In this document: in pieces, positions 1 through 41,017 of the stretch
Layout of the letters: each line of letters starts with the position of its first letter
Numbering within the stretch: position 1 is the stretch's first letter
IMG/VR virus record: IMGVR_UViG_3300024264_000002
Coordinates: 1-41,017 of that record
Direction: 5' to 3' (one strand)
Origin: a virus
DNA: 41,017 nucleotides
The notes under the pieces: model-generated
What the model was told of the DNA's origin: nothing
What the model saw: the letters and a program-made list of their open reading frames with translations, nothing else
The model's database searches: none
Program-made: the position numbers and the translations under genes

Positions 1-379
1 TATTTACTAGGCATTTTACTACTTCAAGGTTATTATTTATAACAGCAATGTGTAAAGGTGTAATCCCATCTTCGCACCTAGTATTAACATCCGCTCCTTT
101 ATTTACTAGGCATTTTACTACTTCAAGCTTTCCCTCCCGAGCAGCATAATGTAAAGGTGTAATCCCATCTTCGCACCTAGTATTAACATCCGCTCCTTTA
201 TTTACTAGGCATTTTACTACTTCAAGCTTTCCCTCCTGAGCAGCATAATGTAAAGGTGTAATCCCATATTTGTTCCTAGCATTAACATCCGCTCCTTTAT
301 TTACTAGGCATTTTACTACTTCAAGGTTATTATTCATTACTGCATTAAATAATTTTTTGTTTAATTCGTGTTTACTCAT
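1..379 (-). CDS. Ankyrin-repeat protein, N-terminal part only (start codon 377-379; ORF runs off the left edge)
   Basis: The reverse strand from ATG at 379 reads [59 protein letters not shown]... This is 33-aa ANK modules encoded by 99-bp repeats. The start region is near-identical to the ANK gene at 39970..40782. It is absent from the ORF track only because there is no stop inside the window. Confidence 0.8.
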   Translation of the reverse strand, partial: [126 protein letters not shown]

Positions 380-528
380 TTTATTCCTCTATATTCCACT
401 CAGCTTTATTTCTAGCTGAATACGTTAATTTTAATGATCCACCGCTATACATAGCAATATGTTTTACCAGCTTAAAAATGTCTACATTATCATCAGCATA
501 AACTAAATAATTCAGTAGAGTCTCTTTT

Positions 529-963
529 TTAATTGTTGGGGGTTTTTGCATATTTATTAAATATTTCTAGTTCCATTTTAATTACCGAATCTACATTGTC
601 TGAATACCAGCTATAAAACTCACGTACAAAATCATTCCACAACAAAGGAAAGTTATTACTTAAATGCTGACCATTTAATTTTAGTTTTAATTCTTCTATG
701 GCAGCGTTAAATTCTCTTTCTTCTAAAAAGCCAAAATAACCTTTCAAAAAACCTTTATGTTCATCTGAACTCCACCCAGCATTAGGTTTTAACTCAACTT
801 TTTTAAATATTGGTGTTTTACTATTGTATTCTAATAAAAACTTAAGGTACATCCTAGTACCACAAAACTTTGTTGATGTAATTTCTATAAATATCTCGCT
901 ATCTAGAGCAGATTGAATTGAGTCAACTTTTCTACCAGATATTTCAAAATTATACTTACTCAT
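529..963 (-). CDS. Hypothetical protein, last gene of the RecT/exonuclease operon
   Basis: 144-aa ORF whose start overlaps the RecT stop (960-963, ATGA-type coupling). I recognise no motif. Confidence 0.5.
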   Translation of the reverse strand: MSKYNFEISGRKVDSIQSALDSEIFIEITSTKFCGTRMYLKFLLEYNSKTPIFKKVELKPNAGWSSDEHKGFLKGYFGFLEEREFNAAIEELKLKLNGQHLSNNFPLLWNDFVREFYSWYSDNVDSVIKMELEIFNKYAKTPNN

Positions 964-1766
964 GCTACCTCTCTAATACTTTGTAGTTCATTACTAACAT
1001 CGTCAAACTCATCAGCACGCATTGTTAAACCGAGATTCTTTGCCATTCTACGAATTGGCACAACTAACGCCATAGCTTCAAAATGATGACGCCATGGACT
1101 ATCTGACTTATGAGCACCTTTAGACGATGCCTTACTTTGGTCTATTTCATCACGATAACATACTTTGATTTGAGCTTCACCATTCTTTAGCTTAACTACT
1201 CCATAAGTTGCTATTAGCTTATCAAGACTTCTATCCCCATCTCTAGCTGGAATATGCTTAATATTTGGATTCATCCCTAGCTCATACGAAAACTCATCAT
1301 CTTCATATACTGCATAAGAATACACATTTGCTACTTGTGGGCTATTCCATAATAACTTGAGCCATCCTCTATAACCTATTTGAAAACCTAAACTCCCATT
1401 ATATGGTATCATCCAAACTTGACCTAAAGAAGACGCTGGGTCTAGCCCATATTCACAACACTTATAGAATGCATCTATCATAGACTTTTGACTGCACTGC
1501 CTTAGCTTATCGTTAGTATTAATTTCCCAGGCAAAAGAACGTGCCAACTTCTCAAACTGCATAGAGTTATTATTTAAGAATGGAAGTAGCTTATTTCTTC
1601 TCTTGTCGCAAAGGTCATATATAGCATCATTAGGTTTTAGTGCCTTTACTTCTTGTGTAGATACACTTACAACCTCCTGTGCGGTTGTGTTGATTTCTTC
1701 TTGTGTAGACACACTTACTACTTCTGATGTAGATGTGTTGATTTCTTCTTGTGTAGATGTATTCAT
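960..1766 (-). CDS. recT: RecT-family single-strand annealing protein
   Basis: The core ...CCEYGLDPASSLGQVWMIPYNGSLGFQIGYRGWLKLLWNS...VYEDDEF...IKH... is typical of RecT/Bet-like annealases. It lies directly downstream of a YqaJ-type exonuclease. The N-terminus carries a short tandem repeat, STQEEINT..EVVSV. Confidence 0.85.
   Translation of the reverse strand: MNTSTQEEINTSTSEVVSVSTQEEINTTAQEVVSVSTQEVKALKPNDAIYDLCDKRRNKLLPFLNNNSMQFEKLARSFAWEINTNDKLRQCSQKSMIDAFYKCCEYGLDPASSLGQVWMIPYNGSLGFQIGYRGWLKLLWNSPQVANVYSYAVYEDDEFSYELGMNPNIKHIPARDGDRSLDKLIATYGVVKLKNGEAQIKVCYRDEIDQSKASSKGAHKSDSPWRHHFEAMALVVPIRRMAKNLGLTMRADEFDDVSNELQSIREVA
1640..1766. repeat. About 51-bp tandem repeat (about 2.3 copies) encoding the RecT N-terminal tail
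   Basis: The DNA motif gttgatttcttcttgtgtaga(c/t)acacttac recurs. The protein reads STQEEINTSTSEVVSV / STQEEINTTAQEVVSV / STQEV. Confidence 0.8.
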
Positions 1767-1770
1767 ATAA

Positions 1771-2658
1771 CTAACCTCTCATGAATTGTAGAAACCTTGA
1801 GTGAGTTTCCTTTAAATAACTCTGATATATTTCTGGGTTTTGATTTTTTAAAGCTGTTGTATCCAACCTATTTATGGTCCTATCCTTTAAAGCTAGTTTG
1901 CAGAAACCAGCGTCAAGCTGACCTGCATTTTCCATATATACTAATATGGTGTTTTTTAATGATTCTTTTTCTTCTTCTAGCTTTTTCACTTGGTTGGATA
2001 CTTCCTGATATTCTGAAACTACATGACGAATATGATCATCCGCTTTTTTAACTAGCTCAGTATCAATTGATGGATAGGCTATTTTTAATTCCTCTGGTGT
2101 TCTAGGGCGGGGTGGTATTCCTTTAACTATATAATTCTGCCAGAAATCTATTACCGCTTGCTTAAGATTGGCCTCATACTCAGCATCTCTCCAATAAGTA
2201 AAACATGCATATTCCCAACCAGAAAATAACACTGGTATATCTACACGCTCGGCATCTGTTAACATTGCATAGAACGCTACTTGAGCCTTGTAATATTCAG
2301 GCAAACCATTATCCCACGCTGATATATTTGCCTTTGTAGTTTTAGCCTCAATAATAACATTCTGGCCTTTTATCCTGGCGTCAATATTTGCACGCATGAA
2401 TGGATATTCAGAGCTAACTATAGTTGGTATGTTTGTCTCTATAGTTTCACCACTGCGGTCTACATATTCTTTGAGTACAAACTCCTCAGCTAAGATGCCT
2501 CTACGCATATCCGCATTCATTTCGTCAACTACATCAGGGTTAAGCTTGTCATTGTACACGTCTAAAGCCGTTCTCCATGGTGATACTCCAAGGATAGCTG
2601 CACAATCACTGCCTCCTATACCTTTCTTGCGATCTAGTAAAAATTGTTCTCTACTCAT
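1771..2658 (-). CDS. YqaJ-like viral recombinase-associated exonuclease (PD-(D/E)XK)
   Basis: N-terminal GIGGSDCAAILGVSPW is the YqaJ signature. NIDARI...IIEAKTT matches the D...E-x-K catalytic core. It is paired with RecT. Confidence 0.85.
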   Translation of the reverse strand: MSREQFLLDRKKGIGGSDCAAILGVSPWRTALDVYNDKLNPDVVDEMNADMRRGILAEEFVLKEYVDRSGETIETNIPTIVSSEYPFMRANIDARIKGQNVIIEAKTTKANISAWDNGLPEYYKAQVAFYAMLTDAERVDIPVLFSGWEYACFTYWRDAEYEANLKQAVIDFWQNYIVKGIPPRPRTPEELKIAYPSIDTELVKKADDHIRHVVSEYQEVSNQVKKLEEEKESLKNTILVYMENAGQLDAGFCKLALKDRTINRLDTTALKNQNPEIYQSYLKETHSRFLQFMRG

Positions 2659-2893
2659 TCACAACCTCCCAATCATCAGCTAAGATATCTGCAGGCAAAA
2701 AATTGCTGTATTTAGACTCATTCTCATTATTAGGAAAAAAAGTTTTTAAAGGAATTTGCGACATATCACTTTCTGCCGTTGGTTTATATGCTACAAATAT
2801 ATGAACACAACGATTATTATCTGCAAAATACCATGTTTTTCTTCGTACTTTCCTACCTTCATAGGCAAGTTTTAAAGCTTCTATAATATTCAT
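2651..2893 (-). CDS. DUF2829/Tad2-like small protein (candidate anti-Thoeris signal sponge)
   Basis: From the internal Met the protein reads MNIIEALKLAYEGRKVRRKTW... and ends ...PADILADDWEVV. This matches my recollection of the DUF2829 N- and C-terminal signatures (EAL.ALK.GKKVRRKGW ... DLLA.DWE). I trimmed the start to 2893 because that ATG overlaps the upstream stop (ATGA). Confidence 0.5.
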   Translation of the reverse strand: MNIIEALKLAYEGRKVRRKTWYFADNNRCVHIFVAYKPTAESDMSQIPLKTFFPNNENESKYSNFLPADILADDWEVVNE

Positions 2894-3144
2894 GGCAATA
2901 CTACCTCCAAAGGTCTCCATACAACATTTTCTAACAAAATGCCTTCAGATAATTTCTCAGTAGCATCCGCCTTAATATCTAGCTTATCATTAGGCTTTAA
3001 CTCACCTACATACTCGGTATATTCTCTACAGTTAATTAGATACTGCCATTCATAATGACCTTCATCTAATATTAAATAATACGTTAAATCATCTATTGTA
3101 ACGTACCTATCAAAAGAACCTATAAACTCTCTACGATAACTCAT
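2890..3144 (-). CDS. Hypothetical protein
   Basis: ORF in an operon with its neighbours. I trimmed the start to the Met at 3144 (MSYRREF...), 2 nt after the upstream stop. Confidence 0.45.
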   Translation of the reverse strand: MSYRREFIGSFDRYVTIDDLTYYLILDEGHYEWQYLINCREYTEYVGELKPNDKLDIKADATEKLSEGILLENVVWRPLEVVLP

Positions 3145-3146
3145 GA

Positions 3147-3647
3147 CTACACCCCCAAACACGGTTGACTATAAAAGCTACGATACAAATCTTGCTGCGC
3201 TTCGCGCTCTCTCCTCTCGTAGTATTCAATTTCTTGCTGGAGTGCTACTGGGTCATATTCAGAAATATCCCAATCAACGCCTGCTCTATAAGCTTCTTCA
3301 AGCAACAACTCATAGTCCGCAACCTCATCTATAAGGTCGAACCAGTTTAAATTATTTTTGTCTATTGGGATTCTGTATTGAGAAACTTTATCTAAAAGCT
3401 CTTTGCCTCTATCGCCTAGTAGGAATTTGTTATCCGCTCTTTCAGATATATTCTTTAGGGTATTCGTGACGTCTTTTAAAGGTAGTCCAAAATCAGTTCT
3501 AACTTCATCTACAACGCCAACATTAGGCATATTAACTAGTGACATTATTCTCTCGCAGTCTATTTGTGATATCATTCTATCACAAATATTACATACTACG
3601 CCACTTATTCCTTTACTTATTAATGCTTTTTTGCTACTATATGACAT
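3147..3647 (-). CDS. Hypothetical protein, first gene of the recombination operon
   Basis: 166-aa ORF with a strong SD (GAGGAGG) 7 nt upstream of the ATG on the minus strand. No motif recognised. Confidence 0.55.
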   Translation of the reverse strand: MSYSSKKALISKGISGVVCNICDRMISQIDCERIMSLVNMPNVGVVDEVRTDFGLPLKDVTNTLKNISERADNKFLLGDRGKELLDKVSQYRIPIDKNNLNWFDLIDEVADYELLLEEAYRAGVDWDISEYDPVALQQEIEYYERREREAQQDLYRSFYSQPCLGV

Positions 3648-3716
3648 GATTTTGACCTCCTCTATGCGGTTGAAATTAAAGGCCTAATTGGCCTCTTTAA
3701 TATTTAATATTTTTAT

Positions 3717-3830
3717 TCATCTGTTCGAGCAGATGAGCCTTCGATGGAGCTAGCACTTGGATGTAGCTAGCCCCAAAGATAACTTAAGAAATTTAGGCAT
3801 CTAAGCTTTCGGTTTAGGTGCCTTTTTTTT
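3717..3830 (+). ncRNA. Candidate structured plus-strand RNA (two hairpins plus an intrinsic terminator); promoter not identified
   Basis: Hairpin TCATCTG/CAGATGA (3717-3736). Hairpin GGAGCTAGC/GCTAGCCCC (3746-3774, one mismatch). Terminator 3795-3830. All flanking genes are on the minus strand. Confidence 0.3.
3795..3830 (+). terminator. Rho-independent terminator, plus-strand orientation
   Basis: 10-12 bp stem AGGCATCTAA(GC)/(G.)TTAGGTGCCT with one G-U pair, followed by a run of T to 3830. On the minus strand the stem is followed only by AAATTTCTT. Confidence 0.6.
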
Positions 3831-3909
3831 AATTCCTTAAGCTATGATTGGAGTATAATGGGGGGTGAGGAGTTTGTCAAGCATTTACTTTAAAAAAAAA
3901 GTATTTAAT

Positions 3910-4419
3910 TTAATTATTCCAATTCTCAAGATACTTTTTTACTAGCCGCCTATCTCGTACAATCAAGATATTCTCAGCGTTTCGGGCATCTGCGGACTTA
4001 GTAAAGTTAAAAGAGCCAGTGAGCACTTTTTTCTCATCAATAATCATTATTTTGTTATGAGCTATGCCAGAAACTTTGGCTTTATATATTTTTATTCCTA
4101 CTTCTTCTAATTCTCTTATTAAGGGAAGTTTCTTTTTTGAGAAGTTGCTACTATCAAGGATTATCTCAACATTAACATTACGTTTTGTAGCTTCTTTTAG
4201 TGAGTTAATAATATCTGGATGGGTAAAGCCATACGCTTGGACGTATATACTCTTTTTTGCTTGGTCTATATGACTTACTATGAATGAACCGCATTGATTG
4301 TGCGGAGGAGTGAAGCATACTGAAAATTTAGACTCAGATGCTAAGGACGAAGTGGTAAGAAATAATAATATTAGAAAAAACTTGTTAATAGATCTCATTA
4401 ATCGTCGTAATGTCCCCAC
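3910..4419 (-). CDS. Secreted single-HKD phospholipase D-family protein (Nuc-like endonuclease / PLD)
   Basis: The N-terminal signal-like segment is FFLILLFLTTSSLA. The HKD motif is HNKIMIIDEKKVLTGSFNFTKSA (HxK(x)4D(x)6GSxN). Size and layout resemble plasmid Nuc and small bacterial PLDs. Confidence 0.85.
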   Translation of the reverse strand: MGTLRRLMRSINKFFLILLFLTTSSLASESKFSVCFTPPHNQCGSFIVSHIDQAKKSIYVQAYGFTHPDIINSLKEATKRNVNVEIILDSSNFSKKKLPLIRELEEVGIKIYKAKVSGIAHNKIMIIDEKKVLTGSFNFTKSADARNAENILIVRDRRLVKKYLENWNN

Positions 4420-4658
4420 ATACTTAATATTTTAATCACTTTTTTTTCTTCATTTACTTCATAGACTAATCTATGTTGAATATTAATTCTAATAGATCTT
4501 TTTCCTCTCAGGTCACGATTAAGCTCTTTAGAATTTAAAGGGTGGGGTTCTTTTGTTAACAAATCTCTTGTTTTTTTAGCTTTATTGTAAAGCCCAGCAG
4601 ATTTTAAATTACTAACATGTTTTAGTGCTTTTTTAGTTAGTATTATTTTATATATCAT
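4398..4658 (-). CDS. YoeB/Txe-RelE-superfamily toxin
   Basis: 86 aa, with C-terminal ...RINIQHRLVYEVNEEKKVIKILSMWGHYDD (HRLVY...HY signature). It overlaps the upstream YefM-like gene. Confidence 0.75.
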   Translation of the reverse strand: MIYKIILTKKALKHVSNLKSAGLYNKAKKTRDLLTKEPHPLNSKELNRDLRGKRSIRINIQHRLVYEVNEEKKVIKILSMWGHYDD

Positions 4659-4893
4659 CTGTCCACTCTACACATTCTTCTATAGGCTCTTTGCTAGCCT
4701 CAAGAATTCTTTCAGCCCAACCAGGAACAGAATATATATGCATAGTTTCTAACAAAGATTCGTATTCTTCTTTAGACAACATTACTGCTTCATTACGCTT
4801 ACCTTTAATATATACAGGCTCATGGTGGCTATTAACATCATCCACTAAAGTAAAGAACTTATTTCTAGCTTGGCTTGTTGTGTATATTTGCAT
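4648..4893 (-). CDS. Phd/YefM-family antitoxin
   Basis: MQIYTTSQARNKFFTLVDDVNSHHEPVYIKGKRNEAVMLSKEEYESLLET is the classic YefM N-terminal fold signature. It lies upstream of, and overlaps, the toxin gene. Confidence 0.8.
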   Translation of the reverse strand: MQIYTTSQARNKFFTLVDDVNSHHEPVYIKGKRNEAVMLSKEEYESLLETMHIYSVPGWAERILEASKEPIEECVEWTDDI

Positions 4894-4996
4894 AATAATA
4901 ACCTAATAAAATAATTAATATAGCTATTGTACAACATCTTGTACCATAAAAGCAACTTATTAAGTTTATACAAATCCATATGTGTCTATCATCATT

Positions 4997-5524
4997 TTAT
5001 TGCTCCTCTAAATCAAAACCGTATTCACTCATGCATAAATAAAATAAGTCCTCATCAAATTGAGTATAAACTTGAGGATCTTGCCTTCTGTCATTAGCTA
5101 CTGTCTTCATACCATCGCCAATACTAGCCATTGTCATATTATCTAATTCTGCATAAGCATTTTTTGTTGGCAAATCTTTATATTTCTGAAAACCTTCCGC
5201 AAGTGCATCTGTTGCAGTTGGTTGATGTGGTATAACAATAGTTTGTGTTGCCTTTTTTTGACAGACACGTTCAGCAGCTTGTCTTTTTAATTCCTGTTTT
5301 TCTGCTTTTGATGATTTCTTTTTAACAGACTTTGTTTGTTTTTGTTGTATGGGTTCATAAGCCTTATACTTCCAAGGGTTTTTCCATTGATCTAATTCTT
5401 GATTATACTCTGGTGTATTAGGTTTAATTTTTACATGACGATAATAATCATCCCATGATGTCTCATGCGTGCAGGAACTCACTATAAATAACACAAATAT
5501 ACACAAAAAGTTTCTCATATACAT
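4997..5524 (-). CDS. Lipoprotein (possible superinfection-exclusion or surface protein)
   Basis: From the internal Met the protein reads MYMRNFLCIFVLFIVSSC, a signal peptide plus a lipobox Cys. The mature part is Lys/Gln-rich. I trimmed the start relative to the ORF track (5572) to remove the overlap with the upstream gene. Confidence 0.6.
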   Translation of the reverse strand: MYMRNFLCIFVLFIVSSCTHETSWDDYYRHVKIKPNTPEYNQELDQWKNPWKYKAYEPIQQKQTKSVKKKSSKAEKQELKRQAAERVCQKKATQTIVIPHQPTATDALAEGFQKYKDLPTKNAYAELDNMTMASIGDGMKTVANDRRQDPQVYTQFDEDLFYLCMSEYGFDLEEQ

Positions 5525-5528
5525 ACCT

Positions 5529-5816
5529 TTAATCTCGAACAAATTGATAAAAATGTTCCAGTTTTTCTTCATTTAACTTATAACAACTCATTTTTTCTTC
5601 TATTTTACTTAATACTCCTTTTAACCTTAAACTCTTTAAGGCTGAATAAATCGAAGTATGAGATAATTTTAGTTCGAGTTGTAACTCCTTGGGGCTAATA
5701 ATCACCACACTATTTTTTTCTATATCTATAAATTTTTGCAAAATATTACTCTCTGCAACTGTAAAAAAGCTAGATAAACTAACAGTTTTTTTTAATTTTT
5801 CTTTATTCAACGTCAT
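5529..5816 (-). CDS. Small winged-helix/HTH regulator (candidate repressor of the switch region)
   Basis: 95 aa. LKLSHTSIYSALKSLRLKGVL looks like a wHTH recognition segment. It is transcribed divergently from the early operon across an operator-like repeat array. Confidence 0.5.
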   Translation of the reverse strand: MTLNKEKLKKTVSLSSFFTVAESNILQKFIDIEKNSVVIISPKELQLELKLSHTSIYSALKSLRLKGVLSKIEEKMSCYKLNEEKLEHFYQFVRD

Positions 5817-5868
5817 ATTTTCCCTTCTGTTATTTTATTTCTATAATATATGCATAAAACGTATATTT

Positions 5869-6010
5869 TCAAGTAAATACTTTTTTTATAAAGTATATGG
5901 TTGACAATATAAAAATACTAATTTAGTGTATTTACTTGAATAAGTTTATAACAGAAAAAAAAAAAATATACACTAAATGCTTGAATTAGTTGAAAAATAC
6001 TTGAATTAAG
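5869..6010. promoter_or_regulatory. Divergent switch region: four T(A/G)CTTGAA half-sites, a 12-bp perfect inverted repeat and candidate divergent promoters
   Basis: TCAAGTAAATAC (5869-5880) is the exact reverse complement of GTATTTACTTGA (5928-5939). Further copies are TGCTTGAAT (5978-5986) and TACTTGAAT (5998-6006). The rightward promoter is TTGACA 5901-5906 with a weak -10, TAGTGT. The leftward promoter is TTGAAA-18-TATTAT and overlaps the first site. An A12 tract lies at 5955-5966. Confidence 0.45.
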
Positions 6011-6196
6011 TGAAATAGTTGAGTTTTGACATGAATAATCATGTGATTGTAGGCGGCTATTTTTGGTAAAATTTAAAAAATAGGCAAAAAAAGAGGCCCA
6101 ACTATGACAGAAAGACCCTTAAGAATTTTCTTTAGTATCAAAATCGTTAACACCCCCTTTCGTGATTTATTAACTAATGTAAAAAATATTTTTATT

Positions 6197-6206
6197 AAAT
6201 TGCGAG
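6197..6206 (+). promoter_or_regulatory. AAATTGCGAG box, copy 1 (5 nt upstream of ATG 6212)
   Basis: Exact 10-mer; see findings. Confidence 0.6.
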
Positions 6207-6211
6207 AAATA

Positions 6212-7045
6212 ATGACAAAATATTTTTACTTCTTATTAACCTTAACCTTTAGAAGAATAAGGGACCATAGCTTTTATTTTTTAATCAAAACTAAACTACT
6301 TAAACAATATATGACATATTTAATTTATTTTGTAAAGCAAAAAATCCCAAAATCGGCATATTACGTAACTTGTGAAACTCATATATACTATTACGTTATA
6401 AAAATTTCATGGAGAAATAATTTGCTTGAATTAAATGCAATTGAATTATACGCACTACAAGATCATTTTCAAGATGAAGGGCTGTGTGAAGCTGGTGCTG
6501 AATGGTTATCTAGATTATCTGTTCATATAGGCCCTTACAAATCATGCGTTACTATAAAACAAATGATGAGGTATACAAAAAAATCTCGTACTCGTTGTTA
6601 TGAATATTTCAGGGATTCATTAAAATTAAAGTTAATCAATAAAAGTAGAACTCCTTCAATAGGTAATCATAATTGTATATCGATACAAATACCTATAAGG
6701 TTTTTATCACCTAAGCAAAAAGAAAACCCCTTCCTCACTTTCTACGGCAAACCAGTAGAAGAAATAGTTACAAACTATGATGGTAAAATCATTAAAGAAA
6801 TTAAACTACTAGATGTATACAGCACAGATGGACATATCCATTTTAAAGAATACTGGATACTCAAAGAAGTAGCTACAGAATCAGAATCAGAATCAGAATC
6901 AGAATCAGAATCAGAATCAGAATCAGAATCAGAATCAGAATCAGAATCAGACTCTATTTGTTTTAAAGCTGTACCTTATACATCTAAATCAAAACATTTT
7001 TTACTCAAAACACTTCAAATTAAACCTTTAGGAGTACACGCATGA
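6212..7045 (+). CDS. Hypothetical early protein with a C-terminal (Glu-Ser)12 tract
   Basis: The ORF track starts at 6104. That N-terminus looks like translated AT-rich leader. I placed the start at ATG 6212, right after the conserved box, but the true start could be further downstream. Confidence 0.4.
   Translation: MTKYFYFLLTLTFRRIRDHSFYFLIKTKLLKQYMTYLIYFVKQKIPKSAYYVTCETHIYYYVIKISWRNNLLELNAIELYALQDHFQDEGLCEAGAEWLSRLSVHIGPYKSCVTIKQMMRYTKKSRTRCYEYFRDSLKLKLINKSRTPSIGNHNCISIQIPIRFLSPKQKENPFLTFYGKPVEEIVTNYDGKIIKEIKLLDVYSTDGHIHFKEYWILKEVATESESESESESESESESESESESESDSICFKAVPYTSKSKHFLLKTLQIKPLGVHA
6878..6949 (+). repeat. Perfect hexanucleotide microsatellite (GAATCA)12 inside a CDS
   Basis: 72 bp of uninterrupted gaatca units encoding ESESES... 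Confidence 0.95.
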
Positions 7046-7179
7046 CCCGAGAACAAGAGCTTATGCTTTTAACAGAAAGATTACGAGTAATGATAATAGA
7101 AAAGCAATTTAACAATCATACGTTTGTTAACACTGTAGAAACATTATTAACAATATTAGAAGAACATTTGGAGGAATAG
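7042..7179 (+). CDS. Small hypothetical protein (45 aa)
   Basis: The ATG overlaps the upstream stop (ATGA at 7042-7045). The stop TAG at 7177-7179 abuts the next ATG at 7180. It is below the ORF-track size cut-off. Confidence 0.35.
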   Translation: MTREQELMLLTERLRVMIIEKQFNNHTFVNTVETLLTILEEHLEE

Positions 7180-7422
7180 ATGAGTAAAAAAGAATGGTGT
7201 AAGAAGGGAACTAAGGAAAAACGTGCTAAGAATCTTGATGAAGAGTTAAGCAAAATAATAGACAAAGCTTGTGAGTATATTGGTAGGACAGAGTTAACGA
7301 AGGAAGAAATAAGACACTGGTTTTTGCCTCTAATAGATAATTTGAGAGAAGTGAAAAATGAACTATTTATGTTTCAACTTCCTGAATCAATAGAAAAAGA
7401 AAAGAAGAAAACTGATGATTGA
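7180..7422 (+). CDS. Hypothetical early protein
   Basis: 80-aa ORF with SD GGAGGAA upstream, tightly packed in the early operon. Confidence 0.45.
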   Translation: MSKKEWCKKGTKEKRAKNLDEELSKIIDKACEYIGRTELTKEEIRHWFLPLIDNLREVKNELFMFQLPESIEKEKKKTDD

Positions 7423-7660
7423 AGAAGACCTGAAGAAAATAGCAATAGCTATGCTCATTCCGCAAGAGTGGAGAGCTAAGCAAATTGAAGAAGAATTTTT
7501 TAACCTGGGAAATAAGGAGCTTTTTAATGCACTGTTTAAACAGGCAAAACTAAGTTACCCGCTTACTATCACTGAAAGAGACTATCAATTTAATACGCCT
7601 ACGAAATTTAGAATCGCTGATCATACTGCACAAAATACAGGAGATAATATCAATGAATAA
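7415..7660 (+). CDS. Hypothetical early protein
   Basis: 81-aa ORF that overlaps both neighbours by a few nt (operon packing). Confidence 0.45.
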   Translation: MIEEDLKKIAIAMLIPQEWRAKQIEEEFFNLGNKELFNALFKQAKLSYPLTITERDYQFNTPTKFRIADHTAQNTGDNINE

Positions 7661-7958
7661 AATAGAAATAGAAAACGAATATAAAAGAATTTTTAACAAT
7701 CTACTACATATAGCTTTAGAAGATACATCTCTAATAGGTCTATTCGGTTGTTCTTTACAAGGTGCAGCTGTTGATTTAATGGGAGCTATAAGCAAAAGGG
7801 ATAGAGAAAAACTCGAAAACAATCAGAGAAAATTAACCTCTTTTAGTAAAGATTTTGAATTAGCTTTTAAAGAGTTCAATAACCTGACTCAATTGCTAAC
7901 TGAGGCACTTAATAACGAAATATCTTTGAAAGAAGGTAGTGAGGTGCCTCATGCTTAG
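7653..7958 (+). CDS. Hypothetical early protein
   Basis: 101-aa ORF that overlaps its neighbours. Confidence 0.45.
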   Translation: MNKIEIENEYKRIFNNLLHIALEDTSLIGLFGCSLQGAAVDLMGAISKRDREKLENNQRKLTSFSKDFELAFKEFNNLTQLLTEALNNEISLKEGSEVPHA

Positions 7959-9543
7959 TCAACAAAGACACCTAACCAATAAAGCAGAACACCCAAATAA
8001 TACTAGACCTAGGAGTAATCTAATGAAGGCCAGAACCAACATTGTTAAATTTAAACACTCTTATAAAAAGAGAGAAAATATAAAACCTTATGCCAAATAC
8101 GATTTGGATTGGACAAATATAACACGAGCGAACGATAATAGCAAGATGCTATCTGAAGCCTCCGTTATGTTATGCTCCAGGTTAGAATATCAATTGCATA
8201 GAAATAATTATAGACCTGTATTTTTAACGTCTGATTGGTTTGCTCAAGCTACTAAGAAAAAGCGTCATCAGAATGCTAACCTACGTGGTCAAGTATCTCA
8301 TATATATAATTTTAAATGGCATCCAAAAGTTAGAGTGGAGGAAGTTTTATTATCGAATGTTTTTGAAGTTTGGTCTACAACAGAAGCACCTAAAATATTA
8401 AATTTAGAAGATGTAGAAACAACCCAAAAAAAGCCAAATCTTAAGGCGGTAGAAGTACCAAAAAATTCTACAACCATGGAGAAAAAATTCTACGAGGGTG
8501 GAGAAAAAATTCTACAGCCAATAGTAGATAAAGGAATAATAAATCCTCCTAAAGAGGATTTATTTATTCCGAATAATGAAAAATTAAAAATAAAAAAAAT
8601 TGATTCTAATAAAAATTCTAAAACTTCACAGCAAGAAACACCGCAACAAAAATCATCTTTGGGTGATGATTTTGTTGCTAATACGGAAACCTTGGAAAGA
8701 GATTGGGAGCTTGACTGTGCCGATACAGTTCTAACTGAACCACCTGAATACCTTTTAGCAGAAGCTGGGTTAGCAAAGGGAGAATCAGACTACTATGGAC
8801 ATCTTCCACCTGATACACCTGAATCCGTTGAAACACCTATTGCCTCGGACTACGTCCTCGGAGATACAACACCTAAAACAGAAGCAAAAAAGCGGACCGC
8901 TACCCCCCCAATTTTAACAAATCAAGCTAAAGAGGAAAAACCAATGGCTATACCACAAACACAGTTAGAACCAAGGCAGCAACTCAACTATCAGATTCTA
9001 AAAACATTTCCAACAGCAACGGCAGCAGAATTACAGCAAAAGCTGGACATCAAGCCAATAGCACCAAACAAAATAGGGCTGGCATTTAAGCAGGGATTAG
9101 AACTAAAAAACAATGAAAAACAACAGCTTAGGGAGACTATACAGCTGGTCTACGGAAAAAGCGTAAAAATGATTCTCATCAAGCCAGGCAAGCCTGAAAT
9201 GGCAACGAAAGAAGATACCGAAAAACGTAGTGAGCCTAAGCCGTTAACACCCGAAGAAAGCAAATGGGAAGCTGTTAAAAATGATGTATTAAATGCCTTG
9301 TTTTTAGACCAAAAAGATCTAATGAAAATCAACCTTGATCAAGTGGAGGTGATAGATTTAGAGGGTAGAAAACTAAAGCTACAAGCAACTTATAGCATTT
9401 GTCATAAAATGGATAATAAACAATCGTTGATAGAATCCATGGCGAAGAAACATGATGTAGATATTGAAGTGAAAAATATAACGGATAACGATACGCTATA
9501 TTTTCCATGGATAAAACCTAACTTAGATTTTTTGGGGGAGTAG
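7951..9543 (+). CDS. Large hypothetical early protein (candidate replication or initiation function; unrecognised)
   Basis: I placed the start at ATG 7951, with SD GAGGTG 6 nt upstream. The track's GTG at 7939 is less likely. The N-terminus is basic, the middle is Pro/Glu/Thr-rich, and no motif is recognised. Confidence 0.5.
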   Translation: MLSQQRHLTNKAEHPNNTRPRSNLMKARTNIVKFKHSYKKRENIKPYAKYDLDWTNITRANDNSKMLSEASVMLCSRLEYQLHRNNYRPVFLTSDWFAQATKKKRHQNANLRGQVSHIYNFKWHPKVRVEEVLLSNVFEVWSTTEAPKILNLEDVETTQKKPNLKAVEVPKNSTTMEKKFYEGGEKILQPIVDKGIINPPKEDLFIPNNEKLKIKKIDSNKNSKTSQQETPQQKSSLGDDFVANTETLERDWELDCADTVLTEPPEYLLAEAGLAKGESDYYGHLPPDTPESVETPIASDYVLGDTTPKTEAKKRTATPPILTNQAKEEKPMAIPQTQLEPRQQLNYQILKTFPTATAAELQQKLDIKPIAPNKIGLAFKQGLELKNNEKQQLRETIQLVYGKSVKMILIKPGKPEMATKEDTEKRSEPKPLTPEESKWEAVKNDVLNALFLDQKDLMKINLDQVEVIDLEGRKLKLQATYSICHKMDNKQSLIESMAKKHDVDIEVKNITDNDTLYFPWIKPNLDFLGE

Positions 9544-9544
9544 T

Positions 9545-9700
9545 ATGCAAATTGAAAATTTAGATGAAATAGATAGAGTGCTTTTAATTGAATTACAGAA
9601 TTTACCGTTTGAGGAATTTATATTTTTTCAAGCGTTTTACGAAACTAACTCATTCAGTAAAGTTGCGACAGGTGATTCATCTATAAAGACGAATACTTGA
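9545..9700 (+). CDS. Small hypothetical protein (51 aa)
   Basis: ATG at 9545 is preceded by GGGGGAG. The ORF ends at TGA 9698-9700 and is below the ORF-track cut-off. Confidence 0.4.
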   Translation: MQIENLDEIDRVLLIELQNLPFEEFIFFQAFYETNSFSKVATGDSSIKTNT

Positions 9701-9768
9701 CTAATTTAGTAAGCTATTGATACTTTGCTAAATTTGTTGTACAATACAAAAAAAGATATATTTTGAGT

Positions 9769-9796
9769 TTGACATATTGAATAATTTCAATATAAA
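9769..9796 (+). promoter_or_regulatory. Near-consensus sigma70-type promoter
   Basis: TTGACA (9769-9774), a 16-nt spacer, then TATAAA (9791-9796). Confidence 0.6.
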
Positions 9797-9802
9797 ATCA
9801 GA

Positions 9803-9920
9803 ACTGAAAAACATTCTCCGTTGTCTGTTTTCGTCTGTTAAATCTGCATTCTCGCAAAAGATTAGATTAACAAAACTGTTGGTTGAGCCGTTGCACCATG
9901 CGACGGCTTTCTTACTTTCT
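9803..9920 (+). ncRNA. Candidate trans-acting small RNA (about 115 nt) carrying an anti-box loop
   Basis: It is bounded by the promoter above and the terminator at 9886-9920. There is no credible plus-strand ORF. A weak stem AATCT (9841-9845) / AGATT (9859-9863) exposes the loop GCATTCTCGCAAA. CTCGCAA (9851-9857) is the reverse complement of the TTGCGAG box core. Confidence 0.45.
9886..9920 (+). terminator. Rho-independent terminator
   Basis: Stem AGCCGTTGC (9886-9894) / GCGACGGCT (9900-9908) with one G-U pair, loop ACCAT, then TTCTTACTTTCT. Confidence 0.6.
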
Positions 9921-10303
9921 AAACTGTTATTAAATGAATAATTCATTTTTTAAAGATATAATTTAGAACTCATAAGAAACTTATCACAACTCCGACTTTT
10001 TTGCAAATACATAAACCCTCCACAAGTTACTCTATTTGCTCTTGTACGTGTCTTATATCAAGTCTCAGGACTATTCTATTATCTACTTGATAGTCTAATT
10101 GTTATCTGCTAATTTTTAAACACGGTGTTTAAGCGCACTAGTTAAATTTAAATTCCTAGTTATTTTATGCTAGGAGCCTATTATTATAAGTGCTTCTGGC
10201 ATGAAGTATAATAGAGGTCGTTTAACTGACTTGCTTAAGCTCCTAGTTCCATAACAATTAATTAGCTAGGTGTTTATTATGCAAAATTACAAAGGAAAAA
10301 TAA

Positions 10304-10765
10304 ATGTCAGGAAGTGTAAACAAAGTAACCCTGATAGGGAATCTAGGAAAAGACCCAGAAATCAGATCGACTAGTGATGGCAAAGAAATAGCTAATCTTA
10401 GTATAGCTACTACTGAAAGCTGGAAAGATAAATCTAGTGGTGAAAAAAAAGATAAGACCGAGTGGCATAGAGTTATATGTTTTAATGAAGGTTTAGTTAA
10501 AGTAATAAAAAATTATGTTAAGAAAGGTACAAAACTTTATCTTGAAGGTCAGCTACAGACTAAAAAGTGGATAGATAAGGATAATCAGGAAAAATATACC
10601 ACTGAGGTTATACTAAAAGGCTACAGTTCAAACTTAGTATTACTTGGTTCAAATAGTAAGGAAGCTTCATTAGAACAAAAGGATAATGGACGTTTTAAGA
10701 TAGGAGAAAGCAAACAGGCTCAAGAACCTACAACCGAAATTGAAGATGACGAAATTTTATTTTAG
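10304..10765 (+). CDS. ssb: Single-stranded DNA-binding protein
   Basis: N-terminal OB-fold signature VNKVTLIGNLGKDPE...TEWHRVICF. A Gln/Glu-rich linker precedes the acidic C-terminal tip DDEILF. Confidence 0.9.
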   Translation: MSGSVNKVTLIGNLGKDPEIRSTSDGKEIANLSIATTESWKDKSSGEKKDKTEWHRVICFNEGLVKVIKNYVKKGTKLYLEGQLQTKKWIDKDNQEKYTTEVILKGYSSNLVLLGSNSKEASLEQKDNGRFKIGESKQAQEPTTEIEDDEILF

Positions 10766-10774
10766 GAGGTGATT

Positions 10775-11134
10775 ATGGGGGAAAAAGCAAAGGTGTTCAC
10801 TAAAGAAGAAATTATTGAAGCTGAAGAGTTGGCGAGTAAATATACTTTGAATGAAGTGGCTGTACATTTTAATATTGATTGCTCTACGTTAAGCAAGGCA
10901 AGAAAAAGAGATGTAAAATTAAGAGAGGCTATAAATCGTGGATTAGAAAAACGTTCATCAAGTAAAAATAAAGAGCCATCAGAAGCTAAGAAAAAACTTC
11001 ATATAGAAAAATATCAACCAATGATGACCTTTTCTGAAACAGACAAATCGGCACTAAAAAAATTCAAAGAAGAATTTGAGGCTAATAAGAGGAAAAGATT
11101 AAAAGAAGAGTTAAAAAATCTAGACTTAATTTAG
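10775..11134 (+). CDS. HTH DNA-binding protein (function unknown)
   Basis: ATG at 10775 lies 5 nt after a perfect AGGAGG. YTLNEVAVHFNIDCSTLSKARKR resembles an HTH. The C-terminus is basic. Confidence 0.55.
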   Translation: MGEKAKVFTKEEIIEAEELASKYTLNEVAVHFNIDCSTLSKARKRDVKLREAINRGLEKRSSSKNKEPSEAKKKLHIEKYQPMMTFSETDKSALKKFKEEFEANKRKRLKEELKNLDLI

Positions 11135-11345
11135 GTTAATATTTTAATATTTAAACTAAAAATAATGCGATATTTTAGCAACAATTTCCATAAGATAAAT
11201 TATGGTGTATTTTTTTGATAGAATCTTTTTAAGAAATTTTCTTAGATTTTAATTTTTTGAGGATGGAGATTGCAGAAGAAAGGAAAAATATAAAATATAC
11301 GCTTTAGGCACAATCTCCTCGTCAAGGGTAGCATACAATACTAAC

Positions 11346-11374
11346 TTGTCAATAACTGATGGAACAGGTATAAT
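11346..11374 (+). promoter_or_regulatory. Near-consensus sigma70-type promoter upstream of terS (late/packaging operon)
   Basis: TTGTCA (11346-11351), a 17-nt spacer, then TATAAT (11369-11374). Confidence 0.6.
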
Positions 11375-11384
11375 ACAATCACTT

Positions 11385-11394
11385 AAATTGCGAT
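11385..11394 (+). promoter_or_regulatory. Box variant AAATTGCGAT (8 nt upstream of ATG 11403)
   Basis: 9/10 match to the box. It starts 10 nt after the -10 hexamer. Confidence 0.5.
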
Positions 11395-11402
11395 ATTATA
11401 CA

Positions 11403-11810
11403 ATGACAGAAAAGAACTTGGGCGGTCGTCCCGAAATTGAACTCACAGAAAAACAAATAAAAAAAGTTGAAAGATTATCTGCTCATTTAACAACCGAGCA
11501 AATAGCTGATTATTTTGGCATAGATAGAAGTACCTTTTATGAAATTAGAAAGCGTCAGCCAGAGGTTTCCCAACAGTATAAAAAAGGTAGAGCTCAAAAA
11601 ATCTTAAAGTTATCCAAAAAAATAGAAAATAAATCAATGGGTATTGATGAAACTGGATGTGCTACATCTCTTATTTTTTCATTAAAAGCTCTAGGTGAAT
11701 GGTCAGAAAAACAAGTAGTTGAGACCAAAGATACAACTCCATTAAAAAAAGAACCAAGACAAATTAATATATACGTAAATGAAAAGCCAGCGCACAGACT
11801 TGAGGATTGA
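11403..11810 (+). CDS. terS: Terminase small subunit (HTH type)
   Basis: MTEKNLGGRPEIELTEKQIKKVERLSAHLTTEQIADYFGIDRSTFYEIRK...IFSLKALGEWSEK resembles GRP...HTH...W small terminases. It lies immediately upstream of, and overlaps, TerL. The start is trimmed from the track's 11346. Confidence 0.65.
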   Translation: MTEKNLGGRPEIELTEKQIKKVERLSAHLTTEQIADYFGIDRSTFYEIRKRQPEVSQQYKKGRAQKILKLSKKIENKSMGIDETGCATSLIFSLKALGEWSEKQVVETKDTTPLKKEPRQINIYVNEKPAHRLED

Positions 11811-13020
11811 GTGGTGGCAATTACTACTATTTCAACCTTGTAGATACAAAATAATTTATGGAGGACGTGGAAGCGGTAAATCTTTTGCTGTAGCTGATGC
11901 ACTACTAACTCAAGCTGCGTCAAAATACTGTCTAGTTCTGTGCGGTCGTGAGTTTCAGAATTCAATTAAGGACAGCGTTCACTCATTGCTAAAACAAAGG
12001 ATAGAGGTGTTAGGGTTGTCTGAAGATTACGAAATAACGCACGATACTATTAAGTGTATAACTACCAATAGCCGCTTTATCTTCAAAGGTTTATATCATA
12101 ATATTGACAGTATTAAATCCATGGCAGGTATTACCCATTTATGGATAGAGGAAGCTGATACTCTCTCTGCTGAAAGCTGGAAAATAATTAAGCCAACTAT
12201 TAGAAATGAAGGCTCTGAGATTTGGATTACGATGAATCCTAAGAATAGAGAGGATGTCTTATACAGAGAATTTATAGAACCTAAAGAAGTTCCTGATAAT
12301 ACTTATAGAGTAAAGGTAAACTGGCAAGATAACCCATACTTTCCAAATGTTCTAAAAGATGAGATGGAGCGGGATAAGGAAAGAGATTATGGATATTACC
12401 GCCACGTATGGGAAGGGGAGTGCCTGGAGCATTCAGAGGCTCAAGTGTTTGCTAAAAAATGGACCGTAATTCGGGATGAAGATTTTAAGGAAGACATATC
12501 GGTACATAAATATTTTGGCTTAGATTTTGGTTACTCACAAGACCCAACGGCTGGCATCAGGTGCTACGCTAAAGATAATGTATTGTATATCACCCACGAG
12601 GCTTTTCAAACAAAGCTTGAGATAGATAATATAGGATATTTTTTAATACAACATTTACCAGACTTAAGAGGCAATGCTATATATGCAGACAGTTCACGTC
12701 CTGAAACAATTTCTCATATCAACAAAAAAGAATATGGCTTTAGCGTTTATGGTGCAGATAAAGGTAAAGGTTCAATTGAGGATGGTATAGAGTATATCAG
12801 ATCATTTGATAAAATCATTATTCACGAAAGATGCAAGAATATAGCCAATGAATTTGCTACATATTCATTTAAAGTAGATGAGCGAAGCGGTGATATTACT
12901 AACAAGGTTGAAGATAAAAACAATCACGGAATCGATGCTCTACGCTATGCTTTAGAACGCTCCATGAAGAGGTCACTAGTTAATTACCAGAAAATGAAAT
13001 TAAATGCAGGTAGGTTTTAG
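11779..13020 (+). CDS. terL: Terminase large subunit (PBSX/Terminase_3-like)
   Basis: Walker A is YGGRGSGKS and Walker B-like is HLWIEEAD. The C-terminal nuclease region carries GLDFGYSQDPTA and NHGIDALRYAL. The exact start is uncertain. Confidence 0.85.
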   Translation: MKSQRTDLRIEWWQLLLFQPCRYKIIYGGRGSGKSFAVADALLTQAASKYCLVLCGREFQNSIKDSVHSLLKQRIEVLGLSEDYEITHDTIKCITTNSRFIFKGLYHNIDSIKSMAGITHLWIEEADTLSAESWKIIKPTIRNEGSEIWITMNPKNREDVLYREFIEPKEVPDNTYRVKVNWQDNPYFPNVLKDEMERDKERDYGYYRHVWEGECLEHSEAQVFAKKWTVIRDEDFKEDISVHKYFGLDFGYSQDPTAGIRCYAKDNVLYITHEAFQTKLEIDNIGYFLIQHLPDLRGNAIYADSSRPETISHINKKEYGFSVYGADKGKGSIEDGIEYIRSFDKIIIHERCKNIANEFATYSFKVDERSGDITNKVEDKNNHGIDALRYALERSMKRSLVNYQKMKLNAGRF

Positions 13021-14187
13021 ATGTCTGATAGAAACACATTACGGATATTATCACTGGATGGTGGTGGAATGCGAGGCTATCTTTCTGCTATTTTCTTTAA
13101 GCTTTTTGTTCAACAATGGGGAATAAATGCTAATGAGATATGGAAACATTTTGACATAATTACTGGTAGCTCTATTGGTGGTATTACGGCTCTTGCCTAT
13201 GCTAGCGGAAAATCTCCCACTGATATATTGCCATTTTTTACTGAAGATGGGCCATGGATATTTACAACAAGTACCAGCACTCCATCATCTAGACCATCAA
13301 CCTTAACGAAAATTAATACTATTGTTGGCGGCCCATTAAGTAGCCCAACCTTTTATCCAAGTACCACCGATGGAATAGGTACAAAAAGATTAAAGAGTAA
13401 ATTAGATAATGTCTTCGGCATACAAACAATGCAGGATATGAAGACTAATGTTCTAATTACTTCTTTTGAGAAGAATGCTACAGAAACAGATTTTACTCAA
13501 GATAGCAATACACCAATATATTTTTCTAATAGTAATATAGTACCAGTATTAATTGGTCAAAATAATTTAGCCGTAGATGTAGCAATGGCAACAAGTGCTG
13601 CTCCTTTATATTTTCCATCATGGCAGATTGGAGAAGATAAATATATTGATGGCGGAGTAGTACAAAATAATCCAGCATCTTTAGGTCTTGCAATAGCTAA
13701 ATCCTTAAAACCAACAGCAAAACGTTATTGCGTTTTATCAATAGGTACTGGTCTTGGCGATGTGGGTTTTGCATCTACTCAAACCAATATAGTAAAGCAA
13801 AGAGCTATACAGGAAGCTACAGAGTTAAGAAATAATCCAAAAGCGTTTGCTGAAAAATGGCAGTTATCTAGTAGAGAGGTAAAGAGCTTACAGCAAGTAA
13901 GTTCTAATTTAAAGCTTTTAGAAGGTGCATATCTAATTATGTATTTAATTGGTGCTATGGGCGGCGGTGCTCAAGAAATAGTTGCCAAAGAATTAGAGAT
14001 AGAAAGTAAATATACGCTGGATAATTTATATTATTACCGCATGCAATATTATTTAGACCCTGTCAAAGATACAGAGCTGGATAATTCAACATCTTCTATA
14101 CTTGCGTATTATGAGGAATCAGCAACAAACTATTTTAATAATGATATAGCAAATATTAGTAGTTTTATCTCAAGGTTAATAGCATGA
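13021..14187 (+). CDS. Patatin-like phospholipase
   Basis: Oxyanion motif LDGGGMRGY, nucleophile elbow GSSIGG (GxSxG) and catalytic Asp motif YIDGGVVQNNP. The ATG abuts the TerL stop (TAGATG). Its stop overlaps the next ATG (ATGA at 14184-14187). Confidence 0.85.
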   Translation: MSDRNTLRILSLDGGGMRGYLSAIFFKLFVQQWGINANEIWKHFDIITGSSIGGITALAYASGKSPTDILPFFTEDGPWIFTTSTSTPSSRPSTLTKINTIVGGPLSSPTFYPSTTDGIGTKRLKSKLDNVFGIQTMQDMKTNVLITSFEKNATETDFTQDSNTPIYFSNSNIVPVLIGQNNLAVDVAMATSAAPLYFPSWQIGEDKYIDGGVVQNNPASLGLAIAKSLKPTAKRYCVLSIGTGLGDVGFASTQTNIVKQRAIQEATELRNNPKAFAEKWQLSSREVKSLQQVSSNLKLLEGAYLIMYLIGAMGGGAQEIVAKELEIESKYTLDNLYYYRMQYYLDPVKDTELDNSTSSILAYYEESATNYFNNDIANISSFISRLIA

Positions 14188-15854
14188 ATTATGATGTTTT
14201 ACATAATTTTATATCACCTGTTACTGGTAGGGTACTATGCAAGGAAGATTATATTCTAGTTGGTAATAGGGATAATATTGCAGACCCTAGCCCTGCTTTA
14301 ATTGATACTAAGCTTGATTTAATCAAATTACGGCATGATGTAAATGAGTTATTAAATGCTACATTTATATTAGAGGAAGCTAATTTTAAATTACCCAAAG
14401 CTCAAGCCTTGAATATATTAGATAATGGATTTATGTATAATACAGGCGGAATTATCAGCACGACTAATGATGTACCACTGCCCAGTTTAGAATACAAGCA
14501 TTTATGGATAGGAGATAGTAATAATAAGTCTCAAGCTGTTACTACAATTGATATTGATAACTTACCATCACTTGGAACAACAGATGTACCGACTCCTACC
14601 GGTGGCTTTGTTGGTAAGGTTTGGGAAGGTACATCATCAGGGAGACCAGAAGAATCTAGTATTGTTGGTGAGATGTTTGCTGATATTGGAATACTTAATG
14701 CTAAGTTTCTAGCTGGGCATTTTGTTATGAATAGTGGCCTTACTGCATCTTTTCCAAAAGCTCAGTTTTTAAATGCATTAACAGCAGGAGGGTTGGTTAA
14801 AACAAGTAGTGCAGGTGATGGAAAGCTAGAAGCGGTTACACTAAACCAAGACCAAATATTAATGGGCGGTGCTAATAATGTGCCAGAATCAAGAGCAAGA
14901 ATAGGGATAGAGAATTTACCGCTACTTGCAGACAAAAAATTATGGTCAGGTAATGCAGATAGTATTCCACAAAGTATTACAACAATAGATATTAGTAATT
15001 TACCCAATCTTGCTAATAATAATTTATGGATGGGAGGAGAGGATAATCGCCCAATAGCGAAAGTAAGTATTGATATAACCAATCTACCAAACCTTGAACA
15101 AAACAAATTATGGCTAGGTGATGCTGGCAATAGACCAGTAGCACAAAGCACGCTAAATGTAGATAATCTACCTAATCTAACTAATAACATGGTATGGCAA
15201 GGCAATGCCCAAGGACGCCCAACAGAAGTAGAACTTAATTTTGCACCTGTTGATGCTACTTATATATTAAAAACCCCTAAAATAGGTTTGAATAATGCGC
15301 AGGTGTTATCTGAGTTGGTAGGTGGAATATTAAAAAGTGCACCATTAACTGGTACATTAAGCAACGCAATATCAGGAGTTGATTACGCCGCTGAAGCATC
15401 TGTTGTAGCAGCACAAGCTACTGCAGATGGAGCAGCTGCAGAAGCTACCGCTGCAGCAACTGCCGCAGCAGCCGCTCCAGCAGCAGGTGCAGCATTAGCT
15501 GCTGTATATTTTAATGAGCAAATGCTTCCTTATAGTTTAGTACCATTAGTACCAGCTGGAGCTAGCATAAGTGCTGCAATAGGTATTGCCGCTGCTGCGG
15601 CAGCAAGTGCAGCTAGTGATGCAAGTTCGGCTCAAACCACAGCAAATACAGCTATTACACGTATTGACAATTTAAATGTCGCCTTACAAGGGGATATAAT
15701 AGGTAGTGGCAATTTGAAAAATCCTGTTATTACAACTTTTAAATCAAATCCAGTATTTACAGGTACAGGGTCAATGACTATTCCTGTAGGAACAACAGCA
15801 GAAAGACCTAGTAATCCAACTACGGGTATGGTAAGATTGAACACAGAATTATAA
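14184..15854 (+). CDS. Tail fibre segment 1 (repeat-rich)
   Basis: Five or six tandem ~23-aa units (IDI.NLPNL..N.LW.G....RP). An Ala-rich tract follows. The C-terminus is PVGTTAERPSNPTTGMVRLNTEL. Confidence 0.6.
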   Translation: MNYDVLHNFISPVTGRVLCKEDYILVGNRDNIADPSPALIDTKLDLIKLRHDVNELLNATFILEEANFKLPKAQALNILDNGFMYNTGGIISTTNDVPLPSLEYKHLWIGDSNNKSQAVTTIDIDNLPSLGTTDVPTPTGGFVGKVWEGTSSGRPEESSIVGEMFADIGILNAKFLAGHFVMNSGLTASFPKAQFLNALTAGGLVKTSSAGDGKLEAVTLNQDQILMGGANNVPESRARIGIENLPLLADKKLWSGNADSIPQSITTIDISNLPNLANNNLWMGGEDNRPIAKVSIDITNLPNLEQNKLWLGDAGNRPVAQSTLNVDNLPNLTNNMVWQGNAQGRPTEVELNFAPVDATYILKTPKIGLNNAQVLSELVGGILKSAPLTGTLSNAISGVDYAAEASVVAAQATADGAAAEATAAATAAAAAPAAGAALAAVYFNEQMLPYSLVPLVPAGASISAAIGIAAAAAASAASDASSAQTTANTAITRIDNLNVALQGDIIGSGNLKNPVITTFKSNPVFTGTGSMTIPVGTTAERPSNPTTGMVRLNTEL

Positions 15855-15859
15855 AAATA

Positions 15860-15869
15860 AAATTGCGAG
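15860..15869 (+). promoter_or_regulatory. AAATTGCGAG box, copy 2 (7 nt upstream of ATG 15877)
   Basis: Exact 10-mer in the 22-nt gap between fibre segments 1 and 2. Confidence 0.6.
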
Positions 15870-15876
15870 TATTATA

Positions 15877-16287
15877 ATGGCAAGACGAGAATATTATGAT
15901 GGTACCCAATGGGTAGTTGAGACTGATGGAACTGTAAAATCTATAACAGCAGGAACAGGTCTTGATGGTGGTACTATTACTGATACTGGTACAATAACAC
16001 TTGCAAATACAGCAGTTACTGCAGGTAGCTATGATTATGCTTCTATTACTGTAGATGAGCAAGGTAGAATAACTCTTGCAAATTCTGGTACTCCGCCTGT
16101 AACTTCTATTAGTGGTACTGCTAATCAAGTTGATGTAACTGGTACAACAATCTCATTATCGCAGGCTATCGAATGTCCAGGTGATTTAGCAGTTAGTAAT
16201 GGTAATTTTACTCTGCCTGTTGGAACAACTGCAGAGCGCCCAGTCTCTCCAGTAATTGGTATGATGCGAATTAATACAGATTTATAA
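15877..16287 (+). CDS. Tail fibre segment 2 (136-aa cassette)
   Basis: Starts MARREYYDGTQWV and ends PVGTTAERPVSPVIGMMRINTDL. It therefore carries the second half of the motif at its N-terminus and the first half at its C-terminus. Confidence 0.55.
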   Translation: MARREYYDGTQWVVETDGTVKSITAGTGLDGGTITDTGTITLANTAVTAGSYDYASITVDEQGRITLANSGTPPVTSISGTANQVDVTGTTISLSQAIECPGDLAVSNGNFTLPVGTTAERPVSPVIGMMRINTDL

Positions 16288-16290
16288 ACA

Positions 16291-17619
16291 ATGGCAAAAC
16301 CAGAATATTTTGATGGAACTGAGTGGCAGACTTGCTGTGATGGGGCTGAAGTCTCAGTAGAAAACGCACCAAGTACGCCTATTCCTATAACAGGCTCCCT
16401 AACTATTGCAGCAGGCTTAGTTAATATGAATCTTGGCGCAGAGCTTAATGCCTTATCAGCATTTTCTCAGAATGGGATAATGGTTAGAACTGGTACTGGC
16501 AGTTACGCGGGAAGAAGCTTGGTAGCAGCAGATGGGGTAAATATTACTAATGCTGATGGTGTTGCTGATAATCCGATCATTGGCTTAGGCACAGTTGCTA
16601 TTAATAAATTGGCAGGCTATCCCAATAATAACTCATTGTTTTTAAATGGCAGCGGTATATGGAGTAATCCTTTATTTGTTGATACTAATGCTAGCACTTA
16701 TCGTATGCAGTTAAATAATAGTAATTTGAATGCCACAGCTACTGGTCTAATTATTCAGAAGAATGCTGTTGATATGGTAGAGTTTGGCTTTAACAATTCA
16801 ACTAATGAAGCTTATTTCTGGGGAATAGGTCCTGCTGCTTTAAAATTTGGTACTGATGCTACTAAAAGAATGGAGATATTAAGTAATGGTTTAATCAATG
16901 CTTTCAATAAATTTACCTTTTTTGAAAACAGCAAACAGATATATATCAGAGCATCCAGTAATTATTTAGATTTGCGTGGTGATAATGTTAGAAACTCGAA
17001 AGCATCAGCTATCTTAGAAACTAATGCCTATAATGAGACAGCATCGATTGTTATGAATGGTGATTATATTCAAACAATACAGACTTTTGATGATTTAGGT
17101 TTTATCTTTACTGATGATGATGCTGATCCAACCACTAGCTATCAATCTTATATCTCTTCTAATGGAAGTCTTGTTACTGCAAGTTCTAAGAATATCAAGC
17201 AAAGTATACGACCAAAACAAAAGAAGAACTATCTAGAAAGGTTAAATAAACTTAATGTTTATAGCTACTCATTAAAAACACCAATTGATAAAGATGATAG
17301 CCAAAAAAGAAAATGCAGAAAATATTTTAAGAATAAACAATTACATGTAGGACTTCTGTCTGAAGAGGTAAATACATTATTTGATAATGCTACTGATAAT
17401 TATAAGACTATTGATGTTGATGCGGGCAATAAGCAAGAAATTGCTAAAACAGTTGGCAATTACAGGCCAGAAATATCAGAAGCAGATTATATCAAAGATA
17501 AAATGGCAAAAAGAGGTGAGGTTACTGGTATTAATTACAATACACTTTTCTGTTATGCAATTTTAGCAATACAGGAACTAACAGAGAAAGTAGCTAAATT
17601 AGAAGAACGTATAGTTTAA
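16291..17619 (+). CDS. Tail fibre segment 3 with a C-terminal peptidase-S74-like intramolecular chaperone domain
   Basis: Starts MAKPEYFDGTEWQ. The C-terminal region (from about 17180) reads SSKNIKQSI...LNVYSY...HVGLLSEEV...INYNTLFCYAILAIQELTEKVAKLEERI. This resembles the auto-cleaving chaperone of endosialidase/fibre proteins. Confidence 0.65.
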   Translation: MAKPEYFDGTEWQTCCDGAEVSVENAPSTPIPITGSLTIAAGLVNMNLGAELNALSAFSQNGIMVRTGTGSYAGRSLVAADGVNITNADGVADNPIIGLGTVAINKLAGYPNNNSLFLNGSGIWSNPLFVDTNASTYRMQLNNSNLNATATGLIIQKNAVDMVEFGFNNSTNEAYFWGIGPAALKFGTDATKRMEILSNGLINAFNKFTFFENSKQIYIRASSNYLDLRGDNVRNSKASAILETNAYNETASIVMNGDYIQTIQTFDDLGFIFTDDDADPTTSYQSYISSNGSLVTASSKNIKQSIRPKQKKNYLERLNKLNVYSYSLKTPIDKDDSQKRKCRKYFKNKQLHVGLLSEEVNTLFDNATDNYKTIDVDAGNKQEIAKTVGNYRPEISEADYIKDKMAKRGEVTGINYNTLFCYAILAIQELTEKVAKLEERIV

Positions 17620-17647
17620 CGTAAATTAATAAAATATGAGGTATAAA

Positions 17648-17827
17648 ATGACTCCAAATGAATTAATTGTAACTCTGCCCAAATATGTACAGGCTTTATA
17701 CAGTGATGCAACATTATATTGGTCAGGTGATAAAGTAATAGCAACACAAGAACGAAAAAATTTAGTTTTAAATGATATAAAATTAATTAAAGACAATATT
17801 GCAGCTTTAGAAAAGTTAATAGGATAG
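17648..17827 (+). CDS. Hypothetical small protein
   Basis: ATG at 17648 has a GAGGT SD upstream. The start is trimmed from the track's 17636. Confidence 0.4.
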   Translation: MTPNELIVTLPKYVQALYSDATLYWSGDKVIATQERKNLVLNDIKLIKDNIAALEKLIG

Positions 17828-17831
17828 TTAT

Positions 17832-18053
17832 ATGAAAAATAGTACATTAAAAGATCAATGGGAGTTGTACAAATGCGCAGGGGAACTGGCACATTTTGGT
17901 ATACTTATGGATTTTATCAAACAATCAGCTAATCAATTTTACGACTCTAAAGCTAAAAAAGAAAAAATAGAAGAGCATGATATTGATATATTTACAGATA
18001 AATTTGATGAAATAAAAATTATTATTGAATCTCTTTTAACAGATATAAAATGA
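17832..18053 (+). CDS. Hypothetical small protein
   Basis: 73-aa ORF packed in the late operon. Confidence 0.4.
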   Translation: MKNSTLKDQWELYKCAGELAHFGILMDFIKQSANQFYDSKAKKEKIEEHDIDIFTDKFDEIKIIIESLLTDIK

Positions 18054-18400
18054 AATTTGTAGATTACCAGAGTTTAATTTTTTCAAACTTAGCAGACCAA
18101 AAAACAGTCTTGTTAAGTGTTGAAAAGCCTACGTTTTTAAATGCAGTGAATATTTGTAATACTTCTGAAGAGAATATCAGAATCAATCTGCAAACAGTAA
18201 GGCTTTTATCTAGCCCTAAGCAAGAAAATTTTTTGGTGAAGAATATACTTATCCAACCAAATGAAAGCCATAATCTAATGTTTCTTGGTAATTTAGAAGT
18301 GTTTTTGAAGGATGGAGATAATTTGCTGTGTTTTTCTAATGGTTATAGCCAGTTATTTGATTGCACTATTTGTTATACGGAGTTAAATGAAAAGATATGA
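18050..18400 (+). CDS. Hypothetical protein
   Basis: 116-aa ORF with ATGA-type overlaps to both neighbours. Confidence 0.45.
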   Translation: MKFVDYQSLIFSNLADQKTVLLSVEKPTFLNAVNICNTSEENIRINLQTVRLLSSPKQENFLVKNILIQPNESHNLMFLGNLEVFLKDGDNLLCFSNGYSQLFDCTICYTELNEKI

Positions 18401-20217
18401 AAAAACAAACAATAGGTAAGCAAAAAGCTCTCAAAGATTTACAGGATTATTATGAGTATGCTAATAATTCTGCGGTAAGACAGCAATGGCTTAACCAATA
18501 TTTGATAAATCTCAGCTTTTATCGTGGTAATCAGTGGCTTGACCCTAATATACTAAAAGATATGCAGGATATAGGTGCAACTCCATATACCTACAATAAT
18601 ATAGAGCCACTAGTAAATACATTTGTTAGTCTGCAGATTCGTTCTAGTAAAAGAGTGGGATATGAAGCAAGTTCTGATAATCCAGAACATGTTAAATTAG
18701 CAGAATATCTTAAGCATTTAGCATATGAAATTCAGACTCAAAATGATTATGTATATTTTTCATCACAAAAATTCACATCGAGTTTAATAGGTGGTATAGG
18801 TTGGTCCTATTTTACCTATAAAAATGATAAATTTTGTTATGAGTATATAGATCCAATAGAAGTCCTTTGGGACCCAGATGATAGAAGTGCAAGATTAGAT
18901 GATTCAAACTTTGTATGTAGAGTTCATTATGTGCAAGCATTAAAGCTAAAAAACCAATATCCAGAACATGCAAAAGAATTTGAACAAATGGTAGAGGAAA
19001 ACTCTACTAATCCATCAGATTATACGGCATATAACACAGTATCTGAGAGTTCTTTTTGGAATCAGTTTGGCAGTGGTAGTAACACAGTCGGCAATCCACA
19101 AGATGATGGAGCATGGGTTCGTGGACGTTCTATAAAAATAGTTGAAGTATTTTATAAAAAATCAGCTAAATATTATGAAACAACAGTTATATTTCCAGAA
19201 GATTCTACAGGCAATGCCATTCCTAACGAACAATTATTTAATACATTCGATGAATCAATTGCTAAAGATAAGTCAGTTAATGGAGAAATAGTAATAAAAG
19301 ATGGAACGCAAATATGGCATGGAGTGTTTTGTGATAATCTTCTCATAGAAAATAATCCTATAGCAGAGCAAATACCAAACCAAAAATATTTACCATTAAC
19401 ACCAGTAGTATTAAAACGCGACTATCAAGGTTTACCTTATGGTGTAATAGATAATTTAATATCACCACAAAAGACGCATAACTTTTTGTGGTCAACAACT
19501 CTGCATTATCTAGATGCTAAAACAATTATAGCAAGTGATGAGCAAGTAGACAAAGACAAATTGCGAGAGTTCTTAAAAGACGAGATGCGTAGTAAAAATG
19601 GTGTAGCATTTGTTAAAAATCCTCGTGAGTTGCAAGTTTTAGATCATGAGAAAAATTTAAATCATCGTATGAACCTAATACAGGCAAATTACAAAGAATT
19701 TGAAACTCAAACAGGATTGTACGATGAACTAAAGGGAGAAAAGACTAATGCCATATCAGGAGTAGCTATTGCTCAAAGAGCTAACAACTCAATGAACGCA
19801 CAAAATGCATTAATTCTTGCCTATGAAAATATGATTATATCCGAAGGTAAGTTGATGCTTGATACAATAAAAGGATTAAACAACTTCCAGTATAGTTTTA
19901 AGTTTTTTGCAAATGGTAGAAATCAATCAGCTACGTTGGACGATTCAATTTCACTACTAAATTTTGAAGTGTATCCAGATGTATCACCTAATTTCTCATC
20001 AACTATAGAAGAAGAAAAAGCGAGGTTTGCAGAATTAATGAATAGTCCTAATCCTGCATTACTGATGAGTTCTCCGTTATTCTTACGTGAGCTTGGATTT
20101 AGAGAAAATATAGCCTATGAATTATCAGAAGAATATTTGCGTATAATGGGGTTAATGCAACCACAAGAGCAACAAACTGCTGAACAAAATGAACAAGAAA
20201 ATGAGGTCACACAATGA
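18397..20217 (+). CDS. Portal protein (putative)
   Basis: 606 aa, positioned immediately upstream of the scaffold and capsid genes. N-terminal ...SFYRGNQWLD... resembles the portal FY.G.QW motif. The C-terminal tail is acidic and Gln-rich. Confidence 0.6.
   Translation: MKKQTIGKQKALKDLQDYYEYANNSAVRQQWLNQYLINLSFYRGNQWLDPNILKDMQDIGATPYTYNNIEPLVNTFVSLQIRSSKRVGYEASSDNPEHVKLAEYLKHLAYEIQTQNDYVYFSSQKFTSSLIGGIGWSYFTYKNDKFCYEYIDPIEVLWDPDDRSARLDDSNFVCRVHYVQALKLKNQYPEHAKEFEQMVEENSTNPSDYTAYNTVSESSFWNQFGSGSNTVGNPQDDGAWVRGRSIKIVEVFYKKSAKYYETTVIFPEDSTGNAIPNEQLFNTFDESIAKDKSVNGEIVIKDGTQIWHGVFCDNLLIENNPIAEQIPNQKYLPLTPVVLKRDYQGLPYGVIDNLISPQKTHNFLWSTTLHYLDAKTIIASDEQVDKDKLREFLKDEMRSKNGVAFVKNPRELQVLDHEKNLNHRMNLIQANYKEFETQTGLYDELKGEKTNAISGVAIAQRANNSMNAQNALILAYENMIISEGKLMLDTIKGLNNFQYSFKFFANGRNQSATLDDSISLLNFEVYPDVSPNFSSTIEEEKARFAELMNSPNPALLMSSPLFLRELGFRENIAYELSEEYLRIMGLMQPQEQQTAEQNEQENEVTQ
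19558..19567 (+). promoter_or_regulatory. AAATTGCGAG box, copy 3 (internal to the portal gene)
   Basis: Exact 10-mer in sense orientation, but not next to an annotated start. Confidence 0.4.
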
Positions 20218-21143
20218 GTGAAGAAGTGAAAGAAGATATTGAAACCATTGCTGAAAACAATGAAATGAACTCTGTTTACGAGAGAATACTCCGTAAGGAG
20301 GATGCTGCCCAAAATACACCTTCTAATAAAGATAGCAGTATATCAATAGATAAAGATATAAAGAAAAATTTATCTCAAGAAGATGCTGGCGAAGATTTTA
20401 AATCAGACAATAAAAATCTTAAATCAACAAAAGATGCAAAACTATCTAAGGAAGAAGAGGAGACAGAGGAGGCATTACCTACAGACGATGTAAAATATAA
20501 AGATTTAGAAAAACAGGTTAATGATGCCAAGAAATGGGGGCAACAGAAAAACCGCCAACTGATTAATAGCAAGCGTAAAGTCTCGGAGCTAGCATCTAAG
20601 CTTGCTGAAGAAGGTGTAATACCAGAAGAAGATATAAAAATCCTGTTAAATAGCTTTGATTCTATTGATGACGATGACGATCAAGAGGAAGAAATAAAAG
20701 AAAATCCGTTTATTAATATTAGACAGAAAATTGATAATGAGTTTAAAACCTTCAAACGTTATAATAAAAAATCTGATGCTGATGAAAAATACGAGGCATT
20801 TTATTCATTCTTTCCAATGATGAGTGAAAAAGAGCAGGAAGAATCATTTAATTACTTGAATGATTCAGAGGCAGATGTTGCTCTTGATTATATTATGACT
20901 CATGGTGCAGAATTATATGAAACCCTTTTTAAGGGAGCTAATGAGAAGGGTGGTATTTTAAAATATGTTAAGTCCTTACAAACTAAGCTTGATAAGCTGG
21001 AAAAAAAGAGCAAAGAACTTGAAAGTGAGCTTGATACAACTACTAAAAAAGTGTATAATAGCAGCAAGGATTCTGAAAGCACATCTTTGGCTAATCGAGC
21101 AAGTACAGCAGAAGCATTTTACAAGCAACGTTACCAAATATGA
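20214..21143 (+). CDS. Scaffolding protein (putative)
   Basis: 309 aa, highly charged with coiled-coil character (Lys/Glu/Asp-rich). It lies between the portal and capsid genes, and its start overlaps the portal stop. Confidence 0.6.
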   Translation: MSEEVKEDIETIAENNEMNSVYERILRKEDAAQNTPSNKDSSISIDKDIKKNLSQEDAGEDFKSDNKNLKSTKDAKLSKEEEETEEALPTDDVKYKDLEKQVNDAKKWGQQKNRQLINSKRKVSELASKLAEEGVIPEEDIKILLNSFDSIDDDDDQEEEIKENPFINIRQKIDNEFKTFKRYNKKSDADEKYEAFYSFFPMMSEKEQEESFNYLNDSEADVALDYIMTHGAELYETLFKGANEKGGILKYVKSLQTKLDKLEKKSKELESELDTTTKKVYNSSKDSESTSLANRASTAEAFYKQRYQI

Positions 21144-21149
21144 TGCGGT

Positions 21150-21302
21150 TATCAATCTAGTTACAGATAAGGCACTCAAAGAGTTTTATCTTTGTCTATC
21201 CCTTAGAAGTAATTAAGAAGTGGTAGCGGACACTGCGAAGAATAATTGAGGCACTCAAGGATTAAATTCCTTGTCTTTCCCTGCAATCGTTCTATCAATC
21301 TA
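21150..21302 (+). promoter_or_regulatory. Structured leader upstream of the capsid gene, with a ~79-bp imperfect direct repeat
   Basis: GGCACTCAA at 21171-21179 and 21250-21258. TTGTCT(A/T)TCCC at 21192-21202 and 21271-21281. TATCAATCTA at 21150-21159 and 21293-21302. Each unit contains a small hairpin. Confidence 0.45.
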
Positions 21303-21363
21303 TCCCGTTTGTAAAAAGAATCAAAATTAGTATTTATTTTTTAATATCAATTTTGGTAAACAA

Positions 21364-22569
21364 ATGGCTATATTCGATAGAAACGATCCTTTTCAGTCGT
21401 TAAATTTTGAAAAGAACATAATTACTCCTTATTTAGAGGAATACAGTAATACAACTATGTTTGACCGCTTTACTGGTGGTCCTGATTCAGTAATTTTTGC
21501 AAAAGTATCAAAAGCGGGTCAAGGTGATGATATTGTCTACAACCAAAGACAGAATTTTGATGCTACAGTTAAAATTGGTAACGAACGCCTAGTTGAAGCA
21601 GAAGATGAGCTAACTTACGGCGTAGACCGCTTAAGAGTTGGCTTTTTTCGTTTTGGTACAAGAATTACTAATAAGCAATTACAAGAATTGCAGATAAATC
21701 ATAAATTTGACCCAGATGTTAGATCACAATTATTATGGCAAGGTGAGCGTTTAAATTCTCAAAGAATTATGCGTCAATTTGGACTAGCTTTTGCAGAAAA
21801 TAGTAGAGGTGCCCCCAATCAGAGATACAGTTATGCTGACCTTATCGCAAAAATACTAGCTTGTGGAATTGATGGCTTACAAAATGGTGAGGCTATTTCC
21901 AGATCAAGAGTAGTATTTGGACTGGATAAAGGTTTAGCTCAAGACAGAGTAGGGGCTGCATTAGTAAATGCTGTTATGAATTCTGCCGCTGATGATACAT
22001 TAACAGCAAATCATCTATTTAAATTAGCATCTCTTGCAAGTAAAGGCTCAAGAACAGATGTACTTCATAAAGAAGCTCCAATACGTCCTTATACAATGGG
22101 TAAAAATCGTATGGGATTCCCGAATAAGAAATACCTGCTGCTAACTTCAGATGATGCTTATTATAAGCTATCACAAGACCCAAATTGGCGTGATCAGCAA
22201 ATTAGAGGGACTATTGAGAATGAAGAGCAACCAAGTATTCTATTTGGCAGTAATTATAAAGGTACACTGCATGGGGTGATGGTAGTAACTGTTCCAGAAT
22301 TTTCAAACTATATTTTTACCAATGGAGAAGCAACTAGTTATGCATATTCAGCATTTCTTGGTTCATCTGCAATGGGACTTGGTATTGGTCAAATTCCATC
22401 ATTCGCTTCAGAAAGTTATGATTATGGTCTATACCATGGTCTTGCTCATATTGAAGTTAGTGATGCAAAAGTACTTAAGTTCCCGTCAAAAACAGACCTT
22501 ACAAGGAAAGGGGTTAATACTTTGAAAGTAGAAAATGGCATGATTCACTCATTTGTAAGATTAGATTAA
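21364..22569 (+). CDS. Major capsid protein (putative, HK97-fold class)
   Basis: 401 aa, positioned after the scaffold gene. Size and composition are typical of a major capsid protein. This is a positional call and no motif was verified. Confidence 0.6.
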   Translation: MAIFDRNDPFQSLNFEKNIITPYLEEYSNTTMFDRFTGGPDSVIFAKVSKAGQGDDIVYNQRQNFDATVKIGNERLVEAEDELTYGVDRLRVGFFRFGTRITNKQLQELQINHKFDPDVRSQLLWQGERLNSQRIMRQFGLAFAENSRGAPNQRYSYADLIAKILACGIDGLQNGEAISRSRVVFGLDKGLAQDRVGAALVNAVMNSAADDTLTANHLFKLASLASKGSRTDVLHKEAPIRPYTMGKNRMGFPNKKYLLLTSDDAYYKLSQDPNWRDQQIRGTIENEEQPSILFGSNYKGTLHGVMVVTVPEFSNYIFTNGEATSYAYSAFLGSSAMGLGIGQIPSFASESYDYGLYHGLAHIEVSDAKVLKFPSKTDLTRKGVNTLKVENGMIHSFVRLD

Positions 22570-22589
22570 ATATATAAGGAGATAAAGAT

Positions 22590-23066
22590 ATGAATAAATA
22601 TATTGTAAATTTACCCAATCCAGTTGTAGCAACTAACAATGCTAATTTAGTAACTGGCATAACTGGAGCAAGATGGGTTGGAACTAATCCAGATGAAGCA
22701 GGAGCAGCTGGAAACTTTGCTGCTGGAAATGGATTAATATATAGTAATGCTATTGTTGGTAATAAAACTGATACGGCTCTTTCTAAGATTGTAACATTAA
22801 AAATACCAACTCTTACTGCAGGTACAGACAATGGCGTGCAAGTAGATTTAGCCGCACTAGAGTTTTCAAGTGGGATTACAATACTTGGTATTATTGGAAT
22901 TGGTATAGTTGATACAGCAGCAGGTGCTTCTTTAGTAGCAAATCCTACAGTTCTTGCAGCACTAAACTATAGTATCGTTAGAAATTCTATGATTATAGAA
23001 GTGCCACAAGCTCAGATACCTAACTTAGAGAACAAAAGTTTAAATGTAATGATCTATTACAGGTAA
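22590..23066 (+). CDS. Hypothetical virion protein (possible decoration or minor capsid protein)
   Basis: 158 aa, Gly/Ala/Asn-rich, with SD AAGGAG upstream, directly downstream of the capsid gene. Confidence 0.45.
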   Translation: MNKYIVNLPNPVVATNNANLVTGITGARWVGTNPDEAGAAGNFAAGNGLIYSNAIVGNKTDTALSKIVTLKIPTLTAGTDNGVQVDLAALEFSSGITILGIIGIGIVDTAAGASLVANPTVLAALNYSIVRNSMIIEVPQAQIPNLENKSLNVMIYYR

Positions 23067-23072
23067 GTGTAA

Positions 23073-23678
23073 ATGCACGTATCGGAACTAATAGATTTAG
23101 TATCACAACTTAGTTTTGGTAGGAATACTCCTACTGCAAGGGAGCGTGAATTGTATTTGCGCTTCCTTAACCTTGCTAATTTAGAAATGTGGCAAATAGC
23201 TATTAATGCTAATCAGTTCTTAAAAGTAGTAGATATATTTTTTGAAAACGGAGAAAATAGTGCACCAATACCTCAAGGTTATTATTTAAAAAAATTATAT
23301 TCTGATAATAAACCATTGAAGCAATGCAAGCTTGAGAATTTATTTAATATTCCTCAATCAGAATATATAACTATGAATAATGCTATTAATATTAGCACAA
23401 TAAATAACCAACTCACAAAAATAGACCCTCTTGATAATGAACATAAACGATATATTACAGCTTTAATACTCAATAACCCAAAGAGATTAGTAGAAAATGT
23501 TAAAGATATTGAAAATGAAGTAGATGAGCCAGTATACCCGCTACCTTACCATATAGGATTAGTACATGGTGCATTGTTTTATTTATACACTAGTAACAAA
23601 GGTTTTATAGAAAAAATAAAGTATCAAATGCTTGCCTGGGAAGATTCAAAGAAAAATCTAGCAAGTTATTATAGTTAA
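23073..23678 (+). CDS. Hypothetical virion protein (adaptor / tail-tubular-A-like by position and size)
   Basis: 201 aa, immediately upstream of a 718-aa protein. This is only a positional analogy to podovirus tail genes. Confidence 0.35.
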   Translation: MHVSELIDLVSQLSFGRNTPTARERELYLRFLNLANLEMWQIAINANQFLKVVDIFFENGENSAPIPQGYYLKKLYSDNKPLKQCKLENLFNIPQSEYITMNNAINISTINNQLTKIDPLDNEHKRYITALILNNPKRLVENVKDIENEVDEPVYPLPYHIGLVHGALFYLYTSNKGFIEKIKYQMLAWEDSKKNLASYYS

Positions 23679-23689
23679 ATGAGGTTATT

Positions 23690-25846
23690 ATGTTTCAAGG
23701 ACAAGTACAAAATGTCCAATTTCCAGCTCCATATCGTGGGATGGATTCTACAGTAGATAATAATCCTCAGTATGCTAAATATTTACAAAATATGTTAGTA
23801 ACCGACAATAATACCTGTACGCTGCGTTATGGTACTAGATTGATGGCAGAGTTTGAGTTTGACCAAAATAGAATATTCCGTGAGATAATAGCTGTTATGT
23901 CACATCTAGGCAGAAGTGGAACATCTGAAAAAATTACTTATCAAAATTATTTAAGCAAACTTCCTTATCTTGAGATTAAAGATACTCAGAATGTAACTGT
24001 TGAAGATATCAATGGAGAGATAAATAAAAGCAGAGTTACCTTAAATATTAGTACGCTAAATGAACAAGAACGGTTGTTTTTGGCAACAAGAATACTTGAT
24101 GATACATATATTTATGTTAGGCAAGAATCAGCATCAGATGGAGCTTATATTAGCGATGTGGTTATAACTGAAGATGAAATAAGTTTTACTATACCATTTC
24201 CCAGGGATTTTTTTGATATTCAATTAGATCCATTGCCGCCAGTTGTTTATTTTGAACTATGGTGGGAAAGAGCAGCTTTGTATAAGCTAGAGGGAAATGA
24301 ATTTAATCCAGTACCTTTAAAAGAGGATTTAGACCCAAATGTAATTGTTTCTAGTATAAATTATCAAGGGAAGCTAATTATTACTAATGGTGTTGACCCA
24401 GTACTTATCTATGATGGTGATAATATAGAGCAATTAAAAGGCAATGCTTCTGTTTTAACAAGTAGTGCTATTGTAAAAAATGCCAATGTTTTAACTTTCA
24501 ATATCCCTGAGTTCTTTCAAGAAGAGATGCGACGTTATGTAACTATAAATTCTACTGTTCGGGTGATGAATAGGAATGTGGGAAGAGATATAAATGTTAC
24601 CAATATTGCCTATGCACCTCCAGCAGATAATAACGTGGCGGTAACTCTAACACTTGCAGAAAATCCCCCAGATGAAACAAGAACTATTTTGTATAAAAAA
24701 GACCTGCCACCATTTAGCTTCATCACAGTGGCAAATGACAGGCTCTGGGCACTTGCTGAAGGAAAAAGTTATAAGAATAGATTTAGACCAGCTAATTTAT
24801 CTATGAAAGCATATTATGCTAGCAATAGAAAGTCGGTAGATGGTTGGTTTAGTCAAAAAACTAATGAGATTGAGTTTATTGATTTAGCTAATAACTCCTC
24901 TATTCCTGATAATTTAGAGGCTATACTTGCGTTTCAGGGAAAAGTTTTGTTTTTAGGAAGAGAAACTACACAAGTTTGGCAAGGCGAAGACCCAACAGTA
25001 ATTGATGATGGTCAAAATATACAATTACCTGATTTTAAATGGGAGATGACAATTCCAGTTGGGATAATTCAAAAATCACTCTTTGTTGAGATACCAAATG
25101 ACTTTGTATTTTTATCTAAATACGGAATTATCTCGCTTAGTTCTATTAACCAATATCAACAATTATCCGTATCATATAATTTTTCTGGTGGAATTAATCA
25201 GCATCTAACTTCGCAGCTGGAATTTATAGAAGATGATCATGATTATAGGAGTTTGCGGGCATTTTCTTATCCTTACGGCAGATTCTTAGGCTTTAAGCTG
25301 AAATACAACTGTCTTATATACCAGCTTAAGATCAATGGTGGCTGGTCAATATTTAGTGAGAATTTTGCAGATAGTAGAAGTATCTTTTATGATAAAGTCA
25401 CTCAAGAATTATTTCTTGGTATGGATGATGGCAAATTACTGGTTTATGCCGATAAGATAAAGACTCAAAGTTATGAGGAATATGATAAAGGCGCAATGAT
25501 ATGGCGCATTCATTATGCCTGGATATATCCCAGCACTACTTGGCATAATGAATCTGTATTTGTGGCTTGTCGCAGTCTTTCTCCTATTGATATTAATGTA
25601 CAAGTTTATACTGATTATAATGATGCAGAGAATTTTACTGAAATTATCAAAGTGCAACAAGAAGGTGGACTGTATGATAATGCCCAGTTTGGAGTAAGTA
25701 ATTATTCTTATAGAGAGGGAAATTTTCCTTATGAAATAATGCGCTTTGCAGGTGATAGTATTATGCTGACTTTACATGGGAGAGCTTCTGACCAGTTTGT
25801 TTTTGACAAATTGTTTCTAGCTGGAGGTGTAAGTAATGGCAATTAA
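23690..25846 (+). CDS. Large tail protein (tail-tubular-B/nozzle-like by position and size)
   Basis: 718 aa. This is a positional analogy only. Confidence 0.4.
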   Translation: MFQGQVQNVQFPAPYRGMDSTVDNNPQYAKYLQNMLVTDNNTCTLRYGTRLMAEFEFDQNRIFREIIAVMSHLGRSGTSEKITYQNYLSKLPYLEIKDTQNVTVEDINGEINKSRVTLNISTLNEQERLFLATRILDDTYIYVRQESASDGAYISDVVITEDEISFTIPFPRDFFDIQLDPLPPVVYFELWWERAALYKLEGNEFNPVPLKEDLDPNVIVSSINYQGKLIITNGVDPVLIYDGDNIEQLKGNASVLTSSAIVKNANVLTFNIPEFFQEEMRRYVTINSTVRVMNRNVGRDINVTNIAYAPPADNNVAVTLTLAENPPDETRTILYKKDLPPFSFITVANDRLWALAEGKSYKNRFRPANLSMKAYYASNRKSVDGWFSQKTNEIEFIDLANNSSIPDNLEAILAFQGKVLFLGRETTQVWQGEDPTVIDDGQNIQLPDFKWEMTIPVGIIQKSLFVEIPNDFVFLSKYGIISLSSINQYQQLSVSYNFSGGINQHLTSQLEFIEDDHDYRSLRAFSYPYGRFLGFKLKYNCLIYQLKINGGWSIFSENFADSRSIFYDKVTQELFLGMDDGKLLVYADKIKTQSYEEYDKGAMIWRIHYAWIYPSTTWHNESVFVACRSLSPIDINVQVYTDYNDAENFTEIIKVQQEGGLYDNAQFGVSNYSYREGNFPYEIMRFAGDSIMLTLHGRASDQFVFDKLFLAGGVSNGN

Positions 25847-26918
25847 GGAGTTCAAAAGAGTAGATAATTATTTCAGTGGCTTTACCAAGTTACAAGCGGC
25901 AGGTGTGGATAGACAATTTAATGATATGGTATCCTATTTTAACAAAGAAGTAATCCCAACTTTGAACACGCTTACATCTGAAAAAATACCAGGTAGCATA
26001 AATCCTGCTGATGCTAATAAGTTCTTGCAAAATGTAGGAGATTATACAACTCGTTGGGCATCAATAAACAATGATTCTTTTGCCGACAATTCTTTATCTC
26101 TTGAAAAACTTTCTAAAGTTAATGTTGGTTCAGTATTAGCTGGGAGTTCTGATGGTAGTATACAATCTGTTAATCCATTATCAGATAATCAGTGTTTAGT
26201 ATCCAGGGCAGGTAATGTGCCTATATGGAAGAAGTTAAATAGTAGTAATATAGAGGATCGTAGTATTACAGGTGATAGCGTAGCTGATGGAACTATTACC
26301 AATGTTAATCTTCCAGCTTATTTGATAGAGAATTTAATAGCTGATAATTCAATTACTGGTGATAAGTTTAGAGATAATGCTATTAATAGCAGCAAAATAG
26401 CAGATAGTACTCTGACAGCAGGAAAACTAGCACCTGACTTAGCAACTAATTTTGCAAGAGGTGTATGGACTAATATTATACCAGATAACTACCTTACAAC
26501 AGTTAATCAAATAATGAAGCCAGTAACTGATAATACTCAAAGCTGGGAGATTATTATCAGGCTGTTTAATGATAAAAACAAACCAATATTAAAATATAGT
26601 GATGCTACCAATAGTCTTGTAAAAGGTAAGCCAACAATAAACACTGTATTTCCAGCAAGTAAATTTACTTACGATGGAAATTACTGGGGATTTTGTGCTC
26701 ATCATGTACATGGTAGAGTAAATGCTGCAACTAAACTAAAAGATGCTTCTATAGCAGCAGGACGAGTGCTAATTGGTTATAAGCCATCATCGCCAAGTTA
26801 TCCAAATGATTTTAGAGCTTACGTTAGAAGACCCGCTAACAAGATGGTTGCAGATGGGGCCGTAGAGATGCGTCATTTAACTCCATATTTACGTAATAAA
26901 CTGGAGGCAGCCAGGTAA
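25836..26918 (+). CDS. Receptor-binding/fibre-type protein, paralog 1
   Basis: Shares an N-terminal ~140 aa with the next two genes (..QFNDMVSYFNKEVIPTLNTL...FLQNVGDYTT.W...LSLEKLSKV...LVSRAGNVPIWKKL). The C-terminus diverges. Confidence 0.5.
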   Translation: MAIKEFKRVDNYFSGFTKLQAAGVDRQFNDMVSYFNKEVIPTLNTLTSEKIPGSINPADANKFLQNVGDYTTRWASINNDSFADNSLSLEKLSKVNVGSVLAGSSDGSIQSVNPLSDNQCLVSRAGNVPIWKKLNSSNIEDRSITGDSVADGTITNVNLPAYLIENLIADNSITGDKFRDNAINSSKIADSTLTAGKLAPDLATNFARGVWTNIIPDNYLTTVNQIMKPVTDNTQSWEIIIRLFNDKNKPILKYSDATNSLVKGKPTINTVFPASKFTYDGNYWGFCAHHVHGRVNAATKLKDASIAAGRVLIGYKPSSPSYPNDFRAYVRRPANKMVADGAVEMRHLTPYLRNKLEAAR

Positions 26919-27940
26919 TGTTAAAACCATATAGCAGAGATAGTGCAGATTTTCAGAGTATAAGAGATAGAGGGATGACTATAGCTTATAAACCTCTTGA
27001 TATGAGTTTTAATAATATGGTTGATTATTTAAACAAAAAACTTTTGCCAGTTGTGAATACTTTAGCTGACAAGAAGGCTGTTGGTATTTTTGGTCATGAA
27101 GATAGTTTCTTGCGTAATGTTGGAAATGGAACAACGGTTTTTGATTTTATCAGAAGTTCTGATATAGCGCGTTATAGTCTAGGCTTAAATAAAATAGCAA
27201 AACAAACGGAATATAGCGTAATAGCTAGTGATAATACTGAAATTTTGCGTTCTATTACGCAGGCGGCTCAAAATCAGGTATTAGTAAGTGATAGAATGCT
27301 AGTTCCAAGATGGGAGAAATTAAAATATAGTCATTTTGAAGATGCATCTATTACAGCGGGGAAAGTTGCAGTTGGAACATTATCAGCAAGGCATTTAACC
27401 GCAGGTATCATAGGAAAACCTTTGACAGAAGGCTCAATTATAACGTCTTATATTCAAAATAATACTATACTGCTTAACAAGATAGCTAATGGTTCATTTT
27501 CAAGTACTAAAATTAGTGCTGTGCTTATGAACACTAGAGTGCAGGCGGCAAATTTACAGTTTAAGGATAAATGTTTTATACCCAGGACTATTGCTAATAA
27601 CAGCGTGGATATAAAGGAAGTATTTTTTTATTCTATCAATCAAAACCCTATTAAACTAACTAAATTACTCGGAATATTATCACCATCTAATATTCCATTA
27701 AATGCGATAGAACTTAAAAAAGTTAACTCCCCGCATACAGAGGTAAAGTTTGACGTATATAGGCAAATGGATAGTTCTATCTTACCAAGCAAAATAAAAG
27801 CTGGTTCCTTATCTCTTCCATTAATTAGAAATTCCTTTAGTGGCTGGACTGGAATTGCTTATAAACTTCTTTTAGATAAAAACAACCTTTCTCCTGAAAT
27901 TAAAGCAATATTAGTCAATAAAGGAGGATTAAACCCGTAA
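26918..27940 (+). CDS. Receptor-binding/fibre-type protein, paralog 2
   Basis: The N-terminus reads ..SFNNMVDYLNKKLLPVVNTL...FLRNVGNGTT...LVSDRMLVPRWEKL. A TAATG overlap joins it to paralog 1. Confidence 0.5.
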   Translation: MLKPYSRDSADFQSIRDRGMTIAYKPLDMSFNNMVDYLNKKLLPVVNTLADKKAVGIFGHEDSFLRNVGNGTTVFDFIRSSDIARYSLGLNKIAKQTEYSVIASDNTEILRSITQAAQNQVLVSDRMLVPRWEKLKYSHFEDASITAGKVAVGTLSARHLTAGIIGKPLTEGSIITSYIQNNTILLNKIANGSFSSTKISAVLMNTRVQAANLQFKDKCFIPRTIANNSVDIKEVFFYSINQNPIKLTKLLGILSPSNIPLNAIELKKVNSPHTEVKFDVYRQMDSSILPSKIKAGSLSLPLIRNSFSGWTGIAYKLLLDKNNLSPEIKAILVNKGGLNP

Positions 27941-28959
27941 TGGATAAGATAAAAAGAAGTAGAAATTATTTTCAGGATATCCTTGCAAAAGATGATAAAG
28001 CTATATATCCAAATGATATTGATAGTCAGTTTAATGAAATAGCTGAGTATTTAGATAAAACATTAAAGCCCGCTGTAGATGAATTGGTAAGTGGTGCTGT
28101 AGAGGGAATTGCTGGCAGTATTAATGCATTTTTACATAATGTTGGAGATGGAACAACAGACTGGCAATATGTAAATAGCGATAAGTTGGATAATTTTTCT
28201 ATTACTCTTGATAAGTTAGTTAAGATTAATTCAGCATCTGTACTAGTTGTAAATGCGGATGGTGATTTAACGGAATCTACTGCTAACAATGATAATGAAA
28301 TATTAGTCTCTAGAGCAGGTAATATCCCAATCTGGCAATTAGTTACATCTGCTCATATTGAGCCAAAAACTCTTACAGGTAATCAATTTGGCGTATTATC
28401 TATGGAGAACTTTATAGAAAATCAGTTTATTACCAATATTGTACCTAACGTTATTACTACTGAGAATATAAGAGACTTAAACATTACTAATGATAAAATT
28501 ATAGATGGTACTATTACCTCTGACAAGCTTGGTATATTTGCTAATTTACCAGTAGCAGGCGCAAATCTGCTTAACGTAAATAATATAGCTGATGGAGGGA
28601 TAACCCCTGATAAGGTGAAAGATAATACTATTCCTGTTAGTTATAATAATTATCTAGGTTCTATGTTTGACTCGATATGGGGCAATGTTTATGGCCAAAT
28701 AACAGCCGAAGGAGGTTGGGTTTATAAACAATTGCTAAAGTCAGAGAACTTAAAAGATAATACAATAGAGGATGAGCGTTTTTCACAAATTCTATACAAA
28801 GCAGATGATAGACCTGAAAGTGAGCGGGTAGAAGCAGCAAAAGCTTTCTTTCCAGATGTTCCGCTGGCGTTTCAGTTTCAAGCTGATCATATAGCTGCTG
28901 ATTCACTGGATATATACAGCTTTGATGCTGAAGTTCAGGCTGCGATTAATAGGCTTTAA
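27940..28959 (+). CDS. Receptor-binding/fibre-type protein, paralog 3
   Basis: The N-terminus reads ..QFNEIAEYLDKTLKPAVDEL...FLHNVGDGTTDW...LVSRAGNIPIWQL. A TAATG overlap joins it to paralog 2. Confidence 0.5.
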   Translation: MDKIKRSRNYFQDILAKDDKAIYPNDIDSQFNEIAEYLDKTLKPAVDELVSGAVEGIAGSINAFLHNVGDGTTDWQYVNSDKLDNFSITLDKLVKINSASVLVVNADGDLTESTANNDNEILVSRAGNIPIWQLVTSAHIEPKTLTGNQFGVLSMENFIENQFITNIVPNVITTENIRDLNITNDKIIDGTITSDKLGIFANLPVAGANLLNVNNIADGGITPDKVKDNTIPVSYNNYLGSMFDSIWGNVYGQITAEGGWVYKQLLKSENLKDNTIEDERFSQILYKADDRPESERVEAAKAFFPDVPLAFQFQADHIAADSLDIYSFDAEVQAAINRL

Positions 28960-28962
28960 ATA

Positions 28963-28991
28963 TGGAAAGAATGATATATTTGATGTATAAT
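28963..28991 (+). promoter_or_regulatory. Candidate sigma70-type promoter
   Basis: TGGAAA (28963-28968), a 17-nt spacer, then TATAAT (28986-28991). It ends 10 nt before box copy 4, the same spacing as at terS. Confidence 0.45.
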
Positions 28992-29001
28992 ATAGATAAT
29001 T

Positions 29002-29011
29002 AAATTGCGAG
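29002..29011 (+). promoter_or_regulatory. AAATTGCGAG box, copy 4 (10 nt upstream of ATG 29022)
   Basis: Exact 10-mer. Confidence 0.6.
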
Positions 29012-29021
29012 GTATAATGAT

Positions 29022-30191
29022 ATGTTTCCAATATTAGCAGCAGTAGCTGCAACAGTAGGAGGTTTTTTAGCAAGTGGTGGTGATGATCCGCCAGATTTAG
29101 TTACTCAAGCACCCAACCCTGTAGCAGATAAATTTCCACCAATTGATTTTGCCAGTATTTTTGATGAAATAAGCAAAGATAAGCTTGATATTATAAAAGG
29201 TTTAGATGGTAAAATTAATCTAAAGTTTAGTAATGATAATGGACGTATTGATTTGGATTCGCCAGTTCAATCAAGAGCGGTAAACACAAGACTTCCAGCT
29301 ATTAATCGTTTAAGCGAAAGGGCATCGGAGGTTGTTGCATTAAGTCAGGCAATGACAAGGTTAGGAAGTTCTATAGAACAAATGGAAAATACTAGTCCTT
29401 ACCTGATCCAGCAGAATCAAGGATTGATTCAGAGTTTTCGTCAAGCGTCAGAGCGGGCAATAGATAGAGGCTTTGACCATAGGCAGTATGCTATAGATCA
29501 GAAGCTTGCTAAATACGGACTAGACAATAGTTCAACAGCTTTTGGGGTACAGGTTGCTCTTGCTCGTGAAAAAGCTAATGCATACGGGGATTTAGAGCTA
29601 AAACAAGCAGAGCTTGCTCAAGGATTAAAACAACAATCTTTAGCTAATTTACATCAAAGGGGCGAATTATTAGGTCAGAATGCAGGTATTGAGCTTAATA
29701 GATTTGCAACAGAATCACAAAATCAACTAGCCAATGAAGAGCTAGTACAAAAACAAGTATTTGCAGAAAGACAGCTTGAAAGTCAAAATGAAGACCGAAG
29801 GTTAGCTACTGAATTTGGTAATAAAAAACTCGTAGATGCACGTCGCCAGCGCATGGCAGAGCTTGGATTAAATGCTTTTAATAATAGCAATGTTCAAGCA
29901 TTGAGTGCAAGAGGTATTGATAACACCGCTATTACGCAAGCAAATAATGATCAACTGCAAAGATATGATAGAGAAAGTAATCCTATGCAAGAAATTGGGC
30001 ATACTTTATTAGGAGCTTCAGTGGGTAATTTGACTGGTGGAGGATTTTCAGGAGGGAGTGGTTTTAATACAAATCCTTGGAATAACCCTGATAGAGGAAC
30101 TAATCCCATGAGTTTTGGTACAAGTAATTATAGTCCAACTAGTAGTAGATTAGTAGGTTCAAGAAGTGGAGGAATGAGATGGGTGAATTAA
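29022..30191 (+). CDS. Putative internal virion/ejection protein with an N-terminal TM segment
   Basis: The N-terminus MFPILAAVAATVGGFLASGG is hydrophobic. The middle is Gln-rich coiled-coil and the C-terminus is Gly/Ser/Asn-rich. This is a positional inference. Confidence 0.35.
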   Translation: MFPILAAVAATVGGFLASGGDDPPDLVTQAPNPVADKFPPIDFASIFDEISKDKLDIIKGLDGKINLKFSNDNGRIDLDSPVQSRAVNTRLPAINRLSERASEVVALSQAMTRLGSSIEQMENTSPYLIQQNQGLIQSFRQASERAIDRGFDHRQYAIDQKLAKYGLDNSSTAFGVQVALAREKANAYGDLELKQAELAQGLKQQSLANLHQRGELLGQNAGIELNRFATESQNQLANEELVQKQVFAERQLESQNEDRRLATEFGNKKLVDARRQRMAELGLNAFNNSNVQALSARGIDNTAITQANNDQLQRYDRESNPMQEIGHTLLGASVGNLTGGGFSGGSGFNTNPWNNPDRGTNPMSFGTSNYSPTSSRLVGSRSGGMRWVN

Positions 30192-31552
30192 AAGATAATT
30201 TTACAAATAGATATTTTAAAACTGATAATATTAAATCTCAAATGGATTTGATAAACCAACCAACCGAAGTAGATGCTTATGCGGATGCTTTTAACAGTCA
30301 AGCTAATAGAGAAGCAAAAGGACCGGCACAAAGAAACTCAAACGCCTTAATGGCTGGTTTAGGTGCTGGACTTAAAGGTGCTGCTAATTCTAAACGACAA
30401 GAACAATTATCACCTATTTTAAAAATGGTAGGAGAACTTAATGCTCGTTCTGCATATTTAGAGGCTCAAATGCAGCAAGAAGAACAACAGAAAATGACTA
30501 TGGTGAAGTTCTTGAGAGAGAATAAAACTTTGATTCAAGATTTAGGAAAAGCGAAAGTTGCAAATAGTCCTGATGCTCAAAAAATAGCGAAGTATTTATC
30601 AAATAAATATTCAAATACAGTAGGTAAAAGTGCGGGTCAGTTTAACTCTTTTGATACAGAAGAAGGTAAAACATTTTATGATCAAGCTGATGGCTCTACT
30701 ATTGGGTACAGTTTTTTAGATACAATTGAACCATATGCAAAAGAAGCTTACGGGGAACAAGCTGATGATATATTACAAGATCTAAGCCCTTGGCATAACA
30801 AAAAGTTCAAGGAAGCTGAGGAAGTAAAAAACTTAGCGTTAGAAAAAGAGCGCGCAGGTATTGATAACACTAAGGCTCATACTGGACTATACGATGCTAA
30901 AGCTGGCAAAACTACGCAGGAGATGACGCCTGAACATCAACAACAATTAAGAAATCAAAAAGGAGTAGATTCTAGATCAAACCATAACGCTTCGGAATTT
31001 GTACCTAAAATCTCCGAACAATACATCAAAAACAATGAGGTTATCTCTAGTATAACTGAATTTAAGAAAATACTGAATAATACATCTCTAACAGGGGGTA
31101 GTGGAACGGCTGCAGTTATGAGGTTTATAGCAGAACAGACTGGCAATGATGAAAACATAGTTAATGCAGAGAATGCAGGGCAATTTTATTTTGAATGGAT
31201 GAGTGATAACTCTAAAGGAGCCTTATCTGATAGGGACATGAAAAACTATATGAAGACGTTTGCTAGTATAGATAAAAACAAAGGAGCTTCTATTAATATT
31301 TTAAATAGACTAGAAGGAAAATTAAAAAACCAAAATTCTATTTTTACTAAACAGCTTGAAGCTTATGAAAAAGACCCTACAACAAATTTACATTCTCTTG
31401 ATATACTGGGCCATACTACCATTAGTAATGGTGCCGATAATTTGAATCAAGGTAATGATAATTTCGTTGTAATGACAAATAGAGCTACAGGCGAACCAAT
31501 GGAAGTGCCAGCTGATAAAGTAGAATTATTTAAACAAAATGGGTACGAATAA
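30179..31552 (+). CDS. Putative internal virion/ejection protein
   Basis: 457 aa. It overlaps the upstream gene and is followed by an ATG-overlapping stop (TAATG). Confidence 0.35.
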   Translation: MGELKDNFTNRYFKTDNIKSQMDLINQPTEVDAYADAFNSQANREAKGPAQRNSNALMAGLGAGLKGAANSKRQEQLSPILKMVGELNARSAYLEAQMQQEEQQKMTMVKFLRENKTLIQDLGKAKVANSPDAQKIAKYLSNKYSNTVGKSAGQFNSFDTEEGKTFYDQADGSTIGYSFLDTIEPYAKEAYGEQADDILQDLSPWHNKKFKEAEEVKNLALEKERAGIDNTKAHTGLYDAKAGKTTQEMTPEHQQQLRNQKGVDSRSNHNASEFVPKISEQYIKNNEVISSITEFKKILNNTSLTGGSGTAAVMRFIAEQTGNDENIVNAENAGQFYFEWMSDNSKGALSDRDMKNYMKTFASIDKNKGASINILNRLEGKLKNQNSIFTKQLEAYEKDPTTNLHSLDILGHTTISNGADNLNQGNDNFVVMTNRATGEPMEVPADKVELFKQNGYE

Positions 31553-33555
31553 TGGCTGCATTTAATCCTTATGAGCATGGTGCGAGAGCATTGCAAACTG
31601 GTAATAGTACTTTTAATCCACTTGAACACGGAGCGAGGCCTATACAAAAACAAAAAGAATATAGTTATGGTAATAGAGCCGCCTCTCTTGGAAAATCCGC
31701 TGTATCTGGAGCAATTGGATCTATACCTGATACAGCCTCGCTTGCTTATAACTTACCAGCTATGGGAGCTAATTATCTAGCCAAAAAAGGTCTCCCTATA
31801 GGAAAAGCACAAGAATATCAAGGGGAAACCCCAGATGCTGAGCAGTTGCCATTAATACCTTCAGCAACTCATGCAATAAGCGAAGGTATAGATAATTTAA
31901 CAGATGGTTACACAGAAACACCAGAAGACCAAAAGTGGCTTAATCAAGGTGTTGAGTTTGCTGCTGGAGTTGGTGGAGCAGGTGCAGTTGGTAAGGGGGT
32001 TCAAGCATTGGGAATGGGTAGAACTGCAACACTAGCTAATGTTACAGGTACAACTAATAAGTCAGCTATTGCAGGGGCAGGGGCAACAGGGGCAACCATG
32101 AGCGCGCTAGAAGATCAAGGAGCTGGTACGAGCTTTGCTGGCGGTTTGGCTGCTGGTATGGCTACAACTGGTGGTCTAATAAAAGGCAAAAATATTATAA
32201 AAAATCGACATCAAATAGCACAAAATATCAAAGATATACCAAGTAAGTTAAAAGTTGAAGCAGTTGGATTAGGAGAAAAAAACTTAAACCTAGAAGCAGC
32301 AAAGAATGCAAAAGAGTTGGGTATAGATCTGCCTAATACACCTTTTTCAGATACTAATAGAGCAAGATTTGGTGATTATGTTGGCAGTAAAATAAGTAAT
32401 AAGCTACCACAAAAATATAAAAACGCTGAAGAGCAGACAAAACAAGTTCTAGAAGAAATATACGATGCTACAGGTCCTCAAAAAACCGAAGAAGTTCAGC
32501 AAAAAATCAATAGTCTTTATAGCCAAAGAGTTCGGGAGTTGCCGCAAGAGGCTGTCATTAAACCTAATAATACTATTGAAGCTGTAAATAAAATCAGTAT
32601 TAATTCTATACATCCATCCAAAGATGAAAAAGCTTTGTTACAGGTAGTAGATAGTTTTAAAAATGAATTAACACCCACTATAAAAAGTAAATTTGGAGAT
32701 GTAACTATTCCTGCGCAGGATACAAGCGTTCAACGTTTGGCAGATTCAAAAAGAAGTCTCAATAGCTTGATTAAATGGGACGTAGATGAGGGAGTTAAAA
32801 ATCAAGCTCGCAGTATACAAAAAGGTTTGGCAAATGATATTGCAGAATACGGGAAAACTAACCCAGAATGGTATAAAACGTTTAAGGAGGCTGATGATCT
32901 GTTTGGCAAAGTAGCTAAACGTGAAAAACTAGAGCAACAAATTGGACACAAAGCTATTAGCGATGATGTTCTTTCATACAACAAATTATCAAAAGCAATC
33001 CATGACCCTAAAAGCAAGGCTATTTTAGAAAAAAACGCTACTCCTGAAGTTATGGGAAAATTAGAAAAATTAGGCACAGTTGCTAAAGCTATGACTACTA
33101 AAAATAAAAACGTCCCAAATCCTTCAGGTACAGCAGTCACTGGTGCTACTCTTGCATTTATTGGTTCTATGTTTACAAATCCAGTGAAGACTTTAACTAA
33201 AGGGCCAGCTTTAGCCGTCATATCAACTTTAGGATATACAAAACTTCTAACTAGTGAAAAAGTTCTAGATGCTGCCATCAAATTTGCCGAAAAACCAACA
33301 GAAAAAGCTGCTGTAGCATTCAATATAAGGATGAAACAGCTTACAGGATATACTCCTGTTACTTTAGCTAGAGAAGCTGCTAAGCATGCAGAAGAAGAGC
33401 AAAACGAACAAGGCACTAGCTTGCGTAAGAAGTTCAACGACCACATAGAAGAAAACAAAAAACGTCCAAAAGGACAGGCCCTAATTAAAGGCTTAAGTAA
33501 TCCTACTGTGCAGAAAACTATTGATTTCTTGCATCCTAATCCTTGGAAGGAATAA
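31552..33555 (+). CDS. Putative internal virion/ejection protein with a Gly/Ala-rich hydrophobic region
   Basis: 667 aa. The GVGGAGAVGKGV...GAGATGATM...GGLAAGMATTGGL region suggests membrane insertion. This is a positional inference. Confidence 0.35.
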   Translation: MAAFNPYEHGARALQTGNSTFNPLEHGARPIQKQKEYSYGNRAASLGKSAVSGAIGSIPDTASLAYNLPAMGANYLAKKGLPIGKAQEYQGETPDAEQLPLIPSATHAISEGIDNLTDGYTETPEDQKWLNQGVEFAAGVGGAGAVGKGVQALGMGRTATLANVTGTTNKSAIAGAGATGATMSALEDQGAGTSFAGGLAAGMATTGGLIKGKNIIKNRHQIAQNIKDIPSKLKVEAVGLGEKNLNLEAAKNAKELGIDLPNTPFSDTNRARFGDYVGSKISNKLPQKYKNAEEQTKQVLEEIYDATGPQKTEEVQQKINSLYSQRVRELPQEAVIKPNNTIEAVNKISINSIHPSKDEKALLQVVDSFKNELTPTIKSKFGDVTIPAQDTSVQRLADSKRSLNSLIKWDVDEGVKNQARSIQKGLANDIAEYGKTNPEWYKTFKEADDLFGKVAKREKLEQQIGHKAISDDVLSYNKLSKAIHDPKSKAILEKNATPEVMGKLEKLGTVAKAMTTKNKNVPNPSGTAVTGATLAFIGSMFTNPVKTLTKGPALAVISTLGYTKLLTSEKVLDAAIKFAEKPTEKAAVAFNIRMKQLTGYTPVTLAREAAKHAEEEQNEQGTSLRKKFNDHIEENKKRPKGQALIKGLSNPTVQKTIDFLHPNPWKE

Positions 33556-33614
33556 ATTTACAAAAAATATTTGTGTTGTAGTATAATGAAAGTTAATACA
33601 CAAAGGCTTTCGAT

Positions 33615-33950
33615 ATGACATCTAACGTACAATCTCAGACACTCAAAAAATGTGAGCTTATAATAAAAAAGCCTGCTTTAATTGGCACGTCTAAATGGGA
33701 AGTAATTTTTGATAAAAGAATAGAAATTAAAATTGAAGATGAAGAAGTTTTGCAACAGATACGAGATGGTCTTATACAGATTTCTGGTGGTAGCAGGTTA
33801 ATATGTGATTTAATTATAAAAGTAGAGTTGGATGATAAACTTGATGTATTGAATATCGATTATATTGTACCAAAAATATATGGTATTAAAGACAAACAAG
33901 AACAAATGAGCTTTTTTGATAAAAACTCTAATGAACCTGAACCATACTGA
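33615..33950 (+). CDS. Hypothetical protein
   Basis: 111-aa ORF after the end of the structural operon. Confidence 0.4.
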   Translation: MTSNVQSQTLKKCELIIKKPALIGTSKWEVIFDKRIEIKIEDEEVLQQIRDGLIQISGGSRLICDLIIKVELDDKLDVLNIDYIVPKIYGIKDKQEQMSFFDKNSNEPEPY

Positions 33951-34155
33951 TAATAACAAAAATTACATCAATGATTTTATTAAAAAATGGTATTAAATGT
34001 TGATGTTCGTTTAGTGCTTTTTGAAGCGTAGGAGCAGTAAAAAAATACAAAATCAGTATTTTAATAAGCACCTTGATATCTATCTTACGACCAGTCCATT
34101 TTCTGGAAGCAACATATAGTAAAATATAGCCAATAATTTTCGCTAAGATATACAC
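33928..34155 (-). CDS. Small hydrophobic protein (GTG start)
   Basis: 75 aa with 2-3 hydrophobic segments. It is supported mainly by the exact box 6 nt upstream of its GTG start. Confidence 0.35.
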   Translation of the reverse strand: MYILAKIIGYILLYVASRKWTGRKIDIKVLIKILILYFFTAPTLQKALNEHQHLIPFFNKIIDVIFVIISMVQVH

Positions 34156-34161
34156 CTAATT

Positions 34162-34171
34162 CTCGCAATTT
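34162..34171 (-). promoter_or_regulatory. AAATTGCGAG box, copy 5 (minus strand, 6 nt upstream of GTG 34155)
   Basis: The plus strand reads CTCGCAATTT. Confidence 0.55.
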
Positions 34172-34271
34172 TAGTATATCCAAGCGTGTTTTATTATAGC
34201 TTAAAGCTAACTAATTTAAAATGTTTGCCTAGATTTAAAGAAGCTGTTATTTTTAAAAAAAGGGTTTTTCT

Positions 34272-34904
34272 ATGAAAAAAATAACAGCACTTGATATAGC
34301 CAATTATTTTCTTATTCTTTTAGATAGAGATGAAGGAGATTCTATCACTCATCTAAAATTGCAAAAATTGATATATTTTGCCCAAGGTATATCTATATCG
34401 CTAACAGATAAACTATTATTTGATGAGCCTATGATGGCATTACAACATGGTCCTGTTAGTAGTAGTGTTTATAATATTTTCAAAGTGTTTGGCAATAACA
34501 CTATCCCACAGCCGCCAGAAATGGATTTTGATATATATGATCAATCTGTAAAAAACTTGATATATAAAGTTTATAATATTTATGGAGAACATACTGCTTC
34601 TTATTTACGTAATCTCAGTCATGAACATTCTTCTTGGATAAAAGCATTTAACACTCAAGAGAGGACTATAAATTATAAAGAAGTAAAAAATGATTTTATT
34701 AAAAATAATCACTCTATTGAAAATTTAGATGTTTCAGATACAGCTAAGCAATCTATAATTGATGCCGAAGATAGATGGTGGATGAGTTACGATTGCGGCG
34801 TCCCTTCTGAAAACATCACTGAAAGGTTAGCTAGAAATATGGAGCTAATGCAGCAAGACAAACAAGCTTTTATTGATTCTTGTGTTACAATAGAAGGTTT
34901 TTAA
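34272..34904 (+). CDS. Panacea-domain (DUF4065, SocA/GepA-like) antitoxin-type protein
   Basis: N-terminal ITALDIANYFLILL....ITHLKLQKLIYFAQG...HGPV is the DUF4065 signature as I recall it. Its stop overlaps the toxin ATG (TAATG). Confidence 0.7.
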   Translation: MKKITALDIANYFLILLDRDEGDSITHLKLQKLIYFAQGISISLTDKLLFDEPMMALQHGPVSSSVYNIFKVFGNNTIPQPPEMDFDIYDQSVKNLIYKVYNIYGEHTASYLRNLSHEHSSWIKAFNTQERTINYKEVKNDFIKNNHSIENLDVSDTAKQSIIDAEDRWWMSYDCGVPSENITERLARNMELMQQDKQAFIDSCVTIEGF

Positions 34905-35170
34905 TGAATGTTATTTTTGAAAAAAATGCCAAAAATGATGTGATTTTCTGGCAAAAGAAAAATAAGTTTATTATCTCTAAAATTAAATCATTAATTAAAA
35001 ATATTAAGGTGACTCCTTACCAAGGTATTGGTAAACCTAAGCCTTTAAAGCATAACTTTTCTGGATTCTGGTCTAGAAGAATTAACCATGAGCATCGGTT
35101 AGTTTATGAGGTATTAGAAGAAGATAGTATTGTTATTATACACTCTTGTAGAGGTCATTATATTGACTAA
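34904..35170 (+). CDS. yoeB: YoeB-family toxin
   Basis: [46 protein letters not shown] closely parallels E. coli YoeB ([28 protein letters not shown]...CRYHY). The start is trimmed to the ATG at 34904. Confidence 0.85.
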   Translation: [88 protein letters not shown]

Positions 35171-35207
35171 CATAACGGTATCAAAGTAAATGATTGACTC
35201 ATTGTGA

Positions 35208-35399
35208 CTATTCTTCTGATATTTCCTTGCGGCTTGTTGGGTTAAATATTAAAACTAAACCACCTACTATTTCAGCTAGAAGTATTAAAGTATTATCTTC
35301 TAAAAACATTAAGCGAGTAATTATAAGTATAATAAATAAGTCTTTAATATAGCTATGCTCTTTTCTAATTAGGTCTATTAGTTTTTTTAAGAGATTCAT
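35208..35399 (-). CDS. Small two-TM protein (holin-like candidate)
   Basis: 63 aa with two hydrophobic segments and a charged C-terminus. It is the last gene of the lysis cassette. Confidence 0.4.
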   Translation of the reverse strand: MNLLKKLIDLIRKEHSYIKDLFIILIITRLMFLEDNTLILLAEIVGGLVLIFNPTSRKEISEE

Positions 35400-35642
35400 T
35401 TAGTTTGCCTCGTATGTTTTGTATATTAAGTATTCTTGTTTAAAGAAGTATAGATCGTTAAGCCAACTGTTAAGATGAGGACACTTTCCGCCATTGCAGA
35501 CAATCTCAAGCTCATCAGCAACCCCTTTACCAGCTATAGGCATATCAGGAAAATCAGAACCTTTTAATCCACTACAGTTTGTCTTGGCGCATCCGCTCAA
35601 TATTGCCGCTAACGTCAACAGACTTAGTATTTTTTGCAACAT
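35400..35642 (-). CDS. o-spanin (outer-membrane lipoprotein, Rz1-like)
   Basis: MLQKILSLLTLAAILSGC has a lipobox. The protein is small and periplasmic. Its start is embedded in the 3' end of the i-spanin gene in another frame. Confidence 0.6.
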   Translation of the reverse strand: MLQKILSLLTLAAILSGCAKTNCSGLKGSDFPDMPIAGKGVADELEIVCNGGKCPHLNSWLNDLYFFKQEYLIYKTYEAN

Positions 35643-35817
35643 TTATTACCTTTTTTTGTATCTCTATAGTTTTATTCTGATTAGTATTAATATTGTTTAA
35701 TGCCTTATTTTTTTTGGAAAGTCTGCTGTTACGACCAAGCAAAAATAAACTAAGAATAGCTAATATAGCTAATCCAGCGGTCTCTAATTTACTGAATAGA
35801 AAGCTAAATATTTTCAT
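35572..35817 (-). CDS. i-spanin (Rz-like)
   Basis: N-terminal TM segment AGLAILAILSLFLL followed by a charged helical domain. It overlaps the o-spanin gene by 71 nt. Confidence 0.55.
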   Translation of the reverse strand: MKIFSFLFSKLETAGLAILAILSLFLLGRNSRLSKKNKALNNINTNQNKTIEIQKKVINVAKNTKSVDVSGNIERMRQDKL

Positions 35818-35977
35818 AGTTTTCGTCTAAAATAGAAAAACTGGATTTTTCACCAACCAACTTTGATTCTGATATTTCAATATATTCAGACTGAACAGTT
35901 TGATTACCTTTAAATGGGTCCAATATTTTATCAATATCTATATTTGATTCATCTATTTCACTTATTGGTTTTTGCAT
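35804..35977 (-). CDS. Small acidic hypothetical protein (57 aa)
   Basis: An ORF that fills the gap between the DUF1064 and i-spanin genes. It is below the ORF-track cut-off. Confidence 0.3.
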   Translation of the reverse strand: MQKPISEIDESNIDIDKILDPFKGNQTVQSEYIEISESKLVGEKSSFSILDENYENI

Positions 35978-35979
35978 AT

Positions 35980-36291
35980 TTAAATCTCTACAATGTCTAT
36001 ATTATATTTATCTTTCATCCAAGCCTTCTTAAGCTTGTATACTGGTGTTTTAAAGCCTTTAACATCTTCTACTGTCTCTGTTCCATTTCTCCACTTAACA
36101 AAGAAGTCGCATACATAGCGATAACGACCAGCTAGCTTATAGGATTTCTGCAATTCAAACTCTTTAACCCTACAAGATTGTTTTAATATTTTTAGCTCAT
36201 GATAGCGTTTAGCTTCTTTCTTAGAGGCAAAACGTATTCCATCAACAATTGTAGGTTGGTTTCTGTATTTGCTTTTCTTTATAAAATCCAT
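35980..36291 (-). CDS. DUF1064-family phage protein
   Basis: KYRNQPTIVDGIRFASKKEAKRYHELKIL matches the DUF1064 N-terminal pattern (K...K..VDGI.F.SK.EA.RY.EL). Confidence 0.6.
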   Translation of the reverse strand: MDFIKKSKYRNQPTIVDGIRFASKKEAKRYHELKILKQSCRVKEFELQKSYKLAGRYRYVCDFFVKWRNGTETVEDVKGFKTPVYKLKKAWMKDKYNIDIVEI

Positions 36292-36719
36292 AGCTTTAAT
36301 TCTTCTTGGCGCCTTCTATATAAACCATTAGAAAATTTGCCTTTAATATTAACAACTCCTTTTTCCTTGCTAAAAAATTCTTCAGCAGCTTTGGTGTAAT
36401 TAGCTTCATTTAAAACTTTTAAACCTTTTGAATTTCCAAAATTTCTAAAACCCCAATTGTATATAAGACTAGAAAGAGCATCAAATTGAGCTTGTGATAG
36501 TTCTACTTTAATAATATTTTTTAGGTAATATTCAATTTTTAGTAAATCACTTTTAAGTAAATTGTGAGCTGATTCTTCGGTTATTTTTGTTATAGGTGAT
36601 GGATTAATAATAACATGACCATAGCCAATTGTATTTTTACCAGCAGGACATTTGTAAGGGGTAGGACGAAATCCTTCAAATTCTTTGATTAAATTGATAC
36701 AGTTAATTGATGCTTCCAT
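36279..36719 (-). CDS. Endolysin, GH24 phage lysozyme family
   Basis: LIKEFEGFRPTPYKCPAGKNTIGYGH carries the catalytic Glu context (EG.R..PY.D..G..TIGYGH). The start is trimmed to the Met at 36719, 1 nt after the upstream stop. Confidence 0.85.
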   Translation of the reverse strand: MEASINCINLIKEFEGFRPTPYKCPAGKNTIGYGHVIINPSPITKITEESAHNLLKSDLLKIEYYLKNIIKVELSQAQFDALSSLIYNWGFRNFGNSKGLKVLNEANYTKAAEEFFSKEKGVVNIKGKFSNGLYRRRQEELKLWIL

Positions 36720-36720
36720 T

Positions 36721-37878
36721 TTATACCAACTCCTGATTTTGAGATAAATCTTCCGAACCATCACCAAGCAGAGACATTTGCAACTCTTCCTGCTCATGAT
36801 GTGTATGCGTTGGCATTAATGCGTTAAATATGCCGTTAGCTTCAAGATTTGCATGAGATATAAACATTGGAACAAATAAACCTCCTCTTAATAGAGGATT
36901 CCATCCATCAGTTGCCTCTAATCCAGCGGAAACAAGAGGTAGAGCAAACCAACAACCTTCGGCAGCAGAAAACACACCTAAAGCAACTTCTTTTGCTCCT
37001 ATATGCTCTTTATGAGGTAAAAACAGTTTCTTGAGCTTAGAATGCTCATTAACAGCAACAACAGCATTACTAATAACGCCACTAGTAATGATACTTAATG
37101 CTAGTGAAGCTTCTTTGTGCAAGCCAATATTTTCTAGTAGTTCATTAGTTAAGTGCATATAAGTAATGCATCTTGCCACTAAAGCAATGCTATCTATACC
37201 ATACACTGCTATTTTAGAACCTAAGCTATTTAACTCGTGAGCATTAACTAGTTCATGCTTCACAAACTCACTAGTTTCTTCATAGTTACCTAGTGCTTTA
37301 AAAATAATCAATGGTATGCTAGAAATTGCAGCCCAAGCCATGAATTGATCAAAACCACTTGTACCTTCTACTTCCTGATTGTCAAATTCAATATTCCAAA
37401 GCATTACCAGAGGAGCTATTGAGGCAGCACCTGCCAAAGCTTTACATGCAACTAAAGACTTCGTCTGAAACTCAGTTAATTCATGTTCTTCGTTATCTGA
37501 ATGACTAAAGAACTTATACAGAAAAAAAGCAGCATAGCTACTCATTAAAAATAATGTATTCAATGTCGAAATGGTAAAGAGTGAGCTATTCTCATGAACA
37601 TCAATACCATATCTATCTAAATGCTCCACTTCTTCATTGAATATTGGCATCATAGCCATACCAACGCCTAAGCCAATAAAGGCACTTAGTCCGCCTATTA
37701 AAGCCTTCTTCTTGCAACTACTACCTACATTGTTAGAGTTAAGTGATGATTGAGATTGAATGTTTTGCTCTAGCTGATCAGGTATATGAGAAGGCAATAA
37801 ATTATCATCAAGGCTGAAACGCCTTTTAGCATTAATAACTACATTAGTTTTTTCTTCAAAAGAGCTTTGAGTCTTCAT
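36721..37878 (-). CDS. Large polytopic membrane protein of unknown function
   Basis: 385 aa. A hydrophilic N-terminal ~65 aa is followed by many hydrophobic segments. It lies immediately upstream of the endolysin. Confidence 0.55.
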   Translation of the reverse strand: MKTQSSFEEKTNVVINAKRRFSLDDNLLPSHIPDQLEQNIQSQSSLNSNNVGSSCKKKALIGGLSAFIGLGVGMAMMPIFNEEVEHLDRYGIDVHENSSLFTISTLNTLFLMSSYAAFFLYKFFSHSDNEEHELTEFQTKSLVACKALAGAASIAPLVMLWNIEFDNQEVEGTSGFDQFMAWAAISSIPLIIFKALGNYEETSEFVKHELVNAHELNSLGSKIAVYGIDSIALVARCITYMHLTNELLENIGLHKEASLALSIITSGVISNAVVAVNEHSKLKKLFLPHKEHIGAKEVALGVFSAAEGCWFALPLVSAGLEATDGWNPLLRGGLFVPMFISHANLEANGIFNALMPTHTHHEQEELQMSLLGDGSEDLSQNQELV

Positions 37879-37896
37879 AAAATATCATCCTCTATT

Positions 37897-38082
37897 TTAA
37901 TGATGGCATGCATCCCATGGCTGACAGCCAAAGGTTTTTTGTTCATATGTACCATGTAGAGGATGTACAGAATGTTTTTCTATCTGACTAATTAATGACT
38001 TAGAATTGTCATTAGTAGTGATTGAAACAAATATATTGATTATTGATATAATAAGAGCAGCAGCTATTATTTTTTTTTCCAT
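37897..38082 (-). CDS. Small protein with an N-terminal TM/signal segment
   Basis: 61 aa, beginning MEKKIIAAALIISIINIFVSI... Confidence 0.4.
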   Translation of the reverse strand: MEKKIIAAALIISIINIFVSITTNDNSKSLISQIEKHSVHPLHGTYEQKTFGCQPWDACHH

Positions 38083-38113
38083 TAGTGCAATCCATATTTA
38101 GTTGAAAGGTCTA

Positions 38114-38338
38114 TTAATCCTGAAAATCTTGTGAAACTGATTCTTTTGAGCCTGGAGTAAAATCTAAAAATATACCTGTCTTCTCATAGACAAATAATTC
38201 CGCCAACTCTTCAGCTAGATTATCTGGGCCAAATATGTATGGAGAGAATAACCCGATAGATAAGCATAAACCCAGAAAAAAAGATTTATGAAATATATAA
38301 TATTTTACCCATCGGGCAATATTCAAAAAACTAAACAT
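38114..38338 (-). CDS. Small membrane protein
   Basis: 74 aa with a hydrophobic segment FFLGLCLSIGLFSPYIF and an acidic C-terminus. It is the first gene of the minus-strand cassette. Confidence 0.4.
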   Translation of the reverse strand: MFSFLNIARWVKYYIFHKSFFLGLCLSIGLFSPYIFGPDNLAEELAELFVYEKTGIFLDFTPGSKESVSQDFQD

Positions 38339-38543
38339 TATTTCTCGCAGTCAAAATAAACACTTCTATATGCAAGATTATACCATATCTAGTAAGTATT
38401 ACCAAGAGTTTTAACTATATGTAATGTTTTTGCTAGTATATCTAGAAAGCCACAATAAAAGTTCATCTAAAGGAATATTCTCATCACTGTTTTTAAGACA
38501 CTTAATCAGTGTATCTCTTTTAATGAGTGTTTTTTTGTCCATA

Positions 38544-39059
38544 TTAATCTACCAAACCACCATTTTTACCTTTTAATGTACGTCTGATTGCTCCTTTTAC
38601 ACAAGCATCCTTATAACGCTGTGTTCCGCAATAAATACGGCAGAAATAAAATGCCTTTTTATTACTTATATTAAAGATTTTTGCTATTTCCTTATGTATA
38701 CCAATAGCGAGTGGTCGCGCTGGTTTATCTTTTGGAGGAAAGGCTTTTGGGTTAGATTCTTGAAGTTGTAGCAATATTTTATAATATTGGTTTATACTAA
38801 TCGGAGTTTCTAAGAACTTTTCGTATTCTGTTTTTGGCTTTAATGCCTTTAGTCTAGCCTCTTCTTTTGCCTTAGCTTCTGCTTCCTTTTTAGCTTGATA
38901 TTTGTTTAAAGCATTATTAGCTGATACCTTACCGCCTTTGCCAATAAATATTTCCGAACGCTTAGGCTCTGGTGGCTTTGGTTTAGGTATTCTTGCTTGT
39001 AACTTAAGTAATGCTTCGCCTGACAGCTTAAGCTTTAGTGTAGGTTTCTGTTCAGTCAT
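38544..39059 (-). CDS. FinO/ProQ-domain RNA chaperone
   Basis: N-terminal MTEQKPTLKLKL parallels F-plasmid FinO (MTEQKRPVLTLK). A Lys-rich helix follows. The C-terminal ARPLAIGIHKEIAKIF...KKAFYFCRIYCGTQRYKDACVKGAIRRTLKG parallels FinO PRLLACGIRDVL...[29 protein letters not shown]. Confidence 0.75.
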   Translation of the reverse strand: MTEQKPTLKLKLSGEALLKLQARIPKPKPPEPKRSEIFIGKGGKVSANNALNKYQAKKEAEAKAKEEARLKALKPKTEYEKFLETPISINQYYKILLQLQESNPKAFPPKDKPARPLAIGIHKEIAKIFNISNKKAFYFCRIYCGTQRYKDACVKGAIRRTLKGKNGGLVD

Positions 39060-39071
39060 GTAGGTATAATG

Positions 39072-39260
39072 TTATGAGTTTTTCTTTATAACTTTACGTA
39101 AAGATGTAATGATTAGTTCAGTTATAGTAATATCGTTCTCTAATGCGTATCTCTTTATTTCCTTATGTAAGGATTTATCTATATTAATATTCATTTTCAT
39201 TTTCTCTACTTTGTCTATTTTTACTTTTGCAGATGGTCTGCCTGATTTTAATAAACTCAT
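39072..39260 (-). CDS. ParG-like ribbon-helix-helix partition/centromere-binding protein
   Basis: 62 aa. A flexible basic N-terminus precedes the RHH-like NINIDKSLHKEIKRYALENDITITELI. The ATGA overlap joins it to the parA stop. Confidence 0.55.
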   Translation of the reverse strand: MSLLKSGRPSAKVKIDKVEKMKMNINIDKSLHKEIKRYALENDITITELIITSLRKVIKKNS

Positions 39261-39883
39261 ATTATCTGCTTTAACTCTTCTACTATATTTATGATTTCTT
39301 CTATTGCATCAATGTTTTTTGGAGCATCAAATATACTTTTGCCTTGTGCTGCCGATTTTGGATATACTACGCGTTGCGATGTACTAGCTTGCATTGTTGG
39401 TAATTCATAGCCATTTAACGCCTCTAATACTTCATTACTCAGCGTTGTATTTGCTATCTTCCTACTAATACAGAAATACGCTTTAGGTTTTCCATCTGCT
39501 ATAGATTGTCGTTGCTTAATTATATCTACTAAATCAGAAGACGCCCAAATATCATATGGGGAAGGTTGTACAGGTATAATAATTAAGTCAGAACATTTAA
39601 TAGAAGATATTGCCATTTCTGCTAATTGTGGAGCACCATCGATAATTATCCAATCAAATTGACCTGCTATTTTTTGTATATTCTTATCTAAATTTGGTCT
39701 ATCCAGTCCTATTACTGGCAAATCACTATCACCCGATGCGTGCCAATCTCGAGCTGAACCTTGAGGGTCAGAATCTATCAATACGACTTTCTCATTATCA
39801 AGATGGAGCTTTGTAGCTATATTAGTAGCTAATGTTGTCTTACCAACACCGCCTTTTTGGTTGAGTATTGCTATTACATGCAT
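39257..39883 (-). CDS. parA: ParA-family partition ATPase (small type Ib)
   Basis: Deviant Walker A NQKGGVGKTTLA and the IIDGAP motif, at 208 aa. Confidence 0.9.
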   Translation of the reverse strand: MHVIAILNQKGGVGKTTLATNIATKLHLDNEKVVLIDSDPQGSARDWHASGDSDLPVIGLDRPNLDKNIQKIAGQFDWIIIDGAPQLAEMAISSIKCSDLIIIPVQPSPYDIWASSDLVDIIKQRQSIADGKPKAYFCISRKIANTTLSNEVLEALNGYELPTMQASTSQRVVYPKSAAQGKSIFDAPKNIDAIEEIINIVEELKQII

Positions 39884-39969
39884 GTTGATATCTTTATATA
39901 TATTTGTAAGTATATATATAACTTTATATATTTTAAAGTCAATCTTGTTAATGGTAAATCCGTATTGAT

Positions 39970-40782
39970 TTATTCATTATTCCCCCTAGCATCAACATCC
40001 GCTCCTTTATTTACTAGGCATTTTACTACTTCAAGCTTTCCCTCCCGAGCAGCATAATGTAAAGGTGTAGTCCCATTTTCGTTCCTAGCATTAACATCCG
40101 CTCCTTGCCCTACTAGGCATTTTACTACTTCAAGGTTATTATTTATAACAGCAATGTGTAAAGGTGTAATCCCATCTTCGTCCCTAGCATTAACATCCGC
40201 TCCTTTATTTACTAGGCATTTTACTACTTCAAACTTTCCCTCCTGAGCAGCATAATGTAAAGGTGTAATCCTATCTTGGTCCCTAGCATCAACATCCGCT
40301 CCTTGCCCTACTAGGCATTTTACTACTTCAAAGTCTTCCTTCCGAGCAGCAATGTATAAAGGTGTAATCCCATCTTCGTCCCTAGCATTAACATCCGCTC
40401 CTTTATTTACTAGGCATTTTACTACTTCAAGCTTTCCCTCCTGAGCAGCATAATGTAAAGGTGTAATCCTATCTTGGTCCCTAGCATCAACATCCGCTCC
40501 TTGCCCTACTAGGCATTTTACTACTTCAAGCTTTCCCTCCCGAGCAGCAATGTGTAAAGGTGTAATCCCATATTCGTCCCTAGCATTAACATTCGCTCCT
40601 TGCTCTACTAGGCATTTTACTACTTCAAGCTTTCCCTCCCGAGCAGCAATGTGTAAAGGTGTAATCCCATCTTCGTCCCTAGCATTAACATCCGCTCCTT
40701 GCTCTACTAGGCATTTTACTACTTCAAGGTTATTATTCATTACTGCATTAAATAATTTTTTGTTTAATTCGTGTTTACTCAT
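39970..40782 (-). CDS. Ankyrin-repeat protein (7 full modules plus 1 degenerate N-terminal module)
   Basis: Tandem 33-aa units [33 protein letters not shown] are encoded by near-identical 99-bp repeats. Confidence 0.9.
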   Translation of the reverse strand: [270 protein letters not shown]

Positions 40783-40866
40783 TTTATTCCTCTATATTCC
40801 ATTCAGCTTTATTTCTAGTTGAATACGTTAATTTTAATGATCCACCGCTATACATAGCAAATTGAT

Positions 40867-41017
40867 TTATTCATTATTCCCCCTAGCATCAACATCCGCT
40901 CCTTTATTTACTAGGCATTTTACTACTTCAAGGTTATTATTTATAACAGCAATGTGTAAAGGTGTAATCCCATCTTCGCACCTAGTATTAACATCCGCTC
41001 CTTTATTTACTAGGCAT
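40867..41017 (-). CDS. Ankyrin-repeat protein, C-terminal part only (continues beyond the right edge; probably the same gene as 1..379 if the molecule is circular)
   Basis: The stop codon at 40867-40869 sits in the same ATTGATTTATTCATTATTCCCCC context as the stop of the gene at 39970. Positions 40905-41017 are identical to 1-113. Confidence 0.7.
   Translation of the reverse strand, partial: [49 protein letters not shown]

What the first reader, a model, noticed from the sequence alone, without database searches (positions are those of the whole stretch)
1..41017. The window behaves as a closed ~40.9-kb replicon: a virion-encoding element with plasmid partition genes and no integrase
Seen: positions 1-113 are identical to 40905-41017, and joining them reconstitutes a 138-codon ankyrin ORF (40867..41017 plus 114..379). 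The window contains a complete packaging, head, tail and lysis set. It also carries ParA, a ParG-like RHH protein, two TA modules and a FinO-like protein. I found no integrase or recombinase, no att-like tRNA fragment and no flanking host genes. I could not recognise a tape measure, tube or sheath gene, which suggests a short-tailed virion. Inference: this is an extrachromosomal phage-plasmid with eukaryote-directed cargo (ankyrins, patatin, secreted PLD).
Basis: partly seen in the sequence, partly recalled or inferred. Interest (0 to 1): 0.6.

Follow-up and report, generated by a model that had tools for sequence, protein, structure and literature searches.

The report
Rickettsia-family short-tailed phage with plasmid partition genes
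This is the complete 40.9-kb genome of a short-tailed phage of a Rickettsia-family intracellular bacterium; it has no integrase but carries the partition and RNA-chaperone genes of Rickettsia plasmids, so it probably persists as a plasmid, although that state is inferred and not shown.

Summary
The window is a whole IMG/VR virus record whose ends share an exact 113-nt overlap; the unit genome is 40,904 nt. The overlap lies inside a 99-nt-period ankyrin array whose internal repeats already share exact matches of up to 98 nt, so alone it is weak evidence. Two related contigs (G001, G004) run unbroken across the window's ends, which confirms the circular gene order.

The gene content is as described, with three corrections:
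- RecT and a YqaJ exonuclease are present.
- The "PLD" is a signal-peptide-bearing Nuc/NucT-like single-HKD protein.
- No lysogeny repressor is recognisable.

The closest named relative is Megaira phage MAnkyphage. A fold match to podophage tail adaptors supports a short tail.

The phage-plasmid reading is likely (about 0.6) but unproven:
- No tyrosine integrase occurs in the window or in 19 related records.
- ParA, the ParG-like protein and FinO are conserved under purifying selection.
- Their nearest homologues are on Megaira and Rickettsia plasmids.
- A lambda-like iteron origin sits inside a candidate initiator gene.

A circular assembly cannot separate a plasmid from a circularly permuted virion genome. 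This scan earlier noted a similar partition cassette in a contractile-tailed Rickettsia-family phage on other DNA.

The parts
1..113 (.). Terminal overlap, left copy (identical to 40905-41017); lies inside ankyrin repeats
   Evidence: Exact identity. 99-nt array. Background exact repeats up to 98 nt.
40905..41017 (.). Terminal overlap, right copy
2..379 (-). Ankyrin gene ANK1, 5' part; continues across the junction to 40867 (138 aa, 4 repeats)
   Evidence: Pfam Ank_2 1.6e-44. Circular ORF.
40867..41017 (-). ANK1, 3' part as seen at the right end of the window
39970..40782 (-). Ankyrin gene ANK2 (270 aa, 8 repeats). Tandem paralogue of ANK1: a 75-nt upstream piece at 40784-40858 duplicates 381-455.
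   Evidence: Pfam 7e-122. Self-blastn 82-92% nt. Both ANK genes absent from G001 and G004.
39257..39883 (-). ParA, small deviant-Walker-A partition ATPase (208 aa; KGGVGKTT)
   Evidence: Pfam AAA_31/CbiA. 69% identical to ParA of Megaira and Rickettsia plasmids. 88% to G001/G004 with dN/dS 0.05.
39884..39969 (-). parA promoter/operator candidate: TTGACT followed by a repeated ATATATAAAG flanking a TA palindrome; conserved in G001. No long centromere array seen.
   Evidence: Sequence, (inference).
39072..39260 (-). ParG-like ribbon-helix-helix protein (62 aa), overlapping the parA stop
   Evidence: 49% to the gene next to ParA on Megaira plasmid CP113869.1. Profile hits RHH proteins: SvtR 1.8e-4, omega 0.13, ParG 0.48. 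dN/dS 0.10-0.19.
38544..39059 (-). FinO/ProQ-domain RNA chaperone (171 aa)
   Evidence: Pfam ProQ 5.9e-11, 42.8 bits against cut-off 27. Best tblastn hits are Rickettsia plasmids at about 40%. None in 50,697 phage records. dN/dS 0.05-0.10.
960..2658 (-). RecT (960-1766) and YqaJ exonuclease (1771-2658): homologous-recombination pair
   Evidence: Pfam 1e-33 and 1.1e-21.
2651..2920 (-). Tad2-like (DUF2829) protein
   Evidence: Pfam 5.3e-9.
3910..4419 (-). Single-HKD PLD-family protein with a Sec signal peptide (Nuc/NucT-like)
   Evidence: PLDc_2 2.9e-29. NucT models 3e-19, all below NCBIfam cut-offs. Signal peptide read from the sequence. Homologues.
4398..4893 (-). TA module 1: Phd/YefM antitoxin (4648-4893) plus ParE/YoeB-like toxin (4398-4658)
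4997..5816 (-). Lipoprotein (4997-5572) and a 95-aa winged-helix candidate regulator (5529-5816). These are divergent from the rightward early operon; the GC-skew minimum lies here.
6104..7045 (+). 313-aa protein with a (CAGAAT)x12.7 repeat. Winged-helix leads only; no recombinase signal.
7939..9543 (+). Candidate replication initiator (534 aa)
   Evidence: Homologues carry HTH_36/HTH_11. Atlas leads HTH_36/DnaA_N/Phage_rep_O. No Pfam, PHROG or PDB sequence hit.
8460..8625 (+). Candidate origin inside the initiator gene: three 22-nt iterons, an 11-nt perfect inverted repeat and an A/T-rich tract (lambda ori-in-O arrangement). The same array is present in G001.
10304..10765 (+). SSB
   Evidence: Pfam 4.3e-33.
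11346..13020 (+). Small terminase candidate (11346-11810) and large terminase of the Terminase_3 type (11779-13020)
13021..14187 (+). Patatin-like phospholipase between TerL and the fibre genes; this position is conserved in MAnkyphage, G004 and G015
14184..17619 (+). Tail fibre genes (556, 136 and 442 aa; the last carries an S74 chaperone domain)
18397..22569 (+). Portal (18397-20217), scaffold candidate (20214-21143), major capsid protein (21364-22569)
   Evidence: P22_portal 1.2e-55. PDB portals. phrog_334.
23073..25846 (+). Tail adaptor (201 aa) and nozzle candidate (718 aa) of a short tail
   Evidence: Adaptor model pLDDT 72 matches podophage adaptors, TM 0.5-0.6. Nozzle model is poor (pLDDT 48); its top Foldseek hits are podophage tail complexes but TM is only 0.1-0.2. 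MAnkyphage homologues are annotated gp11/gp12.
25836..33555 (+). Six further virion genes (fibre-like and internal/ejection-protein candidates), syntenic with MAnkyphage
34272..35170 (+). TA module 2: Panacea-domain antitoxin (34272-34904) plus YoeB toxin (34880-35170)
35400..37878 (-). Lysis region: overlapping spanin-like pair, DUF1064, GH24 endolysin (36279-36797) and a 385-aa membrane protein

Best explanation
The window is the complete, circularly mapping 40.9-kb genome of a temperate-type short-tailed phage. It belongs to the MAnkyphage-like group and infects a Megaira/Rickettsia-family intracellular bacterium.

It most likely persists between lytic cycles as a low-copy plasmid rather than by integration:
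- A phage-encoded initiator would fire an iteron origin that lies inside its own gene.
- A type-Ib-like ParA plus RHH (ParG-like) pair would segregate the copies.
- Two toxin-antitoxin pairs would penalise loss.
- A FinO-domain RNA chaperone of Rickettsia-plasmid type probably assists antisense-RNA control.

RecT/YqaJ and SSB would serve recombination-dependent replication. Terminase, portal, capsid, adaptor/nozzle and fibres would build a podovirus, and endolysin with spanins would release it.

Shown: gene content, circular order, conservation and selection of the par/FinO block, absence of integrases across the family.

Inferred: the plasmid state, the origin, the function of each maintenance gene, and the host.
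For: Circular order:
- 113-nt end overlap.
- Two relatives span the junction.
- Four complete relatives have end overlaps of 22-120 nt; for the three whose junctions I mapped, they fall at different genome positions from each other and from the window. This is as expected of circular maps, not fixed termini.

No site-specific recombinase:
- No PF00589 or PF00239 in the window.
- 0 of 19 related records have a tyrosine integrase. Only G015 (and, by its record's annotation, MAnkyphage) has a small serine resolvase.
- No host flanks in the window, G001 or G004.

Partition and FinO block:
- Intact Walker motifs in ParA, with dN/dS 0.05.
- ParG-like dN/dS 0.10-0.19 and FinO 0.05-0.10, comparable to capsid, portal and TerL.
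- ParA is 69% identical to ParA of Megaira and Rickettsia plasmids.
- The ParG-like protein is 49% identical to the partner gene on the Megaira plasmid.
- The FinO domain matches 8 Rickettsia plasmids and no phage record.
- Three unrelated ParA-plus-small-partner cassettes sit at two different places in sub-lineages of the family.

Replication:
- Iterons, an inverted repeat and an AT tract lie inside the initiator gene and are conserved in G001.

Precedents in the same host world:
- The 64-kb circular Megaira plasmid CP113869.1 carries this ParA type with RecT, YqaJ and terminase-like genes.
- The R-body plasmid pKAP298 keeps a homologous TerL-portal-capsid-nozzle module plus a ParA.

Host signal:
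- GC 33.8%, against 33.9% for MAnkyphage and 34.0% for the fetched 40.6-kb stretch of the Megaira plasmid.

Definition: phages that carry plasmid partition or replication genes are the operational phage-plasmid candidates of Pfeifer et al. 2021 (PMC7969092).
Against: - No read, coverage or host-genome data exist, so the plasmid state is not observed.
- A circular assembly is also what a headful-packaged, circularly permuted genome gives.
- No CI-like repressor, HTH_3 or S24 domain was found, so a lysogeny switch is not identified.
- No multi-repeat centromere was found near parA.
- MAnkyphage and two complete relatives (G016, G017) have no ParA-like gene, so partition is not universal in the family.
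- Partition genes also occur in some phages regarded as virulent (the BigBertha community caveat in PMC7969092).
- The initiator assignment rests on weak leads.
Confidence: 0.6

Rival explanations
1. It is a virulent phage, or a phage kept only in a carrier state. Its circular map comes from circular permutation and terminal redundancy. The par/FinO/TA genes are accessory cargo, for example for positioning replicating phage DNA or for defence, and do not support a stable plasmid prophage.
For: - No recognisable repressor.
- No centromere array.
- ParA is absent from MAnkyphage, G016 and G017.
- Terminase_3-type TerL, closest to phages of several morphotypes; the packaging type was not determined.
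- The partition-genes-in-virulent-phages caveat (PMC7969092).
Against: - The gene set is temperate-type: RecT/YqaJ, SSB, host-dependent replication, no DNA or RNA polymerase.
- Two TA modules are present.
- The par/FinO block is under selection as strong as on virion genes.
- Partition cassettes were acquired repeatedly within the family.
- The inferred host is an obligate intracellular symbiont, where a purely lytic phage would have few routes to new hosts (inference).
Confidence: 0.25
2. It is an integrating prophage that uses a host recombinase (XerCD-type) or an unrecognised recombinase among its unknown proteins. The contig then represents the excised circle.
For: Several proteins remain without assignment: 313, 191, 166, 144 and 385 aa. 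A small serine resolvase exists in MAnkyphage and G015.
Against: - No integrase domain in six frames.
- None in 19 relatives.
- No tRNA or att-like fragment.
- No relative with host flanks.
- The one scan of 185,579 species genomes with the portal found only a 4.5-kb MAG contig.
- Atlas leads for the 313-aa protein are winged-helix, not recombinase.
Confidence: 0.1
3. The 113-nt overlap is a repeat-induced assembly artefact, and the contig is an incomplete or mis-closed piece of a longer molecule.
For: The ends lie in an ankyrin array whose internal repeats share exact matches of up to 98 nt. 113 is not, as far as I know, a usual assembler k-mer (own knowledge).
Against: - G001 and G004 bridge the ends with the same flanking genes.
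- All functional modules are present once.
- CheckV completeness is 100%.
- Complete relatives are 38-44 kb.
- At most, the number of ankyrin repeats at the junction is wrong.
Confidence: 0.04

Closest known systems
Megaira polyxenophila phage MAnkyphage_25.80 (OP381185.1; 38,448 bp, circular record; from Cryptomonas sp. SAG 25.80)
   Same: - Syntenic virion module: portal 44%, capsid 44%, nozzle 45%, adaptor 37% aa identity.
- Patatin sits between terminase and fibre genes.
- Shared YqaJ exonuclease, lysozyme-DUF1064 lysis block, Panacea + YoeB pair and ankyrin genes.
- Same GC (33.9%).
- No tyrosine integrase annotated.
   Different: - MAnkyphage has no ParA-like gene and no tblastn match to the window's FinO; its PLD, RecT and SSB also gave no tblastn match.
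- It has a small 'resolvase', a different large terminase (no tblastn hit) and a different replication module.
- Identities of 25-47% place the window in a separate clade with G001, G004 and a Tara Oceans contig.
Phage-plasmids (P1, N15, SSU5 and the groups of Pfeifer et al. 2021, PMC7969092)
   Same: Complete phage functions together with plasmid partition genes, TA addiction modules and no integrase. This is the operational signature used to call phage-plasmids.
   Different: - No sequence relationship to the defined groups was seen. The megablast of positions 1-25000 against 50,697 phage records and of 20000-41017 against 72,556 plasmids was empty.
- Morphology is podovirus.
- The inferred host is an obligate intracellular Rickettsiaceae bacterium.
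- The plasmid state is unobserved.
- I found no paper describing a Rickettsiales phage-plasmid; the Wolbachia-plasmid paper PMC9560607 only raises the possibility.
Caedibacter taeniospiralis R-body plasmid pKAP298 (NC_005915.1, 49 kb), a phage-derived plasmid of a Paramecium endosymbiont
   Same: Homologous head-tail module in the same order: TerL 22%, portal 26% (E 1e-50), scaffold 25%, capsid 31%, nozzle 23% (E 7e-40), 667-aa protein 27%. It also has a ParA. It is a bona fide circular plasmid of a protist endosymbiont (PMC7297999 and PMC3583457).
   Different: The host is a gammaproteobacterium. The plasmid is degraded and transposon-laden, carries reb genes, and its ParA is only 25% identical. 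It has no patatin, FinO or ankyrin genes.
Rickettsiaceae plasmids: Ca. Megaira plasmid CP113869.1, Rickettsia pREIP-type, pRPR and pRM; also Wolbachia pWCP/pWALBA
   Same: - ParA 69% and its small downstream partner 49% identical.
- FinO domain about 40% identical.
- Wolbachia plasmids have the same ParA + ParG-like + RelBE core (PMC9560607).
   Different: Those plasmids do not share this virion module. ParA and FinO are not adjacent on the two Rickettsia plasmids that appear in both hit lists. CP113869.1 carries phage-type genes of its own (a terminase-like family protein and a phage GroES-like protein); they gave no tblastn match to the window.

Membership tests
Phage-plasmid (Pfeifer et al. 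2021) | Encodes the functions of a phage: packaging, virion, lysis | tested here: met
   TerL, portal, capsid, adaptor, fibres, endolysin.
Phage-plasmid (Pfeifer et al. 2021) | Encodes a plasmid partition system | tested here: met
   ParA is over Pfam cut-offs and 69% identical to Rickettsiaceae plasmid ParA. RHH partner present. Purifying selection.
Phage-plasmid (Pfeifer et al. 2021) | Encodes a replication initiator and origin | tested here: inconclusive
   The 534-aa protein has only weak initiator leads. An iteron / inverted repeat / AT-rich array lies inside the gene and is conserved in G001.
Phage-plasmid (Pfeifer et al. 2021) | Maintained extrachromosomally in lysogens | not testable with these tools
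Phage-plasmid (Pfeifer et al. 2021) | Temperate: has a lysogeny control module | tested here: not met
   No HTH_3 or Peptidase_S24. Only weak winged-helix candidates at 5529-5816 and 6104-7045. A novel repressor is not excluded.
MAnkyphage-like podophages | Homologous, syntenic virion module with patatin between terminase and fibre | tested here: met
MAnkyphage-like podophages | Host is Megaira or a related Rickettsiaceae bacterium | not testable with these tools
   Inferred from ParA and FinO best hits and from GC. There is no host linkage in the record.
Type Ib partition system (ParF/ParG-like) | Small deviant-Walker-A ATPase without an N-terminal HTH | tested here: met
   208 aa with KGGVGKTT at residues 10-17.
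Type Ib partition system (ParF/ParG-like) | Downstream ribbon-helix-helix centromere-binding protein | tested here: inconclusive
   The profile's top PDB hits are mostly RHH proteins (SvtR 1.8e-4, omega 0.13, CopG 0.35, ParG 0.48), but only one is significant. Pfam hits are below cut-off.
Type Ib partition system (ParF/ParG-like) | Centromere of multiple direct repeats next to the operon | tested here: not met
   Only a two-copy ATATATAAAG motif around a TA palindrome in the 86-nt upstream region. TRF finds no array there.
FinO/ProQ family | FinO/ProQ domain over the curated threshold | tested here: met
   PF04352, 42.8 bits against cut-off 27.
P22-like phages | P22-type portal together with P22-type tail (gp4/gp10/gp26/gp9) | tested here: not met
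   The portal matches PF16510, but the adaptor folds like T7 gp11 / KP32 TTPA-type adaptors. No P22 tail proteins were detected.
T7-like fixed direct terminal repeats | Terminal repeat at a conserved, non-coding genome end | tested here: not met
   The overlap lies inside a coding ankyrin repeat. Relatives have overlaps of 22, 55, 88 and 120 nt; the three whose junctions were mapped lie at different positions.
Nuc/NucT single-HKD nucleases | Single HKD domain of about 160 aa with an N-terminal signal peptide | tested here: inconclusive
   PLDc_2 2.9e-29. The best NCBIfam hits are NucT models, but all fall below their cut-offs. Signal peptide read from the sequence. Substrate is unknown.

The most novel reading that the evidence does not exclude
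A whole lineage of integrase-less podophages of Rickettsiaceae symbionts of protists lives as phage-plasmids. In this reading, the lineage has repeatedly captured partition cassettes, and here also a FinO chaperone, from its hosts' plasmids. It ferries ankyrin and patatin genes. It is also the ancestral stock of the R-body 'killer' plasmid pKAP298. Its iteron origin plus par block would then be a natural minimal replicon for these genetically intractable bacteria.
Probability: 0.35. Interest if true: 0.7.

Novelty: new member of a known kind. Interest (0 to 1): 0.5.

Why it matters
- Phages of Rickettsiales other than Wolbachia WO are almost unknown; MAnkyphage was the only named phage record my searches recovered for a Rickettsiaceae host.
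- An integrase-less relative that carries the partition and FinO genes of Rickettsia-type plasmids suggests how a phage can be inherited vertically inside an obligate intracellular symbiont.
- It links three things usually treated apart: Rickettsiaceae plasmids, symbiont phages and the Caedibacter killer plasmid.
- A defined origin/initiator plus a ParA/ParG block from such an element is also a candidate starting point for replicons in bacteria that are very hard to manipulate.

The kind of element (phage-plasmid) is well known, and the plasmid state here is inferred. The value is that of a well-supported new member, not a new principle.

Tried and rejected
- Megablast of positions 1-25000 against phages and of 20000-41017 against plasmids: no match.
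I could therefore not scan Rickettsiales genomes for integrated copies.
- The single genome-contig scan gave only a 4.5-kb contig binned as Flavobacteriales, probably mis-binned.
The 42.7-kb and 54-kb contigs that encode initiator homologues could not be inspected, and the listing of cluster members gave no accessions.
- George et al. 2023 (Curr Biol) is not held. What I say of it rests on the GenBank record and on a review.
- Supplement search of the Megaera LgJac paper, whose 37.7-kb and 33.0-kb 'plasmids' might be relatives, was uninformative.
- Nozzle structure: the model was too poor (pLDDT 48) for a firm fold call, and the profile found nothing in PDB sequences.
- Initiator: no Pfam, PHROG, NCBIfam or PDB sequence hit.
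- A lambda-type repressor was sought and not found.
- No Rfam family or tRNA.
- Rejected: fixed T7-like terminal repeats.
- Rejected: membership of P22-like phages beyond the portal.
- Rejected: the PLD as a clear eukaryote-directed phospholipase.

Full report
**What the window is.** The window is the whole of its record: one contig of 41,017 nt, held as an IMG/VR virus genome classed 'direct terminal repeats' with CheckV completeness 100. GC is 33.8%.

**Check of the observation.**
- Positions 1-113 are identical to 40905-41017, and this is the longest end overlap.
- Removing one copy gives a 40,904-nt circle. On it a 138-codon minus-strand ORF (40867..40904 joined to 1..379) is open. It consists of ankyrin repeats.
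- The overlap lies inside a 99-nt-period array. Other repeat pairs in the two ankyrin genes share exact matches of 98, 97 and 87 nt.
- The 113-nt identity by itself is therefore weak evidence, and the number of repeats at the junction is uncertain.

**Independent evidence for circular order.** Two related IMG/VR contigs settle the gene order.
- G001 (34,375 nt) and G004 (40,959 nt, CheckV 100%, ends in a tail gene near window position 30.2 kb) are collinear with the window.
- Both run without a break from ParA through the 56-aa ORF to RecT, that is, across the window's two ends.
- Neither has the ankyrin genes. ANK1 and ANK2 are a lineage-specific insertion that was tandemly duplicated together with about 75 nt of upstream sequence (40784-40858 resembles 381-455).
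- Four further complete relatives have end overlaps of 22, 55, 88 and 120 nt. For the three whose junctions I mapped (22, 55, 120 nt) the overlap falls at a different genome position in each, and none matches the window's.
- These are therefore overlaps of circular maps, not conserved physical termini.

**Gene content.**
- *Leftward arm:* RecT, YqaJ exonuclease, a Tad2-like protein, a single-HKD PLD-family protein, Phd + ParE/YoeB-like, a lipoprotein and a small winged-helix protein.
- *Rightward arm:*
  - early genes: a 313-aa protein, three small ORFs, a 534-aa protein and SSB;
  - packaging: TerS candidate and TerL (Terminase_3), followed by patatin;
  - head and fibres: three fibre genes, P22-type portal, scaffold candidate and capsid;
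  - tail: a 201-aa and a 718-aa tail protein, and six more virion genes;
  - cargo: Panacea + YoeB.
- *Leftward again:* spanin-like pair, DUF1064, GH24 endolysin, a 385-aa membrane protein, FinO/ProQ, a 62-aa protein, ParA and ANK2.
- There is no tRNA and no Rfam family.

**Short tail.** The 201-aa protein gave a usable model (pLDDT 72). It matches tail adaptors of podophages (Pa223, SU10, KHP30, A4, N4, KP32 tail tubular protein A, T7 gp11) with probability 1.0 and TM 0.5-0.6. The 718-aa model was poor (pLDDT 48). Its best Foldseek hits are podophage tail complexes (Pam1, A4, LME-1 and T7 among them) but TM scores are 0.1-0.2, so I treat this only as consistent. No tape measure, tube or sheath family was hit. 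The short-tail inference is supported.

**Relatives and host.**
- The only named relative is Megaira polyxenophila phage MAnkyphage_25.80 (OP381185.1; circular; host Ca. Megaira polyxenophila in Cryptomonas SAG 25.80).
- Portal and capsid are 44% identical, the nozzle 45%, and the virion module is syntenic. Patatin lies in the same place between terminase and fibres. The lysis block and the Panacea-YoeB pair are shared.
- Twenty-seven IMG/VR loci and nine metagenome loci (three of which duplicate IMG/VR loci) carry related portals. The metagenome set includes a Tara Oceans scaffold.
- The window forms a closer clade with G001 and G004, with portal identity of 77-89%.
- GC equals that of MAnkyphage (33.9%) and of the fetched 40.6-kb stretch of a Megaira plasmid (34.0%).
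- ParA is 69% identical to ParA of Ca. Megaira plasmid CP113869.1 and of Rickettsia endosymbiont plasmids.
- The FinO domain has its best matches on eight Rickettsia plasmids (about 40%) and none in 50,697 phage records.
- I therefore assign the host to the Megaira/Rickettsia family. This is an inference, not a demonstrated link.

**Is it a plasmid prophage? Evidence in favour.**
1. No tyrosine or serine recombinase domain occurs in six frames of the window. None of 19 related records has a tyrosine integrase. Only G015 (and, by annotation, MAnkyphage) has a small resolvase-type serine recombinase, the kind plasmids use for multimer resolution.
2. ParA has intact deviant Walker A, A' and B motifs. 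ParA, the 62-aa partner and FinO are conserved in G001 and G004 at dN/dS 0.05-0.19 with dS near 1, like capsid, portal and TerL.
3. The 62-aa protein is 49% identical to the gene following ParA on the Megaira plasmid. Its profile mostly picks ribbon-helix-helix proteins from the PDB: SvtR at 1.8e-4, then omega, CopG and ParG at weak E-values.
4. Other sub-lineages carry different ParA + small-partner cassettes (59% and 30% identical ParA) placed next to the terminase rather than next to the lysis genes. Partition functions were thus acquired more than once.
5. Inside the 534-aa gene lie three 22-nt iterons (8460-8520, with a partial fourth at 8611-8624), an 11-nt perfect inverted repeat and an A/T-rich tract. 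G001 has the same arrangement at the same place. This is the layout of the lambda origin inside gene O (established knowledge). Homologues of the protein carry HTH_36/HTH_11, and Atlas leads point to DnaA_N/Phage_rep_O-type initiators.
6. Two toxin-antitoxin pairs are present.
7. Precedents exist in the same setting:
   - the 64-kb circular Megaira plasmid carries this ParA type with RecT, YqaJ and terminase-like genes;
   - pKAP298, the R-body plasmid of the Paramecium symbiont Caedibacter, long suspected to derive from a phage (PMC3583457, PMC7297999), keeps a homologous TerL-portal-scaffold-capsid-nozzle module in the same order, plus a ParA.

By the operational criteria of Pfeifer et al. 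2021 (phage functions plus plasmid partition or replication genes; integrases not required) the element is a phage-plasmid candidate (PMC7969092).

**Evidence against, or missing.**
- Nothing here observes the plasmid state. A circular assembly is equally expected from a circularly permuted virion genome.
- No lambda-type repressor domain is found.
- No multi-repeat centromere lies next to parA. There is only a short repeated motif around a TA palindrome overlapping a promoter-like TTGACT.
- MAnkyphage, G016 and G017 have no ParA-like gene.
- Pfeifer et al. themselves caution that partition genes occur in phages regarded as virulent.
- I put the phage-plasmid reading at about 0.6, a virulent or carrier-state phage with accessory par genes at about 0.25, integration by a host or unrecognised recombinase at about 0.1, and an assembly artefact at under 0.05.

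**The 'eukaryote-directed cargo'.**
- The ankyrins are recent, variable cargo.
- Patatin is a conserved member of the structural operon across the family.
- The PLD-family protein has a clear Sec signal peptide. It scores best against NucT nuclease models, all below their curated cut-offs. Several of its near homologues sit on metagenomic contigs of 34-58 kb, which is phage size. A periplasmic Nuc-type nuclease is at least as likely as a phospholipase aimed at the eukaryote.

**Comparison with what is known, and novelty.**
- Phage-plasmids and MAnkyphage are both known. I found no paper that describes a Rickettsiales phage-plasmid; the Wolbachia-plasmid paper only raises the possibility.
- Earlier notes of this scan report, on other DNA, a contractile-tailed Rickettsia-family phage with the same kind of ParA/RHH cassette, and a MAnkyphage relative with host-plasmid genes. 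These agree with my reading but are not independent evidence.
- I file the element as a new member of a known kind. Three points are of moderate interest: the FinO gene, unmatched among phage records; the iteron origin; and the link to pKAP298.

**Limits.** Rickettsiales genomes could not be scanned for integrated copies. The primary MAnkyphage paper is not held.

Noticed in passing
window 8460-8625; G001 (L012/L005 region homologous to window 7939-9543): Three 22-nt iterons, an 11-nt perfect inverted repeat and an A/T-rich tract lie inside the 534-aa gene. The layout resembles the lambda origin inside gene O. G001 has a near-identical iteron array. G004 has a long palindrome plus an A-rich tract at the equivalent place, but no iterons.
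   Followed up: partly
L014 (pKAP298, NC_005915.1) 16082-25134: The phage-derived part of the Caedibacter R-body plasmid is homologous to, and collinear with, the MAnkyphage-type head-tail module: TerL, portal (26%, E 1e-50), scaffold, capsid (31%) and nozzle (23%, E 7e-40). I did not find this relationship stated in the papers read.
   Followed up: partly
L013 (Ca. Megaira plasmid CP113869.1) 961-3087, 19962-20818, 33342-40621: A closed 64-kb 'plasmid' of Megaira strain NDG2 carries the same ParA/small-partner type together with RecT, YqaJ, a terminase-like gene and other phage-type genes. It looks like another phage-plasmid or a remnant of one.
   Followed up: partly
window 11779-13020 compared with L006 8302-9759: The large terminase has been swapped within the family. 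The window, G001 and G004 have a 413-aa Terminase_3 enzyme, closest to Nitratiruptor and Bdellovibrio phages at 46-49%. MAnkyphage, G015 and G008 have an unrelated terminase of about 486 aa, while the downstream patatin and fibre genes stay homologous.
   Followed up: partly
window 6876-6951: A perfect (CAGAAT)x12.7 hexanucleotide repeat lies inside the 313-aa early gene. It is a possible site of length variation.
   Followed up: no
window 381-455 and 40784-40858: The 3' end of the 56-aa ORF is duplicated upstream of ANK2. This marks a tandem duplication of an [upstream piece + ankyrin gene] unit. Relatives have a small unrelated ORF at this spot.
   Followed up: yes
L049 (G015) 6577-9172; L021 (G008) 642-1578: Other sub-lineages carry different ParA + small-partner cassettes, placed divergently next to the terminase. 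In G015 a small serine resolvase lies about 1.4 kb away.
   Followed up: partly
window 4997-5572: A 191-aa protein with a lipoprotein signal (…IVSSC) sits next to the divergent early promoter region. Its function is unknown; it could be a surface or superinfection-exclusion protein.
   Followed up: no
L001 (CAYPJC010000215.1): A 4.5-kb contig with an 84%-identical portal is binned in a MAG labelled Flavobacteriales. This is probably a binning error and not a host signal.
   Followed up: no

Follow-up and report, generated by a model that had tools for sequence, protein, structure and literature searches.

The segment at positions 9769-9920 of the element analysed here is most safely described as a lineage-specific, moron-like non-coding unit whose hairpin also ends the rightward early operon. 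It combines a near-consensus promoter with the best intrinsic terminator of the window (the whole contig, 41,017 bp, 33.8% G+C), and the RNA predicted between them displays a loop complementary to a sequence box, yTGCGAG, that lies at the ribosome sites of seven genes of the same element. The box and a gene for a FinO/ProQ-domain protein are found family-wide and the RNA in one genome only; the RNA is therefore not a family trait. A preliminary description of this DNA had proposed a self-contained regulon of chaperone, small RNA and boxes that sets the plasmid-versus-lytic state, and this distribution speaks against it.

The ends of the window overlap inside a 99-nt ankyrin-repeat array, so the contig is probably circular. 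Phage functions are encoded by terS, terL, a P22-type portal gene, capsid and tail genes and a lysozyme gene; plasmid-type maintenance is represented by ParA, a Phd/ParE toxin-antitoxin pair and a 530-aa replication-like protein (7951-9543). The parA gene (39257-39883), which was identified via relatives, adjoins the gene of the FinO/ProQ-domain protein. A scan of non-structural proteins revealed no integrase. ParA and a toxin-antitoxin pair on a circular element with no detected integrase fit a phage-plasmid, and this term appears reasonable for the element on its gene content. Accessory genes code for an eight-repeat ankyrin protein, a Tad2-like anti-Thoeris protein, a PLD nuclease, a SocA/Panacea protein and a patatin homologue, and the ssb DNA is nearest to plasmids of Rickettsiales and Holosporales endosymbionts. 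Since GGAG-type Shine-Dalgarno (SD) motifs are present on most genes of the element, its host uses SD sequences. Relatives were gathered via the replication protein and structural proteins, and their source is coral and kelp-surface metagenomes (the relative L002/L003 comes from a bull-kelp surface metagenome); one capsid relative is binned as Flavobacteriales. The relative R1 (IMGVR_UViG_3300044513_004213), reassembled from three loci to 34,375 bp and nearly complete, is colinear with the window from 6,000 through 41,017 and on to 1,750 (~34 kb), ParA and the FinO gene included.

The promoter of the unit (9769-9798, plus strand) is of the sigma-70 type. Its -35 hexamer, TTGACA (9769-9774), can be combined with TATAAA (9791-9796) at a spacer of 16 or with TAAAAT (9793-9798) at a spacer of 18; a promoter scan scored the latter combination at 11/12 consensus matches, and transcription is predicted to start at about 9803-9806. 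Only seven sites in 40 kb, counted on both strands (80 kb of strand), reach 11/12, and the terS promoter is one of them. Promoter-like sites overall are not more numerous than in shuffles of this AT-rich genome, and the promoter at 9769-9798 is conserved in no relative. A second, weaker promoter-like site lies on the same strand at 9717-9745 (TTGATA-17-TACAAT, 10/12, a consensus match only). The intrinsic terminator (9885-9920, plus strand) is formed by a hairpin at 9885-9909 with UUUCUUACUUUCU after it; the stem measures 11 bp and includes 6 G-C pairs, and the loop is CCA. In silico this is a G+C-rich hairpin with a U-rich, interrupted tract directly after it on the transcribed strand, and it ranks first among the terminator-like sites of the window; on the minus strand, the fold of the region is matched by shuffles (z -0.5). 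The same hairpin would also end read-through transcription from the rightward early/replication operon.

About 90 nt separate promoter and terminator, which lie on the same strand, and no plus-strand ORF of at least 20 aa is found between them. The minus strand holds a 72-aa ORF (9728-9946) that has neither box nor SD and a low-complexity product, and it looks spurious. That an 11/12 promoter and the top-ranked terminator should come to lie so close together by chance is, by our own estimate, highly improbable, and on balance we think it rather probable that the unit is transcribed. The preliminary description had already placed the promoter, the terminator and the stem and loop where we find them, and had likewise seen no plus-strand ORF.

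The predicted non-coding RNA, which contains no ORF, would be ~112-118 nt long (9803-9920, plus strand). Its 118-nt form has a minimum free energy (MFE) of -27.8 kcal/mol and a z-score of -2.5, a signal owed to the terminator; the body without the terminator (82 nt, 9803-9884) shows no significant structure (z -0.14). Two weak stem-loops are predicted in the body. The first (9805-9833, plus strand) carries in its loop the anti-SD-like sequence CAUUCUCCG (9812-9820); taken singly, most bases of this loop are predicted to be free (P about 0.9-1.0), and the joint opening of 9812-9820 costs ~3.3 kcal/mol. The second (9836-9872, plus strand) is built on the stem AATCT (9841-9845) paired with AGATT (9859-9863), with GCAUUCUCGCAAA as the loop, and shows the anti-box CUCGCAA at 9851-9857 within the extended complement AUUCUCGCAA (9848-9857). 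In the MFE fold, a weak UCU/AGA stem of 3 bp closes the apical loop that contains CGCAAA, and the anti-box seed would be opened at a cost of ~2 kcal/mol. None of 4227 Rfam families, among which the c4, CI and CA models are perhaps not included, matched the window at the gathering score, and at E <= 10 the region 9500-10350 gave only chance-level matches to four unrelated families.

The RNA unit sits in a 760-bp insert between the replication gene and ssb that was found only in this genome. Three parts make up this insert: an orphan 51-aa ORF (9545-9700, plus strand) with the strong SD GGGGGAG, the RNA unit, and a structured non-coding spacer of ~380 nt between the terminator and ssb (9921-10303, plus strand). 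The only match to the 51-aa product among 5.8 billion proteins was itself. The spacer holds long-range inverted repeats (z -3.0; 0/100 shuffles fold as well) and has no homology in any locus compared. For the RNA and the insert, no homologue was obtained by blastn, nhmmer or tblastx in 69 related or pattern-matched loci, nor any match in the INPHARED phage or PLSDB plasmid collections; exact-pattern scans of IMG/VR revealed no homologue of the RNA, and neither did scans of metagenomes and genomes that used the replication protein as anchor. The 32 matches to a two-seed pattern were all dismissed as chance, with unrelated GC content and no further similarity, as was a 36-nt blastn match to L001 (E 2e-4), where no hairpin is present. 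As no homologue was found, no covariation could be obtained for the RNA.

In all relatives, the colinear ones included, the replication gene and ssb are adjacent or have one or two unrelated small ORFs between them: ssb directly follows the replication gene in L004, and such ORFs separate the two genes in R1 and L007. A slot that is variable, and that holds other small genes in relatives, fits an accessory cassette. Phage morons are promoter-cargo-terminator cassettes in variable slots, and the unit resembles them in having its own promoter and terminator, in lying between conserved neighbours and in being absent from colinear relatives; unlike theirs, its cargo is non-coding.

The architecture of the insert also bears on whether the segment could instead be a cis-acting leader or attenuator, with transcription from 9769 running into ssb when antitermination overrides the terminator. 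A strong terminator does stand 380 nt upstream of ssb, with only weak promoter-like sites between, and the spacer 9921-10303 is significantly structured. Moreover, no comparable gap precedes ssb in relatives, where it comes directly after the replication gene or after a few small genes and is therefore probably co-transcribed with the replication gene. We nevertheless regard a leader as very unlikely: Rfam gave no match of the riboswitch or leader kind, the folds offer no alternative antiterminator pairing that overlaps the stem of the terminator, and relatives expressing the same genes do without the element.

The box itself consists of the core TGCGAG after a pyrimidine, with an A-rich flank, 4-10 nt upstream of start codons. 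Boxed starts are found at 6212, 15877 and 29022 on the plus strand and at 34155, 38338 and 3545 on the minus strand, and terS (11403) carries a TGCGAT variant. All seven genes are without a normal GGAG-type SD, and all seven appear to lead operons; the set comprises early-right, early-left, terS, two structural-region genes, a lone minus-strand gene and the lysis cassette. The sequence AAATTGCGAG occurs exactly five times in the window, against a chance expectation, estimated from base composition, of ~0.1. One copy (6197-6206, plus strand) lies 5 nt before ATG 6212, the first gene of the rightward early operon, and its position is kept in L004, L007, R1 and L002; the unit 9769-9920 is also at the 3' end of this operon. 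Two further plus-strand copies are found at 15860-15869, 7 nt before ATG 15877, and at 29002-29011, 10 nt before ATG 29022 and 14 nt after a TATAAT; the latter is kept in R1, L028 and L026. The minus-strand copy (34162-34171) lies 6 nt before GTG 34155 and is identical in R1. Ahead of terS, the variant AAATTGCGAT (11385-11394, plus strand) lies 8 nt before ATG 11403 and 14 nt after a TTGTCA-17-TATAAT promoter that is invariant in 4 relatives.

A box upstream of several start codons had been noted in the preliminary description, and the box is real and over-represented. The list given there lacks two minus-strand ACTGCGAG variants, with cores at 38344-38349 and 3552-3557. The first belongs to TGACTGCGAG (38344-38353), 5 nt before ATG 38338, the first gene of the lysis cassette, and is kept in R1, L015 and L026; the second belongs to AGACTGCGAG (3552-3561), 6 nt before ATG 3545 and just downstream of the palindrome TTGTGATAgaatgaTATCACAA, and is kept in L004, L015 and L002. 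One copy of AAATTGCGAG that had been counted with the others has to be set apart: it lies inside the portal ORF (19558-19567, plus strand), and R1 keeps it in the same coding context (KLREF). Being kept as coding sequence, this copy is probably not a functional box.

The distance from the box to the start codon is constrained and that from the upstream -10 hexamer to the box varies (12-25 nt), which points to a function at the RNA level, as a ribosome site, and not to a promoter element. Several other identities were considered and rejected. A sigma-54 -12 element would need GG at the required spacing, and none is present; an extended -10 (TGnGAGAAT) fails since the last T is not conserved. 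The thought of a Bacteroidetes-type -7 promoter motif came from the Flavobacteriales-binned capsid relative, and was dropped on account of the GGAG-type SDs of most genes and the conserved TTGTCA-17-TATAAT of terS. As a -10 element of leaderless mRNAs the box was rejected for 29022 and terS, because both have a conserved TATAAT 12-17 nt ahead of it, and it has no sequence match to a lambda or rrn boxA-like nut site.

Every relative examined has the box at homologous genes, with a varying 5' flank. AAAT or AAAC precedes TGCGAG in R1, L002, L004, L007/L015, L026 and L028, and CCT + TGCGAG boxes, with an ACCT flank, are found in more distant relatives at ~43% protein identity (R2, L067, L017). 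The box is thus real and conserved across the family. R1 carries three copies of AAATTGCGAG and one of ACATTGCGAG, the same T-type as in the window, and it has neither the RNA nor CTCGCA in any antisense, non-coding context. Because R1 has boxes without the RNA or an anti-box, the box would predate the RNA and must have another primary reader; on this comparison of sequences, the RNA cannot be the primary reader of the box. Co-variation of loop and box among related elements, which the preliminary description had raised, also finds no footing, as no relative has the RNA and R1 has its boxes without the anti-box.

We then consider the complementarity between RNA and boxes. The best match to the RNA is found at 34159-34168 (gene 34155), where UUGCGAGAAU pairs over 10 nt, followed by 9 nt at 6200-6208, 8 nt plus a G-U pair at 19561 (inside the portal ORF), 7 nt each at 15863 and 29005, and 6 nt at the terS variant; these lengths agree with those first reported. 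Seed-local duplexes of the RNA with the boxed ribosome-binding sites (RBSs) range from -7.7 to -18.5 kcal/mol, within the range of known sRNA-target pairs.

Whether so much pairing exceeds chance was evaluated on 56 curated translation-initiation regions (TIRs), with dinucleotide shuffles as controls; a raw genome-wide RNAduplex scan was uninformative, being dominated by long AU-rich duplexes. The outcome differed between generic and box-specific measures. The longest perfect match (10 nt) was reached by 27% of dinucleotide shuffles (P 0.27), TIRs with a match of at least 7 nt numbered 16 versus a shuffle mean of 14.4 (P 0.37), and 24% of shuffled RNAs had some 7-mer matching at least four TIRs (P 0.24). 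An 8-mer matching three TIRs was found in 3.3% of shuffled RNAs (P 0.033), and apart from this 8-mer seed the generic measures gave P 0.24-0.6 overall. On these counts, shuffled controls do as well as the RNA. They are beaten on the box-specific counts, where P was 0.011-0.027 (about 0.01-0.03): the anti-core is present in only 1.1-1.7% of dinucleotide shuffles of the body, and the mean duplex energy with the seven boxed TIRs is -15.4 versus -12.2 +/- 1.4 kcal/mol for shuffles (P 0.027). The anti-box is also the best multi-target seed of the RNA, CTCGCA matching 6 TIRs and CTCGCAA 4. We regard the box-specific statistics as suggestive.

It is on these figures that the simplest alternative must be weighed, namely that the hairpin merely ends the rightward early/replication operon, that promoter hexamers and 7-10 nt of complementarity are coincidences in AT-rich DNA and that there is no trans-acting RNA function. 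The shuffle-level numbers of promoter-like sites and of generic matches agree with this, as do the unstructured body of the RNA and the lack of conservation of the unit; TTGCGAG is expected ~2.3 times by chance in the window, and its sole non-box copy is the antisense one in this RNA. Yet that single chance copy would have to land, in the right orientation, in the 82 nt that separate the best promoter from the best terminator, a coincidence that we ourselves put at only about 0.002-0.02. In addition, the anti-box is located in a loop and its match to the box consensus reaches 10 nt, and boxed TIRs bind better than they do with shuffles. With evidence of both kinds, a terminator without any trans-acting RNA is to us a possibility to be kept in mind, short of being the probable case.

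The ranking of predicted targets bears on a different alternative. Boxed TIRs occupy ranks 2, 5, 10, 25, 27, 30 and 40 of 56 by RNAduplex and 3, 5, 22, 23, 28, 53 and 55 by cofolding; they are not the top-ranked predicted targets, and several non-boxed TIRs score better. The RNA might thus be a genuine small RNA with other targets, host mRNAs or a sponged partner, reached for example through the anti-SD-like loop CAUUCUCCG, and its match to the box would be incidental. The good anatomy of the transcription unit and the mostly unpaired loop of stem-loop 1 suit such a role, and phage morons often act on the host. No host target can be named, however, and within the element it is the anti-box that serves best as a multi-target seed, so that we hold other targets to be unlikely.

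Least credible among the alternatives is that the foreign insert once carried a TGCGAG-boxed gene on its minus strand, the anti-box being its decayed RBS read on the wrong strand. The minus strand does read TTGCGAGAATG, a box core and then ATG, in an orphan insert within a recombination-prone slot. In all true boxes 4-10 nt separate the core from the start codon, whereas here the ATG follows after 1 nt and opens an ORF of 3 codons. On the 5' side, tcttt takes the place of an A-rich or CC flank, and no box region of the window or the relatives shows extended similarity. We give such a remnant scarcely any credence.

The FinO/ProQ-domain protein, whose presence was reported at the outset, is confirmed: a 171-aa product of the minus strand (38544-39059) carries the domain at residues 94-170 (PF04352, E 5.9e-11, 42.8 bits against a gathering cut-off of 27). 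The gene is kept in L002, L007 and R1. Gene and boxes are found together in R1, L002 and L007/L015, and none of these relatives has the RNA or an anti-box. Members of the FinO family are encoded on plasmids and phages and bind terminator hairpins that carry a 3' tail (PMC9977716). In silico, the RNA has such a determinant: its terminator hairpin is G+C-rich and leads into a single-stranded 3' U tail, the U tract of which is interrupted. The link between protein and RNA is thus one of co-occurrence only, read by analogy with the general binding rule of FinO domains for terminator hairpins, and we think it doubtful that the action of the RNA would depend on the protein.

Close precedents for an RNA that pairs with boxes of its own element come from phage-plasmids and satellites. 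In P1/P7 (c4), P4 (CI) and N15 (CA), the loops of small RNAs pair with short boxes repeated in the leaders of operons for lytic functions of a plasmid-prophage; these RNAs hold lytic functions off and give immunity against related phages. The supposed novelty of the regulon idea overlooks these RNA-based immunity systems. Each of the c4, CI and CA RNAs arises by processing of the transcript of the operon under its control and acts on a single operon, c4 by blocking the icd RBS and CI and CA by causing premature termination, and in P1/P7 loops and boxes covary between heteroimmune relatives. As proposed here, the loop of the RNA would likewise pair with short repeated boxes in operon leaders of a phage-plasmid. 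In contrast to c4, CI and CA, the RNA would have its own promoter, though its unit also lies at the 3' end of the early-right operon, whose first gene is boxed; its candidate targets are the RBSs of about seven separate operons; the boxes vary among relatives (AAAT, AAAC or ACCT + TGCGAG), and the cognate RNA is present in none of them.

RocR/RocC of Legionella pneumophila offers a second comparison. As is predicted here, a trans-encoded sRNA closes with a terminator hairpin and its seed matches an RBS-region sequence common to several mRNAs; in both cases the same genome encodes a FinO-domain protein. Unlike RocR, the RNA would target operon-leading genes of its own element, where RocR targets competence genes; there is no sequence or Rfam similarity, the chaperone is kept in relatives and the RNA is not, and any binding between the two is putative. 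A plasmid-borne mimic of RocR, RocRp, indicates that mobile elements can add such RNAs (PMC9977716). FinO-domain proteins likewise stabilise short stem-loop RNAs with a terminator in FinP/FinO of F-like plasmids and in Inc/FopA of IncI plasmids, where the RNA occludes an RBS (PMC9977716). A FinO-domain protein on a mobile replicon and a short RNA with a terminator are common to these systems and ours. Those RNAs are cis-antisense, however, and fully complementary to one overlapping gene, whereas here 6-10 nt would pair in trans; no credible minus-strand gene overlaps 9769-9920, whereas a cis-antisense arrangement of the FinP/FinO type would have one. The unit is not a member of the RocR/RocC, P1, P4 or N15 RNA families.

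Taken as an accessory antisense repressor, the RNA would work as follows. Transcription from the near-consensus promoter would give an RNA of about 115 nt that ends at the strongest intrinsic terminator of the genome, which would also stop the rightward early/replication operon. The weakly structured body would expose AUUCUCGCAA, and this sequence would pair over 6-10 bp with yUGCGAG(AAU) at the SD position of the seven operon-leading genes. The boxed ribosome sites of the element would thereby be occluded, and those of related incoming elements might be occluded in the same way; the FinO-domain protein of the element may help by binding the terminator of the RNA. That the RNA acts on the boxes by such pairing, as an accessory repressor of boxed ribosome sites, we put forward tentatively, as the likeliest specific function. 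It is a less likely step, and an unlikely one in our judgement, that the whole constitutes a device of RNA immunity or superinfection exclusion, in which the sRNA, carried by a moron and loaded by the FinO-domain chaperone that the element itself encodes, would mask the non-SD yUGCGAG box found throughout the family.

The yTGCGAG box, a conserved non-SD element in a divergent phage family, is perhaps the sturdier result and arguably the more interesting one. Were the RNA real, it would be a phage-encoded base-pairing sRNA that occludes ribosome sites, a kind that is already known. Were it both real and box-acting, a mobile element would have gained a single sRNA controlling all its operons via a shared ribosome-site motif. 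In the immunity reading, where the yUGCGAG box heads every major operon (early-left, early-right, packaging, structural and lysis) here and in relatives, one 10-nt seed would silence the resident lytic programme and incoming related elements alike. A real, box-acting RNA would extend RNA-based immunity, as in P1 c4 and P4 CI, and FinO-assisted regulation, as in RocR/RocC, to a new group of phage-plasmids from marine host-associated samples.

In operon-leading genes that lack a normal Shine-Dalgarno sequence, the Shine-Dalgarno position, 4–10 nt 5′ of the start codon, is taken by the motif yTGCGAG. The window carries this box on the plus strand at 6197–6206, 11385–11394, 15860–15869 and 29002–29011, and on the minus strand at 3552–3561, 34162–34171 and 38344–38353. 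It is also present in the near-complete colinear relative R1, in the related loci L002, L004, L007/L015, L026 and L028, and in the more distant relatives R2, L067 and L017, its conservation reaching relatives at about 43% protein identity. The 5′ flank of the box varies among family members (AAAT, AAAC or CCT). By these sequence comparisons, yTGCGAG is a family-wide motif, and it may outrank in interest the candidate small RNA whose loop is complementary to it.

The rightward early operon, led by the gene at 6212–7045, was compared at its box region in R1 (388–410), L007 (7712–7730), L002 (7162–7241) and L004 (5241–5262). In these relatives the box is followed on its 3′ side by a mini-ORF of 2–22 codons, except in L004, where there is no ATG at all, and the first long gene begins 48–100 nt beyond the box or mini-ORF. 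At the early-right site alone, the box is thus kept whether or not a long ORF follows it. Within the window's own first early-right gene lies a perfect (CAGAAT)x12.7 hexanucleotide array (6876–6951), which could give rise to length differences.

The minus-strand early-left operon has an operator-like palindrome, TTGTGATAgaatgaTATCACAA, at about 3565–3590 (minus strand), upstream of the box at 3557. The palindrome is also kept in L004, L015 and L002, and is itself preceded by a minus-strand TTGACA-17-TATACT promoter (3880–3852); it is probably a repressor site of this operon. A terminator-like hairpin of 13 bp with a T8 tail (3795–3823, plus strand), the second strongest of its kind in the window, occupies the gap separating two minus-strand genes, and may be bidirectional or part of an unannotated plus-strand transcript.

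Alignment of the window with L001 (4120–4450), L004 (9640–9960) and L007 (13050–13360) delimited a strongly conserved non-coding stretch at 11135–11345, which separates the ssb operon from the terS promoter. Its elements include a hairpin followed by a T7 run (CCATAA..TTATGG), the sequence TGaTAGAAT, which resembles an extended -10 element, and an 8–9-bp inverted repeat flanking an AT-rich spacer of 45–75 nt. The arms of this repeat change in sequence between relatives but retain complementarity (GGAGATTG/CAATCTCC, GAAGGTCAC/GTGACCTTC, GGAGATCG/CGATCTCC); the repeat could act as a stem at the RNA level or be bound by a protein, for instance as a pac site. The 380-nt non-coding spacer at 9921–10303 (fold z -3.0) is unique to this genome, with no homologue found in the relatives' loci, in phage and plasmid collections or by IMG/VR pattern scans; it contains long-range inverted repeats, e.g. 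TAATTGTTAT/ATAACAATTA and CTAGGAGC/GCTCCTAG.

Predicted accessory and defence-related cargo genes are located at 2651–2920, 3910–4419 and 4398–4893 (minus strand) and 34272–34904 (plus strand); their products comprise a Tad2-like anti-Thoeris domain protein, a PLD-family nuclease, a Phd/ParE toxin-antitoxin pair and a SocA/Panacea-domain protein. A minus-strand ankyrin-repeat gene, built of 99-nt repeats, runs from 39970–41017 into 1–440. Since this gene spans the contig ends, and positions 1–47 are identical to 40905–40951, the contig is probably circular, and the true length of the ankyrin protein exceeds the listed 270 aa. The ankyrin gene, together with a patatin gene, hints at an intracellular life of the host in eukaryotic cells.

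Follow-up and report, generated by a model that had tools for sequence, protein, structure and literature searches.

A short, directional sequence box stands in the initiation region of genes that head the packaging, fibre and internal-protein modules of a phage-plasmid, and recurs in the leader of its replication gene. The leading explanation makes this box an RNA operator common to these genes, through which their translation would be coordinated. The likeliest factor acting on it would be an antisense RNA assisted by the ProQ/FinO chaperone that the element encodes, and the box appears specific to the MAnkyphage-like phage-plasmid lineage of Rickettsiaceae endosymbionts. For this reading as a whole, lineage specificity included, a probability of roughly 0.4 seems appropriate. 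The window, meaning the entire 41,017-nucleotide stretch that was analysed, is a circular 40.9-kb MAnkyphage-like podovirus or phage-plasmid whose host is a Rickettsiaceae endosymbiont (Ca. Megaira relatives). Megablast with 20 kb of the window returned no match among phages and plasmids, and an exact 15-mer scan of IMG/VR gave chance matches only. A RecE-based locus search found nothing, an Rfam scan matched no family, and a tRNA search of the window found none.

The box has the consensus W-AAA-Y-TGCGAG-R, with TGCGAG as its conserved core. An initial, sequence-only reading of this DNA placed exact copies of AAATTGCGAG at 6197, 15860, 19558 and 29002 on the plus strand and at 34171-34162 on the minus strand, together with a variant, AAATTGCGAT, at 11385, and considered such a word to be expected well under once. 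All of this was confirmed: the five exact copies in the window compare with an expectation of 0.07, and at least five were reached in none of 100 dinucleotide shuffles. The catalogue of copies required amendment, as its five start-linked copies are real but a sixth, at 38353-38344 on the minus strand, had been overlooked. Two further occurrences were set aside as coding coincidences, one at 19558 in the portal gene (K-L-R-E-F) and one at 3557 on the minus strand (Cys-Glu in a CxxC protein); in both cases relatives keep the protein sequence. The six functional copies (6197, 11385, 15860, 29002, 34171- and 38353-) are all sense to the local genes, and each lies 4-10 nt from an ATG or GTG start. 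For the core hexamer, five of the 11 TGCGAG occurrences in the window fall within 4-10 nt 5' of gene starts, an interval that covers 0.5% of positions (binomial P = 1.3e-9). Start-proximal copies make up 14 of 47 TGCGAG occurrences in the family, as against 0 of 107 in a Megaira plasmid plus 358-420 kb of other phages. The longer word AAAYTGCGAG was found in none of ~300 unrelated loci, and a 64-kb Ca. Megaira plasmid, used as a host proxy, contains neither AAAYTGCGAG nor start-proximal TGCGAG. As far as this 64-kb proxy goes, the word is not the generic host word that had been named as a possible refutation.

Copy 1 (AAATTGCGAG, 6197..6206, plus strand) occupies the leader of a rep-initiator-like gene. 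Copy 2 (AAATTGCGAT, 11385..11394, plus strand) is 8 nt 5' of the terS ATG at 11403 and 10 nt 3' of a -10 element. Copy 3 (AAATTGCGAG, 15860..15869, plus strand) lies within the 22 nt that separate the stop of fibre segment 1 (15854) from the ATG of fibre segment 2 (15877); it follows that stop codon by 6 nt and has no promoter. Copy 4 (AAATTGCGAG, 29002..29011, plus strand), in which the next base is a G and gives GAGG, is 10 nt 5' of ATG 29022, the start of the first of three large internal or ejection-type proteins, whose promoter lies at 28963-28991. Copy 5 (AAATTGCGAG, 34162..34171, minus strand) precedes by 6 nt the GTG at 34155 that begins a 75-aa hydrophobic protein, with a promoter at 34220-34193. 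Copy 6 (TGACTGCGAG, 38344..38353, minus strand) is C-type and 5 nt 5' of ATG 38338, in the context GACTGCGAG-N5-ATG (38353-38344), behind an extended -10 promoter at 38405-38377. It heads the gene 38114-38338, which encodes a 74-aa product and lies directly 3' of the ProQ/FinO gene. The start distances of 5, 8, 7, 10 and 6 nt first noted for 6197, 11385, 15860, 29002 and 34171- hold good.

The box had also been taken to be part of the leader, located where ribosomes bind, and not to be the promoter itself, a view that is borne out. Both promoters cited for it, TTGTCA-17-TATAAT (11346-11374) and TGGAAA-17-TATAAT (28963-28991), indeed stop 10 nt 5' of the box. Across all sites, however, the spacing from -10 to box is variable, being 10, 10, 21 and 23 nt in the window and 12-29 nt in relatives (10-29 nt in all), whereas the spacing to the start stays at 4-10 nt. 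This variable distance to the promoter identifies a leader or RBS element, as does the promoterless copy at 15860. At no copy does the box extend into a -35 or -10 hexamer.

The box is also present at orthologous sites in several related lineages. Of 17 sites drawn from three lineages, 16 have TGCGAG unchanged, and the flanks vary. The region of copy 1 is conserved at the nucleotide level with L001 and L003, and at terS both the promoter and TGCGAG are kept in L001-L003. Copy 3 has orthologues at 13342 in L003 and 3252 in L104, copy 4 at 9985 in L093, 4872 in L094 and 9941 in L096, with CTTGTGAGG in L095, and copy 6 is kept in L093 and L094. Same-position variants occur in L095, L301, L303 and L306 and in MAnkyphage (CCTTGCGAG, start-proximal in 4/7). 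The flanking base is C-type in all six copies of lineage ii and mostly T-type in the window and L001/L093; the MAnkyphage flank is CC-T. Such a lineage-wide T/C switch points to co-evolution with an element-encoded factor and not with the invariant ribosome. In L306 the box has been lost at terS and the promoter retained, so expression as such does not depend on the box.

Folding predictions place the box in single-stranded RNA throughout. Copy 1 falls in a predicted loop of ~24 nt within the hairpin 6179-6229, and the rep-leader box lies in a hairpin loop whose stems differ among six lineages (combined Fisher P 8e-5). Copy 5 occupies the 20-nt loop of a hairpin at 34141-34186, the 3' arm of which contains the start codon (z -2.1; p 0.003). 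A hairpin forms at its orthologue too (L093 14777), and the box at MAnkyphage terL likewise lies in a hairpin loop; the other box leaders are predicted to be unstructured. The display of the box in hairpin loops argues for its recognition as RNA.

The ORF that follows copy 1 has weak homology to the MAnkyphage replication initiator. ATG 6212 had been read as the start of an early gene, which is not supported, given that relatives have a 2-codon ORF, a 31-codon ORF or ACG after the same box. On this comparison ATG 6212 is probably the start of a leader ORF and not that of the conserved rep-like protein. The short ORF that follows the rep-leader box in some lineages overlaps the rep start in L003, and L306 keeps the box though its ATG has become ACG. 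Other roles considered for this region were rejected. A HUH nick site in the hairpin loop does not suit a Rep protein of winged-helix type; an IncI-type pseudoknot joining the loop to the RBS of rep finds no complement near rep starts; and a cis anti-box at 6158-6169 (12 pairs including G.U) is not kept in L001 or L003. At the rep-leader hairpin, a search for a conserved antisense promoter that could drive a rep countertranscript found none.

The genome itself offers two concrete candidates for a trans factor: a chaperone of the FinO/ProQ type and an sRNA unit that carries the box complement. The former is a 171-aa ProQ/FinO RNA-chaperone protein (38544..39059, minus strand), a candidate helper for RNA-RNA pairing, with PF04352 at its C-terminus (E 5.9e-11, 42.8 bits vs a cut-off of 27) and weak similarity to E. 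coli ProQ (structure 5nb9). It is present at 82% identity in L093 and 76% in L094, and occurs also in L301; its closest plasmid homologues are Rickettsia proteins named 'ProQ/FINO family protein'. FinO-family genes occur on Rickettsiaceae plasmids and chromosomes (PMC9977716). In MAnkyphage, which has the box, no ProQ/FinO gene was detected.

The second candidate is a putative trans-acting sRNA unit at 9769..9919 on the plus strand, with a predicted 115-nt RNA (~9805-9919) and no ORF. Its promoter, TTGACA-18-TAAAAT (9769-9798), matches at 11 of 12 positions, its central hairpin holds UUCUCGCAA (9849-9857), the complement of UUGCGAGAA, in the apical loop, and it ends in a strong intrinsic terminator (9885-9909) with a U tail (z -2.5 for the unit). 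Intrinsic terminators are bound by FinO domains (PMC9674577). The anti-box is the sole perfect complement of at least 9 nt outside the boxes' own antisense strands, and its perfect pairing with the box extends over 9-10 bp at 6197 and 34171 and 6-8 bp elsewhere, with 6 bp at terS. As the chance of a 9-nt box complement somewhere in the window is ~0.2, the match is notable solely through its context. RNAduplex comparison of all start regions with the sRNA hairpin ranked box sites moderately better than background and was weakly discriminating, and an anti-box search that allowed G.U pairs was too noisy to be informative. The non-coding island at 9700-10300 is absent in L001, L003, L301 and L306, and neither an sRNA homologue nor a non-coding anti-box of at least 8 nt was found in L001/L093, lineage ii, L301, L306 or L177. 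A 20-mer of the sRNA loop had no match in IMG/VR, nor did the island match plasmids. An anti-box in MAnkyphage (22787-22795) lies within coding sequence (P-R-K-A) and is therefore probably a coincidence. Because the sRNA was not found in relatives, the trans factor stays a candidate.

Under the proposed mechanism, the box would serve as a single-stranded cis-acting RNA element in the initiation regions of the lead genes, namely those of terS and packaging, fibre segment 2, the internal-protein block and two small genes. There its GAG or GAGG is the only Shine-Dalgarno-like sequence in the leaders, and at the rep initiator the box would be presented in the loop of the leader hairpin. Since one sequence is common to all sites, one trans factor could set their translation jointly, and downstream genes would follow by translational coupling. 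An antisense RNA, for which the unit at 9805-9919 is the candidate with its anti-box atop a hairpin and its terminal intrinsic terminator, would be produced, pair with the box and block 30S binding, and the ProQ/FinO-domain chaperone of the element may assist it. Precedents are FinO/FinP on traJ, FopA/Inc on repZ, PcnR on a rep-leader stem-loop and RocC/RocR on several 5'UTRs (PMC9977716). Among the roles listed in the sequence-only reading, an sRNA target and a site for a translational regulator fit best with the single-stranded box, the ProQ/FinO gene and the complementary sRNA-like unit. A weak Shine-Dalgarno function of GAG is compatible with the evidence, and an element-specific transcription factor is not favoured. 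The mechanism in its fullest form, a post-transcriptional regulon in which one anti-box RNA held by FinO/ProQ pairs with the boxes of the packaging, fibre, internal and small-membrane lead genes as well as the rep-leader loop, is somewhat unlikely.

The factor could instead be a protein that needs no antisense RNA, with the box as the RNA site of a sequence-specific phage or host repressor or activator comparable to T4 RegA, Mu Com or PcnR. This would explain position, orientation, conservation, single-strandedness and the lineage-specific flanks just as the RNA operator paired by an antisense RNA does, and it would also account for the box being kept in relatives and MAnkyphage without the sRNA unit. 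The two GTG starts located in the 3' arm of a box hairpin could be opened or locked by a loop binder. It is nevertheless an unlikely solution, since the sole RNA-binding candidate in Pfam and PHROG scans of ~50 products is the FinO domain, with no sequence-specific RNA-binding protein among them. PcnR, which has a FinO domain, does make direct contact with a stem-loop located in the leader ORF of a rep gene (PMC9977716), but the FinO domain recognises terminator-like hairpins and not loop sequences (PMC9674577).

Quite unlikely is a box that has no trans factor at all and works as a weak Shine-Dalgarno sequence (GAG/GAGG) in an A/U-rich, unstructured leader, its cassettes homogenised by shared descent or recombination. 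The Shine-Dalgarno content amounts to GAG (dG ~-3 kcal/mol) in four of the six copies, GAGG in one and nothing at terS, and the box-to-start spacers contain no other such sequence. Taken as at least 4 nt against CCUCC at 5-10 nt from the start, a canonical Shine-Dalgarno is not what the box provides. The earlier statement that most other genes use AGGAG-type sequences is half true, a core of at least 4 nt being present in 25 of 52 other genes, and the anti-SD pairing of box genes is not significantly weaker than theirs (p 0.30), with GAG/GAGG at ideal spacing. TGC and AAAY, however, are as conserved as GAG and by inspection find no partner in the canonical CCUCC tail, which may not be that of the host. 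Extended pairing with the 16S 3' tail was rejected, as GAG(G) alone pairs. The orthologues of 29022 that drift to TGTGAGG yet retain GAGG, the start codons of mini- or leader ORFs inside rep-leader loops in several lineages, and the loss of the box at terS in L306 would all suit a ribosome-read site. Against this, lineages iv (L004-6, L099) retain AAATCCTTGCAAA without GAG, the rep-leader box of L306 persists despite the change of ATG to ACG, and the word is absent at gene starts of the Megaira plasmid. The lineage-wide T/C switch would also be unexpected of a sequence read by the ribosome. A leaderless start from a -10-like box was dismissed, as the spacing to ATG is too variable.

P1 C1 operators are duplex-DNA repressor sites, as are the L5 stoperators (PMC3203893). 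Both resemble the box in being asymmetric, scattered, oriented with transcription and placed in short intergenic gaps. It is conceivable, though improbable, that the box is such an operator, at which a repressor of the plasmid or lysogenic state blocks RNA polymerase at the lytic modules. The box stands at several operon heads, a plasmid lifestyle is indicated by ParA and TA genes in the element, and at terS and 29022, whose near-consensus sigma70 promoters would need silencing in the carrier state, the box covers ~+4 to +13. L5 stoperators and P1 C1 operators, however, show no constant relation to start codons, whereas the box is start-coupled and displayed single-stranded. This tight coupling and the absence of another Shine-Dalgarno are left unexplained by a DNA operator, and neither the variable promoter distance nor the promoterless copy agrees with one. 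Unrelated inverted repeats that keep the box in a loop fit single-stranded recognition, not duplex DNA. A palindrome unlike the box, ATACTTT-N6-AAAGTAT, occurs twice in the switch region as the putative operator there, and the box is probably not the early-promoter operator.

Highly improbable is a leader transcription signal, whether a special polymerase or sigma element, a sigma-dependent or elemental pause (TGCG) or an ops- or nut-like site of antiterminator loading: TGCG corresponds to the 3' portion of the consensus for elemental pausing, the T-type TAAATT is -10-like and the location at the heads of long operons recalls ops and nut sites, but no RNA polymerase, sigma factor or NusG paralogue occurs among the scanned products, conservation ends beyond ~12 nt, the -10-like TAnnnT is lost in C-type lineages, and the fibre-2 copy lies inside an operon just past a stop codon. 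Sigma54 (-12 TTGC) is excluded by the missing GG at -24, and sigma54 is not known from Rickettsiales. A sigma32- or ECF-like -35 has no matching -10. A T7-like promoter starting at GCGAG was rejected on the short conserved stretch, the absence of a polymerase gene and the good sigma70 promoters upstream, and a sigma70-dependent pause at TAAATT on its loss from the C-type lineages.

An RNA operator of the preferred kind has partial parallels. The small phage RNAs c4 of P1 and P7 and CI of P4 pair with short leader repeats that include an RBS and so keep lytic functions off in the plasmid or lysogenic state. Unlike the RNA proposed here, they act on one or two targets of a single operon, arise by processing of the very transcript they control and use no FinO-type chaperone. 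In the plasmid systems FinP/FinO-traJ, Inc RNA/FopA-repZ and PcnR-repR/repA, the mobile element encodes a FinO-domain protein and the target is a leader stem-loop, with a leader ORF, that belongs to the replication initiator or to a master activator (PMC9977716). The likeness extends to the window, where the most conserved box copy is that of a rep-leader stem-loop. The antisense RNAs of the plasmids, however, are cis-encoded with a single target, whereas in the window the loop sequence is repeated at five other genes. In Legionella competence, RocR, a terminator sRNA bound by the FinO-domain protein RocC, represses several mRNAs through a shared complement in their 5'UTRs (PMC9977716; PMC7973641). 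The window parallels this arrangement in its FinO-domain gene, its sRNA-like unit with a terminator and its shared 5'UTR box. Unlike RocR, the sRNA candidate is drawn from sequence alone and is not conserved in relatives, its targets would be phage modules, and it is carried by a phage-plasmid whose host is an alphaproteobacterium with an obligate intracellular life.

Another comparison is with the Start-Associated Sequences (SAS) of Cluster K mycobacteriophages (Pope et al., 2011; PMC3203893), the function of which was still unverified in 2025 (PMC12699233). SAS and the box are both short asymmetric repeats, many per genome and in one orientation, that lie at the RBS position a few nt 5' of starts (3-8 for SAS); for the box this holds with the exception of the rep leader, where the ATG is not conserved. 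SAS join an SD-like core to conserved positions unable to pair with 16S rRNA; the box has a much weaker SD-like core, and its further conserved positions by inspection would not pair with the canonical tail. Both are conserved across subgroups of one phage family, and SAS are absent from the host. About half of SAS have flanking inverted repeats (ESAS), and their consensus varies by subcluster. Some box copies also lie between inverted repeats that differ among lineages, but unlike SAS the box is enclosed in the loop. SAS number 11-19 per genome and accompany non-structural genes only, whereas the six boxes head structural, packaging and replication modules. The sequences themselves are unrelated (GGGATAGGAGCCC for SAS, AAAYTGCGAG for the box), host phylum and phage type differ, and the box does not match the 13-bp SAS consensus within two mismatches, so it is an analogue of SAS and not a member.

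SAS-type repeats have been known from mycobacteriophages since 2011 without a mechanism, and the box adds a case that is unrelated to them and arose independently, with phage and host both very different. In addition, it opens a first view of how genes are regulated in the relatives of MAnkyphage, the phages and phage-plasmids of Rickettsiales endosymbionts, which have barely been studied. Tools for expression control are scarce in these hosts, and should the box prove to be a common translational operator, it would provide a handle with which whole modules of such elements could be switched on or off. If the proposal is true, virion production and plasmid copy number would be tied to a single RNA switch. 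No earlier case would then be known of a phage life cycle controlled by a FinO-dependent sRNA with several targets, and the mechanism of SAS in other phages would gain a model.

In the window a short repeat, the box, precedes start codons; its standing as a start-associated cis element, single-stranded and specific to one family, is well supported. The sequence-only reading had reported five exact copies of AAATTGCGAG, at 6197, 15860, 19558 and 29002 on the plus strand and at 34171-34162 on the minus strand, a 9/10 variant at 11385, start codons 5-10 nt downstream of five of these six, and sigma70-type promoters upstream of two (11346-11374 and 28963-28991). All of this is confirmed. The variant reads AAATTGCGAT, and dinucleotide-preserving shuffles predict 0.07 copies of AAATTGCGAG against the five observed. 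Sub-word analysis places the core at TGCGAG; five of the 11 such hexamers on both strands of the window are start-proximal, falling within a zone 4-10 nt upstream of gene starts that covers 406 positions, or 0.5% of the sequence (binomial P = 1.3e-9). A sixth start-associated copy, absent from the earlier reading, is GACTGCGAG-N5-ATG at 38353-38344 (-). The words at 19558 and 3557(-) were rejected as coding coincidences, specifying K-L-R-E-F of the portal protein and Cys-Glu of a CxxC protein, respectively, and are retained in relatives as protein sequence.

The window derives from a JGI metagenome and has a GC content of 34%. It is a circularly permuted genome of 40,904 bp, as its ends (positions 1-113 and 40905-41017) are identical over 113 nt. 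Structural and packaging genes (terS, terL, portal, major capsid, fibre) are accompanied by those for RecE/RecT, SSB, endolysin, ParA, an 8-repeat ankyrin protein, a patatin-like phospholipase and a toxin-antitoxin. No close DNA match was found in phage or plasmid collections. The genes are ordered as in 'Megaira polyxenophila phage MAnkyphage_25.80', whose portal shows 44% identity to the one here, and ParA shares 69% identity with ParA of Ca. Megaira polyxenophila and Rickettsia endosymbiont plasmids; the element is therefore a MAnkyphage-like podovirus/phage-plasmid of a Rickettsiaceae endosymbiont.

Several other features mark this genome. The ankyrin-repeat gene runs across the genome junction (39970-40782 onward) with at least eight ANK repeats and a 99-nt DNA period, and the phospholipase gene (13021-14187) sits between terL and the fibre genes. 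Other accessory loci lie at 2651-2920(-), 3910-4419(-), 4398-4893(-) and 34272-34904, and the further accessory domains are Tad2-like (anti-Thoeris), a PLD-like nuclease, a Phd/YefM-ParE/YoeB pair and a SocA/Panacea antitoxin. A 40-nt inverted repeat (3874-3913 and 5868-5907), adjoined by two strong minus-strand promoters, contains the palindrome ATACTTT-N6-AAAGTAT, probably an immunity operator. The repeat ACTTGAAT(T)A(A)G, possibly an iteron, occurs three times ahead of the rep region (5925-6010), and an (AGAATC)n repeat at 6853-6954 encodes a (Glu-Ser)n linker of the rep-like protein; in the same place, the related contigs L001 and L003 have (Glu-Ser)n and (Lys-Ser)n, respectively. The fibre region (14184-17619) is split among ORFs of 556, 136 and 442 aa in place of the single 1039-aa ORF of L001; segments 1 and 2 end in a common conserved C-terminal motif, and a box lies at the first junction. 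The major capsid gene leader (21144-21363, 220 nt) is strongly structured (z -2.9), holds two small hairpins, each formed by one copy of a 34-nt unit (21170-21203 and 21249-21282), and lacks the box despite a near-consensus promoter at 21031-21059.

Related contigs were collected via terL, the internal/ejection-type protein encoded at 29022 and the 534-aa replication protein. In L001 and L093 (terL 89% identical), orthologous boxes are found at terS, the 29022-type gene, the two small genes (75 and 74 aa) and the rep leader; in lineage ii (84%; L002, L003, L094, L096), at the rep leader, terS, fibre segment 2, the 29022-type gene and the 74-aa gene; and in L104, at fibre segment 2. Alignment of 17 sites gives the consensus W-A-A-A-Y-TGCGAG-R, with TGCGAG unchanged in 16, variable flanks, and conserved sequence confined to about 12 nt. 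More distant relatives carry single-base variants in the same positions (CTTGTGAGG in L095, AAACTGTGAG in L301, AAATTGCGAA in L303, AAATTGAGAG and AAATTAAGCGAG in L306), and in lineages where terL identity is 63-67%, the terS leader carries AAATCCTTGCAAA. Of the seven CCTTGCGAG/CTTGCGAG copies in MAnkyphage, four precede a start by 6-8 nt. The base directly before TGCGAG is C in all six lineage ii copies, T in five of six window copies and four of five in L001/L093, and T, itself preceded by C(C), in MAnkyphage, a difference that appears lineage-wide and concerted.

Under a strict criterion (4-10 nt before ATG/GTG, an ORF of at least 45 aa, an in-frame stop just upstream), TGCGAG is start-proximal in 14 of 47 family hexamers and in 0 of the 107 counted across three comparison sets: a Ca. 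Megaira plasmid of 64 kb, Haemophilus-type prophages totalling 241 kb, and other relatives totalling 117 kb. AAAYTGCGAG was found in none of the unrelated loci examined. The Ca. Megaira polyxenophila 64-kb 'plasmid' (CP113869.1) lacks the box; with its genes for a tail fibre, a terminase-like protein, RecT, patatin and ParA, it seems to be a second, distinct phage-plasmid, or what is left of one. Among described phenomena, the Start-Associated Sequence of Cluster K mycobacteriophages comes closest; this 13-mer (PMC3203893), whose function is still unverified (PMC12699233), is unrelated to the box in sequence and the same in genomic behavior.

As an immunity-repressor operator the box failed its test, the genetic switch region carrying its own, different palindromic operator. 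A promoter element is also rejected: the -10 hexamer lies 10, 10, 21 and 23 nt from boxes in the window and 12-29 nt from those of relatives, a variation (10-29 nt) that upholds the earlier view that the box is not the promoter itself; the 15860 copy lies in a 22-nt gap, 6 nt past the stop of fibre segment 1; conservation spans only ~12 nt; and the window products scanned included no RNA polymerase, sigma factor or NusG-like protein. The ribosome alone is one candidate reader. The box-to-start spacer is A/T only in all box leaders, their sole SD-like sequence is the box's own GAG (GAGG at 29002), and pairing with the canonical anti-SD is weak (predicted about -3 kcal/mol), though not significantly weaker than in the other 52 window genes, of which just 25 carry an SD core of at least 4 nt. 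As a canonical SD the box nevertheless failed: TGC and the AAAY flank are unable to pair with the canonical 16S tail, yet are conserved equally with GAG, and distant lineages keep TTGC without GAG.

In predicted structures, the box is single-stranded throughout. No significant structure was found in the terS, 29022, fibre-2 and 38338 leaders, and in the rep leader the box occupies a 24-34-nt hairpin loop whose stem sequence differs in each lineage, with 5' / 3' arms GTAAAAA.. / ..TTTTTAC in the window, TCAAATGGTTTT / AAAACCTTTTGA in L001, TCAAATGTTT / AAACTATTTGA in L003, CAAAAAC / GTTTTTG in L301, TTACAAAAAC / GTCTTTGTAA in L306 and CTACTAAGG / CCTTAGTAG in MAnkyphage (flank-shuffle p = 0.008-0.31 per site; Fisher's combined P 8e-5). 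Similar hairpins exist in L005 and L006. This region is conserved at the nucleotide, not the protein, level; the reading frame across the box differs between lineages with T and with C before TGCGAG, the ATG after it starts an ORF of 2 codons in L001 and one of 31 codons, overlapping the rep start, in L003, and L306 has ACG instead. Hairpin-loop boxes also occur at the 75-aa gene (34171; p 0.003) and MAnkyphage terL (p 0.007), each with the GTG start within the 3' arm. Because inverted repeats of arbitrary sequence keep the box unpaired, these models argue for its recognition as single-stranded nucleic acid, most simply RNA, and a sequence-specific RNA-binding protein is a candidate reader. 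About 90 nt upstream of its lysis cassette, MAnkyphage also has TTCGCAAGG-N14-CCTTGCGAG (21367-21403), a 9-bp hairpin or palindrome pairing the box with its own complement. A small hairpin, TTGCCCGATGGGTAA (38305-38319, minus strand), lies just within the 74-aa gene; its nucleotides are kept in L093 and L094, the surrounding codons are not.

The preferred reading, held tentatively at a probability of about 0.4, is that an antisense RNA with a FinO-like chaperone reads the box. The product of 38544-39059(-), whose gene adjoins parA, has a ProQ/FinO domain scoring above the Pfam gathering threshold. The gene is kept in L093, L094 and L301, immediately upstream of the box at 38353-38344, and was not detected in MAnkyphage. 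Among plasmid proteins, its closest homologues come from Rickettsia and are annotated 'ProQ/FINO family'; Rickettsiaceae chromosomes and plasmids are reported to carry members of the family (PMC9977716), and FinO-domain proteins bind intrinsic terminator hairpins of partner RNAs (PMC9674577). The promoter of an sRNA-like unit at 9769-9919 (+), TTGACA-18-TAAAAT, ranks among the best in the window, and its intrinsic terminator is unmatched in the first 20 kb; the unit has no ORF and folds better than shuffles (z -2.5). Near the apex of its central hairpin, UUCUCGCAA is the perfect complement of UUGCGAGAA, matching the rep-leader box at 6197 over 9 bp, the 34171 box over 10 bp and the others over 6-8 bp; apart from the antisense strands of the boxes themselves, no other perfect complement reaches 9 nt. 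The unit, which has a second promoter at 9717-9745, stands alone in the non-coding island of 600 bp that separates the replication gene from SSB. Against an antisense RNA with a chaperone, this island is absent from every relative examined, none of which has another non-coding anti-box (complement of the box); the rep-leader hairpin yielded no conserved antisense promoter; and the presence of some 9-nt complement in the window is, taken alone, not improbable. Loss of the terS box in L306, where the promoter is kept, is a further weak point.

Mechanistically, FinO-family antisense systems are nearest to the proposed regulation, as are the phage immunity RNAs P1 c4 and P4 CI. In FinP/FinO, a cis antisense RNA acts on the traJ RBS; in Inc/FopA, an antisense RNA targets the rep leader; PcnR binds a rep-leader stem-loop directly; and in RocR/RocC, one trans sRNA targets several 5'UTRs (PMC9977716). 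Within the window, the 34141-34186 hairpin that displays the 34171 box is followed on the opposite strand by UGUUUUAUU, an arrangement kept in L093, so that, read on the plus strand, it could also be the terminator of the convergent gene 33615-33950. If so, that transcript would carry a perfect 12-nt anti-box in the loop at its 3' end.

Follow-up and report, generated by a model that had tools for sequence, protein, structure and literature searches.

Phage fibre genes with borders inside a fold that is usually made by one chain

The stretch analysed here (41,017 nt, the window) is a complete podovirus-like genome, and both borders between the three genes of its tail-fibre module cut the motif PxGTTAxRP..P..GMxRxN-(6 aa)-ExYxGxxW behind the third residue of its loop, with the new ATG placed 3 residues before the invariant E. 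The same cuts are found at every junction of at least 13 distinct related loci, in which the identity of the middle gene product falls to 55%. We consider it probable that successive fibre segments dock by rebuilding a small β-prism in trans, and we infer that the two halves of the motif pair physically in the virion. A first-pass annotation of this DNA had offered three explanations (docking by complementation of a split domain, recombination-ready cassettes, and a recently split gene with optional read-through), of which docking is the best-supported, because the halves belong to a normally contiguous fold, the cut falls in a predicted β-turn, the split is conserved, and fused and split versions coexist.

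Three fibre genes and the junctions between them

The fibre genes (14184-15854, 15877-16287 and 16291-17619, all on the + strand) are adjacent and co-oriented and lie between patatin/terminase and portal, where the Megaira phage MAnkyphage_25.80, the only cultured relative (portal identity 44%), has a gene annotated as "tail fiber". The order patatin - fibre - 3 small ORFs - portal is common to both genomes. Matches to PHROG tail-fibre families and to the S74 chaperone suggest that the neighbouring genes are parts of a multi-gene fibre. No promoter or terminator signals above background were found between them, and a scan of genome contigs with the first gene revealed no prophage relative.

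The first gene (14184..15854, defined by ORF and translation) encodes the putative proximal segment of 556 aa. Its N-terminus, MNYDVLHNFISPVTGR, which we assign to virion attachment, is also found, at the same position, in the 1520-aa "tail fiber" protein of MAnkyphage_25.80, and the remainder includes NLPxL..LWxG repeats and an Ala-rich stretch. The C-terminus is the first half of the motif (PVGTTAERPSNPTTGMVRLNTEL) followed by TAA; this half-motif 1 (15781..15854, +) reads P-V-G-T-T-A-E-R-P ... G-M-V-R-L-N, then T-E-L and the stop codon, and it is terminal in the orthologues of L007, L091-L097 and L172-L175. The second gene (15877..16287) encodes a connector cassette of 136 aa, which starts with MARREYYDGTQW and ends with PVGTTAERPVSPVIGMMRINTDL before TAA. 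Half-motif 2 (M-ARR-EYYDGTQW, predicted strands 2-3) lies at its N-terminus and half-motif 1 at its C-terminus. Between them is a core made up of the fibre repeat GTVKSITAGTGLDGGTITDTGTITLANTAVTAGSY..ITVDEQGRIT, which is found in tandem in long fibres and matched 9244 representative proteins. The third gene (16291..17619) encodes the putative distal tip of 442 aa, which starts with MAKPEYFDGTEW and carries half-motif 2 (M-AKP-EYFDGTEW) at its N-terminus. Next come a receptor-binding region and, near the C-terminus, an intramolecular chaperone of the Peptidase_S74 type (residues 298-367 match PF13884, E=4.7e-6, 27.2 bits, cut-off 22), as in fibre tips of the endosialidase type. The tip also matches PHROG 1980, "tail fiber protein" (E=8.8e-10).

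Junction 1 is a 22-nt intergenic spacer (15855..15876, +) with a frame offset of +1. Within it lies the box AAATTGCGAG (15860-15869), part of which is an SD-like GAG located 7 nt upstream of the ATG. L005, L091 and L092, the closest relatives, have kept this box, and the same 10-mer occurs in 5 exact copies within the window. Junction 2 (16285..16293, +) is TAA ACA ATG in a single frame (TAA 16285-87, ATG 16291-93) and has no separate Shine-Dalgarno sequence (SD), an arrangement that suggests termination-reinitiation coupling. The first-pass annotation had described three genes, this in-frame TAA ACA ATG and a junction 1 in another frame with AAATTGCGAG, and its coordinates and sequences proved exact. 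At both junctions the two halves, PVGTTAERP..P..GMxRxN and EYYDGTQW or EYFDGTEW, jointly carry all invariant columns of the alignments of the contiguous motif, and no further half-motifs were found elsewhere in the window. The DNA of the two junctions is ~75% identical. The split pattern is not due to chance, because the amino-acid motif is retained at this level of DNA identity and the same cut occurs at every junction of the related loci.

We also considered the spacer of junction 1 as a relic, either of a lost half-motif or of a 20-nt duplication, as the frame of the first gene reads TEL*K*NC-EYYNG across it. This reading was dropped, since L091 and L092 keep the DNA box with a 21-nt gap, hence out of frame; the string is probably a chance product of the SD, an AT-rich spacer and ATG-G.

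The contiguous unit and its predicted structure

The first-pass annotation had suggested that the two half-motifs form one contiguous unit in other fibre proteins, and this is correct. The unit is unbroken in hundreds of phage fibre proteins: a profile of the contiguous motif matches 309 proteins, and none of ~80 further copies, drawn from 80 IMG/VR loci, is split. Examples are cyanophage S-RIM12 ("PVGTSAQRPTSPVGGMLRYNSELDRLEFYDGTTW"), phage zth2-2 ("PSGTTAQRPSSPNVGMQRWNTDLGAMEYWNGTIW") and the metagenomic protein P0057 ("PVGTTAQRANPQSGDLRFNSTTNLMEYYDGTQW"). Precomputed annotations label the unit PF26696, "PTL_trimer". Its signature comprises invariant P, G, R, G, R, N and E and near-invariant T, T, P and W, and the loop from RxN to E has 6 residues in 212 of 216 contiguous copies (69/71 and 143/145). 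When the loop residues on both sides of the cut are added together, with the start Met excluded, the sum is 5-8, mostly 6, in those split junctions that were compared in sequence; loop length is thus not strictly fixed there. Whereas a PF26696-type unit lies within one polypeptide, it is divided at both junctions of the window and in the related loci. The whole cassette, flanked by contiguous motifs, is contained in each of the single proteins P0276, P0243 and P0323. P0306 (1682 aa), which ends in half-motif 1, was considered as a second split lineage and rejected, as the protein is cut off by the end of its contig. We found no literature on the motif, on PF26696/PTL_trimer, or on strand complementation in tail fibres.

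The AlphaFold2 model of a contiguous homologue, P0059 (alignment of 101 sequences), has pLDDT values of 87-95 in the motif, with strands IRYN, HFEGY and WIH. By this model, GMVRLN of half-motif 1, the positions of which are invariant in contiguous copies, corresponds to predicted strand 1, and the cut in the window is placed in the turn that links strand 1 to strand 2 (a predicted β-turn). Among solved structures, Foldseek matched the P0059 model to the anchor domain of CBA120 TSP4, to BPP-1 Mtd and to the C-terminus of TSP3 (47 aa, rmsd 2.1 A, probability 1.0). Owing to the very small size of the domain, these matches reach only weak E-values (0.01-0.06), and at the sequence level TSP3 and TSP4 are matched with E of about 1. 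In TSP4, each subunit contributes a 3-stranded antiparallel sheet, and three such sheets form a triangular β-prism II (PMC8825819). The model and its structural matches indicate that the contiguous unit is a three-stranded sheet that would build a trimeric β-prism. The AlphaFold2 monomer of the 136-aa protein predicts EYY and WVV of its N-terminus as strands (pLDDT ~71), but it is poor overall (mean pLDDT 62), with a C-terminal half without structure; it shows no pairing of the protein's own two halves, a point on which so poor a model is uninformative. A PDB profile match to designer Kelch propellers (YNTHLNSVEAYDP) was rejected as evidence of homology, being only a short β-hairpin resemblance.

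Conservation and exchange of the split modules

The split is conserved in L005-L010, L091-L098, L172, L173 and L175. Both ends of the cassette are preserved in more than 35 full-length homologues of 135-143 aa, with identities as low as 55%, and the invariant columns of this family are half-motif positions (E5, G9, P114, G116, T117, T118, R121, P122, G128, R131, N133), with W12 present in at least 90%. Intergenic gaps among the relatives range from -1 to 82 nt, the frame offsets 0, 1 and 2 are all seen, and several junctions have their own SD sequences. The 3-nt in-frame form of junction 2 is limited to the closest relatives (TAA ACA ATG in L005, L091 and L172; TAA AAA ATG in L092); elsewhere the gap is -1, 0, 2, 4, 5, 9, 12, 16 or 28 nt, in all three frames. 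Atypical N-terminal halves occur at junction 1 of L006 and in L173 (MAQLEVCLDGVNF, and a possible 30-residue N-terminal extension). Taken together, these alignments indicate that the split is old and is kept by selection.

This pattern bears directly on the proposal of the first-pass annotation that a recently split gene is optionally read through, which does not agree with an old split that shows all three frame offsets, gaps of up to 82 nt and separate SDs. Read-through of TAA 16285-16287 would fuse the 136-aa and 442-aa proteins and restore the contiguous motif, the separate products being mere by-products. Such a scheme could account for the in-frame junction 2 with a single sense codon from stop to ATG (in the window, L005, L091, L092 and L172) and for the ~10 of ~18 non-redundant junctions that are in frame, somewhat above one third. 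However, junction 2 of other relatives lies in frame 1 or 2, with offsets of -1 (a TAATG overlap), 2, 4, 5 and 28 nt, that of L007, although in frame, has a second in-frame stop, and at junction 1 the gaps of 22, 62, 76 and 82 nt shift the frame. None of the three split junctions of L175 is in frame with the gene before it, and an AAGAGG SD is present at two of them. Moreover, the fusion would enlarge the 6-residue loop to 9, and TAA, here followed by A, is the most efficient bacterial stop codon. An in-frame downstream ORF, as expected for programmed read-through, is not conserved in the relatives. We regard this explanation as very unlikely and the in-frame TAA as incidental, because the relatives keep the cuts across gaps of -1 to 82 nt and all frame offsets.

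Even less credible, to the point of being almost negligible, is that the locus is a recently broken gene, a pseudogene or an assembly artefact, i.e. that a single long MAnkyphage-like fibre gene is decaying. In favour of such a history, the nearest cultured relative has an undivided fibre gene (1520 aa) at this position, and L142 has a fused version of 1771 aa. However, exactly the same protein is present on 5 independent contigs, the borders are identical in the cassette homologues down to their lowest identity, every gene downstream of a junction starts at an ATG of its own, 3-5 residues ahead of the invariant E, and both halves are under purifying selection. The conservation data effectively refute this reading.

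The fibre modules are, by the same comparisons, mobile. The cassette is present once in most loci, as two free copies in L175, and in fused form in L142, whose 1771-aa fibre reads "...GVFRYNTTINNAEYYNGTSWVVIGSGTVTSITAG..." as compared with "...GMVRLNTEL* MARREYYDGTQWVVETDGTVKSITAG..." in the window. This is the variation in cassette number that the first-pass annotation had suggested looking for in related genomes. L091 is a mosaic of identities to the window, with 68% for gene 1, 96% for the cassette and 42% for the tip, and the tips of relatives are non-homologous or divergent while all begin with half-motif 2. This discordant divergence, together with the varying tips and cassette number, supports the option of recombination-ready cassettes, which is compatible with docking.

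A stricter version of that option is that the half-motifs are recombination linkers only, i.e. crossover points, with attachment of the segments via other surfaces and each half folded within its own chain. The abrupt change of identity at the junctions and the variation of tip types and cassette number are consistent with this, and recombination alone could explain the conserved ends. Against it, strand 1 and the strand 2-3 hairpin form one small sheet in contiguous homologues, and neither strand 1 alone at a C-terminus nor the hairpin alone at an N-terminus has an obvious partner in its own chain. Strand 1 keeps its invariant R and strand 2 its invariant E, on separate chains. The conservation is also at the amino-acid level, with many synonymous and other DNA differences (the two junctions share only 75% of their DNA); this makes a poor substrate for homologous recombination but is typical of structural constraint. 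We therefore consider it unlikely that the half-motifs serve as crossover points and nothing else.

Proposed docking and known systems

According to the docking model, the three ORFs would encode consecutive trimeric segments of one fibre: a shaft anchored to the virion, a connector of 136 aa, and a tip that binds the receptor and carries the S74 folding chaperone. The gene borders lie inside a fold of ~40 residues, made by one chain in most phages. This fold begins with an extended PxGTTAxRP segment and strand 1 (GMxRxN), from which a turn of six residues leads to the hairpin of strands 2 and 3 (ExYxGxxW); three such sheets would pack into a triangular β-prism on the fibre axis. The upstream protein would give the first segment and strand 1, and the extreme N-terminus of the next protein would give strands 2-3, so that the faces of the prism would be completed only in trans and each trimer would be locked onto the next, as in donor-strand complementation. 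The C-terminal half would thus act as a "socket" and the N-terminal half as a "plug", identical on every segment; because all segments share them, cassettes and tips could be added, duplicated, fused or exchanged by recombination without redesign of the interface. More speculatively, we infer that trimerisation begun by the C-terminal chaperone of the tip spreads proximally via the joints.

We put forward more tentatively, with slightly less than even confidence, that the split prism serves generally as a plug-and-socket connector that orders itself. In that case, the C-terminus of a segment would fold only after the N-terminal hairpins of the next, assembly nucleated by S74 would run from distal to proximal, any Mxxx-ExYxGxxW start could be mounted on any GTTAxRP..GxxRxNxxL end, and the pair would be a natural trans-complementing trimerisation tag, with which fibres of programmable length and specificity could be built. 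If the joints work as proposed, the order of assembly would be readable from sequence by matching socket ends to plug starts, the small "hypothetical" ORFs between fibre genes would be explained, and fibre length and receptor specificity could be altered by insertion, duplication, fusion or swap of cassettes at a standard joint. For the modular design of receptor-binding proteins, a pair of 25 and 12 residues able to rebuild a trimeric prism in trans would make an attractive tag, and the split itself would be a clean natural case of a fold that tolerates a chain break in a turn, selected on two genes.

The long tail fibre of phage T4 (gp34-gp35-gp36-gp37) is built from trimeric or monomeric segments, encoded by neighbouring genes and joined end to end. 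T4 and other multi-gene fibres resemble the fibre module of the window in that successive segments from neighbouring genes form one fibre; however, we know of no description of the T4 joints as one repeated fold split between partners, and the T4 segments are not known to be cassettes that can replace one another by means of the same plug and socket at every end. From its sequence, the fibre of the window would be a variant of multi-gene fibres in which a normally one-chain fold is divided between consecutive gene ends. In chaperone-usher pili, an incomplete β-sheet is completed by the N-terminal strand of the next subunit, which yields an ordered non-covalent polymer. These pili share only the proposed principle, as an analogy: an Ig-like pilin and a trimeric prism are unrelated folds, and the pili are chains of monomers that need a chaperone and an usher, whereas the segments of the window are proposed trimers. 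A donor-strand polymer of this kind needs an Ig-like pilin fold that lacks its last strand, a periplasmic chaperone and an usher, and none of the three fibre proteins matched pilin, chaperone or usher families.

Once the halves are joined, the signature, loop length and predicted three-stranded sheet of the window's motif are like those of the PF26696-type unit, TSP4, TSP3 and Mtd; in all of those proteins, one chain makes the whole sheet, whereas in the window the break lies in the strand 1-2 turn and the halves are on successive products. Branched complexes (CBA120 TSP1-4, G7C gp63.1/gp66 and the anchor-branch system of Klebsiella phage) are likewise modular and exchangeable with non-covalent docking (PMC8825819, PMC6872550), but they bind side-on through complete domains that serve this purpose (XD2/XD3, which are T4 gp10-like, or conserved anchor peptides), with no split-fold completion along the fibre axis. 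In Shigella phage B2, two co-assembling products, gp49 and gp48 (PDB 9D83/9D84), stand in place of the single gp82 of phage Moo19 (PMC11654681). Unlike in the window, the motif is complete within B2 gp49, the N-terminal partner, at its extreme C-terminus (residues 370-407 of 410), the break lies behind the motif, there is no repeated cassette, and the N-terminus of gp48 (MANQLFSQGG, deduced from the cloning primer) is without half-motif 2. B2 gp49/gp48 is nonetheless a precedent for a two-gene spike next to the motif.

Three fibre genes and their borders

The three fibre ORFs of the window, all on the + strand, encode proteins of 556 aa (the shaft, 14184-15854; start MNYDVLHNFISPVTGR, end PVGTTAERPSNPTTGMVRLNTEL-TAA), 136 aa (the cassette, 15877-16287; start MARREYYDGTQW, end PVGTTAERPVSPVIGMMRINTDL-TAA) and 442 aa (the tip, 16291-17619; start MAKPEYFDGTEW, end formed by the S74 chaperone region). 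As the first-pass annotation had noticed, one motif is cut at both successive junctions: half-motif 1 (PxGTTAxRP..P..GMxRxN) closes one protein and half-motif 2 (ExYxGxxW) opens the next. Neither was found in further copies elsewhere in the window. At the cut, TEL or TDL stays with the upstream protein and (M)ARR or (M)AKP with the downstream one, i.e. 3 + 3 loop residues provided that the initiator Met is removed, and the two junction regions are only ~75% identical to each other in DNA, with the residues nonetheless kept. The tip exhibits a Peptidase_S74 intramolecular chaperone domain (E=4.7e-6, over the Pfam cut-off) and also matches a PHROG tail-fibre family. Between the three genes, no promoter or terminator signal rose above background.

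Junction 2 reads TAA-ACA-ATG, in frame as previously noted, while the spacer of junction 1 spans 22 nt, shifts the frame by +1 and includes the 10-mer AAATTGCGAG. This 10-mer has five exact copies in the 41 kb of the window (~0.1 expected by our own estimate), four on the + strand (6197-6206, 15860-15869, 19558-19567, 29002-29011) and one on the - strand (34162-34171). Three copies precede an ATG by 6-10 nt and have a TATAAT-like stretch after them (aaATAATg, tatTATAATg, gTATAATgatATG), and the portal gene contains one copy. Of the fetched loci, only the closest relatives (L005, L091 and L092) have the 10-mer, which may represent a lineage-specific translation-initiation or regulatory element. 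In the frame of the shaft gene, the spacer region (15855-15902) reads TEL*K*NC-EYYNG, i.e. a second "EYY[ND]G" precedes the real one by 20 nt (CGAG-TATTATAATGG vs CGAGAATATTATGATGG). We considered it as a scar of an ancestral contiguous motif, but in L091 and L092, where the box is also present, the gap is 21 nt and the reading falls out of frame; the resemblance is probably due to chance.

The contiguous unit and its predicted fold

According to the first-pass annotation, the two halves form a single unit in many other fibre proteins, and the searches bear this out. A tblastn search with an artificially fused query matched 149 phage records, mostly from cyanomyoviruses, and the unit is unbroken in S-RIM12 ("PVGTSAQRPTSPVGGMLRYNSELDRLEFYDGTTW"), zth2-2 ("PSGTTAQRPSSPNVGMQRWNTDLGAMEYWNGTIW") and the metagenomic protein P0057 ("PVGTTAQRANPQSGDLRFNSTTNLMEYYDGTQW"). 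IMG/VR yielded ~80 copies in 80 loci, every one of them contiguous. A profile of the unbroken unit matched 309 proteins, and several of these are labelled PF26696 "PTL_trimer" in the precomputed Pfam annotation. Six loop residues separate the invariant N from the invariant E in 69/71 and 143/145 copies. Within the literature library searched, neither the motif strings nor the name PTL_trimer occurred in any paper.

In the AlphaFold2 model of the contiguous homologue P0059 (101-sequence alignment; pLDDT 87-95 over the motif), a helical turn (TAQ) leads into three strands (IRYN, HFEGY and WIH). Foldseek comparison of this model with the PDB reported an N-terminal fragment of CBA120 TSP4, the C-terminus of CBA120 TSP3 (probability 1.0, rmsd 2.1 A over 47 residues) and the Mtd protein of a Bordetella phage (rmsd 2.1-2.3 A over 37 residues), with E-values that are weak (0.01-0.4) because the domain is tiny. 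For the matching region, the TSP4 paper (PMC8825819) describes an antiparallel sheet of three strands in each subunit, the three sheets together making up a triangular beta-prism II. The best PDB match by sequence was Gp49 of 9D83/9D84 (residues 370-407 of 410, E=2.9e-5). The model and the structural matches place the gene borders of the window in the turn between strands 1 and 2 of the predicted sheet.

Conservation of the split and mobility of the modules

Loci from independent metagenomes (L005-L010, L091-L098, L172, L173 and L175) consistently have a shaft with a terminal half-motif 1, a cassette with both halves and a tip with an initial half-motif 2. More than 35 full-length homologues of the cassette (135-143 aa, identity down to 55%) all start with M-x(2-4)-E-[YF]-Y-[DN]-G-x-x-W and end with G-M-x-R-x-N-x-x-L-stop, and the invariant columns of the family are the half-motif residues. 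The split is old and conserved, and it is under selection. Its recurrence in so many independent assemblies makes a pseudogene or an assembly artefact scarcely credible.

The in-frame stop of junction 2 had also suggested a recent split, with read-through of the TAA fusing the 136-aa and 442-aa proteins. This option did not hold up, and we regard it as very improbable: the gaps at split junctions vary (-1, 0, 2, 3, 4, 5, 9, 12, 13, 16, 21, 22, 28, 29, 30, 62, 76 and 82 nt), each of the three frame offsets (0, 1 and 2) is represented, so that some relatives are out of frame, and junction 2 of L007 has a second in-frame stop. Together with clear ribosome-binding sites (AAGAGG or GGAG) at several junctions, these features mark the in-frame TAA-ACA-ATG as particular to the window and the relatives nearest to it, and not as a conserved device. 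The junction-1 spacers of several relatives carry an extended -10-like TGTTATAAT or TGTTAAAAT (L006 136-217; L093 5061-5136; L094 6079-6154; L095 959-988; L096 6091-6120; L097 6088-6116), which suggests that cassette and tip could be transcribed there from their own promoter; junction 1 of the window has no such site. L173 encodes a variant middle protein of 246 aa (6401-7141), with half-motif 2 (SQLEYTDGTNW) ~30 residues past the called start and an atypical C-terminal half (GTLRYWNGL); the following gene (7157-7519) starts with MADGFEYWSNSNQW and then turns collagen-like (GPQGPQG). This is either a modified joint or the result of a mis-called start.

The earlier proposal of exchangeable cassettes agrees with the variation among loci. 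L142, which its N-terminus (DILHTFLSPVSGRL) assigns to the lineage of the window, encodes a 1771-aa fibre in which the unit runs unbroken ("...GVFRYNTTINNAEYYNGTSWVVIGSGTVTSITAG...") exactly at the site of the window's gene border; nonetheless, this fibre ends in half-motif 1 and the next gene starts with MARLELWDGTGW. With two free cassettes (145 and 143 aa, sharing 49% identity), L175 comes to three split junctions. An exhaustive HMM search with the cassette profile matched 9244 representative proteins; the core of the cassette is a repeat that occurs in tandem in fibres. P0276, P0243 and P0323 are single proteins with an entire cassette inside, flanked by contiguous motifs, and P0280 is the only free-standing cassette among the representatives. 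The tips comprise S74 fibres of 441-442 and 734 aa, types of 486-491 and 499-555 aa, a 263-aa Collar-domain protein, a 426-aa protein and a 175-aa protein. Identity of L091 to the window is 68% for the shaft, 96% for the cassette and 42% for the tip, i.e. a mosaic with discordant divergence across the junctions. By these comparisons, split and fused forms are interchangeable and the modules move.

Within the shaft gene, the window has three recognisable copies of an NLPxL..N.LWxGxxxNRP repeat (14481-15120, repeat family D1), grown to ~25 copies in the 1771-aa fibre of L142 (1264-4000); thus, shaft length varies via a second, independent repeat system. Between that fibre and the tip gene, L142 contains a 580-nt insert (6580-7157) that appears to code for a very hydrophobic small protein, possibly a moron sitting exactly at a split joint.

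A putative joint and its genomic setting

Fibres built from several gene products are well known, e.g. T4 gp34-37. The most economical reading of the split, and the best supported of those proposed at first, is that the segments dock by rebuilding the prism in trans; we consider it rather likely, and infer that the segments pair physically in the virion. The C-terminal half of one trimer (extended segment and strand 1, the socket) would combine with the N-terminal hairpin of the next (strands 2-3, the plug), and the rebuilt prism would join the segments non-covalently along the fibre axis. The invariant Arg of strand 1 and Glu of strand 2, which fall on different chains, are both kept. Because all segments share one plug and socket, cassettes and tips would be open to insertion, duplication, fusion or exchange. 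Alternatively, the half-motifs could be kept as recombination linkers for module swapping, without docking; this would account for the mosaicism but does not explain the retention, at the protein level and despite DNA divergence, of an isolated strand 1 and an isolated hairpin with their invariant residues, and we consider it rather unlikely. For docking in trans, we speculate further that trimerisation may be nucleated by the S74 chaperone of the tip and handed proximally through the joints. The split-joint model lends itself to direct tests and may be of use in engineering.

Modular docking systems are likewise known, among them the XD domains in CBA120 and in G7C, and the Klebsiella phage anchors (PMC8825819, PMC6872550). 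The nearest precedent we found is the tailspike of Shigella phage B2, a gp49/gp48 complex whose counterpart in phage Moo19 is encoded by one gene (PMC11654681); however, gp49 ends with the complete motif, so the break follows the motif, whereas in the window it falls inside. Pilus donor-strand complementation offers a mechanistic analogy only.

Positions 1-113 of the window recur at 40905-41017, hence the window (GC ~33%) is a circularly closed assembly of ~40.9 kb: a phage genome that is complete and circularly permuted, or else one that has a terminal repeat. The terminase (11779-13020) and a patatin-like phospholipase (13021-14187) precede the three fibre genes, and three small ORFs and a P22-type portal (18397-20217) follow. 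The sole cultured relative, Megaira polyxenophila phage MAnkyphage_25.80 (portal identity 44%), has in this slot one 1520-aa "tail fiber" gene, with an N-terminus as in the window (MKYDRLYNFISPVTGK) and an S74-type C-terminus; the GTTAxRP motif is absent from this protein. The patatin gene shares its last 4 nt (ATGA) with the start of the shaft gene. Its position is kept in MAnkyphage_25.80 and in most relatives with sequenced flanks (L001 6969-8012, L172 3262-4428, L173 3203-4360, L175 1826-2989), L007 being without it, and its product could be a virion-associated or fibre-associated lipase.
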